Under the pieces are notes generated by a model. The model made no database searches and had not been told where the DNA came from. It worked only from the letters and a program-made list of their open reading frames with translations. Both the position numbers and the translations under genes were made by a program. A DNA stretch of 63,854 nucleotides, the filler included, from a bacterium (GTDB lineage: Bacteria > JAJRZV01), in the NCBI GenBank assembly GCA_024275095.1. It is 7 parts of 7 records of this genome, joined end to end, with 100 filler letters (N's around TTAATTAATTAA, not from the genome) between each part and the next. Parts side by side here need not be neighbours in the genome. Positions count along the whole stretch, not along the records: positions 6,662 to 14,907 come from JAJRZV010000053.1; positions 15,008 to 20,914 come from JAJRZV010000055.1; positions 21,015 to 34,608 come from JAJRZV010000057.1; positions 34,709 to 41,401 come from JAJRZV010000058.1; positions 41,502 to 62,659 come from JAJRZV010000059.1; 2 more parts are not named here. The stretch is one strand, 5' to 3'. Positions 1 through 63,854 of the stretch are shown piece after piece; the first letter of the stretch is position 1, and each line of letters begins with the position of its first letter.

Positions 1-947
1 ACGGATGAATCAATGCCCCCGCTGAGGCCAATCACTGCTTTTTTAAACCGATTTTTGCGCAAATAATCACGTGTACCCAGCACCAGGGCCCGGTACACCT
101 CCTCAACACGCTCCATTTCCTCCGGCGGACGAGGTTCTACAAGGGGCTTCTCCTGCGAATGAAACGGACCCAAATTCACAGCTGTTCCTGTGTCCTTCGT
201 TGATTCTACAGGCACATCCACCACCAGAAGATCCTCCTGAAAACGCCTGGCTTCTGCTACCACAGTTCCAGATGGGTCCACAACAAGAGAACCGCCATCA
301 AATACCAGCTCATCCTGGCCACCCACCAGATTGCAGTAAAGAATCCAGGCACCTGTTTCTTCTATCTTTTGCCGTATAATTTCCACACGGGTGTGGAGCT
401 TGCCCATGTGGTAGGGGGAAGCCGATATGTTGATAAGCACTTTAGCACCGCGCCGGGCCTGTTCGTTGACGACACCTCCCTTTACCCATATATCCTCACA
501 AATATTCACTGCAAAAAGCACATCCCCCAGGCAGAGAACCACGGGTTCATCTCCCGGGGTGAAGTAACGCTTTTCATCAAACACACCGTAATTGGGCAGT
601 TCCACCTTGCGGTATATTGCTTTCACTTCTTTATTTCGCACCACCGCAGCAGAATTAAAACGTCTCCCGCCTTCAACACCTTCAACAAATCCCACCACGG
701 CAGCGGTGTCACCTGCACTGTCTGCCACATCCTTTAGAGCTTCTGCTGTGGCCCTGACAAATGCTGGCTCAAACATGAGGTCTTCAGGTGGATACCCACA
801 GAGCGAGAGCTCAGGGAATGCAACCACATCACATCCAAGTTTCTCAGCACGAAACATGAAGTCTTTTATCTTGGTCACATTAGCAGAAAAATCTCCCACC
901 GTGGTGTTGACCTGTGCCAGTGCTATCCTCAAATGTTTTTTAACCAT
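1..947 (-). CDS. nadE: Glutamine-dependent NAD+ synthetase (3' end cut by window edge)
   Basis: Manual translation from ATG 947 (RBS GAAAGGA): MVKKHLRIALAQVN..FPELSLCGYPPEDL..LPNYGVFDEKRYF..ICEDIW..GGQDELVFDG, then VIGLSGGIDSS at the edge. Confidence 0.95.
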   Translation of the reverse strand, partial: MVKKHLRIALAQVNTTVGDFSANVTKIKDFMFRAEKLGCDVVAFPELSLCGYPPEDLMFEPAFVRATAEALKDVADSAGDTAAVVGFVEGVEGGRRFNSAAVVRNKEVKAIYRKVELPNYGVFDEKRYFTPGDEPVVLCLGDVLFAVNICEDIWVKGGVVNEQARRGAKVLINISASPYHMGKLHTRVEIIRQKIEETGAWILYCNLVGGQDELVFDGGSLVVDPSGTVVAEARRFQEDLLVVDVPVESTKDTGTAVNLGPFHSQEKPLVEPRPPEEMERVEEVYRALVLGTRDYLRKNRFKKAVIGLSGGIDSS

Positions 948-1050
948 TACAATTCCTTTCTGTCACAACTTATACCTTTTTACCTGTTAATTTGAGACCG
1001 CTTTAACTCCTTGTGGCAAGTGAAAAGATAAAAATCAGGGTCTACCTTCT

Positions 1051-1743
1051 TTAAAGCTTCAACAATCGAAGAAAATTGGAAAACAGTGACTCTGCCACAG
1101 TGCGAAGCTCCGCCTCCATCTCGGATGCTCTCATCAGCATCTCGGAAATATCAGGGTTGTCAAGCTTGTCAGGCACATATGCCCGGGCCCATTCCCTTAC
1201 CATAGAAGCCGTCACCTCAATGTGAAACTGTAAACCCCAGGCACGCCCGTAACGAAATGCCTGATGTGGACATTTTCTCGACCTTGCAAGCAGAATCCCT
1301 CCCTCGGGAACCTCAAAAGCATCTTCATGCCACTGGAACACAGGAATAACCTCAGGCAAACCTTTAAAAAGGAAGTCATCCTGTCCACCAGACTCAATCA
1401 ACACTTCCGACCAACCAATTTCTCTGCAGGCATTTTTTCTTACTTCAGCACCCAAACTTCGAGCAAGAAGTTGAGCACCCAGGCAAATGCCCAGAACAGG
1501 AACGTCCCTCTTCACTGCTTCCCGAAGAATATTTTTTTCCTCACAGAGAAAAGGATACTTCTCCTCATCGTCTGCATTCATAGGGCCGCCAAGAACCACC
1601 AGTGCATCAATCCCATCAAGAGAACGGGGGAGGGTCATTCCCTCCCCCGCATCTATGATGGCTGTTTGAACCCCCTGCTCTTCTGCAAGCTCCTGTAAGA
1701 GACCAGGACCTTCAATGGAAATATTTTTTAAAAACAGTATCAC
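1051..1743 (-). CDS. Class I glutamine amidotransferase (GMP-synthase GATase-like)
   Basis: LGGPM, GICLGAQ nucleophile elbow, FQWH, GLQFHIE catalytic His/Glu. Confidence 0.9.
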   Translation of the reverse strand: MILFLKNISIEGPGLLQELAEEQGVQTAIIDAGEGMTLPRSLDGIDALVVLGGPMNADDEEKYPFLCEEKNILREAVKRDVPVLGICLGAQLLARSLGAEVRKNACREIGWSEVLIESGGQDDFLFKGLPEVIPVFQWHEDAFEVPEGGILLARSRKCPHQAFRYGRAWGLQFHIEVTASMVREWARAYVPDKLDNPDISEMLMRASEMEAELRTVAESLFSNFLRLLKL

Positions 1744-1758
1744 CCCGGGGGGTACTCC

Positions 1759-3171
1759 TCATACATCAAAATAAAGAACAAATTCGTAGGGGTGAGTTCT
1801 CAGCTTCACCTGATCAATTTCGTTCTCCTTCTTCCATTCAATCCAGGTATCAATGAGCTCATCGGTAAACACGCCGCCTTTGAGCAAAAACTCTCTGTCC
1901 TCACTCAATGCCTCGAGCGCCTCTTCCAGTGATGCAGGGGTGGAAGGCACGGCTGCCACTTCTTCAGGCGGCAGGGCGTATATATCTTTGTCAAGCGGTT
2001 CTCCCGGATCCAGTTTGTTCTCGATACCGTCCAGACCCGCCATGAGAATGGCTGAAAATGCAAGGTACGGGTTGGCAGTGGGATCAGGGAACCTCACCTC
2101 CACTCGTTTGGCCTTGGGCGAGGGAGAGTACATGGGCACGCGCACGGCTGCCGAACGGTTGCGGGAAGAATAAGCGAGTTTTACCGGTGCCTCGTAACCA
2201 GGAACAAGACGGCGATAAGAATTGGTTGTGGGATTGGTAAAAGCGCAAATAGCCTTTGCGTGCTTGAGAACACCAGCAATGAAATGCAGTGCAAGGTCAG
2301 AAAGTCCTGCGTACTTGTCACCGGCAAACAGAGGTTGCCCATCCTTCCACAATGACGTGTGCGTATGCATACCGGAGCCATTGTCTGCGAATACAGGCTT
2401 GGGCATGAAGGTGACGGTCTTGCCGTACTTGCGTGCTACATTGCGGAGCACATACTTGAAGGTCATCAAATTATCGGCCTGCTTGAGAAGGGGAGCATAT
2501 CGGATATCAATTTCACCCTGACCGGCTGTGGCCACTTCGTGGTGATGATATTCCACCTGAATGCCAATGCTCATGAGCACATGACCCATTTCATTTCGCA
2601 GGTCGGTGTAAGTGTCATGGGGAGGCACCGGGAAATACCCTCTTTTATATGGAATCTTGTACGCGAGATTGGGATTCTCTTCAGCACCGGTACGCCACCA
2701 GGCCTCATGGCTGTCCACCCTGAAAAAAGCCTCGTGGTTCTGGTAATCAAAGCGCACATCGTCAAATATGAAAAATTCCGCCTCAGGACCAAAGTAAGCA
2801 GTGTCAGCAATACCTGTGGATTTGAGATAGTTCTCTGCCTTGTGGGCAACAAAACGGGGGTCCTTGCTGTAATTTTCGCGCGTAACAGGGTCCACGACAT
2901 CGCAGATAAGCGTCAGTGTCTTCCTCTCAAAGAATGGGTCAATGAAAGCTGTTGCAGGATCAGGGAGCACGCTCATGTCTGACATGTTGATTGCCTGCCA
3001 CGCTCTGATGGATGAACCGTCAAACCCGATACCCTCTTCAAAAGATTCTTCCGTGAGTTCGGACACCGGGATGGTAAAATGATGCCACTGGCTGAACAGG
3101 TCTGCGAACTTCAAATCAACCCATTCAACCTTTTCATCTTCAACAAGTTTCAACACGTCCTTTGCATCCAT
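1759..3171 (-). CDS. glnA: Type I glutamine synthetase (GSI-beta), downstream copy
   Basis: [39 protein letters not shown], adenylylation-loop Tyr [22 protein letters not shown]. Confidence 0.97.
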
Positions 3172-3256
3172 GATTGCACCTCCTTTTGTAATTCTTTTGT
3201 AATTCTTTCCACTTTTTTATATGAAACCCGGCGGCGACCCAGCCGGAGATTCTTTC

Positions 3257-3284
3257 ACTTTACAACTTTTTTCCTTTTGTTCAA
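3257..3284 (-). promoter_or_regulatory. Possible sigma70 promoter for the downstream glnA copy
   Basis: TTGAAC-16 nt-TAAAGT on the minus strand in the flotillin-glnA intergenic region. Confidence 0.35.
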
Positions 3285-3290
3285 GAAATA

Positions 3291-4556
3291 TCATCGCTGG
3301 TGTTCAGAGGCTCCTGCACCTCTGGATTTTAAAATTTCTGCGATATCAATTCCCGCTGCACTCTTGAGTTGTTCCATAACAGCAACCACCGATCCTGTAA
3401 GACTTTTCACAAGGGCAGGAACACCCTGACCGTCTCCCCCATCAACCACGGTCAAACGCTCAATAGACAGATTGCTGGAGACCACACTGGTGATTTTCTC
3501 GATAATCTCCGGCAACAACTGAATGAGGAAAAGGTCTTTGGTCTCTCCTTTTTCCCATTCCTGACGCATGAGCTTGACCGCTTCTGCAGTGGCCTTGCCT
3601 GTCTCCACCACCCTGGCAGCCTCTCCTCTTGCCTTCATTTCCTGAGCCTCCATTTCCGCTTCTGCAGGAACAACAACATCTGCTTGATACCTGCGCCGAT
3701 TGAGTTCCACGCGCTCTTCCTCAAGAATTTTCTCTTCCCTCACCCGTGCAATTTCTCCTGCCACCTGAGCTCTGGATTCCGCTTCACTGCTCTTTGCCTC
3801 CAGACCCGCTTTCTTCACACGAAATTCGTTCTCAGCTTCTACCACAGCTTTTTTCGCCTCGATCTCAGCCACTTCTCCCCTTCTTCTGGCTTCAGCAGAC
3901 ACTTCCCTGGCCTCAGCCTCAGCCTGGGCTTCGGCGATTCTGGCATCCCTCTGTACCTGGGCATTCTTCTTGCGGGCGATGGCTTCCAGGTAATGGTGCT
4001 TGTCCGAAATTTTCTGAATCCTGAAGGTATCAATAACAAGCCCAAGCCTGCGAAAATCAGAGGCCACCTCTTCCCTGACACGTCTGGCAAAATTAAGCCG
4101 GTCAGTATTCGCCTCCTCTGGCGTCATGGTGGCGAGAACTCCCCGAAGGGCTCCTTCCAGGGTCTGGCGGGCCACGCGAGCAATTTCTTCCTGGGAGCGA
4201 CCGAGAAAACGCTCTATGGCGTTGCTGAGCCCCTCTTCTTCCGTACCGGCAATTTTCACGTTAGCAATGGCTTCCACGTCCAGTGGAATAAGGCCCCGCG
4301 AAAGTGCATCGGAAAGTTCCACCTTTACAGGGATGGTCTCCAGGGACATGCTTTTAACGGTTTCAACAATGGGAATGCGGAAGCCCCGTCCTCCCTTGAT
4401 CACGCGATATCCCACCGCCGTCCCATCAGGTAGCTTCCTCTTTCGTCCCGAAAAAATCAGCACTTCATTGGGCGGGCAAACCTTGAGGTTGCTCTTTATA
4501 AATGCAAAACCCACCAGTAATGCTGCAACACCCAGAACTATTATTACAGCAACCAT
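3291..4556 (-). CDS. Flotillin family (SPFH/band 7) membrane protein
   Basis: N-terminal TM, PNEVLIFSGR, GYRVIKGG, LEGALRGVLATMTPEE, AEA-rich coiled coil. Confidence 0.92.
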   Translation of the reverse strand: MVAVIIVLGVAALLVGFAFIKSNLKVCPPNEVLIFSGRKRKLPDGTAVGYRVIKGGRGFRIPIVETVKSMSLETIPVKVELSDALSRGLIPLDVEAIANVKIAGTEEEGLSNAIERFLGRSQEEIARVARQTLEGALRGVLATMTPEEANTDRLNFARRVREEVASDFRRLGLVIDTFRIQKISDKHHYLEAIARKKNAQVQRDARIAEAQAEAEAREVSAEARRRGEVAEIEAKKAVVEAENEFRVKKAGLEAKSSEAESRAQVAGEIARVREEKILEEERVELNRRRYQADVVVPAEAEMEAQEMKARGEAARVVETGKATAEAVKLMRQEWEKGETKDLFLIQLLPEIIEKITSVVSSNLSIERLTVVDGGDGQGVPALVKSLTGSVVAVMEQLKSAAGIDIAEILKSRGAGASEHQR

Positions 4557-4578
4557 CGCTTAACCTCCCGTCTTTAAT

Positions 4579-5994
4579 TTAAATATCAAAGTACAGAACA
4601 AACTCCGCTGGATGGGGCCTGAGCCTCACGTAATCGATCTCCGAACTTCTCTTGTAATTAATCCAGGTTTCAATAAGGTCTTCAGTAAAAACATCTCCTC
4701 GCATGAGATATTCGTGATCTTTCTCCAGCGCATTAATCGCCTCTTCCAGGGAGGTGGGTGTGGATTTGATGCGCATCTGTTCTTCAGGAGGAAGTTCATA
4801 AAGATTTTTGTCTATGGGCGGTGGAGGCTCGATCTTGTTAATAATCCCGTCAATTCCGGCCATAAGCATGGCTGCAAATGCAAGATAGGGATTGCTGGAA
4901 GGGTCAGGAGAGCGAAATTCAATTCTCTTGGCCTTTTCACTTTCAGAATACATTGGAATGCGAATACAGGCGCTACGATTGCGCTGAGAGTAGATAAGGT
5001 TTACCGGCGCTTCATACCCCGGCACCAGCCTTTTGTAAGAATTCGTGGTGGGAGCACAGAAGGCAAGCACACTGGCGGCATGGTACAGAATACCACCTAT
5101 GTAGTAAATGGCGATCTGGCTGAGTCCTGCATATCCTCCTCGGTCAAAGAACAGGTTTCTCCCCCCTTTCCAGAGACTCTGATGCACATGCATTCCAGAA
5201 CCATTATCAGCAAATACAGGCTTGGGCATAAAAGTAACGGTTTTTCCATACCGTCGGGCGACATTTTTGACGACGTACTTGTACTTGACCAGGTTATCAG
5301 CTGTCTTCACCAGAGGCCCGAATTTAATATCAATTTCCGCCTGGCCGCCTGTTGCAACCTCGTGATGGTGCACCTCTGCTTCCACGCCCACACTTAACAA
5401 CACCTTGACCATTTCTGAACGCACGTCGTGCAGGTGATCAACAGGCTGGTCCGGAAAATACCCCTCTTTGAATCGCGGTTTGTAACCGAGATTGGGATTT
5501 TCTTCCTTTCCTGAGTTCCAGAAGCCCTCTTCAGAATCCAGGAAATAAAACCCGTGGTTATAGCTCTGGGAATACCGAACATCGTCAAAAATAAAAAACT
5601 CTGCTTCTGGACCAAAATAGGCAGTATCGGCGATTCCCGAGCGAAGGAGAAAACGTTCTGCCTTTTGTGCTACATGTCGCGGATCCCGGGAATACAACTC
5701 TTTGGTGATAGGGTCCTTCACATTACAGATGAAGCTCAACGTAACATCTTTGGGAAAAGGATCCAGAAACGCTGTGTTCATATCGGGCTTCAGCACCATA
5801 TCACTCTCGTGAATGGCCTGAAATCCACGAATGGATGAGCCATCAAATCCCACCCCTTCAGTGAACAATTCTTCAGAAAGCTCCCTGATCGGCATTGTGA
5901 AATGCTGGAGCGTTCCTGGAAGGTCAGTAAATTTAAGGTCGATAAACTGCACATTCCTGTCAGATACGAGCCTTTTAAGTTCCCGAAAATTCAT
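4579..5994 (-). CDS. glnA: Type I glutamine synthetase (GSI-beta), upstream copy
   Basis: [57 protein letters not shown] 5994 behind AGGAGG. Confidence 0.97.
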
Positions 5995-6021
5995 GGGCAC
6001 CAACCTCCTGAAAAATGAATA

Positions 6022-6363
6022 TCAACCAATAGCTGAAGGACCCCTTTCTCCGGTACGAATTCGGATACAGTCATTCAAATCAAGAACAAAAATTTTTCCG
6101 TCACCAATGTTTCCAGTGCGTGCTCCTTTGATAATGGCCTCAATGGTGGGTTCTACGAAATCTTCATTAACAGCGATTTCAAGACGCACCTTTTTGAGAA
6201 GATTCACCTCTTCTACAACACCCCTGTAGGTTTCCTTGTATCCTCTTTGCTGCCCTGCTCCCAAGGCATTGGTAACCGTCATTTTGTAAATCTGAGCGTC
6301 GTAAAGTGCCTTTTTTACATCAGGCAACTTGTGCGGCTGAATCATGGCAATGATGAGTTTCAT
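6022..6363 (-). CDS. glnK: P-II family nitrogen regulator (GlnK/GlnB)
   Basis: 113 aa; G35xG37xQ39, YRG T-loop, K58, [19 protein letters not shown]; glnK vs glnB not resolvable. Confidence 0.93.
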
Positions 6364-6456
6364 GTAAATCCTCCTTTGGTTAAATTTGATAAAAATGCCT
6401 CACGGCAATGGAAGCTCCGCATACACCCGTGAATAACATCTCCACCCACACCTCCG

Positions 6457-6498
6457 TTATTGCGTCGTGAACACCTGAAAACCGCTATACGCTTCCAT
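6457..6498 (-). other. 13-aa mini-ORF MEAYSGFQVFTTQ, resembling an ammonium transporter (Amt) C-terminal tail
   Basis: GGAGGAG 5 nt upstream of ATG; in-frame TGA upstream; lies just before the P-II gene. Confidence 0.45.
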
Positions 6499-6561
6499 GC
6501 GCGCTCCTCCACAGGCCCCAGAAACACAAAACATGCTCCTACCATATCAAACACCCCTGCC

Positions 6562-6661
6562 NNNNNNNNNNNNNNNNNNNNNNNNNNNNNNNNNNNNNNN
6601 NNNNNTTAATTAATTAANNNNNNNNNNNNNNNNNNNNNNNNNNNNNNNNNNNNNNNNNNNN
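6562..6661. other. Artificial contig linker
   Basis: N-run + TTAATTAATTAA + N-run, 100 nt. Confidence 0.99.
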
Positions 6662-8423
6662 CAAACAAATACGCATGGGAAAGTGCTCTCACTGTGGCTG
6701 TCCGGGGGGTCGAAGTGAGAAAAGCCATCTCTCCAAATATTTCCCCTTCACCCAGCACAGACAATCGCGCCTCATTTTTCAAAACTTCAACCTCACCCTC
6801 CAAGATAACATACAGATCCTGGCTCTCTTCTCCTTCTTCAATAATCACTTCCCCAGGATTAAGATTCTTGAGAGCACCGTGCTTCATAATTTCTCTTAGA
6901 AGCTCAGGTTCTGCATTCCGGAAAATAGGATTGCTGGAAAGCACCTGGGAAAGTCGTACACGCCATTTAAAGGTTTCAGCATCCATTACGGACGCACGAA
7001 GCATTTCCCAGAAATCCTCTTTGGCCACCCTCAGAACAATACTTTCATCAAGAGCTTTCACCGTCGCCGTGCGGGAACCCTTTTCTATAAGCGCAAGCTC
7101 TCCAATGCCTGCAACAGGCCGTATCTCTGTTATCAATGTCTCATCCCCAGAAGGATGTTCGCGGTATATCCCAACCCTTCCCTTAACCAGCACGTCAAAG
7201 TACGTACCCCTTTCCCCTTCCCTCATAAGTATGGTACCTGGAGGAAATCTCAACCACTCTCCTCCCTCGAGTTTGAAATTTTCAAACAGCGGATGAACTT
7301 TTACCCTGGAGGTCAACTCTCCAGATGGTTTTTCTATTCTTTTGCCTTTCTTACGGCCTGAATACCACCTGCGTACAAGCTTTATTACGCCCCCGGTAAG
7401 ACCTAATAAATATCCTGCAAAACACAATAGATAAAGACCCCACCAGAGAATTACAGAGTGGGGAGATGCAACTCCACTGGACACCGATTTCACCGTAACT
7501 TCATACAATTTTTGACCCCACTGGCCAAATATCCACACGGTCAGACCCAGTAACAGCAAAGAAAACACGGCAAGAAATACGTAAGGCGCCTCTCCAGGAT
7601 TGACACGAAACCACCGTGAATCCGAAGGCAGTATCTTGTAAATCAAACTGCTTTCTACCTTACTGCCCATACCCTCTTCTTTGAGGAGTCCTTCCCAGAG
7701 CCACAGGCCTTCAGGGGTAAGAAAGGGAAATGCATCAACAAGTAAATTGAACAACACAGCCACACTGATAGCAGCATAAATAACGGAACCGGATGATAAA
7801 AAAAGAATTATAACTGCAGGCAGAATGTCATACATGTAGCCGCAGAGAGCCATTTCAACTTTCTGCCGATGCGAAAGTACATCTCCGGGTTTGTGCTCGC
7901 GGACCACTCCCAAAAAACCCACCCCTTTCAGGGGTACACTGGAAGCAAGTAAATATTCCAGATGCGAAGCCCATAAGAAATTTTTTAACGACCGCAATAC
8001 CAGAAAACATGCAACAGCCATAATCAGACCTTTTGTACTGGAGAAAAGAATCTCAGGAACAAATCCTGAAGAGAAAATTTCCCAGCCGAAGGAAAGGATA
8101 CCTGCCAGAAACACGGGTATTGATATGTACAGGTGTAAAGGATGAATCGGTGTCACAGGTAAAGGTACAGACAGTTTCATGAGAAGCGATGATTTAATCC
8201 CGCCTTCAGAGAGCTTGCGCTCACAGCTTTTCCAGACGGAGGATGGAAACATTCTCCATCGCTGAAAAAACGAAACGGAGTCAGGTTCACGACCTGAAGA
8301 AAGGATTTCCAGAAGTTCCAGCTCAGGAGGTGAAAGTATTATCCATTTACCATTCAAAAACAGGGCACCGCCTCTTTGCCCTTTGAGCAATCTGGAGATA
8401 CTGTTCCTCAGCGTATCTAACAT
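6662..8423 (-). CDS. Polytopic membrane protein with two C-terminal cNMP-binding domains (3' end cut by gap)
   Basis: Multiple TM segments; two CNB cassettes IGELALI..SRTATVKA and FGEMAFL..PRTATVRA. Confidence 0.85.
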
Positions 8424-8492
8424 CTTTTACCTGGAAATGTTTTCCTCAAAAAGGAGAACAAGTTCAGTCCCCTTTAATACCGTGCCGACAGA

Positions 8493-11400
8493 TTACGGTC
8501 CCAGTTGAAGTATAAGCCCTGACAAGCTCTCAAGTATCATCAGGTTCTCTGGACCGGTAAAATATATATCCGTGACTAAAGGAAAGGCCGCATTATAAGC
8601 CTTAACCCCGGTAAATCTTAAAGCGTTTTCTCCTGTGCCAGCCACCCTTTTCAACCGTCCCTGATTATCAATGAGCCAGATTGAAGAACCGCCTGTGAGG
8701 TAATAAGTCCCACAGGGAGAAAGGTGAAATTCCACGTTAACAAAATACAGCAATCCATCAGGACCGATCTCAATATCAGTAATCAGTCCCAGAGGAGACG
8801 CCAGCGCATCCTCGCCTTCGAGCGGAGTGTTCTTCACCAGTGGACTCTGCGCCATCTTAATACCAGCAGTAATTGTTGAATTTCCATTTCCCTGAGCTTT
8901 CACACTCATCACCCCGTTTCCAGCAATGGTAAACAACTCACCGGTGGAAAGGTCTATGGCTTTAATCGCCGTGTACGTAATTCCAAGGGGGCTGTAACTG
9001 ATAAATTCACCAAAATACAATACATTGTATCGTTCATCGTATTTAAGGGCAGTAACAGGCAGGTAATCATACAAATCCAACACCAGGGAAGCACCTGTCG
9101 CTGGACCGCTGTACGTGACTGTATCGGGGAAAACAGGAGCCCCGATAGCTCCCCCTATGTGATTAAGCGTTCCGGAAGAGTCTGTTTCAAATATTAAACC
9201 GGTAAGTGGATTTTCATAACTGGGTATCCCGGCCAGGAAAAAGATTCTTTTACCACCCGGGTCTATTTCTACAGGCCCTAAATTTGGAAAGTAAACGGTA
9301 GAGGCATCAACCCCGGGAGCTGGCGATGCTGCACCCGATACCGAACCAACCACGGAATAAACTTTGCGGGACGAAAGGTCCACACCTCTTATAACACCAT
9401 TGTCCGGGTCAGCAAACAAAATATCGGCGAAAATGCCACCCGTGATAACATCGTTGAACGGGTTGGAACCCACCGCACCAACACCTGTAATCTCATCAAA
9501 GTAATAAACATCTGTAACAGCTACCAGATAATACCTGGAATAATCGCCCATCAGGGAATTAACCGTTCCTTCTTCAGGGTACACAACACGCATGGTGCCC
9601 CAGGACCGTCCCTCCAGTACGTAATAAACATCGTTCAACTCCAGGGCACTCGAAGGTGTATCTATGTAAGCCTCAAGTGCACTGTAACCGTCTCCGCCAG
9701 AGCGTAAATCGGAAACAGCAGAACCGGCTACGATAAAGACAGTGGCTGAAGGCGGATAGGTGCTCAGGTCCACACCAAACAGCTTTCCGTTGGTATTATC
9801 TGCGACAAACAGGATCCGTGTGGTGGGATCAAAAGCTAATGCCTCAGGTGCCCAACTTATATCGTGAACGTCAACACCTTCGGTACCTGCAAATATACTG
9901 CTGTTGCCCGTACCAAAAATATCCACAGCACACATTGTTGCTCCGTCCAGAACAACTATTTGATTGGCCCCCGAATCAGCCACGTAGAGCCGTACAAGTT
10001 TTCCTGCTGTATCATATTCTGCAACAAGCCCTTCAGGACTCATAAACGTCAGGTCTGTCCCACAGGCACCGCTCGTTGGGGCACCATAAGCACCACTACC
10101 GGCAAGCGGCATGATTTGAGTGACGGGGTCTGCAAACTCTATCTTGCGAATGATGGAATTCCAGGTATCACTCACAATTATTCCCGTGAGAGAACCTGAA
10201 GCATCACGCAGTGGTATAATTTCTCCAAGCCATAATAACTGCACAGCGGTAGCTGGACCGGAATAGAGAGGATTGCTCGAGGTATCAGCCCCCCCAGCCA
10301 CCACAGTTGAAGTGCTAGACGAAAAATCCGGAGAAAACTCTACGGCAACAATATCGTACAGCCCGAAGTCAGAAATAAACAGTGTCCTTGAAACTTCGTC
10401 GTAGTAGAGAACCATTGGCGCAGGTCCGGGAGCATAGGGACTCAACTCCTTTGGAAAGGCCCCGTAAACCTTTCCCCATTTGCCTACAACAGGATCGTAC
10501 ATCATCACAACACCGCTCACAGTTGAAACAAACACGCGCCCCCCGGAAAAGCGAATAACATCATTTACCCCTGCAAGAGGAAAATTTAAGAAGCCGGGGC
10601 CGTCCCCGGGTACAAAGCTGTTGCCATCAAATACCGGGTTATATGATAGAGGAACATTAACCACGTTCCACGCGGTACCTGCTTGAACATCTATACCCTT
10701 GACGTAACCCGTAGTTTCACCACCAGCGATATACACAAAACCCGTAGAAGGGTCAACGTACAATCCCTTCATATTAGGAAGGGGCACCCTTCTTGCATGC
10801 TCTGGACCAGGTCCAAAAGCCCCGGCAATGCGCCGGGGAACAAAAGCGGCAATCGCCCAACCAGCACCGGGTAAAGGAGCAACCACGTTTCCTCTCTGAA
10901 AATCACCGGAGTCAGGTATCCGGTCTTCAGCAATCTTATGACCCGAAAGCTCATAGGCAGCACATGTACCTGCAAACCGAAAATTCCCTTCGTTGTAACC
11001 CAGGTCAGAGCGCCATACCCTGAATCTAATATCGTGCTCCAGGCTCTCAGGTATAAATTCTCCTATCTCTTTACCTCCAACCAGATCATAAACAACCCCG
11101 TACGAAGAAACACCGCTGACAAATACCCCAATGGCTACATCTGCACCGTCGAAATCACTGATTTCAGTATCACTGAGAAATGTATTATTTATTTTCACCT
11201 CACCAGCAGTAACTCCGGTTGCGGGGTTGCTGTCCAGATCCAGAAGAATAATACAGACACCAATAACATCTTCACTCAACCATCGCACTCTATGCTCAAA
11301 TACAAAACGGAAAGTTAATGCTTCAGGAGCATCGTAAATTTCCAGCCTTTCTATATCTGATGATTCCGATACTTCACCGACGGTATCGAAAAACACACCT

Positions 11401-11783
11401 GAACCAGGCTCAAGCATGTCCAGTACAATTTCCCCATCTGGTGGAGGCACAGCAGAAAACGCCACACCTGAATAAACCCGGGTACCGGACGAGCTGTATG
11501 CATCAGCACGAAATCTGAAGCCATCACCCGAAGGAAGATACAAAGTAAATTCCTTAGAGACAGGGCTGGAAAACGTGACGGTAGTGACATCAATACCTTC
11601 ACGGTCTACATTTAACGTAAGGGAGGCAATATCGGTGATTTTTTGAGGCGCCTGGGTCATCCTGATGTTCCACTGAACTCTGTGCACATCACGATCCTTA
11701 ATAAGCTCACATCCTGCAAGCACTCCGGCAAGCACAGCAATCCAGATTATTTCAATCCAGTGCCTTCTGTTCATGGGTATCAC
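8493..11783 (-). CDS. Large lipoprotein with NHL/teneurin-like beta-propeller repeats
   Basis: Lipobox LAGC; repeats LYVADSGANQI, ILFVADNTNG, ILFADPDNGVI, TIAGNG, RVAGTG, YSGPAT x2. Confidence 0.8.
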   Translation of the reverse strand: MIPMNRRHWIEIIWIAVLAGVLAGCELIKDRDVHRVQWNIRMTQAPQKITDIASLTLNVDREGIDVTTVTFSSPVSKEFTLYLPSGDGFRFRADAYSSSGTRVYSGVAFSAVPPPDGEIVLDMLEPGSGVFFDTVGEVSESSDIERLEIYDAPEALTFRFVFEHRVRWLSEDVIGVCIILLDLDSNPATGVTAGEVKINNTFLSDTEISDFDGADVAIGVFVSGVSSYGVVYDLVGGKEIGEFIPESLEHDIRFRVWRSDLGYNEGNFRFAGTCAAYELSGHKIAEDRIPDSGDFQRGNVVAPLPGAGWAIAAFVPRRIAGAFGPGPEHARRVPLPNMKGLYVDPSTGFVYIAGGETTGYVKGIDVQAGTAWNVVNVPLSYNPVFDGNSFVPGDGPGFLNFPLAGVNDVIRFSGGRVFVSTVSGVVMMYDPVVGKWGKVYGAFPKELSPYAPGPAPMVLYYDEVSRTLFISDFGLYDIVAVEFSPDFSSSTSTVVAGGADTSSNPLYSGPATAVQLLWLGEIIPLRDASGSLTGIIVSDTWNSIIRKIEFADPVTQIMPLAGSGAYGAPTSGACGTDLTFMSPEGLVAEYDTAGKLVRLYVADSGANQIVVLDGATMCAVDIFGTGNSSIFAGTEGVDVHDISWAPEALAFDPTTRILFVADNTNGKLFGVDLSTYPPSATVFIVAGSAVSDLRSGGDGYSALEAYIDTPSSALELNDVYYVLEGRSWGTMRVVYPEEGTVNSLMGDYSRYYLVAVTDVYYFDEITGVGAVGSNPFNDVITGGIFADILFADPDNGVIRGVDLSSRKVYSVVGSVSGAASPAPGVDASTVYFPNLGPVEIDPGGKRIFFLAGIPSYENPLTGLIFETDSSGTLNHIGGAIGAPVFPDTVTYSGPATGASLVLDLYDYLPVTALKYDERYNVLYFGEFISYSPLGITYTAIKAIDLSTGELFTIAGNGVMSVKAQGNGNSTITAGIKMAQSPLVKNTPLEGEDALASPLGLITDIEIGPDGLLYFVNVEFHLSPCGTYYLTGGSSIWLIDNQGRLKRVAGTGENALRFTGVKAYNAAFPLVTDIYFTGPENLMILESLSGLILQLGP

Positions 11784-12634
11784 CGGTACCTCATTTTAAC
11801 CTTCACACCTTCAAGAGCTTTTTCTGAAGGTACAGGTTCCTGTTCCACAGGTGGAATGTCCTCTTCTGGAAGCATTCCCTCGGTTCGTGTGTTCGAAAGC
11901 GCTTTATCGCTTTCATCAAGCGCGTTTTCCACCTCACTTTCAATTCGAGCTTCACGAATAACATTTTTCAGTATGACTTCTGGATCTACTTTCACAAACT
12001 GCTGTAAAAGCTGCCGCAATTCATCAGCTGGAATCTCCTCAGGAGGTGAGGGTGGCTGCCCCTGTTTTACATAAGTTTTCATGCCTGCCACTATTTTGAG
12101 CGCCTCTGACTCTGCTTCCCGGGCGAGAGACCTTACCTCCACTTCACCCTCGATCACCCATACCCCCGTATCTGTCTCTTGCGCCGAAACAATAAATCGT
12201 GTTCCTCTTACGCCCACCACAGCAGAAGGCGTGAAAATTTTAAGGGACTGCAGCGTCCTGGAAACCCGCGCAAAAAATGAAAAAACTTTACCTTTGATCA
12301 GTTTAAACACAGCTCTTTTTTCCGTATGGGTATCCAGTCTAAACCGTGCTCCTTCGCTCAAACTGATCACAGCACCACCTTTAAGTGCGATACGCACCCG
12401 TCCCTTCTCGCATTTAATCTCATCACCTTCATAAAAGGGCGTTTGTGGCGTCACACGAAGCCACTTCTGAGTACCCGGGCGTTTCACGTACACATCACCC
12501 TCAAGCACAACCACCGCACCCACTTCACGAGGTGTACTTTTTTCCTCGGCTGCATACCCGAGAGGCAGAGCCGTCACCAGAACAGCCGTAAAAAAGGCTA
12601 CAATGAACTTTACGTTAAAAATATGCAAATCCAA
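11780..12634 (-). CDS. FecR-domain periplasmic protein
   Basis: Signal peptide; EGDEIK, LIKGKV, TPSAVVGVRGTRF, VIEGEVEV. Confidence 0.88.
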   Translation of the reverse strand: MDLHIFNVKFIVAFFTAVLVTALPLGYAAEEKSTPREVGAVVVLEGDVYVKRPGTQKWLRVTPQTPFYEGDEIKCEKGRVRIALKGGAVISLSEGARFRLDTHTEKRAVFKLIKGKVFSFFARVSRTLQSLKIFTPSAVVGVRGTRFIVSAQETDTGVWVIEGEVEVRSLAREAESEALKIVAGMKTYVKQGQPPSPPEEIPADELRQLLQQFVKVDPEVILKNVIREARIESEVENALDESDKALSNTRTEGMLPEEDIPPVEQEPVPSEKALEGVKVKMRYR

Positions 12635-14039
12635 CCTCTGCGCCCGCCAGATAGCGGATATAATCGTAAAGACTTACGTTGGAATCGGAACGCCGAAGGG
12701 TAAAAGTACCTGCAACGTGTAGCCACGGTTTCAGATGGTATTTAACCTTGAAATCCATTCCGTACTCAAGGTCCAGGCGACTATCACCTACGCCCAGGAA
12801 AATGCTGTCTTTCAAGAAAAACCTGACCTCTCCCACCACTCCCGTAACCAGGTCAAGCCGCTTATTGAAAAAAGAACCAGAAAATTCCAGTGCAAGCCTG
12901 TCTGCGGTGTAACTCCATTGATCCTGCTCTGCCGCATTGGAAGTCAAACTATTCAAAACACTCAACTTAACGAGTTCGTTCAGGAAGCGCAGTTCCCCAC
13001 CAACCTCGAGAAAATATTGTGTCGCATCCCTGTCGAGACTCGGCAGGGGTACATCCTCATAAAATGCGGTGCGTTTCATCCCTGCGCCGAGAATATAACC
13101 CCAGTGTGGAAACAGTACCCGTACACGTCCCTGAATATAACCGCCTTCTGAATAATGGTTGAGAGACATCTCATAAAAAGAAGAAAAATAACCTCCCCAC
13201 ACATGCACGTGGGTATCTTTTATTACCGATTTTACATGCAGAGACACATCGTGTACCTGGAAGTTATATTTATCAGCTTTTGTGTGAACATTTTGATAAA
13301 GGCGATATGTAAAGGTGGGCATGAACACTCTCCATCTGTCCGAGTACACCCGCCCTGAAGCCGCGAGATAACCCATCGCGTCTTTTATTCGTTTTTCAGA
13401 GCCTGTGGAATCACCTGGAGAAAGCCCGGGATTAAAGTCAAACATCACTCCAGAACGTCCCGCAACCACCCAACCAAACCATTTTTGTTCTCTTTTTTTC
13501 ACCATTTTCAAAATGCGGGAACCCGAAGACCGCAACTTTTTATTGGGCGCACGTGAGAGTTCGGCAGCAACCCTTCTCAACTCGTCCAGCATGTTCAAAC
13601 GCTCATAAATTATTGAGGCAATAAGAAGAGCGCGGTGATAATTAGGCCCTTTTCTCTCCAGTGCATTCTCAATCCACGTGCGCGCTTCTGAATAATCACC
13701 TGCTTTAAAATACGCGAGGGCCATTAAACTCTGGGCGAGGTCTTTTGAATGGTCTGTATTGTAAGCGCTGATAAACGCTGAAACAGCCTTTGGATAATCT
13801 CCCTTCCGATTGAAACACATCCCCACCTTCACCAGTGCCGCGTACCGAGCTTCCGGCTCGGTAATACCTGAAGCATATTTCAAAGACTCATCGCAGTACC
13901 CCCTGTTAGCAGCAGCCGCGGCAAAATCCATTTCTCCCGTTGTCACAGCAGCTCCCGCAATAACAGAGACACCGACGACCGCACTTATTACTACCAGGAT
14001 AAAAAGCTCTTTCTTAGCATTCATCATTGGTGACACCAT
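12615..14039 (-). CDS. TPR + C-terminal outer-membrane beta-barrel protein (Slam/DUF560-like)
   Basis: Signal peptide, TPR-like helices, alternating beta-strand pattern, DSNVSLYDY near the C-terminus, terminal Phe. Confidence 0.7.
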   Translation of the reverse strand: MVSPMMNAKKELFILVVISAVVGVSVIAGAAVTTGEMDFAAAAANRGYCDESLKYASGITEPEARYAALVKVGMCFNRKGDYPKAVSAFISAYNTDHSKDLAQSLMALAYFKAGDYSEARTWIENALERKGPNYHRALLIASIIYERLNMLDELRRVAAELSRAPNKKLRSSGSRILKMVKKREQKWFGWVVAGRSGVMFDFNPGLSPGDSTGSEKRIKDAMGYLAASGRVYSDRWRVFMPTFTYRLYQNVHTKADKYNFQVHDVSLHVKSVIKDTHVHVWGGYFSSFYEMSLNHYSEGGYIQGRVRVLFPHWGYILGAGMKRTAFYEDVPLPSLDRDATQYFLEVGGELRFLNELVKLSVLNSLTSNAAEQDQWSYTADRLALEFSGSFFNKRLDLVTGVVGEVRFFLKDSIFLGVGDSRLDLEYGMDFKVKYHLKPWLHVAGTFTLRRSDSNVSLYDYIRYLAGAEVGFAYF

Positions 14040-14102
14040 ACCATTAAAACTTCCTCTTTATCTGTGACAATCATCACGTTTTTCTATAATTTTTACACCA
14101 CT

Positions 14103-14130
14103 ATCTTACTATCAGAGCAAAAAGCGTCAA
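14103..14130 (-). promoter_or_regulatory. Putative sigma70 promoter of the TPR-barrel/FecR operon
   Basis: TTGACG-16 nt-TAAGAT. Confidence 0.5.
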
Positions 14131-14190
14131 GGGAATTCGGAAGTGCTTATTAATTTAAGAAAAAACTCTACTGTGTTATGATGTATTTTC

Positions 14191-14907
14191 ATGTCCCGAA
14201 TTGAAAGAATTGAACTTTATCACGTATCCGTCCCTTTACCTGCACCGTTTTATCCATCCTGGATTCCGGGATATCCACAACGGGAAAATCGTTTAACCCT
14301 CATCAGGCTTTTGACCTCGGATGGGATCGAAGGAATAAGCGCGGGGCCGGCATTCAGCAGGGAACGAGAAGGTATAGGAAGCGTGTTGGGTCCCTACCTT
14401 CTCGGGATAAGAAGTAATGACTTAGAAACAGTGCGTCAGCGGCTGCGGGAATTATCGTATCTCGGACTGAGAAATCCATGGATAGAACCGGCTTTCTGGG
14501 ACATCCTGGCAAAAGAAAAAGGACTGCCTCTTTACAGAGTGCTCAATCCTTAATGTGGTGTAATAGAGAGTGCCCGCGTATATGCGTCAACCGGAGAGTT
14601 GCGAACAGCATCAGAACGAGATTCATATCTGCAGCAGGTTGCGGATATGGGTATTGATACGGTAAAACTCCGCGTCCATTTCCCCAGCCTTCGGGAAGAT
14701 ATTTCCATGGTAAACGAAATGGTTCAACGATACGGGAGTACTTTCCACTTCGGTGTCGACGCCAATCAGGGGTGGCCAGTCTCAATTATTAAAAAAAGTC
14801 CGACCTGGGACTTGAACCGTGCAGTGGAATTTGCAAAAGCATGTGGTGAGATGAATATCCAGTGGTTGGAAGAACCTTTGGATATGAACGATTACCAGGC
14901 TCTTTCA
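14191..14907 (+). CDS. Mandelate racemase/muconate lactonizing enzyme family; in-frame TAA at 14551-14553; cut by gap
   Basis: AFWDILAKEKGLPLYRVL, then the same frame continues VYASTGE..VKLR..GVDANQGW..WLEEPL. Confidence 0.85.
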
Positions 14908-15007
14908 NNNNNNNNNNNNNNNNNNNNNNNNNNNNNNNNNNNNNNNNNNNNTTAATTAATTAANNNNNNNNNNNNNNNNNNNNNNNNNNNNNNNNNNNNN
15001 NNNNNNN
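14908..15007. other. Artificial contig linker
   Basis: N-run + TTAATTAATTAA + N-run. Confidence 0.99.
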
Positions 15008-15053
15008 ATATCAGTTTAAAAGGTCCACCCTCCTTATTAACAATTTAATAAAC

Positions 15054-16370
15054 CTACTTGCCATAATTAAGAAAATTACTCGATGTAAACATAGAAGCAT
15101 CAATGTCCAGATTGAAAATGGTGGGATTCACCTTTGGATCTACACGGCTGGAGACAGAAGCACGGTTGCGCTTTTCATCTACCACAAAAGATATTTCCGC
15201 GGCTGAAGCCGAAAGTTCTCCATCAGGAGATATGTAGTAACTCTGATTCATTACCTGCGTACGCCAGAAATCACCAGCACGATCCCAGCCCAGTTTAATG
15301 TGAATACGATATGTTTCTTTATCTATAATAAGTATCTGGCGACCAATGCTGTAATACGGATCCTTGGATTTACCCTCAACGAGATATACCGGGCGTTTGA
15401 CCCAAACCCAATTTAAAGGCCACCATGCCGCTTTTTTCTGAGCGGGATGTTCGTAACCCCACTTGACCTGATACCGGGGTTGCATAAACGCCTTTTTTCC
15501 GTATTTTGGAGCAGGAATTCCCTTCCTTGGAAAAGTAACGACTGTTCCCTCAGGTTCATCCGGCAGAAAGGGCACAAGCATTTCCGTTTCTCCTATGAGT
15601 TTCCACTTGAAAAACTCAATCTTCCCTGAATAGCCGTTTACATCGTCAAGAATGTAATCCGTCGGACCTACAGGGTCAGACCTGTTTGCGGATGTTGTTC
15701 GCCTGACTCTTCTTATAGAGGGCACGTATGTCCACGTGGTATCCCACTTGCGCGGTGACTGCCAGCGCCACGTCAGCACTACCGTGCCGAAAAGGTCAGC
15801 AGGAGCGAGGTAGATGGCGTTTTCCATATACGAGACACCGGATTTCACGCCCCTGATCTTTTTCGTGTTGAAATCTATGTTGAACCGGGCCACCTTGCCC
15901 ACAACCTCCACCTCTACAGAATGGCCCTTGAGTGTTCTGAGCACCCACATGGCTTCCTGTGTATTTGTTTGAAGTTCGGTGGCATAGAAATTCCACATGA
16001 TCTTGGTACCGGCCTGGGGGTCAGAAGCCTCGACAGCAGGAAAAGGCAAACCATATGGGAGGGTTATGCGTTTGCCAGTACGGGCTTCTACTATTCCCCC
16101 GTCTTTGTCAACTTTAAAACGACCTTTATTTTTAGAGGAAGCAGCGTAAAAACCAGGAGCATACACCTGTGACATGTCACCCTTTATTTCCCCAACGGTA
16201 ATTTCGTAATCCCCTGTCGCCACACGTTTGGCGACTGACTCCGGAAGTAGATCCTTGTAAGCGTCAATGTTGCTTTTATTAATTTTCATCCCGGGAGACA
16301 GCTCTGCTGCGTGGCTGAAGGCCGGGATGAGCATCACAACTACTGCTTTTATTATCCATTTCCATCTCAT
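15054..16370 (-). CDS. DUF1329 family periplasmic protein (LolA-like outer-membrane sorting fold)
   Basis: Signal peptide; GLPFP, KIMWN, WTYVPSIRRVRR, RSDP, WKLIGE, YSIGRQILIIDKE. Confidence 0.85.
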   Translation of the reverse strand: MRWKWIIKAVVVMLIPAFSHAAELSPGMKINKSNIDAYKDLLPESVAKRVATGDYEITVGEIKGDMSQVYAPGFYAASSKNKGRFKVDKDGGIVEARTGKRITLPYGLPFPAVEASDPQAGTKIMWNFYATELQTNTQEAMWVLRTLKGHSVEVEVVGKVARFNIDFNTKKIRGVKSGVSYMENAIYLAPADLFGTVVLTWRWQSPRKWDTTWTYVPSIRRVRRTTSANRSDPVGPTDYILDDVNGYSGKIEFFKWKLIGETEMLVPFLPDEPEGTVVTFPRKGIPAPKYGKKAFMQPRYQVKWGYEHPAQKKAAWWPLNWVWVKRPVYLVEGKSKDPYYSIGRQILIIDKETYRIHIKLGWDRAGDFWRTQVMNQSYYISPDGELSASAAEISFVVDEKRNRASVSSRVDPKVNPTIFNLDIDASMFTSSNFLNYGK

Positions 16371-16404
16371 ATCATCACCTCCTTAAATTTTTATTACTGA
16401 TACT

Positions 16405-19374
16405 TTACTGTGCCGACTCAGGCTCAAAAATGATCACATACGCAGCTGCTGCTTTGACTTCGTCCAGTTTGAACGGGAACTGCTTGTATCCATTGGCCCA
16501 CCAGTATTTTCTGAGCTGGTTGTCGTAATATTTGCTGCTGGGAATGGCCACATCACCACCGGGGATTGTGGTGTAAGCCACGGGGCCATCTGCCGTCATT
16601 TCTACAATCATTCTGTAAGAAGGTCCTGAACTGTAAGAATAATCACCCTGGCTCTCAGACGTCATCAGATCAAAACCCGGATCTGATGCATCAACCACGA
16701 ACTGACCGCCGTGCCTCGGAAAACCACTGAGTCCAAGAGCATTTATTACTGGATCAAATGGGGACGGGATGTTAAACATCTCAGCTGAATCCTCGGGATA
16801 CGTCTTGGAAGGATCGTCGCCAAGATGACGTACTGTAAGAGTATGGAGCTTGCCCCAGAGCCAATCATCCACGTTGGGACCCAGTTTTTCCGTGAGTCCG
16901 CTGATTGCTTCAACAAAAGCTTTCAAAGCAATGTCATCCCTTGTCTCAACGGTGGTCGAAGTATTCCAGTCGTCCCAGAACACGCTTTCTCCCGTACGTG
17001 CATCACCAGTGTACTGGCATGGTTCACCAGGCTGGAGGTCAGGAGATGCACAGTTTTTGCGTTTGACGATGTTGTAAATGGCACGGGCATATGCCTGTGG
17101 GTGAATTGTTATAGTATTACCGTTTTCGTCCTTTCCGAGCTGGTCATCAAACGTAAAATGTACAAAATTGGACATCCATGCATGAAACACGGCTGCAGCA
17201 ACAGAACTATGAACAGTTGAAGGATCTGATGCAGGAACAAGCGAACCTGTCTCAGGATCGTACACATACCCTGAAGGACTTGTACATGAAGAGGCCCATT
17301 CTTCAATATATCCCAGAGCAGTCAGGGCACTCTCGCTGAGAGTATTTCGATTCTTTTCGGCTGCAGATGTCAGCACATTTACAAAGTCTTCACACAGACC
17401 GAGGTAATCGTCTGCCTGAATGCTCATCATATCATCCACGGTCAGTTTCCTGCCGGAGTTAATCACATCCTCCAGGCGCTGGGTAATGCGGTCTGCACGA
17501 TAGCCAATATCGTAGAAGTATCCGTGATAATATCCATCTACGGTATTGTAGGTCATGGAAAGAGGAAGGTTGTTGGCTGTGACGATGTATCCCTTCTCAG
17601 GGTTTTCAAGCTGGGGTAACTCTTCAGAAGGCCAGTAGCCCTGCCATTCACAGTATCCCACGCCGGGCTGGGGCAAATACAGTGGATTGGGCTGGCCTCC
17701 GAGTTCAGGATTGGTACATTTCGATGGATAGCGTATCGGAATATTTGCATATGGGAACCACCCGATGTTTCCGTCTCTGTCTATGACATTGTGATTCTGT
17801 GCGCCTACTTTGAACTTTTGCAGTGCGTTTTTCGCATCGTCAATACCCTGGGCAGCGAGCAACCCCTTGAAGGCACCCAGCTCATCAGAAGCTTCAAATC
17901 CTGTCCAGCGAACAGTAACGAGATACTCAGGGTCACCATTATCATCCGTAAGCATTCCGACGACCGGGCCATGTCCATCAACAACGTAGTAGGTTACAGG
18001 GAGTATGCATACATCCTGGCCCATACTTTCACTCAGGTCCTGGGGTGTACCAGCATCCACCATCATGTCTTTGAGCTCATCAATAATATCCTGTGATATT
18101 CCACAGGGGTCCTCTGCATCCGAGTCCCGTTGATAAAGAATAAGCTCCACCGCCGAGTCGAGAGGCTTCTGCCCACCCTGTGAAAGCACCACCCAGTCTT
18201 TCATGGCACCGGCAGACGAGACAATTGGTTCCAGATAAAAATCCGTCACATCATAACCGGTTGTCGTTTCTCCCCAGGCCACGTAATCGGTAAATCCAAT
18301 CACTATCCCGGGAGACATGGGAAACATGACACCTGCGGCGTTAAGGGTCCCTCCCATGGCCTTGGTGTTGATGTGCACTTCATGAAACACGGGAGGCTGC
18401 TGAAGCGAAAGATGAGGGTCATTGGCGAGAATGGGATTGCCTGAGCTGGTCAGCTCGCCCCTCACACTCCAGTTGTTGGATGTGGGCTGTAAGCCTGTAA
18501 TCCTGCGAAGAAGCTTCATGTAACCCTTAAAAGATTGAATTGCTCCTTTTGCAGCAAGAGGTGGAGTCACGGCGGATGTCACAGCTCCAACTGCTCCGCC
18601 GGAACCAGGCTGATCGATTACGGCTCCACGAACTGGATATACGCTGAAAATATCCTGGAGCCACCCGAGGGCCGTGGTCTGTGCTGAGGTGACATCCGAG
18701 GCATAACCCCGCGCGAGAAGTTGCCCTGTAATGTTTTCCCAGATATTCATAAATTCCAGACCAAAGGTGCCTTCATCATCAAAGCTCAGCAGAAATGTCA
18801 TGAGTCTGGCAAAAGCAAGTGAATCTATTGCTGACCATCCAGGTTCTCCGTCCGTCCCCAGTATTCCTTCGTAAATGGTGGCGGGATTCGTTATGCCCTG
18901 CGCGACGAATTCCAGAGGCATATCCTCGATACTCATGCTTTGCAGGTAAGCGTTTACACCCTCTGCGTAGCGATCGAGAAATTCTTTCTCGGTATCATCC
19001 AGAAGAGTTTTGTATACCTCCACAGCCACATTGAAAAAGCCCATCATGCGTGCCTGCACGTCGGTAGGAATATAACTCTGGCCAACAATGATAGAAAGCT
19101 GGCCTGTTGCAGCTCCGCGTTGAATGATCATCTGAAAAAGCCTGTCATGGGCATGAATGTATCCCTGCACAAAAGCCACATCACCCTCGTTCGCTCCATA
19201 AATATGAGGCACTCCGTAAATATCTCTGACAACTTCCACGCTGGAGATAAGCCCTGTCAACTTCACGACTTCATTAGCAGCCAGTCCTGTTGCCGGACCT
19301 GTACCTGCACTTTTTTTACTACACCCTGCGGCGAGTAACACCGCTGCCGCAAAAATGGTAAACCACTTTTTCAT
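16405..19374 (-). CDS. Penicillin acylase family Ntn-hydrolase, lipoprotein
   Basis: Lipobox AAGC; RDIYGVPHIY, QGYIHAHDRLFQM, catalytic SNNW, ILANDPHL, WGKLH, GPSYRMIV; ATG 19374 behind AGGAGGT. Confidence 0.92.
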   Translation of the reverse strand: MKKWFTIFAAAVLLAAGCSKKSAGTGPATGLAANEVVKLTGLISSVEVVRDIYGVPHIYGANEGDVAFVQGYIHAHDRLFQMIIQRGAATGQLSIIVGQSYIPTDVQARMMGFFNVAVEVYKTLLDDTEKEFLDRYAEGVNAYLQSMSIEDMPLEFVAQGITNPATIYEGILGTDGEPGWSAIDSLAFARLMTFLLSFDDEGTFGLEFMNIWENITGQLLARGYASDVTSAQTTALGWLQDIFSVYPVRGAVIDQPGSGGAVGAVTSAVTPPLAAKGAIQSFKGYMKLLRRITGLQPTSNNWSVRGELTSSGNPILANDPHLSLQQPPVFHEVHINTKAMGGTLNAAGVMFPMSPGIVIGFTDYVAWGETTTGYDVTDFYLEPIVSSAGAMKDWVVLSQGGQKPLDSAVELILYQRDSDAEDPCGISQDIIDELKDMMVDAGTPQDLSESMGQDVCILPVTYYVVDGHGPVVGMLTDDNGDPEYLVTVRWTGFEASDELGAFKGLLAAQGIDDAKNALQKFKVGAQNHNVIDRDGNIGWFPYANIPIRYPSKCTNPELGGQPNPLYLPQPGVGYCEWQGYWPSEELPQLENPEKGYIVTANNLPLSMTYNTVDGYYHGYFYDIGYRADRITQRLEDVINSGRKLTVDDMMSIQADDYLGLCEDFVNVLTSAAEKNRNTLSESALTALGYIEEWASSCTSPSGYVYDPETGSLVPASDPSTVHSSVAAAVFHAWMSNFVHFTFDDQLGKDENGNTITIHPQAYARAIYNIVKRKNCASPDLQPGEPCQYTGDARTGESVFWDDWNTSTTVETRDDIALKAFVEAISGLTEKLGPNVDDWLWGKLHTLTVRHLGDDPSKTYPEDSAEMFNIPSPFDPVINALGLSGFPRHGGQFVVDASDPGFDLMTSESQGDYSYSSGPSYRMIVEMTADGPVAYTTIPGGDVAIPSSKYYDNQLRKYWWANGYKQFPFKLDEVKAAAAYVIIFEPESAQ

Positions 19375-19435
19375 GGCTGGCACCTCCTGATTAATTTTTG
19401 GACACTCCTTCATATCACGCTTCTTTCGTCGCTGG

Positions 19436-20914
19436 TTACAACATATATTCCAGCTTCAACATGATGTTGTCCCTGTCTCTGAAAAATCCAATTCCAGCAT
19501 AATCACCGCCCAGGTAACTGTACTGTAAAAGTACCCTGAAGGGCTCCTTGTAATACTGAAGAGATGGCTGGATAAGATATGAAAAACTATCAAAGTCGCC
19601 GAATTCCAGCGCTCCGGCAATCTGGGGTGAAAGATATCCGCGTTTGAGTGGATAGCCGGTCTTGATAAGAAACGTGGCTTTGTAATTATTGGCTTTCATT
19701 TCTGTAAAAAATGGTCTTGAAACCGTTACTGAATCACCACCGGGTATGGGTATACGTGCCACGAGAGCATCATACTGTACTGTATAAGCAGCCCCTTTCC
19801 TGAGGTTGCGCCAGTTCTCGCCAAAGAACTGAATCGAGATGAAAAACGTCTGGCGTGGATTGAGAAAACGAATCCATATGTTGTGATCCAGTCCCACCGA
19901 CCACCGGATGACATCTGAACGTGGAAGGGTTCCATATTGCCCTTTCGCAATAATATTCGACTGTTGCAGAGCCATGTTTAACCACGCAGCGTAGTCATTG
20001 GCTCTGCCCGGATCCAGTTCAAGTGCAGGTCCGAGAATGGGCATATTCACCTCGGGAATGAAATAGGGATGGTCCCAGAAATACGCCATTTCTGCTCTGA
20101 ATATGGTATAGGGAGAGAAAGGCAGCGGGCCCGAGAGCGTAGCACCTGTCACCATGATTCTCGGGTACACCAGTTCAATCTCAGGTATACCTGCAGGGTA
20201 AGCTTGCTGAAACGCCTGTTGAGCCGAGGGAACAGCCGAGAGTTGCTGAGCAGTGGAAGTATTGAATCTGAGACGCGGAGTGGGTAATTCAGGATATGTC
20301 CAGTAATTGGCAATACTCATTGTAATATCCAGAAAATTTAAAAGCAGCCTCGTACCACCACGTGCATCTTTCCAGTCCTTCTTCTCTTCCAGCACAAAGC
20401 TCAGGGGTGTTGGCGGGCCTGTAACAATGGACCACGGTCCATCAGGCGGAATAGTGGGTCCTTTCGTAAGTGCGGGAGAAGGTTCTATAAATCCTTCCAG
20501 TGAAATGTTATAAACAGGGCCAAAAGAACCCAGATCCAGCAAACCTTTAATCATAAAGGAAGGGACACGTCTTTCATCCAGCGCGATGAGAAATCCTCCA
20601 AATGTCTGGTCCAGTGGATTGATGTTATCGAGAATACGAAAGAGATCTGTTTCGCCCCACGAAATGTTCTGTTTTCCTATGCGCATGTTCAAACGACCGA
20701 AAAGGCGGAAGTCACCGTACGCCTCAAACAATCTTTTGCGAAGCCTGAGAGCATCTCGTGTTTCTTCACTGATACGAGTCCGGTAGAGATCTGGACCGTA
20801 ATCATAAATACCGTCATACTCAACACGCACTCCCATGAAAAATTTGATGTGGTCCAGCGTGAGCTTTTCCTTGAGAAACTCAAGCGCTGGAGTGATGCGC
20901 TCTCGCCTGGAAAG
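19436..20914 (-). CDS. DUF1302-like outer-membrane beta-barrel protein (5' end cut by gap)
   Basis: RIGKQNISWGETDLFRILDNINPLD; C-terminal GFFRDRDNIMLKLEY; frame open to the gap. Confidence 0.75.
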   Translation of the reverse strand, partial: LSRRERITPALEFLKEKLTLDHIKFFMGVRVEYDGIYDYGPDLYRTRISEETRDALRLRKRLFEAYGDFRLFGRLNMRIGKQNISWGETDLFRILDNINPLDQTFGGFLIALDERRVPSFMIKGLLDLGSFGPVYNISLEGFIEPSPALTKGPTIPPDGPWSIVTGPPTPLSFVLEEKKDWKDARGGTRLLLNFLDITMSIANYWTYPELPTPRLRFNTSTAQQLSAVPSAQQAFQQAYPAGIPEIELVYPRIMVTGATLSGPLPFSPYTIFRAEMAYFWDHPYFIPEVNMPILGPALELDPGRANDYAAWLNMALQQSNIIAKGQYGTLPRSDVIRWSVGLDHNIWIRFLNPRQTFFISIQFFGENWRNLRKGAAYTVQYDALVARIPIPGGDSVTVSRPFFTEMKANNYKATFLIKTGYPLKRGYLSPQIAGALEFGDFDSFSYLIQPSLQYYKEPFRVLLQYSYLGGDYAGIGFFRDRDNIMLKLEYML

Positions 20915-21014
20915 NNNNNNNNNNNNNNNNNNNNNNNNNNNNNNNNNNNNNNNNNNNNTTAATTAATTAANNNNNNNNNNNNNNNNNNNNNNNNNNNNNN
21001 NNNNNNNNNNNNNN
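20915..21014. other. Artificial contig linker
   Basis: N-run + TTAATTAATTAA + N-run. Confidence 0.99.
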
Positions 21015-21321
21015 AGGGAATCTGATCAAGAAGATTTTTAAATATAAAAAATTCAATTGAAATGCCGCGTGCAACCATAATAAAATAAGAAAAAACAAAA
21101 AGTGTTGCAAACGACTGCATTTGATTTATATGTATAGACAAAACATAAACTCAGAACATAGTGATATAAATTAATAGAGAAAACATAAATGCTCAACAAA
21201 CAAAAAATAAAGAAAACCGTAAATAATAAAACAAAAAGCCAAAAAAACAGCTGCTGTGGGCAGTCAATAATTTTGTCAAAAACACAAGAATGGCCATTCA
21301 AATTACCAGGGGTGCTTCCTG

Positions 21322-23793
21322 ATGCATCAAACAAGCAATAAATTCACCTTTATATTGTTCATCTTTATTATATCTATTGCATTTGTCACCAGAATAAAAT
21401 ACATGTCACCCATACCCACTGGACACGATGAAATCTATTATGCAAAAATGGCGGAAAAGCCGGGCAATTTATTCGGCTACCGACTGCAATATGAGATAAA
21501 TAAAACAAAAATTAGACCAATATATCCTCCTGGATACCCGTTCTTTATCTATTTAGTATCAAAAATATCCCCTGATGAAAAGATTGCTCCCACTCTTACA
21601 TCTTGTATTTTTGGAGCACTATCCTGTGGTATTGTATTTTTAATTTTAAATTTAATTACAGGCACTTACTTTGCTGTGTTAGGAGCAATTTTAATCAGTT
21701 TCAATCCATTTTTTATAGATCTAAGTTGTAGAGCATACTCGGAAACAACAATGCTACTTTTTATTTCAACCTCTCTCCTTCTAACTTTATTGGCAATTCA
21801 CAAAAATAAATCTTTGTTTTTTCATGCATCTTTCATCATGGCAATCATCGCAGTCGGTATACACGCAGGAGAAGTGTTATATCTAATGTCGTTATTTATA
21901 TTCGGGTTATCTCACAAAAGATTAAGAAAGATTTTAATCATTTATGCCATGCTCTCTGCACCTTTTGTAATATTTTTCTTGTTTACCAAAACAAACTACT
22001 GGTGGCAGGGAGGGCTCAATCTAACAAATTTAACCAAAGCACTTTTACAGTTTATTGAGTCTGTAATAATCATACCCTCAAAAATATTTGCTAAAAACGG
22101 GATTCTTATGTATTCACAACATCCGGGAGTCGTAGCTTACCTGCTATTTCTCTTATCCGGCCAGGCAAAAATTGGAGAAACAGTAACCTTTCCCATGGCC
22201 TTTTTCCCATTAGTTTTACCAACAGCCGTTATCGGAGGATATGTATTCTGTATAAAAAACAAACAGAACTTAAATACATTATCACGTGAATTTATCAAGA
22301 TTATATTTACAATCTTTGTAGTATATCTGCTCGCGCGAGCTTCCCAATATTACAGAACAGCAAGATATATTTTTCCGGTGGTTGTATTCGGGTTGGCTGT
22401 AATTCCTGTATTGCTAAAAATGGCCAACGTAAAAAAACTATTATCCACAACTCTCATCTTTTACATAACACTTATACCTTTATACATATCTAAAGATTTT
22501 TTGTCTCTTCCAAAAGTTCACGCCCAACTTCTTATGAAAGAAATGGCAATTCTGGACAGAATTTTGGATAAGGACGTTCTTATAATAACATCTCGACCAC
22601 AGACAGTTGAAATGTACCTTAAGCGGAAGTATTTATATATAAACTGGTATAAAATATTTGAGAAGAAATATGATGAAAACTTAAAAAAATTTAAAAAGGT
22701 ATACTTGTTAGAAGATGCGAATGACATAAAAATTAAAGCAAAACAAAGGCTGTATTATCCACTCAAAAGTAAGTATAAAATTTTACCCCTTGAAAAGATA
22801 GGACAATTTAAACTCAGTATATTAGCAATCGACAAATCATCTATTGAATTCTCTATCGGAAAAACAAACGTAAAAGTTCCTTTAGCAATAAAGGTTGCAT
22901 CAGGAGGCTGGATTGCCGGCAACAGATGCGAAATTTCTGTCAATGCCAGTGATAATCTTGTCGTGGAGATAAAAAGAGGAATAAACCTGGTCGCAATTGA
23001 ACCTGACGGTAAAATTATATACAGGGGGAATTTCGATACCTGGATTGATAAAAAAGAAGGATTAAAATTTGCAGAATTTGTAAACAGCTTAACCGATGGG
23101 ATAGTAGTGGCCCTTTGTGTGGCCGATGAAGCATCAAAAAATTTGACAGAACGTGGACAAGAGGCATTATACAAACTCGGAGGACAGTTACCCTTAATAA
23201 AAGCTTTTAGATACAGTTACGCTCTTATAGGAATAAAAGGTGCTGAAAAGGGTACTGCACTTGAAGCAATGTCTTTGTTCAAACAGGTTGTTCTGAAAAA
23301 CTACCTGCCCCAGAAATTTGCACCGGAGAGAAAAACAATCACGCACGTGGAAGTCGCATCCGGCGGCTGGAAAGCGGGAAATTTCTGTTATATTACCATC
23401 AACTACGGCTTCAACCTCGCTTTTGGAAAGCGCGGCGTAAACATCGTTGCATTTGATACCAGGAACGGAAAAATATTTGCAAGGCGTGCTTTCGACACGT
23501 GGCTGGACAAAAAAGAAGGTCTTGCACTTGCAGATTTCGTCAACTCTCTCACAAAGGGCACAGGCGTGGCCATATGCGTTCAGGACGAAGCCTCGAGAAA
23601 CCTTACGGAAAAAGGTCAGGAAGCACTTTACTCACTCGGGGCAACGTTCCCTCTCATCAAATCGTTCCAGTACAGCTACGCACTCATTGGAATTAAGGGA
23701 GCAGGCAAGGGCACTGCATTTGAATGCTGGAGCAAATCACAGAAAGTTCTCCTCACAAGTGAAGGTGAATGCAAGCCCTTCAATCTCAAATAG
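21322..23793 (+). CDS. GT-C (GT39/PMT-like) membrane glycosyltransferase with two C-terminal ILEI/PANDER-like domains
   Basis: TM1 then DEIYY, YPPGYP, YSET, RYIFP; tandem repeats RG(I/V)N.VA..FDTW..ADEAS/QDEAS..YSYALIGIKG. Confidence 0.8.
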   Translation: MHQTSNKFTFILFIFIISIAFVTRIKYMSPIPTGHDEIYYAKMAEKPGNLFGYRLQYEINKTKIRPIYPPGYPFFIYLVSKISPDEKIAPTLTSCIFGALSCGIVFLILNLITGTYFAVLGAILISFNPFFIDLSCRAYSETTMLLFISTSLLLTLLAIHKNKSLFFHASFIMAIIAVGIHAGEVLYLMSLFIFGLSHKRLRKILIIYAMLSAPFVIFFLFTKTNYWWQGGLNLTNLTKALLQFIESVIIIPSKIFAKNGILMYSQHPGVVAYLLFLLSGQAKIGETVTFPMAFFPLVLPTAVIGGYVFCIKNKQNLNTLSREFIKIIFTIFVVYLLARASQYYRTARYIFPVVVFGLAVIPVLLKMANVKKLLSTTLIFYITLIPLYISKDFLSLPKVHAQLLMKEMAILDRILDKDVLIITSRPQTVEMYLKRKYLYINWYKIFEKKYDENLKKFKKVYLLEDANDIKIKAKQRLYYPLKSKYKILPLEKIGQFKLSILAIDKSSIEFSIGKTNVKVPLAIKVASGGWIAGNRCEISVNASDNLVVEIKRGINLVAIEPDGKIIYRGNFDTWIDKKEGLKFAEFVNSLTDGIVVALCVADEASKNLTERGQEALYKLGGQLPLIKAFRYSYALIGIKGAEKGTALEAMSLFKQVVLKNYLPQKFAPERKTITHVEVASGGWKAGNFCYITINYGFNLAFGKRGVNIVAFDTRNGKIFARRAFDTWLDKKEGLALADFVNSLTKGTGVAICVQDEASRNLTEKGQEALYSLGATFPLIKSFQYSYALIGIKGAGKGTAFECWSKSQKVLLTSEGECKPFNLK

Positions 23794-26700
23794 CAGCCGT
23801 TCCGTTTCGATACTTATGGGGTTTCCATTCAATATTCCACTTTCTTTCATAGCGCCTTTTGTTCTCTTCAAAAATCCGGTTGTATTCTTCATCACTTAGC
23901 TTTTTAAAAGTCGCTCCACCAAAGTGATGAATAAATACATCTTCTGCGCATATCAGCCTGTATCCAGCTTTCTTGACACGGAGGCAAAAATCATCATCCT
24001 CGAAAAAACCAATGGAAAACTGTTCATCGAGACATCCCACCTTTTCGATAACGTGTTTTTTTACAGCAACGCAGTAAAAGGCAAGAACGTCAATGGGAAA
24101 CCACTTGCCCTTATTTGCTTTTGTGTACCTCTCGGCGAACTCTTCCATCTCACTAAGGTTTGTATAATCCACGTCAATTTTTGCCTCATTGCCAATGCTG
24201 TTTGTTACAGGGCCGACCATACCGAGATCCTCAACGAGATCAAAATACCTGATCAGGCCTCCCAGCCATCCTTTCGTTACTACGGTATCATTATTGAGAA
24301 ACACGATGAAGTCACCTGTAGATGCCTTGATACCCTGATTATTTGCGCCGGCGAATCCTTTATTCTCATTGTTGAATATAACTTTTACATTGCCGTTTTG
24401 CTTTGAAAGTTCATACAGATATTCACGCGTCCCGTCGTGCGATGCGTTATCAACAACGATAACTTCAAAATTCGGATATGCGGTCTTCTCGAAAAGACTG
24501 TTAAGGCAAAGTCTCGTGTAATTCAAGTTATTATGAGTGACCACAATGATACTTACCTTGGGGTACATCTGCCTTATCTTTTCCTGCAGGCGACTGAAGC
24601 GCTTGTCCCAGTTGTTTCTGTAAGCAGTGGTGATTCTTTCTTTCCTGAAACGACGAGGATCTTCAGAAATCGCTTTCTTAACATTCTGTAGAAACTCCTC
24701 GTGGGTTTCAGAAACGTACGCAATACGCCTTAACGTCCTGAGCTCCGGTAAAGCTGTTGTTACAACAGGTTTCCCAGCACTTATGTACTCATAAAACTTG
24801 ACGGGATCGGTAGACTCTATCAGCTTGGTTACCTTAAACGGGATTAAACACACATCAAACCAGTAGAGGTATCGAGGCAACTCTGAATAAGGCTTTTCAC
24901 CGAGCAAATAAACATTTTTATACTTTTTGAGTTTTTCAACGTCTGAGCCAAAAGTGTGTCCTATCAATACAAAGCTGGCCTCTTTATGAGCCTTAACAAC
25001 TTTCTCAAGCAACTCGGTATCAAACCATTCCGATATTGCTCCGTAGTATCCGATTATGGGTTTTTTGAAATCTTTGAGTAGCTCATTCTGGGGAGGATTA
25101 AAAAAATGATGAAAATCTACTCCATTCTTAACAAGATATGTTTCTTTTTTATGCTCTTTGATTTTGTAGAAAAGTTTCAATGATGAAGTAATACACATAT
25201 CTGACAACTCAACGAGTAATTTTTCATCATTCAGTACAATCTCACCAAGATCCTTGAATTCGCTGAACTCATCGAGACAATCGTAAACCAACTTAAAATG
25301 TCTTCTACTCCTTTTGAGTTCTTCAGCGAATCTTCTCCAGTTTGGAAGTTGTACAATCATTACACATTCTTTCACGCCACAATCATCCACAAGCTTTTCA
25401 AGTGCAAGCATCATCTTTGAGTGGTCATTTTCATCAGCTGTAGAGTAAATATCGTATATAAGAAAATCCTTCTCAGCAGGTAGTTTCACCTCGTAAACAT
25501 TATCAGCAACTTTCCTTATCTGATAATCTCCCCCTTTCTTCACATTTACGCTGAGGTAGAAAACCCTGTGGCCATTACGTGCAAACCGGGTGGCAAAATG
25601 CTGTGGCCTCTGAAACCTGAAATCCCAATCTATAATCGAAAAAAAGATTACATCATACTTGTACACTCCCCTCCGGCTTTCACGTACGGCTTCCTCTACC
25701 GGAATAGGATTCTGATGTACACTTCTTTTTCTTGGATACTTTACGCGCGACCATATGCGTGTAACAACACCTCTCAGCCCCTCATCGCGCCAGACCCTGA
25801 AAACCCGATGCACAAAAGAAAGTACGACACTTCGGGTGGCCATCCTCCAGTACCACGTCGCCACTTTCCACCAGGTAGTTGCTTTGATATTTTCAAGCTC
25901 TTGAAGTAAAGATTTTGTGTACGACTCCAGGCTCTCCACTCTCTGAGCAAGCACGTTGTTTCTTTCCTGGAGCAAATTAATCTGTCCCTGAAGCCGGGCG
26001 TTTTTACTGATTTCCTGATGCAATAGTTTTTCCTCATGATCCAGCTTTCGTTCAACCCTCTCTCTGACTTCTCTCTCTTGTTCAATCTGCTTTTCGAGAA
26101 CCTGTTTCTCAGCCAGGAGTCTTTCGCGCTCTGACCTGAGTGCCCTGGTCTCTTTGTCCAGTGAATCCGTAAGATAGGACAAACGAACTTTCTCAAGGCT
26201 CACCCATTGCATGTGTGCATATACACATAAAAACTGCTTCCCTCCCCAAAAACGCTCCTCCATTTTTGCACAATCGATTTCCCTGAAAAAGACGAGATAA
26301 AAATCACCCACCCTTAGAGGAAAGTTGTTGTAGTCAAAAGTGAAAAAGTGCTCAAAATCCCGTTCTGTCTCCCTGAAAGGAGCAAGAATCACCACGTACT
26401 TCCTGGCTTTGTCCATCATTTTTTTCAGAAACTGAAAGGGGCGGTCAAAATGCTCTATCGTGTTCGAGCAATAGATGACATCAAACTTTTCTTCAATAGC
26501 GTCTATGTCGCTTGTCACAAATTCTCTTAAGGGATAATATTGTCTTGCTTTTTTGATCGCCTCTTCTTAAATATCCACCCCGACAATTTTTGAATCTGGA
26601 AAACGACGGGCCAGCATTTCAACAGCATCTCCTTCTGCGCAGCCCAGGTCCATAATACTGAGATGGTTTCCTTCAATATCGCTGATAATCCATTCAGGAA

Positions 26701-26818
26701 GATGTTCAAGCGTAATTTGGCAGAAAAATCTGGTCTGCTCCCTGCCCCCTTTTTTCTCCCAATCGGTACGGAATCGAATATCCCAGTAAAGACGACTGTT
26801 GATGTCCACATCCTTCAT
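23786..26818 (-). CDS. SAM methyltransferase-coiled coil-GT-B-GT2 multidomain glycosyltransferase; in-frame TAA at 26567-26569
   Basis: MDLGCAEG..GVDI*EEAIKKAR..FDVIYCSNTIEH in one frame; FQRPQH, VYDCLD, PVKFYEY; GT2 SIIVVTHN..VVDNAS..FLNND..EDDD. Confidence 0.88.
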
Positions 26819-26906
26819 GATGCCAGGTCATTATACTGAATCACAAATAATCTGGTAAAGGAACGCTCTCTCGAAGTGAACTCTGCAGGCAATAAAAAAG
26901 CTGATT

Positions 26907-28502
26907 TCAGCGTTTTGCCTGAAATTCCTTTTCCGAAAACACCGTGGCAGTGAACCGGTAAAGTTTTACACCTGGTTTTTTCCACGTATCCGGCGGAAGT
27001 CCTGCTTTTCGGCATATTTGACGCAGGTATTCTTGTAAATTCCAGCCCCATTCAACAGGCACCTGGGGCAGAAGCACGCCCCGGCGGCGGCCGTACTCAA
27101 TAATCAAACCGTCACGACCAATCTTTATCTCCTTGAGGGGATTCTTCACAGGTACTGGAGGAGAGAGCACAGAAATCTCTATTTCAATATCCTCTAACTC
27201 ATCCACACGCACTGGGTAAAACCGCGGGTCCTTCGAACAGGAATTAACCGTCATGTGTTGAACAGCGAGGTAAAGGGGTTCTACCGCAGAGAGGCCTCCA
27301 ATACATCCCCTGAGAATCCCTCTCTTTTTCAACGTCACAAAAACGGCTCCCTTCTTCTTCAAAATTTCTCTTTGAGGTTTTACCTCCGGAATGCGTCTCT
27401 CTTTCACATAAGTTTCCAGGGTAAGGCGGGCAATTCGGAGTAACTTCTTTTTATCTTCACGCGTAAGATCATCACCTTTCACCCATTCACCCTTCTCCTT
27501 TTGAGTAACGGTTTCCTTCCTCTCTACACGGGTCCAATCATAAGAAAGCTTTATCCGCCCTGATTTAAGAAATGCCACCGAACCGTAACCTACCACACGC
27601 TCCATACCCCCTGCTGTGTCACCAGAGTTCTTGTATTCCAGCACCACCGGTTTCAGATCCAATTTCGATGCTATTATAAGAGCGGTAAGTACAGGGGACA
27701 CCCCGCACATTTCGTAAGTGCGTTCGCGAACCTTTTTGTAGATACTTCTCCAGTCTTCTGTTGTAAGCGCCTTGAGAAGCGCAATATCCATCTCTCTGGC
27801 CACTTCATACGGGTGATAGTGGGAGAGGTCAGAAGATGCAACGAATACATAACGACCGTTACCTTTCTTCAATATTTGCGCAAGAACCTCCGCCGCCCCT
27901 TCAATTACATCTGTACGAAATCCTCCAAACACGAGAGGCAGCACCTTCGCTTCTGGAAGAAACTTTTGAACAAAAGGGATCTCAACTTCCGCGGCATGTT
28001 CCCTCTCGAAAGCTCTTATTTCCTGCATAAAAGGTAAATGTTTCAGCAACTGCCGGCCCAGCTTTTTATCTATGGGCACTTCCCCGAGAGGGGTTCTGTA
28101 CGCGTCTTTCATCAGCACAGATACGCCGTTGAAAGGGTATCTGTGAGACGGTGCCATGATGATCACAGTGAGGGGATTGGTCTGCTTCAACACAAAAAAT
28201 GAATGGGCCGCCACCTGGCCTGAGTAGATATAACCTGCATGGGGAGCAATCACTCCCAGCACCTCACCTTCTACCGAAACACCTGTAACGTTTTTCATAA
28301 ATTCATTCAGCATTTCATCGAGTTCCGCAGGACCAGCAGGGTAAAAAGCCCCGGCGACCACAGGATTGAAAACTTCTTTTGGTTTGGATTTACTGCACTG
28401 GGTAAAGAACAGAGCACTTACGAAAGCGACACAAAATCCTGCGACCCGAACCAGAACCCCTCTTTTTTTAATCAAGAATTTCAAGGGTGTATTTCTTGTC
28501 AT
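26907..28502 (-). CDS. AmmeMemoRadiSam protein B (Memo) + protein A (AMMECR1) fusion; true start may be slightly downstream
   Basis: VAGAFYP, PHAGYIYSG, EHAAEV, SSDLSHY, CG, NSGD, VVGY; then FVTL..LRGCIG, DPRF, EISVLS, LLPQV. Confidence 0.93.
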   Translation of the reverse strand: MTRNTPLKFLIKKRGVLVRVAGFCVAFVSALFFTQCSKSKPKEVFNPVVAGAFYPAGPAELDEMLNEFMKNVTGVSVEGEVLGVIAPHAGYIYSGQVAAHSFFVLKQTNPLTVIIMAPSHRYPFNGVSVLMKDAYRTPLGEVPIDKKLGRQLLKHLPFMQEIRAFEREHAAEVEIPFVQKFLPEAKVLPLVFGGFRTDVIEGAAEVLAQILKKGNGRYVFVASSDLSHYHPYEVAREMDIALLKALTTEDWRSIYKKVRERTYEMCGVSPVLTALIIASKLDLKPVVLEYKNSGDTAGGMERVVGYGSVAFLKSGRIKLSYDWTRVERKETVTQKEKGEWVKGDDLTREDKKKLLRIARLTLETYVKERRIPEVKPQREILKKKGAVFVTLKKRGILRGCIGGLSAVEPLYLAVQHMTVNSCSKDPRFYPVRVDELEDIEIEISVLSPPVPVKNPLKEIKIGRDGLIIEYGRRRGVLLPQVPVEWGWNLQEYLRQICRKAGLPPDTWKKPGVKLYRFTATVFSEKEFQAKR

Positions 28503-28704
28503 GTTTTTTTGACAGCGTTCTCAAAATCGTTCTTAATGCCTGTGCGTTATTGCCCTTTTTTCCGATGATCTTTCCAAGGTCTTCAGGGGCAGCCTTTACC
28601 TCAATGACGCACATGCGCTCACCATCCACTTCTCTTACCGTCACCTGGTCAGGTCTTGAAACAAGATGCTTGATCACCATTTCCACAAGTTCACCTGCTT
28701 TCAT
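28468..28704 (-). CDS. khpA: KH-domain RNA-binding protein (KhpA/YlqC family)
   Basis: 78 aa; DLGKIIGKKG, ALRTIL. Confidence 0.88.
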   Translation of the reverse strand: MKAGELVEMVIKHLVSRPDQVTVREVDGERMCVIEVKAAPEDLGKIIGKKGNNAQALRTILRTLSKKHDKKYTLEILD

Positions 28705-28812
28705 CCTTCCCCTCCAGCCGTAAAAAGTTCACAGGTAAAATATTAAACGAAATCGTATTTGTACTCAAGATTTGGAAAGGTATAACAAAACTTTTACAAG
28801 AAGGCAGGAAAC

Positions 28813-29250
28813 TCAAAAAGGAACGTCGTCTTCCTCGTCGAATCCATCTTCTGGAATATCGCTTACAAACGGGGGGGCTTCCTCCGGCTCAGGCAATTCG
28901 TCGGAAGCACCGTTACCGTTTCTCGATCCGAGCATCTGCATGTTGCGAGCGACCACCTCGGTAATCCACCGGGTGTTCCCGTCACGCCCTACAAAACTTC
29001 GAGTGACCAGCTCACCCTCGATATATACCTGTTTGCCTTTTGTGAGATATTGCCCGCAAATCTCACCAAGCTTGCTCCAGGCCACAATCCGGTGCCACAT
29101 AGTAATACGCTCTTTCTCGCCATTTTTGTTGACAATAACTTTATTCGTAGCCAAGGGAAACGTAACCACTACCGTACCGTTAGAGGTATAGCGCACTTCC
29201 GGATCTCTCCCCAGGTTTCCTACCAGGATCACCTTGTTTACCGAGGCCAT
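28813..29250 (-). CDS. ssb: Single-stranded DNA-binding protein
   Basis: VNKVILVGNLGRDPE, WHRIV, KGKQVYIEG, C-terminal DDVPF; ATG 29250 behind GGAGGG. Confidence 0.97.
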   Translation of the reverse strand: MASVNKVILVGNLGRDPEVRYTSNGTVVVTFPLATNKVIVNKNGEKERITMWHRIVAWSKLGEICGQYLTKGKQVYIEGELVTRSFVGRDGNTRWITEVVARNMQMLGSRNGNGASDELPEPEEAPPFVSDIPEDGFDEEDDVPF

Positions 29251-29282
29251 GTCACCCTCCATTGCCATATATTGTAACTTAC

Positions 29283-29311
29283 ATCTTAAGCAGCACCGGG
29301 CAGGTTGTCAA
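29283..29311 (-). promoter_or_regulatory. Sigma70 promoter of ssb
   Basis: TTGACA-17 nt-TAAGAT. Confidence 0.7.
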
Positions 29312-29328
29312 GGGTGTTGTTCACACTC

Positions 29329-30429
29329 TCATGAGATGTATCGACGGACCAGATCCCACAATTTTTCCACGAATGTATGCAAAGGCGTTGAGTGCCGGCC
29401 TTCGGTTTTTCGAAATTCCTCCAACAGTTCCCGTTGTTTCTGGGACAACCGTCGAGGTATTTCCACTTTCACCTTCACGTAGAGGTCTCCTCTGCGTCTT
29501 GTTCTGAGAGAGGGCATGCCCTTTCCCCGAACACGTAGAATATCGCCAGGCTGAGTACCTGATGGAATCCGTAAAAACACTTCACTCCCATCAACAGTGG
29601 GAATCTCCACCTCTGCGCCAAGCACAGCATCCGTGAAACTGATGGGCAATTCAATAAACAGATCATCTCCCTCTCGGCGAAACACGGGATGTTCTTCTAT
29701 TTCAATTTCTATATACAGATCACCTGCGGGAGCACCACCCTTTCCAGGTGCACCCATGCCTTGATAACGCAATCTCAGGCCGGAATAAGCACCCTGAGGA
29801 ACTTCCACCGTGAGCGTACGCTGCTCATCCACGACTCCTGAACCTCTACAACGACGACACGGGATATCCACAATGCGTCCCGTACCACTACAGCGTGCAC
29901 ACGTTCTGGAAAATGAAAAAAATCCCTGTGAAAATACAACAACACCCCGCCCGCCGCACTCAGGACACGAAATCAGTTGGGATCCTTCCGCCATCCCGGT
30001 ACCACCACAGGTACTGCACGATGTAGGGGCCGTAAATGAAATATCCTTTTTCACACCACGCGCTGCTTCCACAAGAGTAATTCTCAAACGATAGAGCAAG
30101 TCTGCACCTTTTTCCCTCCACCTGCGTCGGGTACCTCTACCGCGACGGGTAAATATGCTGGTGAAATCTTCAAAAAGCTGGTCGAAAAAGTCCTCCAGAG
30201 AGCCAAAACCCTCAACCCCACCATCAAGCATCCTGTCATATTCGGAACGCTTGCGCGGGTCTCCCAGTATCTGGTACGCCTCGTTAATTTCTTTAAACCG
30301 CTCTTCAGCTTCACTGTCTCCAGGATTTCTGTCGGGATGATATTTAAAAGCGAGTTCGCGATAGGCTTTCTTTATTTCCTCCTGCGAAGCATCTCGGGAC
30401 ACACCGAGAATGCGGTAATAATCTTTCAT
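29329..30429 (-). CDS. dnaJ: Chaperone DnaJ
   Basis: J domain with HPD, four CxxCxGxG motifs, GDLYV. Confidence 0.97.
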
Positions 30430-30540
30430 GAAAATCTCCTGCTATAAGATTCTCTGTACCGGGCGCACATTATAAAACACTACCTGGAATACAATTTATA
30501 GCCAACAAATGTTTATTGACCACTTTGACGACGAATCACG

Positions 30541-32364
30541 TCAGGAAGAAAAATCCTCCCGTGAACTTTCGTAAATAGCTTCAGCAATCTTATGAGCCCA
30601 CTCGCTCAGCTCATCCTTTTTATTACGAATTTCTGAAATATCATCACTCTCCAGCGCCTTTTTTAGAGCTTCGAGACGAACCTTAATTTCTTCGCGTGTA
30701 TTGTCATCGATTACATCTCCGTATTCCTGAAGTGAGCGCTCGGTCGAATACACGAGGCTATCTGCTTCATTCTTCAACTCAATAAGCTCTTTACGACGTA
30801 TATCTTCCTGACGCAACTTCTCCGCCTCTTCCACAATCTTCTTGAGTTCTGCTTCTGAGAGACCAGACGAGGGTTTCACCTTTACAGATTTTTCCTTGCC
30901 GGTCCCCAGGTCACGTGCCGAGACATTGAGGATTCCATCAGCATCAATTTGAAAGGTGATTTCGATTTGTGGAACACCTCGAGGGGCAGGCGGAATACCA
31001 TCAAGCCTGAACCGTGCAAGAGAGCGATTTTCAGATGCAATTTCTCGTTCTCCCTGGAGCACGTGTATCTCCACGAATTCCTGATTGTCCTCCACAGTAG
31101 AGAAAATCCGACTCTTACGACACGGAATGGTGGTGTTCCGTTCAATAATGCGGGTAAACAGGCCACCCTGCGTCTCAACACCCAGAGAAAGAGGGGTAAC
31201 GTCGAGAAGCAAAACCTCTTCCATCTCTCCTTTAAGAATAGACGCCTGGATCGCTGCACCAACAGCCACGACCTCATCCGGATTAACGCCTTTGAGAGGG
31301 GGTTTGCCGAAAATTTCTTCCACCTTCTTTTGAACCGCCGGCATGCGAGTCATACCGCCGACAAGAATGACGGATTTAACCTCCTCCGGTTTAAGGCCCG
31401 CATCTTCCATGGCCCGCGCGCACGGCTCTTCCAGTCGTTCAATGAGGTCACGCGTGAGTTCTTCAAGCATTGCGCGAGTGACACGACGAACAAGGTGTTT
31501 CGGGCCCTTATCGTCAACAGCAATAAAGGGAAGATTCACCTCTGTTTCTTTCACTGACGAAAGTTCAATTTTCGCCTTTTCGGCGGCTTCCTTTACCCTC
31601 TGAAGGGCGAATTTGTCCTCACTGAGGTCAATGCCTGTTTCCTTCTTAAATTCCTCAATGAGATAATCCGCCAGTTTGTTGTCAAAATCTTCTCCTCCGA
31701 GAAATGTGTCACCGCATGTGGAGCGAACCTGAAATACTCCCTCAGACAGCTCGAGTATGGACACATCAAACGTGCCACCGCCCAGGTCAAACACAGCTAT
31801 AACACCTTCTTCAGATTTGTCTTTACCGTACGCAAGAGCTGCTGCAGTGGGCTCGTTAATAATTCTCAGCACCTCAAGCCCCGCAATTTTTCCAGCGGCC
31901 TTGGTGGCCTGGCGCTGAGCATCGTTGAAATAGGCTGGTACTGTAATTACTGCTTCTGTAACCTCTTCCCCCAAATACTCTTCTGCCATTTCTTTAAGGC
32001 GACGCAGGATAATAGCAGATATCTCCTGGGGAGACGTCTTCTTATCGCCGAAAAGCACCCAGGCATCCCCGTTGTCTGCTTCTACAATTTGATAGGGACA
32101 TGATTTGCGCCACCGTTGAACCACATCATCATCAAATTTTCTACCCATGAGGCGTTTGACAGCGAAAATGGTATTGAGTGGATTAACCACCGCCTGTCGC
32201 TTGGCAAGTCCTCCTACCAGCAATTCTCCCTTCTGAGATAAGGCGACCATCGAGGGAGTCGTTCGCGAGCCTTCCTGATTGGGAATCACCGAGGGATTCC
32301 CCTTTTCAACAAATGCCATGCAGGAGTTGGTTGTGCCGAGATCTATCCCTATTGCTTTACCCAT
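30541..32364 (-). CDS. dnaK: Chaperone DnaK
   Basis: [49 protein letters not shown] overlap with grpE. Confidence 0.98.
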
Positions 32365-33104
32365 CACTCGCTCCCTTCATCAATAATGTTCACTGGAATT
32401 TCTTCTTCTGGTCCGCATGAGGGCTCCCGGTCTTTTTCCGCTTCTTTCGAACCCTCTTTTTCGTCCGAAACCTCAGGAGCCACCGCAACAGCCACCAAAG
32501 AGGGCCTTACCACCCTGTCCTTGAGTGTATAGCCACGCTGGTATTCTTCAATGACCGTACCAGCCGGGTATTCTGTGGTGTGAACTCTGGATACTGCCTC
32601 GTGATAGTAGGGATCAAAAACCTTCCCTTTTGCTTCGATAGGCTTTACTCCGTATTTCTCCAGTACGGTGAGAATATTACGATGAATGAGCTTCACGCCT
32701 TCCAGCAGGCCCGAGGAGGCCGCGTCGGGACTTTTCTCTGCGGCTTCCACGCCTTTTTCGAGGGCATCCAGCACGGGCAGAAAATCCTTCAGGAAGCCCT
32801 CAAGCGCATACTCAAAATATTTTTCTTTTTCCTTTTCTGTACGTTTGCGAAAGTTATCGAACTCAGCGACAGCCCTGAGCCATCTGTCGTGATATTCCTT
32901 AACCATTTCTTCGTACTTGCGAAGCTGCGCATCTACGTGCCCTTCCTCAGACTCTCCGGCAGGTGCGGAAACTTCAGGAACATCATCTTCCGGAGGAGAC
33001 TCTACATCACCTTCCGGCGAGGGAACTTCCTGCAATTCACCCTCTTTGTGTTCATCACTGTCTGCACAAACATCTTTCTCTTTTCTCTCTCTTTCATCTT
33101 CCAT
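32364..33104 (-). CDS. grpE: Nucleotide exchange factor GrpE
   Basis: [40 protein letters not shown] 33104 behind GGAGGG. Confidence 0.96.
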
Positions 33105-34173
33105 AACCACCCTCCATCTCCATAGCCAGTTCTCCAAGTGTACCTGACATGGCCTTGGCTGTAACTTCCACAATAGGTAGCACCCGTGGATAATTCATGT
33201 AGGCGGGACCCACGACACCCACAAATCCCGCGCCTGTATCCCTGGAATCAAATCTCGAAAGCACGATTCCCACACCCTTCAGTTCCTCGCAGCCCGTATC
33301 CTCTCCAAAAATCACCACCGTATCCTTTTGCTCTTCCAGGGCCACCTGTAACACACTCAGAAGCACCATTCTCTTTTCCATGGCAGCAAGAATTTTATCC
33401 AATCGCCCTTTGAGAAGGTGAGAATAAACCACAAGGCGTGTTGTCCCCTCCACGTATATCTCGTCCTCTCGACACGATTCTATGATTTCAAAGCCCAGGC
33501 CCAGAGCGTACTTCAACAAGTTATTAAATGCGTTGCGTTCCTCTTCCAGTTCCTTCTGCAAGCGTTTCTTGGCCTCTTCCACAGTATAACCCACCACCAG
33601 TTCTCTCAAATAATTTCCTATACATCGGATTTCTTCGCTGGTCACCTCGTGGTCCATTTGAACAATGTTTCTCTTGAGATACCCGGGATACATTACCACA
33701 ATCACAAGAAGACGACGGCGGGATAGTTTCAAAATTCCCAGCTCTTTGATCACATAACGCTGAATGTTCGGAGGAGCACCAATACCTATGTAGGTCGTCA
33801 CCTGGGATAACACCTGAAGAGTAGACCGCAACAGTTCATCTATCGCGCCAGAGGATGCCCTTGAAAAGGAGGAAAGGATTTTCTCCAGAGCCTCGGGAGT
33901 CAGCTGTTCGCGCTTCATTAAATGATTGATAAAAAATCGAAGTCCTTTCAGGGTGGGAACCCGTCCCGCAGATGTGTGCGGCTGGTACACGTATCCTTCC
34001 TCTTCCAGATCAGCCATGGTATTGCGTATGCTTGCGGGAGAAAGGGGAATGTACTTGCGCGAAATAAGGCGTAAGCCCACGGGGCGGTTGTGACGCAGGT
34101 ACTCATCAACAATAGCCTGAAGTACGACCATTTGCCTTTCGGTCAATGAAATTTCATTTCTATGTTCATCCAC
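33094..34173 (-). CDS. hrcA: Heat-inducible transcription repressor HrcA
   Basis: SPASIRNTMADLE, QPHTSAGRVPT, GVVGP..MNY; directly upstream of grpE-dnaK. Confidence 0.95.
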   Translation of the reverse strand: MDEHRNEISLTERQMVVLQAIVDEYLRHNRPVGLRLISRKYIPLSPASIRNTMADLEEEGYVYQPHTSAGRVPTLKGLRFFINHLMKREQLTPEALEKILSSFSRASSGAIDELLRSTLQVLSQVTTYIGIGAPPNIQRYVIKELGILKLSRRRLLVIVVMYPGYLKRNIVQMDHEVTSEEIRCIGNYLRELVVGYTVEEAKKRLQKELEEERNAFNNLLKYALGLGFEIIESCREDEIYVEGTTRLVVYSHLLKGRLDKILAAMEKRMVLLSVLQVALEEQKDTVVIFGEDTGCEELKGVGIVLSRFDSRDTGAGFVGVVGPAYMNYPRVLPIVEVTAKAMSGTLGELAMEMEGGYGR

Positions 34174-34241
34174 TTCGCTTCACCCCATTTTAACTACTTC
34201 GTTCAGTAGTCTACATTATTATTAATATTTTAACCTCTTTT

Positions 34242-34269
34242 AAAATATGATGCTCCTCACACATGTCAA
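34242..34269 (-). promoter_or_regulatory. Putative sigma70 promoter of hrcA
   Basis: TTGACA-16 nt-TATTTT. Confidence 0.4.
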
Positions 34270-34402
34270 ATTCAAAAGATTTTAACTGCGTATATAAATC
34301 TCATTTGCCGTTCTTCCGCACTTTTATCAAATTTCTGCCATGCTATCAATGGAATATTTTTAAATTGTATGACAATTATAAACATATCTTCGGCCGTTTG
34401 CT

Positions 34403-34608
34403 TTAATTTAAAAGCCCAAGAGCCTCACAAATCTTCCTGGCGATTGCATCAGCCAGCAGCATTCCCCTTGCTGTGGGACGAAAAGAATTCGTGGACGCAA
34501 CAAGTAACCGGGACTCTGCCATAAAAGAGCCCATCTCTTCTATTTCGCGCCATGGGAGTCCGTGACTCTCACACCGTTCTCTTACCAGCCCCCGGGCAAG
34601 ACGCAGCG
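34403..34608 (-). CDS. hemW: C-terminal fragment of HemW (HemN-like radical SAM protein), cut by gap
   Basis: Manual translation LRLARGL...FRPTARGMLLADAIARKI...LN*; classic position upstream of hrcA. Confidence 0.7.
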
Positions 34609-34708
34609 NNNNNNNNNNNNNNNNNNNNNNNNNNNNNNNNNNNNNNNNNNNNTTAATTAATTAANNNNNNNNNNNNNNNNNNNNNNNNNNNNNNNNNNNN
34701 NNNNNNNN
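34609..34708. other. Artificial contig linker
   Basis: N-run + TTAATTAATTAA + N-run. Confidence 0.99.
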
Positions 34709-34781
34709 ATACCCCTTCCCTTTTCTCCTCTGAATTGTGAAAACAACGGGAAATTCATGCAGTTACGGTTTTACAAATTTT

Positions 34782-34825
34782 AAAAAATGGGTGAAATAAC
34801 CGCCTGGGCCGGGCATATCACCCAT
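34782..34825 (-). terminator. Possible intrinsic terminator after the lipoprotein pair
   Basis: ATGGGTGA / TCACCCAT inverted repeat followed by a T-tract on the minus strand; loop is long. Confidence 0.4.
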
Positions 34826-34871
34826 AATTTTAATCGATTCCTTGAGGCGCAACGAAAATTTCGCAATGCAT

Positions 34872-36320
34872 TTACTGCACGTAGAGATAAATAACAACTC
34901 CCCTGTTAATTCCGTCAACCTTCCTCCACTCTCTCAAAACAATGCCGAAATTACCCTGAGGGTCACGTTTAATCTGTGGATACATCCCGGTAAACTCCAC
35001 GTCATCGGGATTATCAGGTTCGTAAATCACGCCAACCTTCCAACCACCTTCTGGTAACTTCACGGCAGCCTTTACCTGTTTATTCCACATGTCCCGGTAA
35101 ACAATAAAAGGTCTTCTATCGCTTGTAAGAGCGATATCCACGCCTGCACCCACTGCATCTCCCTGAGCGCCGTCTACCACCTCTGTATGCCACCTGCCGC
35201 CCTTTTTATAAGCATATTTAAGGTCCCACGTGGTGTAATCAAAATATGCCACGTGTGGAATACCCTCGGGGTCCACGGCAATAGCACAAAAATACCCATC
35301 GTCATCCGGGCTCGACGTTGAATCCAGATAGGAAATACTGAAGGTGGTACCCGAGGGGTACAGATCATACTTGTCTTTGAGGATGCTGATACGGGCTCTA
35401 TCATACTGATAAAAATTCCAGTATTCACTGGTCACCTCTGAAGGAAAAGACGATCCGGGCAACCATGCATAAAGATAAGTATCCTCCTTTCGGCCTGATG
35501 AAGGTTTACTCAAATAAGCCACCAGCACGTCGGGCTCATTGACCTGCTTAAATTCAACTTCTTCTTCAATCCGTTGCCATTCGATAACCTCGTCGTAAAA
35601 TCTTCCCTGGGAATTCTTTGCAATGTACTTGGTATTTCCGTTGATGGCATCGTAATAAACAATGTGGGGACGATTGCTGAGGTCAACCGCCAGGTCACTG
35701 TTGTAAAGCTGTCCTGTGCTTCCCGCCTGCGTTGCTCCATAGTCAAGCAGTTTATCCTCATAAGAGAAATAATCTTCGCGAATCACCAGATAACGCAAGT
35801 TGTAATCATCAAGCTGAATGTAGGAGACATGTATCCACCCGTTAATACCATAAGCACAGGAGATAAACCCTGCTGCCCGATTTACCACTTTTCTGATAAT
35901 CCACTGACCGGTTTCCTTTATATAATATGCATGACGAATTTCGTACCCCGGAGACACGGCAGAGTAGATGATATGAGGATTGCCCTGGTCATCCACCACG
36001 ATACACGGATACGCTCCTACATTTCCGTGAGCGTCCACTATGCTCGTACTCCACGGCCCCTGTGGACCCGTACCTGGTGGCAAAGTGGCATACATAAGAT
36101 TCAAGCCGGTGAAATTAAAAAAAGCGAGGTGAGGAATACCCGTATTATCGTAATCCAGTGATACAAAATATCCTGCGTCATCTGTCAGAGGCTGCGTCAC
36201 GTCATAAGCCACAGCAGCATAACCCGCGAAACTGAAAGTTCTCACACCACTTCTGCCACAGCCTGCAGCGGCTACAACTGCCATCACCAGAAAAAACAGC
36301 CAACCGCTTACTCCTTTCAT
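34872..36320 (-). CDS. Lipoprotein with beta-propeller repeats
   Basis: Lipobox AAGC; repeats such as D..G.PH(I/L/V).Y..LKYA..W..E.VD; start coupled to upstream stop (TGATG). Confidence 0.75.
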   Translation of the reverse strand: MKGVSGWLFFLVMAVVAAAGCGRSGVRTFSFAGYAAVAYDVTQPLTDDAGYFVSLDYDNTGIPHLAFFNFTGLNLMYATLPPGTGPQGPWSTSIVDAHGNVGAYPCIVVDDQGNPHIIYSAVSPGYEIRHAYYIKETGQWIIRKVVNRAAGFISCAYGINGWIHVSYIQLDDYNLRYLVIREDYFSYEDKLLDYGATQAGSTGQLYNSDLAVDLSNRPHIVYYDAINGNTKYIAKNSQGRFYDEVIEWQRIEEEVEFKQVNEPDVLVAYLSKPSSGRKEDTYLYAWLPGSSFPSEVTSEYWNFYQYDRARISILKDKYDLYPSGTTFSISYLDSTSSPDDDGYFCAIAVDPEGIPHVAYFDYTTWDLKYAYKKGGRWHTEVVDGAQGDAVGAGVDIALTSDRRPFIVYRDMWNKQVKAAVKLPEGGWKVGVIYEPDNPDDVEFTGMYPQIKRDPQGNFGIVLREWRKVDGINRGVVIYLYVQ

Positions 36321-37900
36321 CAAAACACCCCGTAGTAAGGTATATAAATCAACCACATCCCCCACGTACCACCCAGACCGGCATGTCCCCCATAGATAGT
36401 AGCTCCTATGCCCATTCTATCTCCGTCAGGCATTTTGCGAATACAGGCGTTATATCCGGCAAAATCCAGACTCAGATAATTGGACACCATCCAGCCTGTG
36501 GGCATGCGGTGTGCAACAACAAGGTTACCATAGCGGCTCTCGTAAAAGGTCACTACCGGTTGCTCTAAGGAATCCAGTGCAATTGAATACCCACCTTCAG
36601 CAGATACATTTCCCATCGTGTAAGGTTTGTCCCACCATTTACCCGGCGTGTATGTGGAAAACAATGCCACTCGTGCATCCTTGTCTTCGTATACTGCATA
36701 AAGCCTGTTTGCTGAATCCGCCACCGCCCTGATAAAAGGTCCGTTACGTCTTTTCGAAACCACGTGCGTGTTAATGTAATCAATAGAATACACGTCCGTA
36801 GGAGAATATCCTCTTAAAATTTCGATTTTCTTGCCACCTGCATAAAAATTCCAGTCATCCGGGGAAAGCGGTTGGGCATTGCGGTACACAACCGTCCTGT
36901 CCTTGTCCTGAAGTGCTCGACCTTTCAGGGTGCCGATATACCGCGTTACGGGGTTGTTGTTTGAATCGGTCATGCTCACCGGCTCTACAAGCACAATCTC
37001 TCCTGTTACATACGACCACTCGAGTGCTTCATACTTCCACTCATCAGCACCACGGACTTTAAAAGCGTGTTCGGCTCTTTCATTGGATGGATTGTAGTAA
37101 AAAATATGAACCACTTCTTCCCCGTCTTCAAAAGTGGTGAGGATATCTATACTGAGAGGCATACCGGAAGTAAGAGCTCTCTCCACATCTTTTACTGTCT
37201 TTTTGTTTTTAACACTCACACTGGCCACCTTTTCTTTTACCACCTCCGGGCCAACGACAATTTGATTAAAAATATCAATTTCCATGTACATCACATTGTA
37301 AAACACGAAATCCCCTTCCTGCTGTCCTTCGAAAAAAGCAATGCCTACGTTTCGGTCGCTTAAAAGCACGGTAGCGATACCATATCCCACATCTCCAAAA
37401 GTGCCAATATCAGCGCTATCCCTGATAACCGAAATGCGCCACACCTGTCCCTCTGCACTTCTTGCAACCTTGAGACGGGTCTGCACAATTACACCTGTCT
37501 TTTCTTCTCTGTATACAATTATTCTTTCAAGAGACACCGGATCATATAAAATTTTGGAATACAAACCTTCTCTCTCGTTAAGCTCTCCTTCGTCCACGAT
37601 TTCAACCTGCCACTCACCGCTATCCACCAACCTGGCATACTTGAGTTTAGAAACCACCTCCCCGCCCGTCTTTTCCATGTACGAAAAATGGGGAAAACCC
37701 CGGTCATCAATGACCATGTCCATGTAATATCCCACGTCAGCACTGTTATCCACGATACGCGTTTCAGGAGGGTTTTGGATGAAACTCACAAGGCCCGTTT
37801 TGCCACATCCCGTAACGACAAACACAAAAATCATACTGAGCAATTTTCTTTTTATTTTCTGAAGGAACATTTTTTCGCCTTTCATCCCTGCCCGTTTCAT
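36320..37900 (-). CDS. Lipoprotein with beta-propeller repeats, paralogue-like
   Basis: Lipobox VTGC; DDRGFPHFSY..LKYA..WQVEIVD and related repeats. Confidence 0.75.
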   Translation of the reverse strand: MKRAGMKGEKMFLQKIKRKLLSMIFVFVVTGCGKTGLVSFIQNPPETRIVDNSADVGYYMDMVIDDRGFPHFSYMEKTGGEVVSKLKYARLVDSGEWQVEIVDEGELNEREGLYSKILYDPVSLERIIVYREEKTGVIVQTRLKVARSAEGQVWRISVIRDSADIGTFGDVGYGIATVLLSDRNVGIAFFEGQQEGDFVFYNVMYMEIDIFNQIVVGPEVVKEKVASVSVKNKKTVKDVERALTSGMPLSIDILTTFEDGEEVVHIFYYNPSNERAEHAFKVRGADEWKYEALEWSYVTGEIVLVEPVSMTDSNNNPVTRYIGTLKGRALQDKDRTVVYRNAQPLSPDDWNFYAGGKKIEILRGYSPTDVYSIDYINTHVVSKRRNGPFIRAVADSANRLYAVYEDKDARVALFSTYTPGKWWDKPYTMGNVSAEGGYSIALDSLEQPVVTFYESRYGNLVVAHRMPTGWMVSNYLSLDFAGYNACIRKMPDGDRMGIGATIYGGHAGLGGTWGMWLIYIPYYGVF

Positions 37901-38024
37901 TACATTTTATTACAAAAAAACTTTTGAAGACAGATTTTTAACACGACAAATCATTCCAATTTCAGCCCGGGTTCTACCTTAAAAGTACAAGCTCATTTTA
38001 AATACGAAACATTTATTTTTATTT

Positions 38025-38059
38025 AAAAAATAAAACGGGCGCCCTCTTCAGGCGCCCGT
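38025..38059 (-). terminator. Rho-independent terminator
   Basis: 9-bp stem ACGGGCGCC/GGCGCCCGT, 7-nt loop, then TTTATTTTTT on the minus strand. Confidence 0.85.
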
Positions 38060-38084
38060 CTCCTTTACATCACCTCATCAACCT

Positions 38085-38106
38085 TCCCCCCTCCATCGAG
38101 GGGGGA
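38085..38106. other. Second perfect hairpin in the same 3' UTR
   Basis: TCCCCCCTC-CATC-GAGGGGGGA, 9-bp stem, no U-tract. Confidence 0.7.
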
Positions 38107-38128
38107 CTGACTTCTTCACCTTGTTTTA

Positions 38129-41100
38129 TTACTGACTTCTCCTCCTTCTGATGAGGGCAACATATGCACCTGTTACAATAAGGAGCATGAACGCAACTGT
38201 AGCGGTAGCTCCGTTATTCTTTGCAGTAGCGCAACCAAAAGCTGACATCGAATCATCTGTAATCACTGTGAACTTGTGAGAGATTTCGGTTTCGTTGCCC
38301 ACATCGTCAATGGCTCTTACTCTCAGCACGTGAATTCCCTCATCGAGCCCGGAAACAGAGATGTAACGGGAGGAAGAGAACTCGGACCACTCACTATCAT
38401 CAAGCTTGTAGGATATCTTCACAAGCTCATCCGGGGCCTGATAATCCTTGGCATACACTGCGAACACTGCGCTTGAACCTTCTACCTTGTCAGGTGCATT
38501 GAGAAGAACTAGGCGTGGACCTACACTGTCAACACGGACTTTTACGTATACAGGCGTGGGCTCCATCATGTTCCCGTCATCCAGTGCCTGAATTCCAATT
38601 ACATGTGTTCCTTCAAGAAGACCCTTGAGCCTGAGTTCTCCTGTGTTGGTGTGCGACCAGATTGTCCACAGACCACCATCCACGCTGTAAGAAAACATCA
38701 TGCGATCCATAGGAGTGGAGTCATCTATTACAGAGAGCCCGATGCGTACTTCATCACCCGTTGGGTGGTCGGACACATACGTAACTACAGTTTCGGGTGG
38801 GAGGTTGGAAGGAACGTAAGAGTAAACAGGAACGGGTTTTACCGGCGCCCGCGCAGGAGGTGAACCCAGAAGGCCACTTAGAGCATTAAGGCCACCGCCC
38901 TCTCCACCTTGAAAGACAGAGGTCAAGTCCGTACCGCTCAGGTCTTTTAAAAGAGAAATTATATCCTCAAACCCAAGTGTTCCGATCATGCGGATATACA
39001 CCTCAAAATAATCTCCCCAGGCATCCTGCGGGTAAGTCGGAGGTCTGGCATATGCAGTCACACGCGTTAGATAGTTGTCGCAGTAACCCGCCGCATTGCT
39101 ACAGGTAAGGTCCTCACCCCGGTAAGCGGGATCTGTCAAGGTATAAGGCCACAGGCTCATGTCCGTACGCGGCCCGATGTAAGGAATGATGATACCGAAA
39201 GGTGCCTTGAGGAGGTAACCAATGTCCAGAGCAATGCTGGCTTTAAGCTCAATCATTCCATCGAGAAGTACCGGCAACAGGTTGCCCAGAATGTTCTCCA
39301 GGCGTGAGAGTTCCGCAGGTGTCGGATTCGCATTGTTCGCAGGATTGTAGTTAATCGGGTCACGCCTGAACGCCTGGGCATAACGGATAAACCAGTTGAT
39401 GTTGGGATCAACAAAGGCTCTAAAATCTATAATAATTGAGGAAGTATAGTTATAGGTAATGCCGTCTGAGAAAGTGTACCGCAACACGTTATGCGGATCA
39501 TCAGCCTCAATGGTGAACGGGTTGGGATAACAGGCAATATTATCAGGATTGTTGTAATTCCACCTGAACACATCCTCGTTATAATTGGAGTAGGTGGGAT
39601 CACCAGCGGTACCCACATCTGGATAGTCAGGTAGCGGCGGCGGCTGAGTGATGGGATCGTAACTCACTCCACCTGTGCTTGGATTGTAAATGGGGCACGG
39701 GCGCATCTCTATATCAATACCCACGCGAGCACCCATATCCAGACCGAACACCCTCATCCACCTGGCATCATCCTTGGACCAGACCCAGAAGCCCAGCTCC
39801 AAATGGGGAATCTCTATTGTCATATCAGCTGCAGGGTTCTGATACACCCAGTTCTGAGTGTCGGGATCCGAAGGATACGGAGTCGGCACACTCGGGGTGG
39901 CCCACAACTCGTCAATCGACACCCTGCCGCCCGTGTAGAACCTGGGAGTATCAATCACTGCCGGTTCCGTAACCGGCCATGGACTGACCTTAGGGCCAAA
40001 AGCATAGTCTTCAGATCGTGGATTGTAAAACCACGGCCTGGTTTCAATGGCCATCGGAGCTCCTGGAAACGCATCAGCCAGCTCCGGCATGAGAAACGCG
40101 AAGGTGTCCGTGGTGAGCATACTGCCTACCATGTCCCCCAGTGTGGGGGTATCTTCATTAATCCACAAACAGAGCACTCCGCTACGCGCCACGTCGTAAA
40201 TCAAACGGCTCAGCGGGTTCATGTGAATCGCAAGACCGATGTAATACGACACTGCGCTGTGCCACCTTCCACCTGACCAGCCCCACGGGGTCTTGGACCA
40301 GGAAAGCGGGGTCGGATACGGAGGACTCATGCTCTGATTAAAAATTTCATCTCCCGTGGGCAGATGCGTGAGCATGCCAACCACAGGACCGTACTCCTGG
40401 GTGGCCACCGGACAGATGGTCCCGGTCATGCCCCAGAAATAATAGAACTGTGTATTACGATTCACATACGAAGTAATCTCCGCACCATTTTCATCCACGT
40501 GGATAACATCAAGACCAAACTGGAGCGGCATTACCACACCAAAGGAATCGGCAAAAAAGTCGTAATCATACACATTTTCTCCCGTTGCATGGTTCGTAAT
40601 GTACTCCTGATAACTCTGCAACCCCACGTCAATGGTGATCCAAGTGGGCGGGTCATTGAGCGGGTGCTGGAACGTAAGGCTACCGAGGAAATCTCCCAGG
40701 TCAATGATGGGTGAGGGACCGAAGTAATATGTAATGGGTGACGTAAATGCATCCACAGCCACATAGATTATGTCAGCAGAAATGTACTGAATAATCCTGT
40801 CAATATCCTGCGTGAGTTCATACGCGGGATCTGCTGAGGTGACATACTGCGTGTAAAAGTCCACGGTGGCATTGGCTTCCACCCTCAAGTTCTGCAGGTC
40901 GATGCCAATGGTGCGTACGTGCTTGGTGAGATCATTGGAAAAGTCATCGTACTCTGCAATCACGCGCATACCCAGCTCGAGCAGCAGGCGGTCGAGGGAT
41001 ACACGCACAACAGCACGGACGTATCTGGAAGCATCTGTTGCAGGATTATAATAGGAGATGGGAATTTGAATTTCTCCGGTTCCGCACTCGTCATCAATGT

Positions 41101-41401
41101 CCGGGTCGGACGTTGCTGGAGTACAGTAATCGGTGACTGTTCCCCCAAACGAGGTGGCTCTCGGACGCCAGTCAAGAAGCACGTCAATGATGGGATTGTT
41201 TATCTGGAGTTTAAACTGCAGGCTGTCGTCATGAGTGTGGGGCCAGTAATCGCATGCGATGGTCGCATCCACGAATCCATCACCGTCACGGTCAATTTTA
41301 TATTCTTCACATTTGGTACCAATGTCTGATTCAAGTTGCACGCTCACGTCGTCAGGGTTCCAGTAAATTACACGGCTGATCGTTGGGAGGGTAGCGGAGG
41401 C
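38129..41401 (-). CDS. Large surface protein with BPI/LBP-like segment, two Ig-like repeats and MYXO-CTERM-like anchor (5' end cut by gap)
   Basis: Frame open to the gap; SYSVDGGLW / SYKLDDSEW..G.H...V.A.D..GN repeats; C-terminal GC..hydrophobic helix..RRRR. Confidence 0.8.
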   Translation of the reverse strand, partial: ASATLPTISRVIYWNPDDVSVQLESDIGTKCEEYKIDRDGDGFVDATIACDYWPHTHDDSLQFKLQINNPIIDVLLDWRPRATSFGGTVTDYCTPATSDPDIDDECGTGEIQIPISYYNPATDASRYVRAVVRVSLDRLLLELGMRVIAEYDDFSNDLTKHVRTIGIDLQNLRVEANATVDFYTQYVTSADPAYELTQDIDRIIQYISADIIYVAVDAFTSPITYYFGPSPIIDLGDFLGSLTFQHPLNDPPTWITIDVGLQSYQEYITNHATGENVYDYDFFADSFGVVMPLQFGLDVIHVDENGAEITSYVNRNTQFYYFWGMTGTICPVATQEYGPVVGMLTHLPTGDEIFNQSMSPPYPTPLSWSKTPWGWSGGRWHSAVSYYIGLAIHMNPLSRLIYDVARSGVLCLWINEDTPTLGDMVGSMLTTDTFAFLMPELADAFPGAPMAIETRPWFYNPRSEDYAFGPKVSPWPVTEPAVIDTPRFYTGGRVSIDELWATPSVPTPYPSDPDTQNWVYQNPAADMTIEIPHLELGFWVWSKDDARWMRVFGLDMGARVGIDIEMRPCPIYNPSTGGVSYDPITQPPPLPDYPDVGTAGDPTYSNYNEDVFRWNYNNPDNIACYPNPFTIEADDPHNVLRYTFSDGITYNYTSSIIIDFRAFVDPNINWFIRYAQAFRRDPINYNPANNANPTPAELSRLENILGNLLPVLLDGMIELKASIALDIGYLLKAPFGIIIPYIGPRTDMSLWPYTLTDPAYRGEDLTCSNAAGYCDNYLTRVTAYARPPTYPQDAWGDYFEVYIRMIGTLGFEDIISLLKDLSGTDLTSVFQGGEGGGLNALSGLLGSPPARAPVKPVPVYSYVPSNLPPETVVTYVSDHPTGDEVRIGLSVIDDSTPMDRMMFSYSVDGGLWTIWSHTNTGELRLKGLLEGTHVIGIQALDDGNMMEPTPVYVKVRVDSVGPRLVLLNAPDKVEGSSAVFAVYAKDYQAPDELVKISYKLDDSEWSEFSSSRYISVSGLDEGIHVLRVRAIDDVGNETEISHKFTVITDDSMSAFGCATAKNNGATATVAFMLLIVTGAYVALIRRRRSQ

Positions 41402-41501
41402 NNNNNNNNNNNNNNNNNNNNNNNNNNNNNNNNNNNNNNNNNNNNTTAATTAATTAANNNNNNNNNNNNNNNNNNNNNNNNNNNNNNNNNNNNNNNNNNN
41501 N
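41402..41501. other. Artificial contig linker
   Basis: N-run + TTAATTAATTAA + N-run. Confidence 0.99.
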
Positions 41502-42202
41502 AAAACGTCACTGTGAGTGAGAGCCCGCAAAAGAGTGGATTTTCCCGAGTTCGTATAGCCTACGAGTGCAAAAGAGAGCATTTCAGAAAGGCGACGCTTT
41601 CGATGTTGAGATCTCCTCTGTCGAATTTTCTCCAGGTCATTTTTGAGTTTTCGGATGCGTCGAAGGATCTTGCGGCGGTCAACTTCAAGCTGTTTTTCAC
41701 CCGGACCACGCGTGCCTATACCACCGCCCAACCTGGAAAGTTCTCTCCCGCGTCCAACAAGGCGCGTGAGCATATATTGAAGCTGGGCCAACTCAACCTG
41801 TATTTTACCTTCGTTGGTCCTGGCACGCTGTGCAAATATGTCCATAATAAGCCTGGTGCGGTCGAGAATTTTCACGCTTAATTTTTCCTCAAGATTACGC
41901 TGTTGGACAGCCCTGAGTGCATCATCAAACACAACCATTTCTACCCTGGCTTCTTCCACAATACCACGAATCTCATGGACTTTGCCGCGACCGATGTAAT
42001 ATGCAGGATCGGGACTTTCTCTTTCCTGGACAACACGTGCCACAACAACTCCTCCTGCTGCCTTGACAAGGCCCTCCAGTTCATCCAGGCTTTCAGCCAC
42101 TTCTCTCCTGGAAATTCCTTTCTTGCGAAGCGCCACAATAACAGCTCTTTCACGTGCAGAACTATTGTCATGAAATGAAGATAGCGGGTGCAAATTCACC
42201 AT
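41502..42202 (-). CDS. hflX: GTPase HflX (3' end cut by gap)
   Basis: DRTRLIMDIFAQRA, QVELAQL, GGGIGTRGPGE, G1 GYTNSGKST. Confidence 0.96.
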
Positions 42203-42211
42203 AAGGAAATT

Positions 42212-45200
42212 TTAACCGGAATAAAAAACTTCCGCACTGTATTCCTTTTTAAATCGTTCAATTAATGACTCGCTGAAAGATACTCCAAATTCATCAGGAA
42301 GTGCCAAAACAGCCTCAAAACCCGAGGGGTAACGCAGGTACAGGAAAACCTTTATTCGCCCTTTGTGTTCCATAAGGATACCCCTTACTTTTTCAACATC
42401 ATCTTCAGAAAGCCCCACCGTATTGATTCGTATGTGTACACTCTTTGCAAACCGTCTGCGGGCTTCGTTAAAAGGGTAAACCTCCAGAGCCACGATTCTT
42501 GCTTTTCCCTCTGTATGGCTGTCAACCCGGCCCTTTATAATCAACACCTGATCTTCTATCTTTTCAGGGAGTTTTTTCAACGTATCCTCAAACATAAATA
42601 CCTCAACAAAACCCGTTACATCTTCCAGTATCAAGGATCCGACGGGTGTCCCCTTTTTGGACTTGCGCGATGCAAATCCGGTAGCAATACCTGCAACGAT
42701 AACCTCTTCAGAACGCACACGGCCGTGAGACAACTCATCTGCGGTAGTAGTAATGTACGGCCTGATTTTTCGCCACTGCTTTTCCAGAGGATGGCTGGAC
42801 ACGTAAAAACCCGTAACTTCCTTTTCATACTTGAGTAATACAGGCTCGGGCCATTCTTCCATTTCGGGTATTTCAACACGGGGCTTCACGCTGTCCGGTG
42901 AAAACATGCTTATCTGGTGCTGGTTCGTGTGTCCGCGGCTGAAAACCTCCACAATATGATCCAGAGCGGCCATCATCTGTGCTCTTTTATAGCCGCTGAA
43001 ATCAAAAGCACCTGCTTTAATCAAACTCTCCAGCACTCTCTTGTTCACCTTTCGGGAGTCCACACGAGAAGCAAAATCGACAATATCTTTGAATTCTCCC
43101 TCTTCTCTACACCGCAGAATTTCCTCTACAGCATTAAATCCTACATTCTTGATACCGGCAAGGCCGAACCGTATGGCATCTCCCTCAACAGTAAACCGAT
43201 CGAGAGAGCGATTCACATCCGGCGGCAAGATGCGTATACCCATTTCACGGGCAGCATTGAGATACTTTACTATATCGTCTGGTCTGTTAAAGGACGCATT
43301 CATGAGGGCGGCAAAATACTCCACTGGATAGTGGGCCTTCAAATAGGCTGTGATGTAAGCAAGGTAACCGTAAGCAGCACTGTGAGATTTGTTGAAACAG
43401 TACTCAGCGAACTTGCGAATGTTGTCAAACAACTCCTGAACTTTCTGACGCGGGAACCCGTTCTTCACCCCTCCCTCAACAAATTTTTCTTACAGTTCTT
43501 CCATCTTCTCACGCACCTTCTTACCCATGGCATACCTGAGCGTATCGGCTTCACTCATTGTGAATCCTGCTATTACCCGTGCGATCTCCATTACCTGTTC
43601 CTGGTACACGATCACCCCATACGTTTCTTCCAGCACGCTTTTAAGCGCTGGAAGTTCATAAGTGATCCTTTTGCGTCCGTGTCTGCGCTGAATAAAATCG
43701 TCCACCATTCCCGTCTCCAGCGGGCCCGGACGAAACAGTGCAACCGTGGCAATAAGATCAGAAAGCTTCTGAGGCTTCAGACGCCGCACCACCTCTGTCA
43801 TTCCCGGATTGGACAGCTGAAACACACCCTGTGTCTGACCCTCGGAAAGCATTTTGTAGGTAGCTGCGTCATCGAGCGGAATATCCTTTATATTGACGTC
43901 CTTTCCTCGATTCTTTTTCACCAGCTCAACGGTCTCGTAAATTGCGGTAACAGTATCGAGAGCCAGCAGGTCCAGCTTTACGTAACCGAGCCTGTCCACC
44001 ACATCCTTATCAAATTGTGTTGTCGGCACATTGCCTTTTCCTGCAAAAACCGGTAGTGATTCAATAACGGGTTCGGGGGTAATCACCAGCCCACCCGGAT
44101 GTGTTCCTGCCTGACGTACAACCCCCTCTATTCTCATCGCCACATCCACCATCTCCCTCATTTTTTTATCCTTGCGGTAAAGCTCTTTCAAGGGACCGGA
44201 CATTTCCAGAGCTTCCTTCAGGCTCTTCACACGTTCAGGGATCATTTTGGCGATTTTCTCCGTGTCACCAGTACTCACGCCATAGGCACGGCACACATCC
44301 CTGAGGGCCTGCTTCGCTCTCATGGTCTGAAATGTACCCACAAACGCAACGTGGTCTTCACCGTATCTTTTTCTCACGTACTCAATTACTTCATTGCGCC
44401 GTTCTTTACATACATCCACGTCAATGTCAGGGAGGGTCACCCTGTCGGGATTGAGGAACCTTTCAAAAAGCAAGCCATACTTGATTGGGTCTATATCCGT
44501 AATCCTCAGCGCGTACGAGACCAGGCTCCCGGCAGCAGAACCCCTGCCAGGCCCCACCGGTATACCGTTGTTTTTTGCAAAATTGACAATATCGGCAACA
44601 ATAAGAAAGTACTCGGCAAAACCCAGCTTGTTAATCATTTCAAGCTCGTGATTCAACCGGTCCACATAAACCTTCTCATCCGGCTTCCCCCCTGCTTCCT
44701 TCATTTCATCAAGTCGCTTTTTGAGACCTTCACGTGCTGTCTGACTCAAATACTCAGCAAGCGATAATTGCCCGGGAACCTCAAAGCGTGGAAAGTGTGG
44801 CTTGCCAAACTCGATTTCTACATTACACATTTCCGCAATTTCCAGCGTATTGGCAAGTGCCCTTTCTATGTGGCCGAAATGGGCTTCCATTTCCTCCGGC
44901 GATTTAAAATAAAATTCCTGGGATTTAAACCTGAAACGGTTTTCATCAGTAAGTTTATTGCCGGTTTGAATGCACAAGAGCACCTCGTGCACACTCGCAT
45001 CTTCCCGGTACAGGTAGTGCACGTCCGCGGTAGCAACGAGTTTAATATTCATACGTCTCGCCAGATCGAGGAGCCCTTCGTTAACAATACGCTGCTCTTC
45101 TATTCCATTTTCCATAAGTTCAAGATAAAACCTGTCCCTGCCGAAAAGAGACAGGTAAAATTCTGCTATTTCCTCCGCTTTCTTCTGGTCCCCTCTGAGC

Positions 45201-45652
45201 AGATAGTAAGGGATCTCCCCGTGCAAACATGCAGAACAGGCAATAAGTCCCCGGCTGTGCTGCTGGAGCAATTCTTTATCTATGCGGGGTTTATAATAAA
45301 AACCTTCTGTAAAGGCACAGGACGAAAGCTTTTGTAGATTTTTAAGGCCGATATTATCAACGGCCAGGAGTAAAAGATGAAAAGCGTAGCCTTCCACTTT
45401 TGATTCCCTTTTTTTCTCCTTTCGGCTTCCTGGAGCAACATAGGCTTCCATTCCTATAATAGGCTTGATGCCATGACGAGACATTTCTTCGTAAAAGGGG
45501 ATTATTCCGTGCAAATTGCCATGATCGGTCAAAGCCACAGAATTCATGTTAAACTTCTTAACCATCGGGGCGAGTTCATTAAACCGGATGAATCCGTCCA
45601 GCATGCTGTACTGACTGTGAAGGTGCAGGTGAACAAATGCTTTCTTGCCCAT
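42212..45652 (-). CDS. dnaE: DNA polymerase III alpha subunit; one in-frame TAA at 43490-43492
   Basis: PHP HLHLHSQYSMLDG, GRGSAAGS, FERFLNP, PDIDVD, YQEQVM; KMEEL*EKFVEG continues in frame to FNKSHSAAY, HhH and OB domains. Confidence 0.96.
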
Positions 45653-45690
45653 GGTCTTTAGGTTACAGCCAGGTCATCAAAAAGGCAAGC

Positions 45691-46977
45691 TCACCTGTTT
45701 GAATAAAATCTGCTCTTTTTGTTTTCAATGGCGGCTTCGTAGATTTCGTTAAGTTTTTGAAGAAAAATAATGAGTTCTGAAACATCAGTCGGGGTAAAAC
45801 GATCGGGTCCCCCATCACCGTACAGTACATTAACCACCTTTCCGCGGAAAATCACGGGGATGAGGAAAGCACTCTTTGGAGGGTCACCGCCCAGGATGTT
45901 AATAAACATTTCATCAACAGGCGAAGGAAACAATGGTCCAATGTAATGGGCTCGAGAACGCACCACAAATCCAAAAGTAGAGCGCTCATCCACCGTGAAT
46001 ATGGCGGTCCTCAGGCGCTGTCTCACCTCGTCTGGCGCGGCCGCGTCCCATCCCATGATGAAACCCTTACGCACGGTAAAAATAGCCACCCTCTCAAAAA
46101 AGTTGGATGCAAAGCCCAGCACACCTCTTGCGATCTCGTCACGCGATGAAGCACTTTTCAATAACGCATCAGCCTCTCCGCGAGAGAGCACAGGTATTGC
46201 TTCATCCAGGGACTCGGTAAGTTCAATTTCTTCCTCTGCTGGCTCAATCTCCTCTTCCACTTCTTCAAGAAGAAGAATCTCTTCCTCTTTCTCTTCCTCT
46301 TTTGGCTCTTCTAAACTTTCGCCTTCCTCTTTTTCCTCCTCCACTTCTTCTCTTTGTTCTTGTATAGCCTCTTCCATTGCCCAGCGAGCCTTTATGTCCT
46401 CTGGTACCTCAATTTCAGGTAATTCTTCTTCCACCTCTTCCTTTCTTTCTTCTACCAGTTCCAGGCCCCTGCGCCTGCGTTTCTGGTAAGCCTCGCGTGT
46501 CTCCCTCATGGTCAGCGTGACGAAGCGAGGGTCCCGACGTATGCCGTAAAGTTTCTCAAGCAAAAGACGAAATGTAACCTCAGGGACCACAAGAGGTTTT
46601 ATGCGTTTGCCCAGCTTGAATTCAGCCTCTTCCAGGGCCTTCAAATCACCGGGGTCGAGCACAATGGCAATAACTTCCCTCCCTGAAGAACGAAGCGGTA
46701 TCACACCTGTCTTTTCCACTGTCTGGCGGTCAAGTGCACCAAGCATGCTGCGGTCAAGTTTGCGCAGATCCTCTAATCGAACAGGTGGAACTTTATGATA
46801 CTCAGCAAGCGCCTTTGCCAGCTCTCTCTCAGTAATGATACCCATATCCAGCAAATTGGTACCAAGCCTGCCTCCGAAAACAAACTGGGCACTGATTGCT
46901 TCATCAAGCTCTTCCTGGCTGATATACCCCTTGCGTACAAGGAATTCTCCAAACAATTCTCTGCCTCTTGCACTCAT
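45691..46977 (-). CDS. GspE-N/MshEN domain protein without ATPase; acidic linker and GAF-like C-terminal domain
   Basis: FGEFLVRKGYISQEELDEAISAQ and RLGTNLLDMGIITERELAKAL; no Walker A. Confidence 0.75.
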   Translation of the reverse strand: MSARGRELFGEFLVRKGYISQEELDEAISAQFVFGGRLGTNLLDMGIITERELAKALAEYHKVPPVRLEDLRKLDRSMLGALDRQTVEKTGVIPLRSSGREVIAIVLDPGDLKALEEAEFKLGKRIKPLVVPEVTFRLLLEKLYGIRRDPRFVTLTMRETREAYQKRRRRGLELVEERKEEVEEELPEIEVPEDIKARWAMEEAIQEQREEVEEEKEEGESLEEPKEEEKEEEILLLEEVEEEIEPAEEEIELTESLDEAIPVLSRGEADALLKSASSRDEIARGVLGFASNFFERVAIFTVRKGFIMGWDAAAPDEVRQRLRTAIFTVDERSTFGFVVRSRAHYIGPLFPSPVDEMFINILGGDPPKSAFLIPVIFRGKVVNVLYGDGGPDRFTPTDVSELIIFLQKLNEIYEAAIENKKSRFYSNR

Positions 46978-48260
46978 TCAGCCGCCTCTGCTTCCTCGAG
47001 TGTCGTTTCTACAGGAGATATTTTTACACGTTCACCTTCCCACCGGGATACAACCACAGATCCCGTCACATCCGACCACACGTTGACTGTGGTACGCATC
47101 ATATCCAGCACGCGGTCAACTGCGAGAATGAGCCCCACACCTTCGAGAGGTAAGCCCACGGCTTTCAGCACCACCGCAAGCATAACCAGACCGGCCATGG
47201 GAATACCTGCGGCACCGACAGAAGCGAGAAGAGCTGTTGCTGCAACAATCATCTGTTGCCCAAACGAAAGATCTATCCCGTATGCCTGCGCAACAAACAC
47301 CGCTGCCACACATTCGTACAGTGCCGTCCCATCCATATTCACCGTAGCCCCAAGTGGTAGCACGAAACCGGCAATTCTATTCGGGATGCCAGCTCCCCTC
47401 TCCGCTCTCTCCAGTGTAATGGGTAAGGTAGCAGACGATGAACTGGTGGAAAAAGCTGTGAGCAATGCAGGAGACACGGCTCTGCATATTTTTACAGGAC
47501 TTGTACCACCGAGAACTCTCTGGATAATGGGCAGAGTTACAAAGGCATGAAAAGCCAGGCCCAGTGTCACTGTTACAGCATACTTACCGAGGAAAGCAAA
47601 AGTTTCCATGCCAGAGCGGGCAATTGTTGCCGCGATAAGTGCAAAAACACCGATCGGAGCGAAACGGATAATAAGACCCGTCATGTCCATCATAAGCTCG
47701 AAAATTCCCTCAACCAGGGTTACAAGAGAATGTCTTTTCTCCTCATTTTTCATACGGATGATAAAAAAGCCGCATAACAGAGCAAATATGATTATCTGAA
47801 TCATATTACCATCTGCCAGGGCTTTTACCGGGTTGGCAGGCAAAAGATTGACAAGGACGTCGCTCAGACTGCCCGAAAAGCTTTTCACCTGGTGTGGGAC
47901 AAAACCTGCTGAGAGGTTGGCCCCGGCGCCTGGCCTGATAACGTTCACAAGCAATTGCCCTGTAAATATGGCTGCAAGGCTTGAAAGTATGTAATAGACG
48001 AATGTTTTTCCTGCCAGCCTGCCCACAGCTCTACTTCCTGCACCAAATGTCCCGGCTGCAACAGATGCAAATACCAGAGGCACGATAATCATCTGGAGTG
48101 CTCGAAGAAACAGTTTACCCAGCGCCTCAACTTTCAGGGCGAATCCTGGAAAAAAGTATCCTGCTATTGCACCGAGCACGACACCTGCACCAATCTGCCA
48201 GTGGAGGGGTACTTTACTAATTGTTCTTGCAAATCCCTTCATCACTTGGCATTTTTTCAC
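46974..48260 (-). CDS. Dicarboxylate/amino acid:cation symporter (DAACS, GltP-like)
   Basis: AFSTSSSSATLP, GATVNMDGTALY, DRVLDMMRTTVNV. Confidence 0.95.
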   Translation of the reverse strand: MKKCQVMKGFARTISKVPLHWQIGAGVVLGAIAGYFFPGFALKVEALGKLFLRALQMIIVPLVFASVAAGTFGAGSRAVGRLAGKTFVYYILSSLAAIFTGQLLVNVIRPGAGANLSAGFVPHQVKSFSGSLSDVLVNLLPANPVKALADGNMIQIIIFALLCGFFIIRMKNEEKRHSLVTLVEGIFELMMDMTGLIIRFAPIGVFALIAATIARSGMETFAFLGKYAVTVTLGLAFHAFVTLPIIQRVLGGTSPVKICRAVSPALLTAFSTSSSSATLPITLERAERGAGIPNRIAGFVLPLGATVNMDGTALYECVAAVFVAQAYGIDLSFGQQMIVAATALLASVGAAGIPMAGLVMLAVVLKAVGLPLEGVGLILAVDRVLDMMRTTVNVWSDVTGSVVVSRWEGERVKISPVETTLEEAEAAE

Positions 48261-48340
48261 AGCAGCGTCCCTGTCTCAAGCAGAGAATATAGCAAATATT
48301 TCCTTGAGTAAGAGCTCTGGGTGAATAAAATGATGAAATC

Positions 48341-49927
48341 ATGAAAAAGACAATTCTTAATTTCGGTCTTGCAATCCTTTCTTCTCTCCTGTTTGCGCTT
48401 TCGTTCCCATCAGCAGGAATATTCCCCCTGATGTTCATATCCATTATCCTGCTGCTCCTCGTCCTTGAGCAATTTGCTTCATCCTCTCGGGCTGCATGGG
48501 CGGGTTTCCTGTGGGGTTACGCCGGGGGGGTATTCACACTTTACTGGCTCGTTTATACCCTGGGCACATACGGAGAAATGCACTGGCTCCTGGCACTCAT
48601 CACATTCCTGCTGATGAATGCGTACCTCTCAATTTATCCTGCCGGGCTCTTTTACATTCTTTACAGGATGCGCCCTCTGAACGACTCGCTGTGGAAGCCT
48701 GCGGCAGCTGCTGCGCTTTTCACGGCCATGGAATACCTTCGAGGCAACGTACTTACGGGATTTCCGTGGACTAACATCGGTTATGCTCTTGCACAGTGGA
48801 AAATCTATGCACAGGCGGCAGACCTGGGTGGTGTATATCTTCTAACTTTTGTGACCGTGTTTATAAGTGCACACGGCTATTGTGCCTTATCCAGCATCAG
48901 TAACAAAAAATCCCGAAATAAAATCTCCCATTTTGCACTCTGTGCGTGTGGGCTGGCACTGTTACTTCTCTATGGTGCGTATGCACAGCTCGCGTATCAA
49001 CAATCATCTTCATCTCGAAAAATTGCATTCGCCGTAATTCAGGGCAACATAGACCAGGCCCAGAAATGGGATCCCGCATATCGCAGGGCCACCGTGGATA
49101 AATACCAACGCTTAACGCTATCAGCCCTCCGGAAGGGACCGGTGGACCTCGTTATCTGGCCAGAAACGGCGACACCGTTTTTCTTTCGGCACAGTTTCAC
49201 CTGGAAAGACACAATAAAAGACTTTGTACGGAGTATTTCCACGCCTCTCTTTTTCGGTACCCCGGACTACGAATTCACAAAAGGTCGCATCCGCTACCTC
49301 AACACTGCACTGCTTCTCTTACCTTCAGGAGAAATAAAAGGCATGTATAGAAAAGTACACCTTGTACCGTTTGGAGAGTTCATACCACTTTATGACTACC
49401 TTAAATTTCTTGCAAAACTTTTCCCTGCCGCAGGAATCTTTTCATCGGGAACCACTCCGGCTCCCGTGCCCTGGAATTCCACCATCCTTGCACCTCTTAT
49501 ATGCTATGAGGCCATATTTCCAGAATTGACGCGCATACAGGTGAGAGAGGGAGCAGCCTTTCTCATCAACATCACAAACGATGCGTGGTTTGGCAAAACC
49601 TCAGCCCCTTACCAGCACTTTAACATTTCAGCATTGAGAGCAATAGAGATGCGACGTCCTCTCGTAAGAGCCGCCAACACGGGCATTTCAGGTGCTGTGG
49701 ATCCATCAGGTCACATGCTGTTCAGCACATCCATATTCACTGATGCAGCAGAAAGAGTGGAGGTTAGGGTACCCCTTATGAAAAAAACACTTTATCTCGT
49801 GTGGGGAGACTGGTTCGCGTTACTGTGTCTTTTTGTATCTGGATTTGTGATGTTAAGATTATGGTCTCATGAAAAAACCTGGCAAGTTATAATATCTACA
49901 AGGAGGCATGATGGAAACACTGCGTGA
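48341..49927 (+). CDS. lnt: Apolipoprotein N-acyltransferase
   Basis: TGFPW, QGNI, WPE, KVHLVPFGEF, ICYE, TNDAWFG, RAANTGIS. Confidence 0.96.
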   Translation: MKKTILNFGLAILSSLLFALSFPSAGIFPLMFISIILLLLVLEQFASSSRAAWAGFLWGYAGGVFTLYWLVYTLGTYGEMHWLLALITFLLMNAYLSIYPAGLFYILYRMRPLNDSLWKPAAAAALFTAMEYLRGNVLTGFPWTNIGYALAQWKIYAQAADLGGVYLLTFVTVFISAHGYCALSSISNKKSRNKISHFALCACGLALLLLYGAYAQLAYQQSSSSRKIAFAVIQGNIDQAQKWDPAYRRATVDKYQRLTLSALRKGPVDLVIWPETATPFFFRHSFTWKDTIKDFVRSISTPLFFGTPDYEFTKGRIRYLNTALLLLPSGEIKGMYRKVHLVPFGEFIPLYDYLKFLAKLFPAAGIFSSGTTPAPVPWNSTILAPLICYEAIFPELTRIQVREGAAFLINITNDAWFGKTSAPYQHFNISALRAIEMRRPLVRAANTGISGAVDPSGHMLFSTSIFTDAAERVEVRVPLMKKTLYLVWGDWFALLCLFVSGFVMLRLWSHEKTWQVIISTRRHDGNTA

Positions 49928-51033
49928 AAACATACAGGAGTTGCGCAGAAAATTCGAGAACATAAGGGGGTATCTTTGACGTTGAAAGCCTGCAACGTGA
50001 ACTTGAAGAAATAGAAAAAACTTTCGCCAGCGAGGAAACCTGGAAAAATCCGGAGAAAGCAGCCTCTCTGAACAAGAAAAAAAGTGACATAGAAAAAATA
50101 CTTTCTCGAGTAGATGAAGCTGCATCAAACATAGAAGAACTCGAAGCATACGCGGAACTTCTTGAAGAAGAACCTGACCAGGAAACGCAGGAGGAAGCGC
50201 AGAGGTTGTTGTAAAAAGTGGAATCCGAGCTTCATTCCCTGGAGATAGAACGACTGTTCAGCGGTGAAAACGATCACAGAAACGCCATTCTTTCCATTCA
50301 GGCAGGAGCCGGAGGAACAGAAGCCATGGACTGGGCGGAAATGCTCCTGCGCATGTACCTGCGCTACGCAGAAAGGAAAAATTTTGATGTGGAAATTGCT
50401 GACATTCAGCACGGTGAAGAAGCAGGCGTAAAAAGTGCAACCGTCTTCATCCGCGGGCGAAATGCCTACGGCCTGCTCAAGGCAGAAAGCGGAGTTCACC
50501 GGCTCGTGCGTATATCACCGTTCGACGCGAACCACCGCCGGCATACGTCTTTTGCTTCGGTCAATGTAATACCGGAAATAGATGACGATATAAAAATTGA
50601 AATCAAACCTGATGATTTAAAAATCGAAACCATGAGAGCCTCCGGCCACGGCGGACAGCATGTCAACAAAACCGAATCTGCCGTACGCATTACTCATATC
50701 CCCACTGGAATTGTTGTCCACTGCCAGAGCGAACGTTCACAGCACCAGAACAAAGCCACCGCCATGAAAATCCTGAAAGCACGGCTGTACGAACTGGAGC
50801 TCAAAAAGCGCATGGAAGAAAAGGAAAAACAATACGCTCAACAGAAAAAAATTGAGTGGGGAAGTCAGATCCGCTCTTATGTACTCCATCCTTACAAAAT
50901 GGTTAAAGACCACCGCACGGGCGTGGAATCCCCCACGCCGGACCGTGTGCTTGACGGGGAGCTGGACGAATTTATAGAGGCGTACCTGCTTCAGCAGCAA
51001 TCAGAAGAAACCACGGCAGCACAGGCCAGGTAA
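49911..51033 (+). CDS. prfB: Peptide chain release factor 2; programmed +1 frameshift at 49974-49980 plus in-frame TAA at 50212-50214
   Basis: AGGAGG RBS; AGGGGG-TAT-CTT-TGA-C slip site; [21 protein letters not shown]. Confidence 0.96.
49965..49980 (+). promoter_or_regulatory. prfB programmed +1 ribosomal frameshift signal
   Basis: Internal SD AGGGGG, 3 nt, CTT TGA C. Confidence 0.95.
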
Positions 51034-51050
51034 GAGAACGGGCGGATATT

Positions 51051-51944
51051 GTGAAAACTGTCCCAGAGTGCATTCCCTGCTTTATCGACGATATATCCGG
51101 AGCATTGAACGCACTGGACGCAACAGAAGCTCAAAAGAAAGAGTTTCTTCTCACTGCACTGCGATACCTTGCAGATAATGTTACATATACGCGCATCCCT
51201 TCTGTACACATCACGGCGCTACATAGAAAGCTAAAAGCATACCTTGAGGAACCGTATCCCTTTCGCGAGCTGCGCTCGCTGTGTAACCGGGCGGGGGTAA
51301 AACTCCGCGAAAGGCTCCTTCAAAAACTGGAGTTCCTGAATACGAAGGCATTTGTACGTGAAGCTGTTATCTGGAGCATCGTGGGCAACCATCTCGACAT
51401 GCGAACCATCGGCGTGGGTTACCAAAAAGGCGCGGATGAAATCATGCGGGACCTGAAGGGCATCTACGAAGAAGGGCTTGCCGTGGACCATGTAGAAAAA
51501 CTCATTCACCTGACCAAGGGAAGCAGCGTGCTTTTCATCCACGACAACGTCGGCGAAATCGCCCTTGACGCGATTCTCATGAAAGCACTTCGAAAAGCGG
51601 GGGCTGTTCACATCACATCAGCCCTTCGCACCGCACCTCTTACCTCTGACGCCACGTTGGAAGATGGATACGCAGTGGGATTACACGAATTTGCGGATGA
51701 TTTAATCCCCGCCTGTCCCGATACGCTTGGCGTACTGAAAGAAGAGATGACACTGGAGCTGGAAAAAGCACTGCACACCCACGACCTCATCATCACCAAA
51801 GGACAGGCCAATTTTTATTCTTTTATCAATCTCAGGGAAGAACTCAACAACCCCCTCTGTTTCCTTCTGCGTACAAAATGTAACCCTGTCGCCCGCCTGC
51901 TCGGGAGTGAAAAAGCCCGTGTTAATGTCTGTTACGTGATTTAG
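51051..51944 (+). CDS. ARMT1/DUF89 damage-control phosphatase
   Basis: ECIPC, GNHLD, DNVGEIALD, SDAT, KGQANF, KC. Confidence 0.9.
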   Translation: MKTVPECIPCFIDDISGALNALDATEAQKKEFLLTALRYLADNVTYTRIPSVHITALHRKLKAYLEEPYPFRELRSLCNRAGVKLRERLLQKLEFLNTKAFVREAVIWSIVGNHLDMRTIGVGYQKGADEIMRDLKGIYEEGLAVDHVEKLIHLTKGSSVLFIHDNVGEIALDAILMKALRKAGAVHITSALRTAPLTSDATLEDGYAVGLHEFADDLIPACPDTLGVLKEEMTLELEKALHTHDLIITKGQANFYSFINLREELNNPLCFLLRTKCNPVARLLGSEKARVNVCYVI

Positions 51945-51964
51945 CGGCAACCGGCACTACACTA

Positions 51965-53695
51965 CTATTTTACAGTATGACTATTTCCAGGATCCCGACC
52001 TTCCATGAGCCAATCCGTACCCGTGAACGAGAACATTCCCCGCTGCAATTCCCAGCAGCCAATTGAACCAGCGTTGTAATCCGCAACCCATACTTCACCC
52101 CTGCCATCGCCGTCCAGGTCGTGGATCAGCACTTTACATGCCTCACTGCCACCTGAGCACTGGATGTAAAACCCGTCCACGTAACTCCAGTTACCTGAAT
52201 TATAGTCATAGTCAATTGCCCGTATTTCATAGATAGATGCGTATATAATTTCCGGGATATTATCACCGTCCACATCCGCTGCGATGATCTGCCGGATAGT
52301 TCCTGCATCCGGAGTGAGTGAAACCGGGAAACTACCTATAAGAAATCCATTATAATCTAAGGCATAAATACTCCAGTAAGAACTGGCTATAATTTCCAGA
52401 CCTGACCTGGATGGATCAATATCTGAAACAATTACGTGTTTTATCGGGTCGGCAGGAACAAATTGAAATGTACTACCTGCTGCTCTACCCACGTCCAAGA
52501 ACCCATACAAATCCCCCCTGTAAGAGACAAAAACCGCGTCGTCCACATAACCGTCAGCATCCAGGTCACCTGCGGCAACCTCGCTTACTGTGCTGCTAAA
52601 GGCAAGATCCTGCGTCAGGTATACAGTCGTGGATGTGAGAGGCCTGATTTCCACAGTCTGCCCCGTCGTATATACACCCACGTTCCCGACCATATCTATT
52701 GCCAGAGCAGAATCGTAATAATAGAAAGTCTTATCAACTACCCAGGAAAGGCTCGGAGGGAAGGGGGCGCTTGCACTCCCTGGTGCACCCACTGAATAGG
52801 AAAATGTAATCCACTGATAACCTGAAGAAGTATACACTGTTGTTATAAATACATCCGTGTACAGGTCAGGATTCATGAGAGATTCAACATGGTCAGTCGA
52901 ACTGGCGGATAACGTGTAGTTCGTTAACCACACACCGTCCCAGGAATACACCTCCATAAAGTTATTGCTCACTATCACAAGCTCCGGGCCGGAATATGTG
53001 GAATCCACGTCAGCCAGCACAGAATACACGCGGTACGTCGAAGGACTTACCGACCACCACTGTGCAATTCCGGTAATGGGGTACACATACACAGTATCAA
53101 ATCCTTCTGCCACCAGTAATCCTATACCTTCCTGGGGGCTTGAATATGCGTAAAATCGTCCCCACCTGGTTATATCAGTATTACTGAAACTGTATCCGCA
53201 ATTTTCAAGCACAGGTGGCTGGGCTGTGGGACCTGTAGGATAGGTGGGATATGTGGGCTGTTCCGGGTAAAGAAGTGCCATCATATCCGAGATGCAGAAG
53301 GACTCGCCTGCATCATTGGCAGCCCAGATAAAGTACGTGTAATCAGTCCCGGGGATGCCGTTATAATCACTGACGCAGTAATCCCAGTCTTCGCACCCCG
53401 GTGGAGGACCTGCCACCTGTGAAGAATATACGCGGGCTACTTCTTCAGGCGAGACGCCCGTGTTGCTCTCCCTTCTCCACACCACGTACTGTGCTGCCTC
53501 GGGCCCTTCACGCGTGTAAACCCTGTTCCATCCGAGTATCACACCACCGTCCGTGAGCGGGGACGCCATCGACTGAAAACCGCATTCGTACGAACCAGGG
53601 TCAAACGGGTTATTCCTCTCGTAGTCCTTGATATAGCAGCCCGCTGTGACAACCAGCACCACCAGCCAGAAATTTTTAATAACGCTTTGTTTCAT
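51965..53695 (-). CDS. Lipoprotein with FN3-like domain and FG-GAP/VCBS repeats
   Basis: Lipobox TAGC; GDLDADG, ADVDGDNIPEI, DLDGDGRGEV; WLMEGRD C-terminus. Confidence 0.82.
   Translation of the reverse strand: MKQSVIKNFWLVVLVVTAGCYIKDYERNNPFDPGSYECGFQSMASPLTDGGVILGWNRVYTREGPEAAQYVVWRRESNTGVSPEEVARVYSSQVAGPPPGCEDWDYCVSDYNGIPGTDYTYFIWAANDAGESFCISDMMALLYPEQPTYPTYPTGPTAQPPVLENCGYSFSNTDITRWGRFYAYSSPQEGIGLLVAEGFDTVYVYPITGIAQWWSVSPSTYRVYSVLADVDSTYSGPELVIVSNNFMEVYSWDGVWLTNYTLSASSTDHVESLMNPDLYTDVFITTVYTSSGYQWITFSYSVGAPGSASAPFPPSLSWVVDKTFYYYDSALAIDMVGNVGVYTTGQTVEIRPLTSTTVYLTQDLAFSSTVSEVAAGDLDADGYVDDAVFVSYRGDLYGFLDVGRAAGSTFQFVPADPIKHVIVSDIDPSRSGLEIIASSYWSIYALDYNGFLIGSFPVSLTPDAGTIRQIIAADVDGDNIPEIIYASIYEIRAIDYDYNSGNWSYVDGFYIQCSGGSEACKVLIHDLDGDGRGEVWVADYNAGSIGCWELQRGMFSFTGTDWLMEGRDPGNSHTVK
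53610..53644. repeat. 35-bp exact direct repeat, copy 1
   Basis: TTATTCCTCTCGTAGTCCTTGATATAGCAGCCCGC identical to 55145-55179. Confidence 0.9.
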
Positions 53696-53829
53696 ATGCT
53701 ACCTCCTCACTCCTACATGTTCATGTCTTCAGACCTTTATTTCTTCCTGAGCGGACCCTTTTCATCGTGCTTAACCCGGACACACATACAGGGCGGCTTT
53801 AAGGCAACACAACTTTTTTCATATAATAC

Positions 53830-55233
53830 CTACCACGGAACCCGGCCATTTGCGGCATCATGCCCCCGCATGGGCCAGAAAATTTCTGGAGTAGTATCCA
53901 AGGTACCGGGAGGCAATTTAAAACAGTACAGATCCCCCCAGCCCGGGTCTTGATAAGCTCCGCCTCCAACAATTAACTCAGCGGCCGGGGCATCCCCATT
54001 TTCCAAAATTACATCTCCTACAGCGATAGCCCCAAAAAAGCGGCCCTCTGGTGGGGTAACCCAAAAGCCGGGTACGGGATGAACTGTCTGTCCATCGTAA
54101 TCCAGCGCACCAACCTCACGCTCTGCAGCATATATAATTTCTGCATGTCCATCTCCATCCACATCTGCAGCAATAATCTGCGAAAGAAACCCCGCACCTT
54201 GAGAAAGTGAAAAAGGAAAGCCCGGCTTCATGTTTCCGGATATGTCAAATGCTCCAATAACTCCTCCGTTCGGGTCCTCAACAATAACGTCGCCTGTACC
54301 GTCACCGTCAATATCTGAAATAATCACTTCGGTCCACGCATACCCTCCCCCTGCGCCTTCAAATAAATAATATGATCCACCGTTACCGTACGCGTATACC
54401 CCCCCACCCTGGAAACTCACAATCACCACGTCAGCAAAACCGTCGCCATCAATGTCACCTGCTGCCACATCTTCAATAGTTGCAATGCTATCTGATATAT
54501 AGGTTATATAGTCACTGCCTGTATTAAAATCGTACGTCCAGATGCAATTATTCCCGGGTGTGGAAGAAAGCGCCACCACACCAATACCACCATTCAGGTC
54601 AAAAGGCGGGCTGACTTCCTGGTAGTCACCGCTGCTAAAAAGACTGAAGTACGTGGCGCCCGTGTTATAGTCCCATAAAAAAACCGCCGGAATATCATTC
54701 TCGGTCCTGCTCACAACCCCGGTTCCCACAATCCAGTCCCCTATTACCGCGAGATGACGAATTTCAATGTAGTTGCCGGTGATGCTCCAGCTCCAGTCGT
54801 ACTCTCCTATAACGTTTCCGGTTCCAAGTTCAACCACTGTAATGTGCCCACCGTTAGCAAAAACCAGTTCGTTCACGGAGCCATTAGTCATATCAACATT
54901 AGAGATAACAGAAGGTGCCACACCATAATCTGTTGGGCCAAACTCGTAAACTCCTGCAACCTGTGTACTGGAGGACGAAACCCCTAAAATCTGGAACTCG
55001 GCCCAGTTATCCACCCCTATGGCCCCCTCTGAACCACTCAACCACGAAACGTACAGTCGTCTGGAGGGCGCCATAGTGATGGGAAAACTAATCCCACAAT
55101 CCTCAAGCACGTACCCGCCGCCTGTAAAATACGGGTCCAGGGGATTATTCCTCTCGTAGTCCTTGATATAGCAGCCCGCAGAAAAGAAGATAAGAAATAT
55201 AAACACGGGAATCACTGCGCGCTCTCCTTTCAT
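53830..55233 (-). CDS. Lipoprotein with FG-GAP/VCBS repeats
   Basis: Lipobox SAGC; GDIDGDG, DIDGDGTGDV, ADVDGDGHAEI; WPMRGHD C-terminus; ATG 55233 behind GGAGGT. Confidence 0.82.
   Translation of the reverse strand: MKGERAVIPVFIFLIFFSAGCYIKDYERNNPLDPYFTGGGYVLEDCGISFPITMAPSRRLYVSWLSGSEGAIGVDNWAEFQILGVSSSSTQVAGVYEFGPTDYGVAPSVISNVDMTNGSVNELVFANGGHITVVELGTGNVIGEYDWSWSITGNYIEIRHLAVIGDWIVGTGVVSRTENDIPAVFLWDYNTGATYFSLFSSGDYQEVSPPFDLNGGIGVVALSSTPGNNCIWTYDFNTGSDYITYISDSIATIEDVAAGDIDGDGFADVVIVSFQGGGVYAYGNGGSYYLFEGAGGGYAWTEVIISDIDGDGTGDVIVEDPNGGVIGAFDISGNMKPGFPFSLSQGAGFLSQIIAADVDGDGHAEIIYAAEREVGALDYDGQTVHPVPGFWVTPPEGRFFGAIAVGDVILENGDAPAAELIVGGGAYQDPGWGDLYCFKLPPGTLDTTPEIFWPMRGHDAANGRVPW
55145..55179. 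repeat. 35-bp exact direct repeat, copy 2
   Basis: Identical to 53610-53644; encodes AGCYIKDYERN. Confidence 0.9.
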
Positions 55234-55284
55234 GGAAACCTCCCTTTCTTCAGAAGATTTACTATCCTCCTCCCCCGTCATGGT

Positions 55285-56841
55285 TTACGGCCTGAACATC
55301 ACCCTCAACATCATTGCATGCTGTCTCTGCGGAGCGTCCAACATGAGGGCCGTTCCTGAGCCCCCGCCGGAAAGCGTGAGCACTCCGTACACGCCCAGTC
55401 CAGCAGAGACAACACCCGTGCCGATAAGGCTGTAGCCCACGATGGTTTCCTGTCTCGCGTAATTGCTCTCTCTGACCACCCAGTCCCAGGCCTCGGCTAT
55501 GCGCGCAGGGTCGGTGGCATTTTGATATTCCTGGTACCACCAGTCTGCATTCTCTATGTCATCCTTGGCCAGCATCAACTGCCAGGCTCCCACCCCCACG
55601 CATGCAGCACCAAGAACAATACCTGACCACGAAAGAATCTTCTTCCAGAGTGGCACACCACCTTTTTTCACAACGCGTTTTTTACCCAGGGGTCTCAGCG
55701 TTTCCATGAGCATCCGGCTTTCACCTTCCTTCAGGGCAAGCTTTTTGCGAATTTCCTTATAGCCTTCCAGCCGTATGGAGATCACGTGTGTCCCCGGTTC
55801 CACATCCAGGGAAGGAATGGGTGTTTTCCCTTCCAATCTGCCATCTATGTAAACGCTTGCACCTGAAGGGGACGTGGAAATATCGAGGCGGGCCATCTTC
55901 TTCCCGCGTGGTTTCAGCTTTGCCCTCAGGCGCACGGCAGGCTTCTTCAGGTTGAAAGTGAAAGTGACCTTTTCGAAACCTTTTTTGCTCACCTCCACGC
56001 TGTGTTTTCCGTAGGGAATGGTCACTTTCAGCGGGGTACTACCCATGTATTTACCGTCCACGTACACCCTTGCGTCGGGAGGATCAGAAATAATGTTCAC
56101 CCTTCCCGAAGGAGCCTTGAGTTCAAGTTCAACTGAAGTATATTCATCCGCATTAACAATCACTTCATCCTGTGCAGACATGTTTCCTTTGACAACCTTG
56201 ATCGTGTGTTTTCCGGGTGCGATACCATCTATTGTTGCAGGAGTCTTCATGGGCATTTCCTTTCCGTCAATAAAAATGCGGGCTCCCTTGGGCGTTGACT
56301 TCACGTAAAGCCCCCCGGATTTTCTCCCGTACGCGAGCGGCGCGCCTTCACCCGTCACCATCTTGCGCGCGATGCTGGGCACAACATCGAGAAGATCCTC
56401 CACAGTGCATGAACATTTGTGTTTGATGGAATTCTCAATCTTACCGGTTTCCACGTTGATCACCTGGAGCGTGGCAAAATACACGGAGGCCACCTTGTAC
56501 ACATAGCCGACCACGAGCTTTCCCACACCGAGCAAACGCCCTGCCTGCACGCGACATTCCTCGGACATGCACTCTGACATCTGGAGACCCTGCTCTGCCA
56601 GGATCTTGTCTCGATTGGCCCTGTCTATGACCTGGTATTTACCCGTATTGACCAGTTCGTCTATGATGGCCTGCGTCAGCGGCACCTTCAGTGCTTTGTC
56701 TACCCCAGCGCCCAGCTCGATATCCATCACTGCAATGAAGTTCTCCAGTCTCGAAATATTTTCCTCAGCCCGGGCGGATATCGAACTTGATATTATTAAC
56801 GCCAAAAAAAATATGAACCAAAAAATCCTGTACACCTTCAT
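55285..56841 (-). CDS. CsgG/TolB-N-like domain + three PEGA domains + C-terminal hydrophobic hairpin
   Basis: Signal peptide; IAVMD..VIDR..ILAEQ..GRLLGV..INVETGKI; three S.P.(G/D)A.(I/V)..DG...TP repeats. Confidence 0.82.
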   Translation of the reverse strand: MKVYRIFWFIFFLALIISSSISARAEENISRLENFIAVMDIELGAGVDKALKVPLTQAIIDELVNTGKYQVIDRANRDKILAEQGLQMSECMSEECRVQAGRLLGVGKLVVGYVYKVASVYFATLQVINVETGKIENSIKHKCSCTVEDLLDVVPSIARKMVTGEGAPLAYGRKSGGLYVKSTPKGARIFIDGKEMPMKTPATIDGIAPGKHTIKVVKGNMSAQDEVIVNADEYTSVELELKAPSGRVNIISDPPDARVYVDGKYMGSTPLKVTIPYGKHSVEVSKKGFEKVTFTFNLKKPAVRLRAKLKPRGKKMARLDISTSPSGASVYIDGRLEGKTPIPSLDVEPGTHVISIRLEGYKEIRKKLALKEGESRMLMETLRPLGKKRVVKKGGVPLWKKILSWSGIVLGAACVGVGAWQLMLAKDDIENADWWYQEYQNATDPARIAEAWDWVVRESNYARQETIVGYSLIGTGVVSAGLGVYGVLTLSGGGSGTALMLDAPQRQHAMMLRVMFRP

Positions 56842-56934
56842 TCACCCCCTCCTTTTTTAGAATTTTTTTGAGATTCTTTAGGTGTGTGATACATCCTTCC
56901 CCAACCCACTTTTCATACATGGTAAAATATTTAC

Positions 56935-58974
56935 GTGGGCAAGGCAATTATGAAAGTGATTGGTATCACTCGCGGGTATTTTTTTCCAGCAATAATTTTT
57001 TTTGTACTCTGCACATCCCCAGCCATGGGCTCCCAATACCCGAACACCCAGACGGCCACGGTTAAGGATATACCTTTAAATTTGGAACTCTCTTCAAAAG
57101 CCGAAAAAAAATCCATAAACACAGAGGTCAACCCTTCTCCAGGGCTGTTTTTTCTCAATTCGGAGCTTATACACCACGTACCAGGAGCTGTAGACGACCT
57201 TTTCACGGGGGTACTCATTAACCCCCTGTTTCAATCCCGGGGAGAGATATGGACCCGGCCTCAACTCCTGGGAATCTCTTCTAAGTTTTCAGCCATCACC
57301 TACGAAGGCTTCCCCATTTTTCACAATATTATGACCGGACGATTCCCCTTTCTCGGAACCACCGAATTCTATAACGTCCAGATAGAATCTTTTGATATTT
57401 CACCATCGCCGTTCGACCTGGCCGGGACGCTCAACATTTCCCCGATAACCAAACCTGCAAGCATTCTGGACCTCAATCTTTACAGATTTGCTGGAACCAC
57501 ATCACAAAAATTTGGAAACCATCACTTTAATGCAACTGCCATGGCCACCCAGGGAAACCTTTACAGTGACAATGTGGGCATATCATCCGTCCCCGCGGTA
57601 TACAACCTGCGCCTCTTATGGAAATACACGGGAAACAGCACAAGCCTCAAGTCAATATATTTCACCGGGAAAAACTTTTACAGCGGCGCCATACCCCGCA
57701 TCAGCAACGTGCCCTTCCGCGGAACTCTCAGCTGGGATGTCGAATACGCAATACTCGGAACTGCTGGTTCACAGAAGCTCGGGAGGCATTCGAGCCTGGA
57801 CTGGGCTTTCTCCTTCAATACATTTCACCTTTCAGGAAACGGAACGCGCGGCAACAGACCATTCAATGCCGCCGTCCGTTCAGGACTTTTCTGGTCCAAC
57901 GTTGCCTATCACGTGGGAAACGGTCCATTTTCTCTTGAGGTGGGACTTGATACAGTGTACATGGAAAAGCACAGCGGTCACGCCAGCCTCCCGGTAGACG
58001 CCATTGCCAGTGGTAATATCGACCAGAACCTTCCCAACGCTGAAATCTCATTCTCGCGCAGAGCCGCATTTTTTACAGGCTATGTAAGAGGTGGCTTAAA
58101 CAACTTTCATCGTACATCACTCAAGGCGGGACTCGAGGCACTGAGCGTACTGCCCACTAATATTGTTCGAATATCCCCGGGCCTTTCTTTTTCTTACAGT
58201 CCTGCGAAGTGGACAGAGCTCTTCGGTGACGCTTCTCTCAATCATGCTGTACCCTTTGACCCTTACATCATCGCTGTTGCGAACACCACCCCGGTGGTCA
58301 CCTCAGGTTCACTTGCGGGTGGGCTGAGGTTTAAAACTTTATATTTTACGCTTGAAGGGTTGTACTTTTACCGGCAATATTCGGGCATTCCCTCTCTCTC
58401 TGCGTCCGTCGACATCAGCGACCCATGTGCTCCTACCATCATTCTTAACACTGAAACCCACAGTAAAATCCGCGCAAACGGGGCCGCGGCCGTGTTCTAT
58501 ACTGTACGCGGCAAACATTCCCTGTTTGCTTCTTATTATTACGGAAATACGTATCGGTGGGAAGAAGAAGAGGGTCGTATTCCCTTGGGATATTCCCATG
58601 CTCTCAAGTTGATGTACCTGTACAAGGGTCGCAAATGGCATCTCTCCACGCTTCTAAGCCTCACATCCTCAAGGCCGTACACACCGCTGGCATCAGTGGG
58701 TTCTGTTCCTGACATATGTACCGGGACTGTCATATATTACCCTATCTGGGGACAGGAAAATTCCGGCTCAATCGGCCGCTACTGGCGCCTGGATGCCATG
58801 GTTGAAAGGCTCTTTCATCTGAAGCATGCCACAATTGTCGCATATCTGGATGTGTTCAACGTGCTGTTTCTGCGCAACCTTATGGGATTCAGTTATTCGG
58901 ACGATTACTCAACCCGGAAAGAGATTCGCTCACTCCCACCCATCCCGCTCATGGGAATCAGAGCAATATTTTAA
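56935..58974 (+). CDS. TonB-dependent receptor-like outer-membrane protein
   Basis: Signal peptide; SSRPYTP, YWRLD, YLDVFNV, LPPIPLMGIRAIF terminal strand. Confidence 0.7.
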   Translation: MGKAIMKVIGITRGYFFPAIIFFVLCTSPAMGSQYPNTQTATVKDIPLNLELSSKAEKKSINTEVNPSPGLFFLNSELIHHVPGAVDDLFTGVLINPLFQSRGEIWTRPQLLGISSKFSAITYEGFPIFHNIMTGRFPFLGTTEFYNVQIESFDISPSPFDLAGTLNISPITKPASILDLNLYRFAGTTSQKFGNHHFNATAMATQGNLYSDNVGISSVPAVYNLRLLWKYTGNSTSLKSIYFTGKNFYSGAIPRISNVPFRGTLSWDVEYAILGTAGSQKLGRHSSLDWAFSFNTFHLSGNGTRGNRPFNAAVRSGLFWSNVAYHVGNGPFSLEVGLDTVYMEKHSGHASLPVDAIASGNIDQNLPNAEISFSRRAAFFTGYVRGGLNNFHRTSLKAGLEALSVLPTNIVRISPGLSFSYSPAKWTELFGDASLNHAVPFDPYIIAVANTTPVVTSGSLAGGLRFKTLYFTLEGLYFYRQYSGIPSLSASVDISDPCAPTIILNTETHSKIRANGAAAVFYTVRGKHSLFASYYYGNTYRWEEEEGRIPLGYSHALKLMYLYKGRKWHLSTLLSLTSSRPYTPLASVGSVPDICTGTVIYYPIWGQENSGSIGRYWRLDAMVERLFHLKHATIVAYLDVFNVLFLRNLMGFSYSDDYSTRKEIRSLPPIPLMGIRAIF

Positions 58975-59008
58975 CTCTCATGCAAAGAGGTCTTAATAAA
59001 GTCCACCG

Positions 59009-59506
59009 ATGACAAAAGATTACAAAAGGTCAACAAAAGAGTTCTATATCCTCGTTTCCACAAAGGAGCAGAAGCTTTACCTCATGAAGGAAGGCAAGCC
59101 CGTGCAGACCTTCCTGGTATCCACATCGAAATTCGGCACAGGTAACCGTGAAGGAAGTTATCAAACTCCCCTGGGCCGGCATCGAATTTACCAGAAAATC
59201 GGTGCAAATCTTCCTCCCGGCGCAATCCTCAAAGGGAGAAAATTCACAGGTACAATTGTCAAAGCTAACGTAAGTCCTGACGAAGACCTGATCACTTCCC
59301 GTATTTTGTGGCTTGAAGGTCTCGAAAACGGAATTAATCGTGGAGAAGGTGTTGATACCAGAAAGCGATTAATATACATCCACGGGACGCCCCATGTAGA
59401 GTTGCTGGGCACCCCGGCATCCAAGGGGTGCATCCGCATGAAAGACGAGGATATTATCGAGCTTTTTGACCTTGTAGAAGAAGGGACTCCAGTAATTATC
59501 AGTTAA
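59009..59506 (+). CDS. L,D-transpeptidase (YkuD) family protein
   Basis: EQKLYL, VSTSKFG, TPLG, IYIHGT..SKGCIRM. Confidence 0.92.
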   Translation: MTKDYKRSTKEFYILVSTKEQKLYLMKEGKPVQTFLVSTSKFGTGNREGSYQTPLGRHRIYQKIGANLPPGAILKGRKFTGTIVKANVSPDEDLITSRILWLEGLENGINRGEGVDTRKRLIYIHGTPHVELLGTPASKGCIRMKDEDIIELFDLVEEGTPVIIS

Positions 59507-59530
59507 GCCACGTCATCCACCTGAACCAGC

Positions 59531-60265
59531 TTACAAAGAGGCCACATAGCGTGAAGTAATAATAATCTGCTTCATTTCTCTCACCGCCCTCTCTATTCCA
59601 ACAAAAACAGCCCTTCCAATAATTGAATGGCCGATGTTCAATTCTTCGATTTCCTGTATGCGCGCCACATCTGAAACATTGACATAGTTCAGTCCGTGAC
59701 CGGCGGCTACAAAGAATTTTAATCTTGAAGCAAACTTGGCTGCTTCGACAATTTCATCCAGCCGTTTCAGGCGTTCTGCCTCATCACGTGCTTCTGCATA
59801 ACGACCAGTGTGAATCTCCACCGCGTCAGCCCCCAGGCGATGAGCCGCCTTGATCTGGTCAGGATCAGGATCTATAAAGAGACTTACTCGAATACCGGCA
59901 TCCTGCAGAAGTTTGACAGCCTTCCTGAGATGATCAACCTGAGAAACCACATCCAGTCCCCCTTCTGTGGTAAGCTCTTCACGCCTTTCAGGCACAAGCG
60001 TGGCCGTGTCAGGTCGCACATCAAGAGCAATACGCACCATTTCCTGTGTTGCGGCCATTTCGAGGTTAAGTTTTGTCTTGATGAGCTGCTTTGCCAGCTC
60101 CAGGTCCCTATCCTGGATATGCCTTCGATCTTCTCTCAAATGCATGATGATACTGTCGGCACCTGCCTGCTCGGCAATAAGTGCCGCTGTTACAGGATCA
60201 GGTTCATTGATCAGCCGAGCCTGGCGTAAGGTTGCAACGTGATCTACATTCACACCCAGCTTCAT
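59531..60265 (-). CDS. pdxJ: Pyridoxine 5'-phosphate synthase
   Basis: [45 protein letters not shown]. Confidence 0.97.
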
Positions 60266-60287
60266 ATACCATCCCTCCCTCTAAGTT

Positions 60288-61646
60288 TTATCCAGCTTCC
60301 AAAACCCCTCTGAAATAATCCATCAACCTTTCAAAAACCTTTCTGCCCAGTTGTTCGTCCTGTGCCTCAACCATCACGCGCAGCAGGGGTTCAGTCCCGG
60401 AATACCGCACAAGAATCCGTCCTCTCCCGTTAAGTTCCTGTTGCTGGGAATCGAGCAGCTCACGGTAACCACCAATTTGTTCGAGAGGAATCTTCTCCTT
60501 CACGCGAATACTTCCTGAAAACTGCGGGAATCTTTCAAAACTCTCTTTTACCTGTGATAGGGGTTTGTTTTCTCTTAACAGTATATTAAGTATCTGAAGT
60601 GCGGTAAGAATACCGTCACCTGTTGTTGTAAAATCATGAAGTACGATGTGGCCGGATTGTTCACCACCCAGATTGGCACCGGTTCTCAGCATTTCCTCTA
60701 CCACATACCTGTCACCCACCTTTGTCCGTGTCAAAGTAAGCCCGAGAGACTCCAGATATTTCTCCAGCCCCATATTGCTCATAACTGTAGCCACAACGGT
60801 CTTGCCTTTAAGGAGCCCACGCCTCAGCATGTGAGAAGCAAGAATTGCCAAGAGACAATCTCCATCAAGTATTTCTCCCTTTTCATCCACCACAATCACA
60901 CGGTCACCGTCTCCGTCAAAAGCAATACCTGCATCGGCTCCTTCTTCCACTGTCTTACGGGCAATGAACTCGGGGGTGGTCGCACCACACCCCGCGTTAA
61001 TGTTGATACCATCAGGATTTATGTTAAACGCTTTTACGTCAGCGCCGAGTTCCGAAAACACGAGCGGAGCAATTGAATATGTAGCACCGTTAGCACAGTC
61101 GAGAACGATTTTTATTCCGTCAAGTGAAAGCTCCCTCGGGAAAGTGGATTTCAAAAATTCAATGTACCGGCCCTGAGCATCCCCCACACGTCGTGCCTTT
61201 CCCATGTTTACAGGGTCATTGGCAAAGAGTCGGATTTCCCCACTGAGTACGAGCTGTTCTATTTGACCCTCCAGCTCATCGGACAGCTTGTAACCGTTAC
61301 GATTGAAAAATTTTATGCCGTTGTCATGATAAGGATTGTGCGATGCAGAAATAACTATACCGGCGTGCACACGCATTGATATTGTGAGAAAGGCTATACC
61401 TGGTGTGGGCATGGTACCTGTCAGTAAAACGTCACCCCCACCTGCAAGAAGCCCCGATGCAATAGCATATTCAAATGCGTAACCAGAGAGCCTGGTGTCC
61501 TTACCTATGAGAAAAACGGGACGCACGCCGAGGCGTTGGCCCATTACATTCGCGGCTGCTTTACCCACAGAAGATATCACATCCACCGTCATCGGCGGCC
61601 GATTAACCCTTCCACGAATTCCATCGGTACCGAAAAGGCGCATCAT
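60288..61646 (-). CDS. glmM: Phosphoglucosamine mutase
   Basis: FGTDGIRG, SASHNP, FDGDGDR, GGEQSGH, RYSGTEP; ATGA overlap with cdaR. Confidence 0.96.
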   Translation of the reverse strand: MMRLFGTDGIRGRVNRPPMTVDVISSVGKAAANVMGQRLGVRPVFLIGKDTRLSGYAFEYAIASGLLAGGGDVLLTGTMPTPGIAFLTISMRVHAGIVISASHNPYHDNGIKFFNRNGYKLSDELEGQIEQLVLSGEIRLFANDPVNMGKARRVGDAQGRYIEFLKSTFPRELSLDGIKIVLDCANGATYSIAPLVFSELGADVKAFNINPDGININAGCGATTPEFIARKTVEEGADAGIAFDGDGDRVIVVDEKGEILDGDCLLAILASHMLRRGLLKGKTVVATVMSNMGLEKYLESLGLTLTRTKVGDRYVVEEMLRTGANLGGEQSGHIVLHDFTTTGDGILTALQILNILLRENKPLSQVKESFERFPQFSGSIRVKEKIPLEQIGGYRELLDSQQQELNGRGRILVRYSGTEPLLRVMVEAQDEQLGRKVFERLMDYFRGVLEAG

Positions 61647-62623
61647 CTCACGCGACCTCCTCCTGGAGAAACGTATATGTCGAACCACGCGGGACGTGCA
61701 TCCAGCAGCGTAAATTCCTTTGGTATTTCTATCACAGCTCGCCGTCTGTATTTACCCGGGCCTTCTCCTTCCAGATCAATGTATACATTTACAGCATCGG
61801 GAGTAAGAGAGTCAATTTTTGATATGGGGCCAAGCAGTGAAACTTTTATTCTGGGAGGGACAACTCGAGCCTTACCCACCACTGCCTTCACGTCAACGAG
61901 AACTTCGAGGCTTTTTCGCACGTACTTTTCGGATACCTTCACAATCACTTTAACTTTTTTGGGTACTGCGATAACTCCTGGATATCGCGAAAGGTCCAGC
62001 GAAACCACGTTTTCCGTATCATGAGAAAATCCCGATATATCCACTTCCCTGGTGTAAAGAGCCTTTATCTCAGAGAGAACACTTGAAGGCCCTCTCAACT
62101 TTACCTCCGGAGGCTTTGTGGTCACACTGGAGACAGTATAATGTTCGTGTGGTTCGCCGGTGATTCTGGCCTGAACCTTCATCTTAACCTCAACAATGCG
62201 GTCCACCTTCACCATAAATGCAGACGGTGAAATTCTCACCACACGTAAAGGGGATCTGATACCGAGTGCGTCTGGCTCCACTCTTACCTCCATAAGCCCG
62301 GGTTTTGCACCTTCCATATCCACTTTATATTCCATATCACGGTTCATGAGACCAAACACCAGTGTCTTCGGTCCCGAAACGAGCACACTCAGTGTAGAAG
62401 GAACATCACCAACGACAGCCAGGTCCGAGGGCATGTTGACAAAACGAACAGGCACCTGAATGGAAATTTCGGTCTTTTCTTCGCTGGCCACGTAAATCCA
62501 GAGAAGTGTAGCAATAGTAACAGATAAAACCTTCAAGCCAAGATTTTCCAGGAACATTCTGCGAAGCGTGAGACGAAGTTTATAGTGAGGTTTATACTTC
62601 GCTTTCTGCGAAGAGCGTCTCAT
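61643..62623 (-). CDS. cdaR: YbbR/CdaR family protein
   Basis: NLGLKVLSV..LLWIYV anchor, YbbR-type repeats (V.GP, P.EV.L.GP); directly upstream of glmM. Confidence 0.85.
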   Translation of the reverse strand: MRRSSQKAKYKPHYKLRLTLRRMFLENLGLKVLSVTIATLLWIYVASEEKTEISIQVPVRFVNMPSDLAVVGDVPSTLSVLVSGPKTLVFGLMNRDMEYKVDMEGAKPGLMEVRVEPDALGIRSPLRVVRISPSAFMVKVDRIVEVKMKVQARITGEPHEHYTVSSVTTKPPEVKLRGPSSVLSEIKALYTREVDISGFSHDTENVVSLDLSRYPGVIAVPKKVKVIVKVSEKYVRKSLEVLVDVKAVVGKARVVPPRIKVSLLGPISKIDSLTPDAVNVYIDLEGEGPGKYRRRAVIEIPKEFTLLDARPAWFDIYVSPGGGRVR

Positions 62624-62659
62624 CGGGTTTCTCCTTTCCCTCTTCAAACAATTCGTAAA
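62592..62659 (-). CDS. Possible C-terminal tail of the upstream gene (cdaA expected from synteny)
   Basis: Open frame YELFEEGKEKPDETLFAESEV* from the contig edge; identity inferred only from position. Confidence 0.3.
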
Positions 62660-62759
62660 NNNNNNNNNNNNNNNNNNNNNNNNNNNNNNNNNNNNNNNNN
62701 NNNTTAATTAATTAANNNNNNNNNNNNNNNNNNNNNNNNNNNNNNNNNNNNNNNNNNNN
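62660..62759. other. Artificial contig linker
   Basis: N-run + TTAATTAATTAA + N-run. Confidence 0.99.
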
Positions 62760-62967
62760 GCGTCACGGTGTAGCTGGAGACCCCCCTGGTGGTGACGTAT
62801 CTCCAGCGGTTGTTCCCCTGCTGAACCGCGTATTCTGCTGTACCGGTGCCGGATAGAAGGCTTTCATCAGGGATGGTGGGAAATGAAGAGCGGGTGGATG
62901 TGCATGAACCCAGCATGAGCCCGAGATTCAAACAAAGTATAATTACAGCCATGCGGTTTATTTTCAT
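62760..62967 (-). CDS. Lipoprotein of unknown function (3' end cut by gap)
   Basis: RBS GGGAGGGG; MKINRM, hydrophobic core, lipobox LGSC. Confidence 0.7.
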
Positions 62968-63131
62968 TCCAATCCCCTCCCTTCAGCCGATGTTCAATCA
63001 AATTATAACAAAAAAGAACCCGGACGAATGCTCAATTCGGGAAAATTTTTGCCCCGGTTTTCGGGGTCTGGTCTCAACATTGGACATTCGGGGTTGTGCC
63101 GGGGTTTTGCGGGCGGTACGGCGGGTAGACG

Positions 63132-63230
63132 GGGATTGCTTCGTCGCTCTCGCGCAACAGGCGTGATCGCTTCTCGCAGTGAGTGTGTTGGGAAGGAGGG
63201 ATTGGTTGTTTCCCCATCTCGCAGTGAGTG
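63132..63230. repeat. Degenerate REP-like elements with 14-bp direct repeat
   Basis: GGGATTGCTTCGTCGC...CTCGCAGTGA; TCTCGCAGTGAGTG at 63172-63185 and 63217-63230. Confidence 0.45.
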
Positions 63231-63776
63231 ATGATGACGTTATTGCAGGCTGTTTTTTTCCGTTATTGCGGGCCACGCCTCTGGTATGCCTGCATTATCC
63301 TACCCGAACCGAATGGCGCGTTGGGAGGGGATATCGGAGAATTCCGGGGCGATCCGGGTTGACGTGGAAAATTGCTTTCCGGATTTAATGCAAAAATGTC
63401 TTCGAATAAATGAATAAATCTTTCCAGGAAATCGAAAAATTGAGCCTTGACCAGGCATCACAGGACATATAAGAGACTAACCAGGATTGCGCTTTCTGCA
63501 TTTTCCCTGAAGAAGAAAAAGAAAAAAAATTACCCTCAAGGAGTGAGAGGAATGGACATAGAACCCCGGGAGGCGCGGGATAAGAGAGCGGATTTTCGAA
63601 CCGCACGGGCGCGCTTTTAGGGTGTGGCAGTGGGTGCACGTGGAGGGTTGGGTGAGTGGGATTTTGTAGTGATTGGGGTGATGTGGCGCACGTTATATAA
63701 CTCGCTCTGCTCCTTTGAGGCAGTTGCCTATCGGTGGTTCTCATCCACCGGCAAATAGATATCACATAGACACTTG

Positions 63777-63847
63777 CTGGGGTGGGTGGATTCGAACCAC
63801 CGATCGGGGATCCAAAGTCCCCTGCCTTGCCGCTTGGCCACACCCCA
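63777..63847 (-). tRNA. tRNA-Gln (anticodon TTG)
   Basis: Cloverleaf: TGGGGTG/CACCCCA acceptor, GGGGA-CTTTGGA-TCCCC anticodon arm, GGTGG-TTCGAAT-CCACC T arm. Confidence 0.97.
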
Positions 63848-63854
63848 GGGTTAA

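Follow-up and report, generated by a model that had tools for sequence, protein, structure and literature searches.

The window, that is, the whole 63,854-nucleotide stretch of DNA that was analysed, consists of seven contigs of one 2.45-Mb genome in 136 contigs, with N linkers between them. An earlier note had described four otherwise intact genes on three contigs that each carry one in-frame TAA, with the frame and the family motifs continuing on both sides. All four codons were confirmed, on contigs C15, C19 and C21, and domains or homologue alignments run across each of them (Table 1).

Table 1. Coordinates, in the window, of the four interrupted genes and their in-frame TAA codons
Feature	Position	Strand	Basis
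Mandelate racemase/muconate-lactonizing-family gene, 5' part, truncated by contig end	14191..14907	+	translation, Pfam
In-frame TAA no. 1 (mandelate racemase/muconate-lactonizing-family gene)	14551..14553	+	sequence, translation
Methyltransferase/glycosyltransferase fusion gene, 1010 aa	23786..26818	-	translation, Pfam
In-frame TAA no. 2 (methyltransferase/glycosyltransferase gene)	26567..26569	-	sequence, translation
dnaE (DNA polymerase III alpha, 1146 aa)	42212..45652	-	translation, Pfam
In-frame TAA no. 3 (dnaE)	43490..43492	-	sequence, translation
prfB (release factor 2)	49910..51033	+	translation, Pfam PCRF + RF-1
In-frame TAA no. 4 (prfB)	50212..50214	+	sequence, frame entered after +1 shift

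The mandelate racemase-type gene has its MR_MLE_N (residues 30-117) and MR_MLE_C (148-238) domains on either side of the stop (X121), and all 120 full-length homologues align over it, with 35 Glu, 20 Asp, 14 Lys, 13 Gln, 10 Thr and other residues at the column. Stop X84 of the methyltransferase/glycosyltransferase gene is covered by Methyltransf_31, _12, _25 and _11 matches (residues 52-144); this query returned one homologue, with Ser at the column. For dnaE, DNA_pol3_finger (567-732) covers X721, and 120 of 120 homologues align over the site with Arg (101), Lys (14), Glu (3) or His (2), Glu being the residue of the best-scoring homologue. The earlier note was right that the expected residues differ between sites, the last two genes giving Ser (in that one homologue) and Lys/Arg. 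A search of 5.8 billion proteins gave a best DnaE homologue of 61% identity, and an exact-pattern scan of the dnaE stop region gave 0 matches in metagenome contigs from which records of the same or a very near genome were possibly excluded.

In prfB, PCRF (6-195) covers X79, the RF-1 domain follows, and SPF and GGQ are legible in the translation, while the stop column is variable in 17 relatives (3 Thr, 3 Glu, 2 Lys, 2 Gly and others). The gene also carries a shift cassette, AGGGGG-N3-CTT TGA C, at about 49962-49980 (CTT TGA C at 49974-49980), and the +1 frame leads from it into PCRF and RF-1. This cassette is the normal, canonical programmed +1 frameshift signal of prfB, a true recoding signal. 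The TAA lies 78 codons past the shift site and has no relation to the signal.

Stops of this kind are spread over the whole 2.45-Mb genome. Same-frame stop junctions with a coding signal on either side were screened, and a stop was counted as lying within a gene if one Pfam domain or protein spanned it. This was the case for 30 of 262 junctions, with 19 TAA, 9 TAG and 2 TGA, so the pattern of TAA only, seen in the window, does not extend to the genome. The spanned stops amount to about 1 per 80 kb and about 1% of genes, essential and non-essential alike, among them dnaE, prfB, rplC, valS, accC, leuA, proB, lon, mfd and sufB. Their density varied little with contig size (0.9-1.7 per 100 kb across the classes), and small contigs, with size as a proxy for coverage, showed no enrichment. 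The number of in-frame stops is above chance: in a control genome (G010) the same screen gave none spanned among 43 candidates in 295 kb, against the 30 found here. A crude frameshift screen, which looked for a coding signal right after an upstream stop and without a start codon, gave 42 segments without clear stop-type bias. For dnaE, prfB, rplC, valS and the others all to be broken is impossible in a living cell, which counts for defects in the sequence.

At the stop columns, Glu was the aligned residue in ProB (10/10), M16 (22/24), the PDE-like protein (4/4), the hydrogenase small subunit (2/2) and AOR (9/13), and every strongly conserved column among the stop sites is Glu. Other columns hold Ala or Ser (7 and 2, M50), Asn, Ala, Ser or Asp (6, 2, 1 and 1, DAGK), Leu, Met, Ile or Val (5, 1, 1 and 1, Lon) and, at the TGA of SufB, Leu, Lys, Arg or Met (3, 3, 2 and 1). 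None of the sites with aligned homologues falls at a conserved Gln or Trp column, and the suggestion that Gln would be tolerable at all four window sites found no support, the strongly conserved columns being Glu. Random codon replacement, such as planted stops, was rejected, every strongly conserved column lying one base step from the observed stop.

No close relative was found, all 20 relatives being related at the domain level only; over 21 sites, none of 198 aligned rows from other genomes has a stop. In G001, which is closer to the present genome than any other searched, all 17 sites with a match are sense codons. An ABC-permease site (TAA, contig C128) had no match in the 5 genomes searched, and paralogues of an IS256-type transposase have Thr (ACC) at its TGA, from which the original codon is not deducible. 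The earlier note's case against recoding stands, with sense codons at the sites elsewhere and no single residue common to them. Programmed site-specific recoding of the selenocysteine or pyrrolysine type, for which sites conserved among relatives and limited to certain gene families are expected, is not supported by the same 198 rows or by the targets, which are unrelated housekeeping genes.

The assembly contradicts itself at one site: contigs C93 and C26 overlap at their ends, and the ORF that both contain there reads GGA in one contig and TGA in the other. Overlaps between contig ends are typically exactly 141 bases long, and 81 of 100 show no mismatch, which indicates a k-mer graph (de Bruijn) assembly. 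The coexisting variants in these overlaps are mostly synonymous, apart from the GGA/TGA pair. When polarised by distance to the contig end (n=42), they were C>T in 15 cases, C>A in 9, T>C in 8, T>G in 4, C>G in 3 and T>A in 3; they are not dominated by G>T, which counts against sequence defects as the source of the stops.

G001 (88% complete, 240 contigs) contains independent in-frame stops of all three kinds; of 40 candidates screened in 394 kb, 4 are spanned. TGA replaces a Gly that is found in 8/8 other relatives and in the present genome; TAA occurs at Ser-, Gln- and Tyr-type columns, and among the genes with TAA are pdxJ (CAG in the present genome) and holB (TCA in the present genome). 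The stop sites are not common to the two genomes, since those of G001 are sense codons here, as the present ones are in G001. Internal-stop 'pseudogenes' are familiar from low-quality draft and metagenome-assembled genomes, where they are likewise scattered single nonsense codons in intact conserved genes, unconserved in relatives, and the fragmented draft G001 shows such stops too. The present genome differs from that picture in its unusual bias towards substitutions and towards TAA and TAG. The disagreement between C93 and C26, the independent stops of G001 and the clean result for G010 point to sequence defects.

Normal termination uses all three stop codons. Among ORFs of 300 codons or more, 1224 are terminated, 446 by TAA, 112 by TAG and 666 by TGA, so that 45% end with TAA or TAG. 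TAA stands at the conserved gene ends of L21-TAA-L27, S19-TAA-L22 and atpB-TAA-atpE, and the two examples of normal TAA ends already given in the earlier note were confirmed: a glnA copy (4579-6003) closes ...LYFDI-TAA, and the gene at 59531-60265, assigned there to pdxJ, also ends with TAA. The release-factor motifs are PVT and GGQ in RF1 and SPF and GGQ in RF2. Both pairs were found, RF2 together with its UGA-dependent frameshift cassette, so that prfA, which had been marked for inspection, encodes an intact RF1, and both factors look canonical in sequence. A tRNA with a UUA anticodon, also proposed for a search, was absent, as were CUA and UCA anticodons, among 45 tRNAs found by aragorn and 43 found with Rfam RF00005. 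The set is incomplete, aragorn having found no tRNA-Asn, tRNA-Ile(GAU) or tRNA-Ala(UGC), and the anticodon arms of tRNA-Glu, Gln, Lys and Tyr are normal. Duplicate tRNA-Gln(UUG) genes were rejected as suppressors, being two identical copies with an ordinary anticodon arm at contig ends.

These observations bear on an alternative code in which TAA, with or without TAG, would stand for a single amino acid, either Gln or Glu. Such a code would explain in-frame TAA and TAG within conserved domains and the Glu aligned at the most conserved sites. However, such codons are present in only about 1% of genes, they align with inconsistent residues (Glu, Ser/Ala, Leu, Lys/Arg and Asn), hundreds of genes end with TAA or TAG, conserved C-termini among them, no cognate tRNA was found in either search, and both release factors are intact. 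Reassignment is already contradicted by the present tests and retains hardly any probability. The nuclear codes of peritrich ciliates and Blastocrithidia, in which UAA and UAG are read as Glu or Gln and UAA still terminates, likewise have TAA and TAG at Glu columns and TAA at gene ends, but there the codons occur in most genes, with cognate tRNAs, altered release factors and one residue per codon, none of which is found here. UAA/UAG-to-Gln reassignment in eukaryotes is mentioned in PMC8629427.

The stops could also be real and read through, by a suppressor tRNA that was not assembled (for instance an ochre-type tRNA inserting Glu) or by leaky termination, with nonsense codons accumulating as nearly neutral changes. 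Twenty-eight of the 30 are TAA or TAG, the pair read by ochre suppressors, TGA is below expectation, and all strongly conserved columns affected are Glu; the incomplete tRNA set leaves room for a missing gene, and the phenomenon is common to the two most similar genomes and absent from 19 others. Laboratory ochre suppressor strains of Escherichia coli tolerate UAA and UAG and not UGA, which resembles the 28:2 split, whereas no suppressor tRNA gene was found here and G001 has in-frame TGA too. We know of no natural genome of this kind. Efficient suppression would lengthen many proteins, given the 45% of long ORFs that end with TAA or TAG, and it would have to work beside canonical RF1 and RF2 and with no suppressor among the 45 (aragorn) or 43 (Rfam) tRNAs. 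The sites differ between the present genome and G001. No one suppressor fits G001, where TGA stands in place of an invariant Gly and TAA in columns of Ser, Gln and Tyr type, and Glu would be unlikely within the membrane helix of M50 or in the Lon column, which is hydrophobic. The self-contradiction of the assembly at C93/C26 also speaks against readthrough, which is considered very unlikely. A deep-branching lineage, comprising the present genome and G001, with dozens of decoded nonsense codons in essential genes and in an early, ambiguous phase of stop-codon capture is given only a slender chance. Should the stops prove real and decoded, the genome would be the first example from a natural bacterium of UAA/UAG nonsense codons being tolerated in essential genes, and it would inform the study of stop-codon capture.

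The substitution spectrum was deduced from the aligned residues. Of the 25 sites that were examined, 16 are consistent with G>T/C>A changes, 2 are not (Lon and SufB) and 7 lie at variable columns. The fitting steps are GAA or GAG to TAA or TAG at Glu columns and changes from TCA or TCG at Ser-type columns, while the Leu column of Lon and the Leu/Lys/Arg/Met column at the SufB TGA require another kind of substitution and count against a simple G>T account. The suggestion in the earlier note that all four window stops could be single G>T/C>A changes extends to most informative sites of the genome and not to these two. The mix of stop types is compatible with two transversion models, one with G>T alone (p=0.13) and one with purine-to-T changes (p=0.21), and not with a transition-rich natural spectrum (p=0.001). 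TGA is scarce, with 2 of 30 against 5.7-6.9 expected (P(<=2) = 0.02-0.06). Glu sites number about 12, whereas none of the 30 stops is a GGA>TGA change (P = 0.035), and at each of the 16 Glu/Ser-type sites the G>T change has a 5'-GA context (P about 0.001). Context-free damage does not predict these features, which count against defects, and the defect reading does not account for the TGA shortage.

The earlier note had further suggested the signature of 8-oxoG damage. The 8-oxoguanine shearing artefact is described by Costello (2013, PMC3616734) as C>A/G>T changes in a CCG>CAG context, with low allele fraction and read-orientation bias. At the fitting sites the substitution class agrees, G>T on one strand being C>A on the other, and would account for most of the informative Glu- or Ser-to-stop changes. 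The context given there does not agree, since the changed G precedes A at all Glu/Ser-type sites; the changes here sit in the consensus, in contrast to the low allele fraction in that description, and two sites need other substitutions.

The changes might instead be true, undecoded mutations in the sampled cells, from a mutator (e.g., one deficient in the repair of oxidised guanine) or from a decaying or mixed population, with the gene copies broken and their nonsense alleles taken into the consensus by the assembler. A k-mer graph generally retains sequence seen repeatedly, by which the variants would probably be present in more than one read, and the mostly synonymous coexisting variants of the overlaps, together with the GGA/TGA pair, resemble natural strain polymorphism. 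Nonsense alleles of dnaE, prfB, rplC, valS and accC, however, cannot be the majority allele in a living clonal population. Natural mutation is dominated by the C>T class, of which the stops show little, with no conserved Gln or Trp columns and with the poor fit of the transition-rich model (p=0.001). This origin is regarded as unlikely.

Quite probably, the in-frame stops are point-substitution defects, many of the G-to-T type, that belong to the sequence of a short-read de Bruijn assembly. Defects are favoured by stops that are genome-wide and not gene-specific, by the lack of a single residue and by the non-conserved sites. On the best reading, the four window stops are part of a genome-wide scatter of single-base defects in a draft and not an unusual reading of the code, the cause of the defects being one that we infer; the preference of the earlier note for an artefact is upheld over recoding in the same conditional sense. 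Errors, or damaged or minority template molecules, would have entered the consensus of a short-read metagenome assembly, possibly through oxidation or depurination of the DNA, through amplification of scant template (whole-genome or by heavy PCR), or where coverage was locally thin. The living organism would have ordinary sense codons at the sites and would follow the standard code, terminating at TAA, TAG and TGA alike. It counts against defects that contigs reach 74 kb, which suggests coverage above minimal; random damage should then miss the consensus, unless template was scarce or had been amplified.

As artefacts, the stops would be a matter of quality control, the present genome and G001 carrying about 1 nonsense substitution per 80-100 kb. 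At such a rate there would also be several hundred missense and silent errors, which are invisible. Essential genes such as dnaE, prfB and rplC will be broken up by gene callers, and such assemblies could mislead screens for pseudogenes, gene loss or alternative codes.

A comparison of the 30 stop contexts by eye gave no shared flanking sequence. By eye, too, 13 of the 28 TAA/TAG stops were seen to be preceded by T, a weak tendency compared with the 28% of T among third codon positions.

The four in-frame TAA codons of the window were confirmed on contigs C15, C19, and C21 of the genome under study (G000), where an earlier note had placed them. Both halves of the frame belonged to one protein at each site, and domains or homologue alignments crossed all four stops, which bears out the claim that frame and family continue on either side (Table). 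The stop of the racemase-family gene was aligned across by 120 of 120 full-length homologues. The prfB gene contained the cassette AGGGGG-N3-CTT TGA C, which we take to be the classical autoregulatory +1 frameshift signal, and its TAA sat in the frame reached through the cassette. Such a textbook cassette in prfB means that the organism uses UGA as a functional stop recognised by RF2.

Table. Coordinates of the in-frame stops and of other features in the window and elsewhere in the genome
Feature	Location	Strand	Remark
In-frame TAA, racemase-family gene	window 14551-14553	+	residue 121; between N- and C-terminal family domains
In-frame TAA, methyltransferase-glycosyltransferase gene	window 26567-26569	-	residue 84; methyltransferase domain 52-144 spans stop
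In-frame TAA, dnaE	window 43490-43492	-	residue 721; DnaE finger domain 567-732 spans stop
In-frame TAA, prfB	window 50212-50214	+	residue 79; PCRF domain 6-195 spans stop
prfB frameshift cassette	window 49962-49980
Glutamine synthetase, two copies on one contig	window 1759-3171; window 4579-6003	-; -
tRNA-Gln(UUG), two copies	window 63776-63847; C24:7953-8024		identical; one at contig end
Overlapping contig ends	C93:9555-9880; C26:6034-6359		326 bases; outside window
Coding-looking frame with two TAA	contig C32, L042:16440-17291	-	TAA 78 codons apart; upstream of GAF domain
IS256/Mutator-family transposase with in-frame TGA	C2:1-1131		outside window

The genome is a draft of 2,453,167 bases in 136 contigs (97% complete, 47.8% G+C), and the window, being seven of these contigs with 100-base N linkers, is no single genome stretch. 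Contig ends overlapped end-to-end in 100 cases; 81 of the overlaps were mismatch-free and the typical length was exactly 141 bases, which marks the assembly as the output of a k-mer graph method, presumably a MEGAHIT-type assembler. The remaining 19, longer overlaps carried 1-6 mismatches each; within coding frames most of these were synonymous, suggesting strains that coexist in the sample. It is nevertheless unlikely that the stops are genuine mutations, left undecoded, of a mutator or heterogeneous population, since a majority allele of this kind is impossible in essential genes of living cells. The 20 comparison genomes were related at domain level only, the best DnaE homologue was 61% identical, and the source names among the best matches included Thermodesulfobacteriota and Desulfurobacterium; its lineage seems to have no close relatives among the organisms sampled so far.

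The whole genome was screened with a dicodon coding score trained on the 1250 stretches that ran for 300 codons or more without a stop. A junction was a stop preceded and followed, in one and the same frame, by 60 or more open, coding-scoring codons. There were 262 junctions (120 TAA, 99 TGA, and 43 TAG), all of which were translated through the stop as X and scanned against Pfam. Most were adjoining genes in the same frame, such as L21/L27, S19/L22, atpB/atpE, and nuoA/B/C; CRISPR-associated genes (DevR/Cas7-like, Cas6, and Cas2) on contig C76 (locus L082) were also among the same-frame neighbour pairs. One domain or one protein crossed the stop in 30 of the 262. The 19 TAA genes included the [NiFe]-hydrogenase small subunit, ribosomal protein L3, NadB, ValRS, malic enzyme, a type II/IV secretion ATPase, Mfd, and the four window genes, while the 9 TAG genes were a diacylglycerol-kinase-like protein, Lon, LeuA, AccC, ProB, aldehyde:ferredoxin oxidoreductase (AOR), M16 peptidase, M50 peptidase, and a PLD-domain protein, and the 2 TGA genes were SufB and an IS256-type transposase. 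Six further junctions (five TAA, one TAG) are probable in-frame stops. The 30 stops were spread over 28 contigs, and their density was 0.9-1.7 per 100 kb whatever the size class of the contig; the four window sites sample something that occurs throughout the genome. That all four are TAA holds for the window and was a small-sample impression genome-wide. Partial paralogues of the transposase on C69, C91, C22, and C99 lay at contig ends, were 86-96% identical over the matching parts, and had Thr (ACC) at the TGA column. In the frame on contig C32, the two TAA may either interrupt a single gene or separate three small ones.

The aligned residue and codon were read at 25 of the 30 sites from homologues in 20 genomes (five of them for some sites) and, for dnaE, the racemase-family gene, and the methyltransferase, in a large protein collection. 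The strongly conserved columns were all Glu, as in ProB (10/10), M16 peptidase (22/24), the class-II phosphodiesterase-like protein (4/4), the hydrogenase small subunit (2/2), AOR (9/13, all well-aligned rows included), and group-1 glycosyltransferase (2/3). Among four ValRS rows, the most similar had Glu and three had Asp; Glu was the residue of the most similar sequence or the plurality in LeuA and the secretion ATPase, and the plurality in the racemase-family column (E35 of 120). The dnaE column was R101 K14 E3 H2, with Glu in the best-scoring homologue. Ser-type columns were found in M50 peptidase (A7 S2), the kinase-like protein (A, A, and S in the three closest rows), the methyltransferase (Ser in the sole homologue), and AccC (S4 of 23, variable). 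Lon (L5 M1 I1 V1, implying TTG>TAG) and the SufB TGA (L3 K3 R2 M1) did not fit G>T, and the remaining sites examined were variable columns. Judged from these alignments, no one amino acid is common to all stop sites, and certainly not Gln, which had been thought tolerable at all four. The commonest inferred events were GAA>TAA, GAG>TAG, and TCR>TAR, which agree with the G>T/C>A class already proposed.

No stop was found at the aligned positions in other genomes (0 of 198 rows at 21 sites, with 5 gaps), and the most similar genome searched (G001) matched 17 of the sites and had a sense codon at all of them. By these sense codons and the inconsistent aligned residue, recoding is refuted on the terms which the earlier note had set. 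Long ORFs ended in TAA (446), TAG (112), and TGA (666), conserved protein ends among them, as had been remarked for TAA. The two glutamine synthetase copies ended in ...LYFDV-TGA and ...LYFDI-TAA, and a P-II protein gene lay upstream of the second copy in the same frame (Pfam P-II then Gln-synt_N). RF1 was present with PVT and GGQ and RF2 with SPF and GGQ, motifs which we take to identify both as ordinary release factors. No tRNA with anticodon UUA, CUA, or UCA was among the 45 found by aragorn or the 43 found by the Rfam tRNA model, a set that was incomplete (Asn, Ile-GAU, and Ala-UGC missing), so that this negative falls short of proof, and the anticodon arms of the Glu, Gln, Lys, and Tyr tRNAs were ordinary. 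The two tRNA-Gln(UUG) genes may be one gene assembled twice. About 1% of genes carried an in-frame stop, far below any reassigned codon, and reassignment is extremely improbable. A Codetta screen covering more than 250,000 genomes of bacteria and archaea names, in its abstract, no new reassignments other than those of arginine codons (PMC8629427).

The end of C93 and the start of C26 overlapped in the same ORF with 2 mismatches, both G/T differences: C93 read ...STS-TGA-FSQ... and C26 ...STS-GGA-FSQ..., and the second was a synonymous CTG/CTT. At this position, then, the data contain both a sense codon and the nonsense codon that a G>T change would make of it. Real stops read through via a suppressor tRNA or leaky termination would suit the TAA/TAG bias and the restriction of invariant columns to Glu, but this reading is very unlikely given the missing suppressor tRNA, the canonical release factors, the heavy normal use of TAA and TAG as terminators, the unconserved stop sites, the Ser-, Leu-, Gly-, Gln-, and Tyr-type columns hit, and this self-contradicting overlap.

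G001, a draft of 240 contigs (88% complete) with the highest identities in most searches, had in-frame stops of its own (loci L298, L360, L364, L377, L379, and L381). Its M50 peptidase carried a TGA where 8 of 8 other relatives and G000 have Gly, and both TAG and TAA occurred in an M16 paralogue. Across 393,949 bases, taken from its largest contigs, a domain spanned 4 of the 40 candidates, namely a radical-SAM gene (TGA), a PKD-repeat gene (TAA), holB (TAA; TCA in G000), and pdxJ (TAA; CAG in G000). A B12-radical-SAM gene is a further probable TGA case, with Gly (GGA) at the column in G000 paralogues. The same pipeline gave 0 of 43 candidates in 294,554 bases of the control genome (G010, 99% complete), and about 300 matches to the same genes in genomes other than G001 gave none. 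Three flagged matches were rejected, those in G010 and G011 lying at gene ends and that in G014 having no stop in the aligned region. Nonsense codons of all three kinds thus occur at similar density in both drafts, independently and at non-homologous sites; a data or assembly problem would be expected to give this picture, a conserved decoding mechanism would not. The in-frame stops are most likely not biological, and the preference for artefact over recoding is upheld in outline by the stop-free rows elsewhere, the C93/C26 conflict, and the independent G001 stops.

The stop mix of 19:9:2 was tested against four substitution models with codon usage as the opportunity set. The mix was compatible with G>T/C>A only (p=0.13) and with purine-to-T transversions (p=0.21), less so with uniform substitution (p=0.02), and least with a transition-rich spectrum like that of natural mutation or cytosine deamination (p=0.001), which favours damage-type transversions. 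Such transversions can arise from oxidised guanine and from abasic sites copied with A. The fit was not clean. TGA was rarer than any model expects (P(<=2) = 0.02-0.06), GGA>TGA events numbered 0 vs about 12 Glu sites (P = 0.035), and 16 of 16 Glu/Ser-type events were G>T changes at a G preceding A (P about 0.001). The contig-end overlap variants, polarised by distance from the contig end (n=42), were mixed (C>T 15, C>A 9, T>C 8, T>G 4, C>G 3, and T>A 3). The TGA shortage may be chance, because G001 does show Gly-to-TGA. The artefact suggested earlier is supported in outline as one of the G>T/C>A class, but its attribution to the classical 8-oxoG signature is not: the published shearing-oxidation artefact occurs at low allele fraction and in the context CCG>CAG (PMC3616734), whereas the Glu/Ser-type events here were G>T followed by A. 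The changes could have entered the consensus where templates were few or had been amplified, where fragments were duplicates, or where coverage was locally thin. Extrapolated from about 30-60 nonsense events, with roughly one-tenth of G/C sites able to give a stop (an estimate), the G000 assembly and G001 would carry substitution errors on the order of hundreds.

Follow-up and report, generated by a model that had tools for sequence, protein, structure and literature searches.

A very large, putatively secreted bacterial protein with a BPI/LBP/CETP-like C-terminal lobe and a plausible myxosortase-type surface anchor

Double TULIPs of the BPI type have long been regarded as eukaryotic innate-immunity and plasma lipid carriers. 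The first-pass annotation of the locus described here took BPI/LBP proteins to be eukaryotic; this is outdated, as BPI-like proteins also occur in bacteria, where they include proteins that pass the PF02886 cut-off and Bdellovibrio bacteriovorus TipA (Bd2538), a double TULIP similar to BPI that has TipB as its adapter (bioRxiv 10.1101/2025.09.09.675085). Since TipA is in print, bacterial BPI-like double TULIPs are already known as a kind, and, to go by that preprint, in which double TULIPs of bacteria joined to beta-rich domains are described as well, they are only now being characterised. Other members of the TULIP superfamily, namely P47/OrfX2, YceB, DUF4403 and DUF2140, are described as small, soluble or periplasmic proteins (Levine 2019, PMC6791001). 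For surface display, the closest described system is that of the MYXO-CTERM/MrtX clients, e.g., TraA of Myxococcus xanthus, which are proposed to be cleaved behind a Cys that carries lipid and to reach the surface by way of the T2SS (PMC11980579). The JDVT-CTERM signal is described as having a nearly invariant Asp-Pro inside its helix.

The protein family reported here differs from human BPI (1BP1/1EWF), LBP (4M4D) and CETP (2OBD), with Pfam PF01273 and PF02886, in being bacterial, approximately three times larger and interrupted by large insertions; it has no Pfam match of its own, its N-domain is undetectable by sequence, and a pair of Ig-like domains is appended together with a membrane-sorting tail. 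With TipA, it appears to share the properties of a bacterial, secreted, divergent double TULIP with an adjacent partner gene, although the likeness is one of description. As the preprint presents it, TipA is a soluble protein of ~570 aa without a sorting tail, whose partner is a small C2-like sandwich, whereas the partner of the present family is a lipoprotein of ~500 aa. TipA was absent from the matches in the PDB searches conducted with the sequence profile and with Foldseek.

The window, i.e., the whole stretch of DNA that was analysed (63,854 nucleotides, filler included), consists of seven contigs separated by linkers of the form N44-TTAATTAATTAA-N44. The 3′ part of the gene (38129..41401, minus strand; 1090 codons plus stop) was translated as a single open frame of 1090 residues terminated by a stop codon, and this frame is open at 41401 because the contig ends there. 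The first 369 codons of the gene sit on a different contig of this assembly (G000:C119:6445-7552), the end of which overlaps the window contig by 340 nt with 99.4% identity, corresponding to 113 identical amino acids at the protein level. Recovery of the N-terminus, which had been recommended by the first-pass annotation, was thereby achieved, signal peptide included, and the joined product of ~1346 aa is a very large bacterial protein, predicted to be secreted. A close homolog, P0002 (1330 aa, 56–60% identity), aligns from its own residue 257.

All features of the locus given below lie on the minus strand. The N-terminal lobe, the distal two thirds of which are present in the window (40277..41401, residues 1–375), was delimited with the AlphaFold2 model and VIA-align, and the model gives it very long beta-hairpins (strands 128–151 and 162–183). 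It is followed by the C-terminal lobe (38867..40279, residues 375–845), which is similar to the C-terminal domain of BPI/LBP/CETP and carries large Pro/Tyr-rich insertions; such insertions had been noted earlier and were located at residues 561–620 and 841–880, with 30–33% P+Y. The sequences quoted in support of the initial assignment, YYIGLAIHMNPLSRLIYDVARSGVLCLWI (residues 386–414, window 40160-40246) and LTTDTFAFLMPELADAFPGAPMAI (residues 429–452, window 40046-40117), together with LELGFWV (39782-39802) and VFGLDM (39734-39751), were all found in the translation, within the most conserved block (39677-40255, residues 383–575) of this family of 1000–1500-aa proteins. The two Ig-like repeats previously proposed were also confirmed as an internal repeat (38534..38818, residues 862–956, versus 38246..38533, residues 957–1052; 29% identity over 80 aa, E 8e-9). 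The second repeat gave sub-cut-off matches to Y_Y_Y (residues 992–1045; weak, 20.1 bits against 26.6) and to the OmpL47-type barrel (residues 994–1045; 36.1 bits against 40), and the region of the first accounts for more than 1000 database matches.

The C-terminal tripartite sorting tail (38132..38245) was likewise confirmed in the translation as the first-pass annotation had read it. It contains the FGC motif with Cys1057 (38231-38233) in the context ...SAFGC(1057)ATAKNNG, followed by a hydrophobic helix of 20 residues (38150-38209) and RRRRSQ (38132-38149). A Cys-TM-basic tail was present in all 24 listed family proteins and in all 16 complete family ORFs of the loci, so that the three elements of the MYXO-CTERM signal (invariant Cys, TM helix and basic cluster) are found here. 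MYXO-CTERM as described (PMC11980579; Haft preprint 10.1101/2023.06.07.544157) likewise combines a tail of invariant Cys, hydrophobic helix and Arg cluster with an Mrt_core-family protease in the genome. In contrast to that system, with its GCGC motif in these descriptions, the family has an aromatic-Gly-Cys motif with a single Cys, the tail stays below the TIGR03901 and TIGR03382 cut-offs (12.1 bits for TIGR03382, cut-off 15.85), and the host is outside Myxococcota. Among 22 relatives, TIGR03901 matched two and TIGR03382 one, none above cut-off. The helix also lacks the Asp-Pro of JDVT-CTERM/MrtJ clients, and the NF033191 cut-off of 27 bits was not reached, the score of P0002 being 12.5 bits and all matches among the relatives (5 of 22) being sub-cut-off. 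No other genome of the collection used belongs to the host's phylum.

Directly upstream, at a distance of 163 nt, a 220-aa gene matches NF040914 Mrt_core with 102–104 bits (102.1 and 104.3; cut-off 100) and encodes the sole myxosortase-family protease of the genome. The enzyme thus adjoins its putative client, an arrangement also described for the JDVT system, which has few clients; beyond the source genome, this adjacency was detected by tblastn in none of the 15 other loci, and searches of an earlier set of 8 loci for Mrt and the two downstream lipoproteins gave no matches. At the level of whole genomes, Mrt_core was found (E ≤ 1e-15) in 9 of the 13 family-holding genomes versus 33 of the 388 others; the four holders without a strong match comprise two that have weak family matches only and two that are 80% and 84% complete. 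Additionally, the genome encodes GspG, three secretins and Lgt, the last of which is present in one to four copies, without any pattern, in five other family holders. In three loci of one genome family, the gene for the protein is followed immediately by GspG together with a second pseudopilin, which points to export. The genomes of this group are Calescibacterium-type, as judged from 100% or near-identical GspG. The surface anchoring claimed earlier is, as read from the sequence, plausible in view of a Cys-TM-RRRR tail with a myxosortase-family protease encoded next to it, although every curated sorting-signal model failed on this tail.

Downstream of the gene, 67 nt past the stop codon, lies an intrinsic-terminator-like hairpin with a U run (38032..38062; 13-bp stem), with a folding energy of −24.8 kcal/mol (z −5.4; none of 200 shuffles folded as well). 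This strong terminator stands between the gene and two lipoprotein genes, 36320..37900 (526 aa, lipobox VTGC), a member of a repeat-containing partner family, and 34872..36365 (497 aa, lipobox AAGC), the best-conserved member of that family. In 7 of the 15 fetched loci, genes of this type come immediately after the family gene in the same orientation, and full-length partner matches (E ≤ 1e-30) were obtained in 10 of 401 genomes, all of which belong to the 13 family holders. The partner profile produced only noise against the PDB (E ≥ 0.02).

We favour, with moderate confidence, the reading that the protein is a cell-surface, lipid-anchored double-TULIP lipid binder. The ~1346-aa protein would be exported by Sec, its whole core would form a much-expanded double-TULIP module, with two elongated helix-in-sheet lobes enclosing lipid acyl chains, and the two Ig-like domains would serve as a stalk. 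The FGC-helix-RRRR tail would keep the precursor in the inner membrane, where the invariant Cys would be lipidated, the adjacent myxosortase-family glutamic intramembrane protease would cut off the helix after lipidation, and the type II secretion system would carry the protein, by then lipid-anchored, to the cell surface, a route proposed for the MYXO-CTERM proteins of Myxococcus. The surface protein may bind or transfer amphipathic envelope lipids, such as LPS/lipid A, phospholipid or lipoprotein acyl chains, and the repeat lipoprotein encoded downstream probably acts together with it. Points against this reading are the strong terminator between the gene and the lipoproteins and the adjacency to mrt and to lipid A genes, which was confined to the source genome among the loci compared. 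The first-pass annotation had suggested prey recognition, lipid scavenging or membrane exchange as possible roles; no pointer to predation was found among these results.

Alternatively, the helix could be kept as an inner-membrane anchor, with the Ig stalk and a TULIP tube spanning the periplasm and lipids (LPS precursors or phospholipid) being handed to the outer-membrane lipoprotein partner. Such a trans-envelope lipid bridge, which we consider unlikely, would suit a tail that is a bona fide TM helix with cytoplasmic RRRR and fails all curated sorting-signal models, as well as the lipoprotein nature of the conserved partner, and in the TipA preprint long assemblies of TULIPs are argued to be capable of bridging a periplasm. 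A paralog on contig C118 is co-directional with, and located just upstream of, the late lipid A genes (DUF374, Kdo transferase, LpxK and lipid A acyltransferase), which supports the lipid link of the favoured reading and would also fit the bridge; LpxK, WaaA, LpxL or DUF374 was found by tblastn near the family gene in none of the 15 other loci. The absence of a PF04453 (LptD) match in the source genome, which is 97% complete, would suit the bridge as well, but PF04453 also misses most of the control diderm genomes, and the source genome does have an LptA-like gene; the idea of a missing LptD was dropped for these reasons. The bridge is further opposed by the invariance of the motif Cys, by the co-occurrence of the family with a myxosortase-type protease, which in the source genome adjoins the gene, and by the position of GspG after the family gene in the three loci mentioned.

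The lipid-binding part of the favoured reading depends on the fold of the core. The BPI-like fold called by the first-pass annotation was upheld for the C-terminal lobe, by profile homology and Foldseek, and received no sequence support for the N-terminal lobe. PF02886 itself gave no match at E ≤ 1 in the window protein (P0001); matches below the 23-bit Pfam gathering cut-off were obtained for 4 of 22 family members (12–16.9 bits, always at profile positions 35–102) and for the genome's own paralog (15.6 bits), and PF02886 occurs in 57% of the members of the top ESM Atlas cluster (score 0.91). Much stronger similarity was seen between profiles. Profile A7, constructed from the C-lobe of 15 family proteins only, was aligned by hhalign with profile A8, constructed from 5 bacterial proteins each passing the PF02886 cut-off, at 98.8% and E 4.3e-17 over 142 columns, and A8, in a search against 177,635 PDB sequences, matched human BPI (E 3e-9) and mouse LBP (E 4.1e-7). 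Moreover, the core-only profile A2 aligned with one PF02886-certified protein at 97.5% and E 7e-12, in the very residues matched by Pfam, and in the PDB search with A2 BPI ranked first (E 0.034). Profile-level homology to PF02886-certified members and to BPI/LBP is thus present transitively. BPI was absent at E ≤ 10 when A7 was used against the PDB; the direct BPI link is therefore weak and the argument transitive. Judged by these profiles, ~140 of the ~1100 residues of the core are homologous to the beginning of the C-terminal domain of BPI/LBP/CETP.

For the N-terminal lobe, PF01273 (the BPI N-domain) matched neither P0001 nor its N-terminal fragment nor any of the relatives, and the family genes were not among the matches of a genome-wide PF01273 search. 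The N-lobe part of profile A5 scored only 1.0 bit against BPI, no similarity was found between the N-lobe and C-lobe profiles, and the ESM Atlas search with the N-lobe returned weak leads only (0.79–0.84).

The AlphaFold2 model of the protein is of low confidence (pLDDT 55.7), with over half of it below pLDDT 60. Searched with Foldseek against 350,542 chains, this predicted structure, low in confidence as it is, matched BPI, LBP and CETP alone among solved structures: the five matches at E ≤ 0.001 were BPI twice (7e-6), CETP and LBP twice, and the next match had an E-value of 0.14. P47 (5wix) ranked 15th (E 0.47, not significant). Global superposition was poor (TM 0.12–0.22), and VIA-align paired model residues 1–808 with BPI 52–456; the Foldseek and VIA alignments cover both BPI lobes, with 300 aligned residues. 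A prediction without a TULIP barrel, named in the first-pass annotation as grounds for abandoning its assignment, was not obtained, although model and superposition have the limits just given. The N-lobe model of a homolog (pLDDT 43) had no Foldseek match at E ≤ 0.001.

A surface adhesin or structural protein would use the Ig-like domains and Pro/Tyr-rich insertions to bind surfaces or other cells, with the BPI-like segment as an ancient structural remnant that carries no lipid. We regard this as distinctly unlikely: ~85% of the core is without detectable similarity to lipid carriers, the larger part of the model falls in the low-pLDDT range noted above, and many MYXO-CTERM clients are described as adhesin-like (PMC11980579), but the structural alignments reach both BPI lobes, and conservation within the family peaks precisely at the BPI-like helix and strands. 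A chance resemblance, with the core as an unrelated all-beta fold, is very improbable and already disfavoured, as the low TM-scores, the low model confidence and the failure of A7 to find BPI in the PDB are set against independent lines of evidence that all lead to the same residues. The likeness to BPI exceeds chance, but is reached only via intermediate sequences and a low-confidence model.

To the bacterial double TULIPs, the family adds a giant, probably surface-anchored form and a phylogenetically tight lipoprotein partner, and its tail would extend the myxosortase system past the lineages and models described for it. If the lipid link is true, the lipid-binding surface protein offers a handle on outer-membrane lipid management in little-studied diderm phyla. 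It is also conceivable, though improbable, that this family and its aromatic-Gly-Cys tail, along with a myxosortase subtype dedicated to it and the repeat lipoprotein(s), make up a hitherto undescribed machine for handling lipids on the outer surface of several bacterial lineages that branch deeply and are mostly uncultured. Such a machine would move LPS or further envelope lipids at the outer membrane or across it, either replacing or supplementing Lpt- and Mla-type routes or membrane exchange of the myxobacterial kind, and would account for the presence of one copy within a string of lipid A biosynthesis genes. Word-index homolog searches yielded almost no further relatives. The 2.45-Mb genome holds at least three copies of the family, and a related-locus search seeded with 5 sequences, which relied on one pattern, gave only 6 loci.

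The window consists of seven draft-assembly contigs joined by N44-TTAATTAATTAA-N44 linkers (6562–6661, 14908–15007, 20915–21014, 34609–34708, 41402–41501 and 62660–62759), and adjacency across these joins is artificial. The contig at 34709–41401 holds three genes, all on the minus strand: the 3′ part of the gene of interest (38129–41401), a 1090-codon frame left open where the contig stops at 41401, and two lipoprotein genes (36320–37900 and 34872–36365). A search of all 136 contigs of the assembly (2.45 Mb, 97% complete) with the sole close homolog (1330 aa, 56–60% identity to the gene) located the missing start on contig C119 as a 369-codon frame with a signal-peptide-like start and an open 3′ end. 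The end of C119 and the start of the window gene overlap over 340 nt with 99.4% identity, and the 113 residues common to both are identical; therefore, the two pieces are one gene of approximately 1346 codons, split by the assembler. Residue numbers below count from the start of the window frame.

With a cut-off of E ≤ 0.001, an exhaustive HMMER search returned 1138 proteins, almost all through the Ig-like region; 23 of 153 retrieved proteins matched residues 1–860 as well. These 23 proteins are 800–1500 aa long, and every complete member among them has, in addition to the core and Ig-like domains, a signal peptide and a Cys-hydrophobic-basic C-terminus. The most conserved block, residues 383–575, is exactly the site of the motifs highlighted in the first-pass annotation, whose quoted strings were all found where it had placed them. 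Using the core-only profile (A2), the family was detected in 13 genomes of a phylogenetically spread set of 401, at one to four copies each and with frames of ~500–1700 aa, two of these holders (G291 and G318) being weak matches confined to the helix region. The source genome (G000) is alone in representing its phylum in the species collection; with each of the 400 “relatives” it has nothing below the domain in common. It carries three copies: the window gene, a copy on C118 and a 5′-truncated copy on C55 (G000:C55:1-2253, L046). Named records with the family belong to Candidatus Calescibacterium and unclassified MAGs. A further protein, of 940 aa (G000:C86:3381-6203, L043), has the Ig-like domains of the family and a GGGCGC tail; its N-terminal part obtained no family assignment.

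The core had been proposed to adopt the BPI/LBP (TULIP) lipid-binding fold. Direct sequence evidence for this is weak: the window protein had no BPI match in Pfam at E ≤ 1, the BPI/LBP/CETP C-terminal domain PF02886 was matched below its cut-off by four of 22 relatives and by the paralog of the source genome, always at profile positions 35–102, and, against the PDB, BPI ranked first for A2 with E 0.034, reached E 0.24 for the full-length profile (A1) and was not found by the broader, family-only C-lobe profile (A7, 15 proteins). The transitive evidence, via intermediate bacterial proteins, is decisive at the level of sequence profiles. When the 401 genomes were searched with PF02886, four proteins exceeded the Pfam cut-off, and a related genome supplied a fifth (together, profile A8). 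One PF02886-passing protein, L040 (886 aa), shares the family's general architecture, with both an Ig-like domain and a Cys-helix-Arg tail, and A2 matched it alone (97.5% probability, E 7e-12) on the same residues that Pfam matches. A7 aligned with A8 over 142 columns (98.8% probability, E 4.3e-17), and A8 in turn retrieved BPI (3e-9) and LBP (4.1e-7) from the PDB. This chain argues for homology of the C-lobe's first ~140 residues, which comprise the helix and the next strands with LELGFWV and VFGLDM, to the beginning of the BPI/LBP C-terminal domain. Profiles mixing the family with PF02886-passing proteins found BPI at 1.8e-5 and 2e-6, a signal supplied by the latter members. The top cluster in a protein-language-model search was also bacterial (score 0.91, 174 shared features), with PF02886 in 57% of its members. 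For the N-lobe, the BPI/LBP/CETP N-terminal domain PF01273 found nothing, and the match of the N-lobe part of profile A5 to BPI was not significant.

A structural model of residues 1–860, built from a 22-sequence alignment, was of low confidence (mean pLDDT 55.7, pTM 0.44, 240 residues at pLDDT ≥ 70); the confidently modelled segments are very long paired strands (128–183, 527–568 and 655–673) and two helices (394–406 and 695–713). Foldseek comparison of this model with 350,542 PDB chains returned exactly five matches at E ≤ 0.001, namely BPI (1ewf, 7.0e-6; 1bp1, 7.4e-6), CETP (1.6e-4) and LBP (1.8e-4 and 9.0e-4), all aligned over ~500 columns, with the next-best match at E 0.14; TM-scores were only 0.08–0.22, with an rmsd of 20–26 Å. 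The N-lobe model of a homolog was unusable (pLDDT 43), its best rows being CETP (E 0.064) and LBP (0.13) beside other TULIPs and CD1/MR1 chains. The modelling thus gives real support, short of proof, to a two-lobed BPI-like arrangement of the core. The fold assignment of the first-pass annotation holds for the C-lobe and is probably correct for the whole core.

Residues 862–956 and 957–1052 form an internal repeat of the Y_Y_Y/Big_13/OmpL47-barrel kind, followed by FGC, seven residues, a 20-residue helix and RRRRSQ. The GC pair is present in 24/24 listed family proteins, preceded by an aromatic residue in 17, and the Cys-helix-basic order is found in all 16 distinct complete frames of the family loci (GC in 15). 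On C119, mutS is directly followed by a 220-aa Rce1-like membrane protease and, after 163 nt holding a promoter-like site, by the family gene. This protease scored 102–104 bits on the myxosortase core model NF040914 (Mrt_core; cut-off 100), and the genome has no second gene of this kind. At E ≤ 1e-15, Mrt_core was found in 42 of the 401 genomes, 9 of the 13 family holders versus 33 of the 388 others, counts that include related, non-independent genomes; the four holders lacking it comprise the two with weak matches and two assemblies with a completeness of 80% and 84%. According to a preprint, few-client systems tend to have enzyme and client side by side (Haft, 10.1101/2023.06.07.544157), a pattern that fits the approximately six Cys-tail proteins revealed by a regex scan of the source genome and its protease adjoining a client. 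In Myxococcus, the proposed order is Sec export, Cys lipidation, myxosortase cleavage and surface display via T2SS (PMC11980579). The source genome encodes GspG, three secretins and a pair of full-length Lgt genes (G000:C7:28865-29599 and G000:C44:1572-2318), other family-holding genomes having one to four Lgt copies. In three loci from a single genome family, the family member is immediately followed by GspG and a second pseudopilin. From this context, anchoring by a myxosortase-type tail has good support, and the surface location suggested earlier agrees with the conserved tail and the adjoining protease.

The two downstream lipoproteins are paralogous and repeat-containing, and a strong terminator-like hairpin separates them from the family gene. 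In 7 of the 15 other family loci (five genomes), a lipoprotein-like gene comes immediately after the family gene on its strand; three loci have pseudopilins instead, and five have neither, among them one truncated at a contig end and two with distant family members. Repeat-level matches to the lipoprotein profile occurred in 51 of the 401 genomes and full-length matches (E ≤ 1e-30) in only 10, all of them family holders. This co-occurrence is the strongest functional association found and makes the lipoprotein a putative partner. Since a further large same-strand gene (900–1300 aa) recurs in seven loci, after the partner lipoprotein in L072, L075, L076, L077, L079 and L080 and directly after the family gene in L083, the operon may have a third conserved component; several of these genes encode a lipobox and two a helix-Arg tail.

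The C118 paralog (1081 aa; L037, G000:C118:743-12491) lies in a co-directional string that includes GH3. The next gene on that strand overlaps it by 8 nt and encodes a 955-aa protein outside any known family; then come, in the same direction, DUF374, Kdo transferase, LpxK, lipid A acyltransferase and a PEMT/ICMT-like methyltransferase. None of the 15 other family loci showed this arrangement, so the link to lipid A is only a hint. PF04453 (LptD) was not found in the source genome, which does have an LptA-like gene as well as genes for lipid A. The ICMT-like gene near a myxosortase client on C118 is a curious observation, given that an enzyme of the ICMT type follows Rce1 in eukaryotes.

Bacterial TULIPs have been discussed since 2017–2019. 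A 2025–26 preprint presents the solved structure of TipA from Bdellovibrio, a double TULIP resembling BPI that has an adapter protein, and mentions further bacterial double TULIPs fused to beta-rich domains (bioRxiv 10.1101/2025.09.09.675085). No description of a giant, tailed BPI-like family was found in the TULIP and bacterial BPI literature consulted, which included parts of the TipA preprint other than its figures and supplements.

Elsewhere in the window, the DNA polymerase III alpha gene (42212–45652, minus strand) is interrupted by a single in-frame TAA at 43490–43492 that separates the finger domain from the HHH/OB part; possible explanations are a sequencing error, a true split and recoding. 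The contig at 21015–34608 encodes an 840-aa protein (21271–23790, plus strand) with a PMT_2 glycosyltransferase domain and two ILEI (interleukin-like EMT inducer) domains, in a stretch of 38–39% G+C versus ~48% elsewhere. Two full-length glutamine synthetase genes (1762–3216 and 4582–6021, both minus strand) lie 1.3 kb apart, with an SPFH/Band 7 gene between them.
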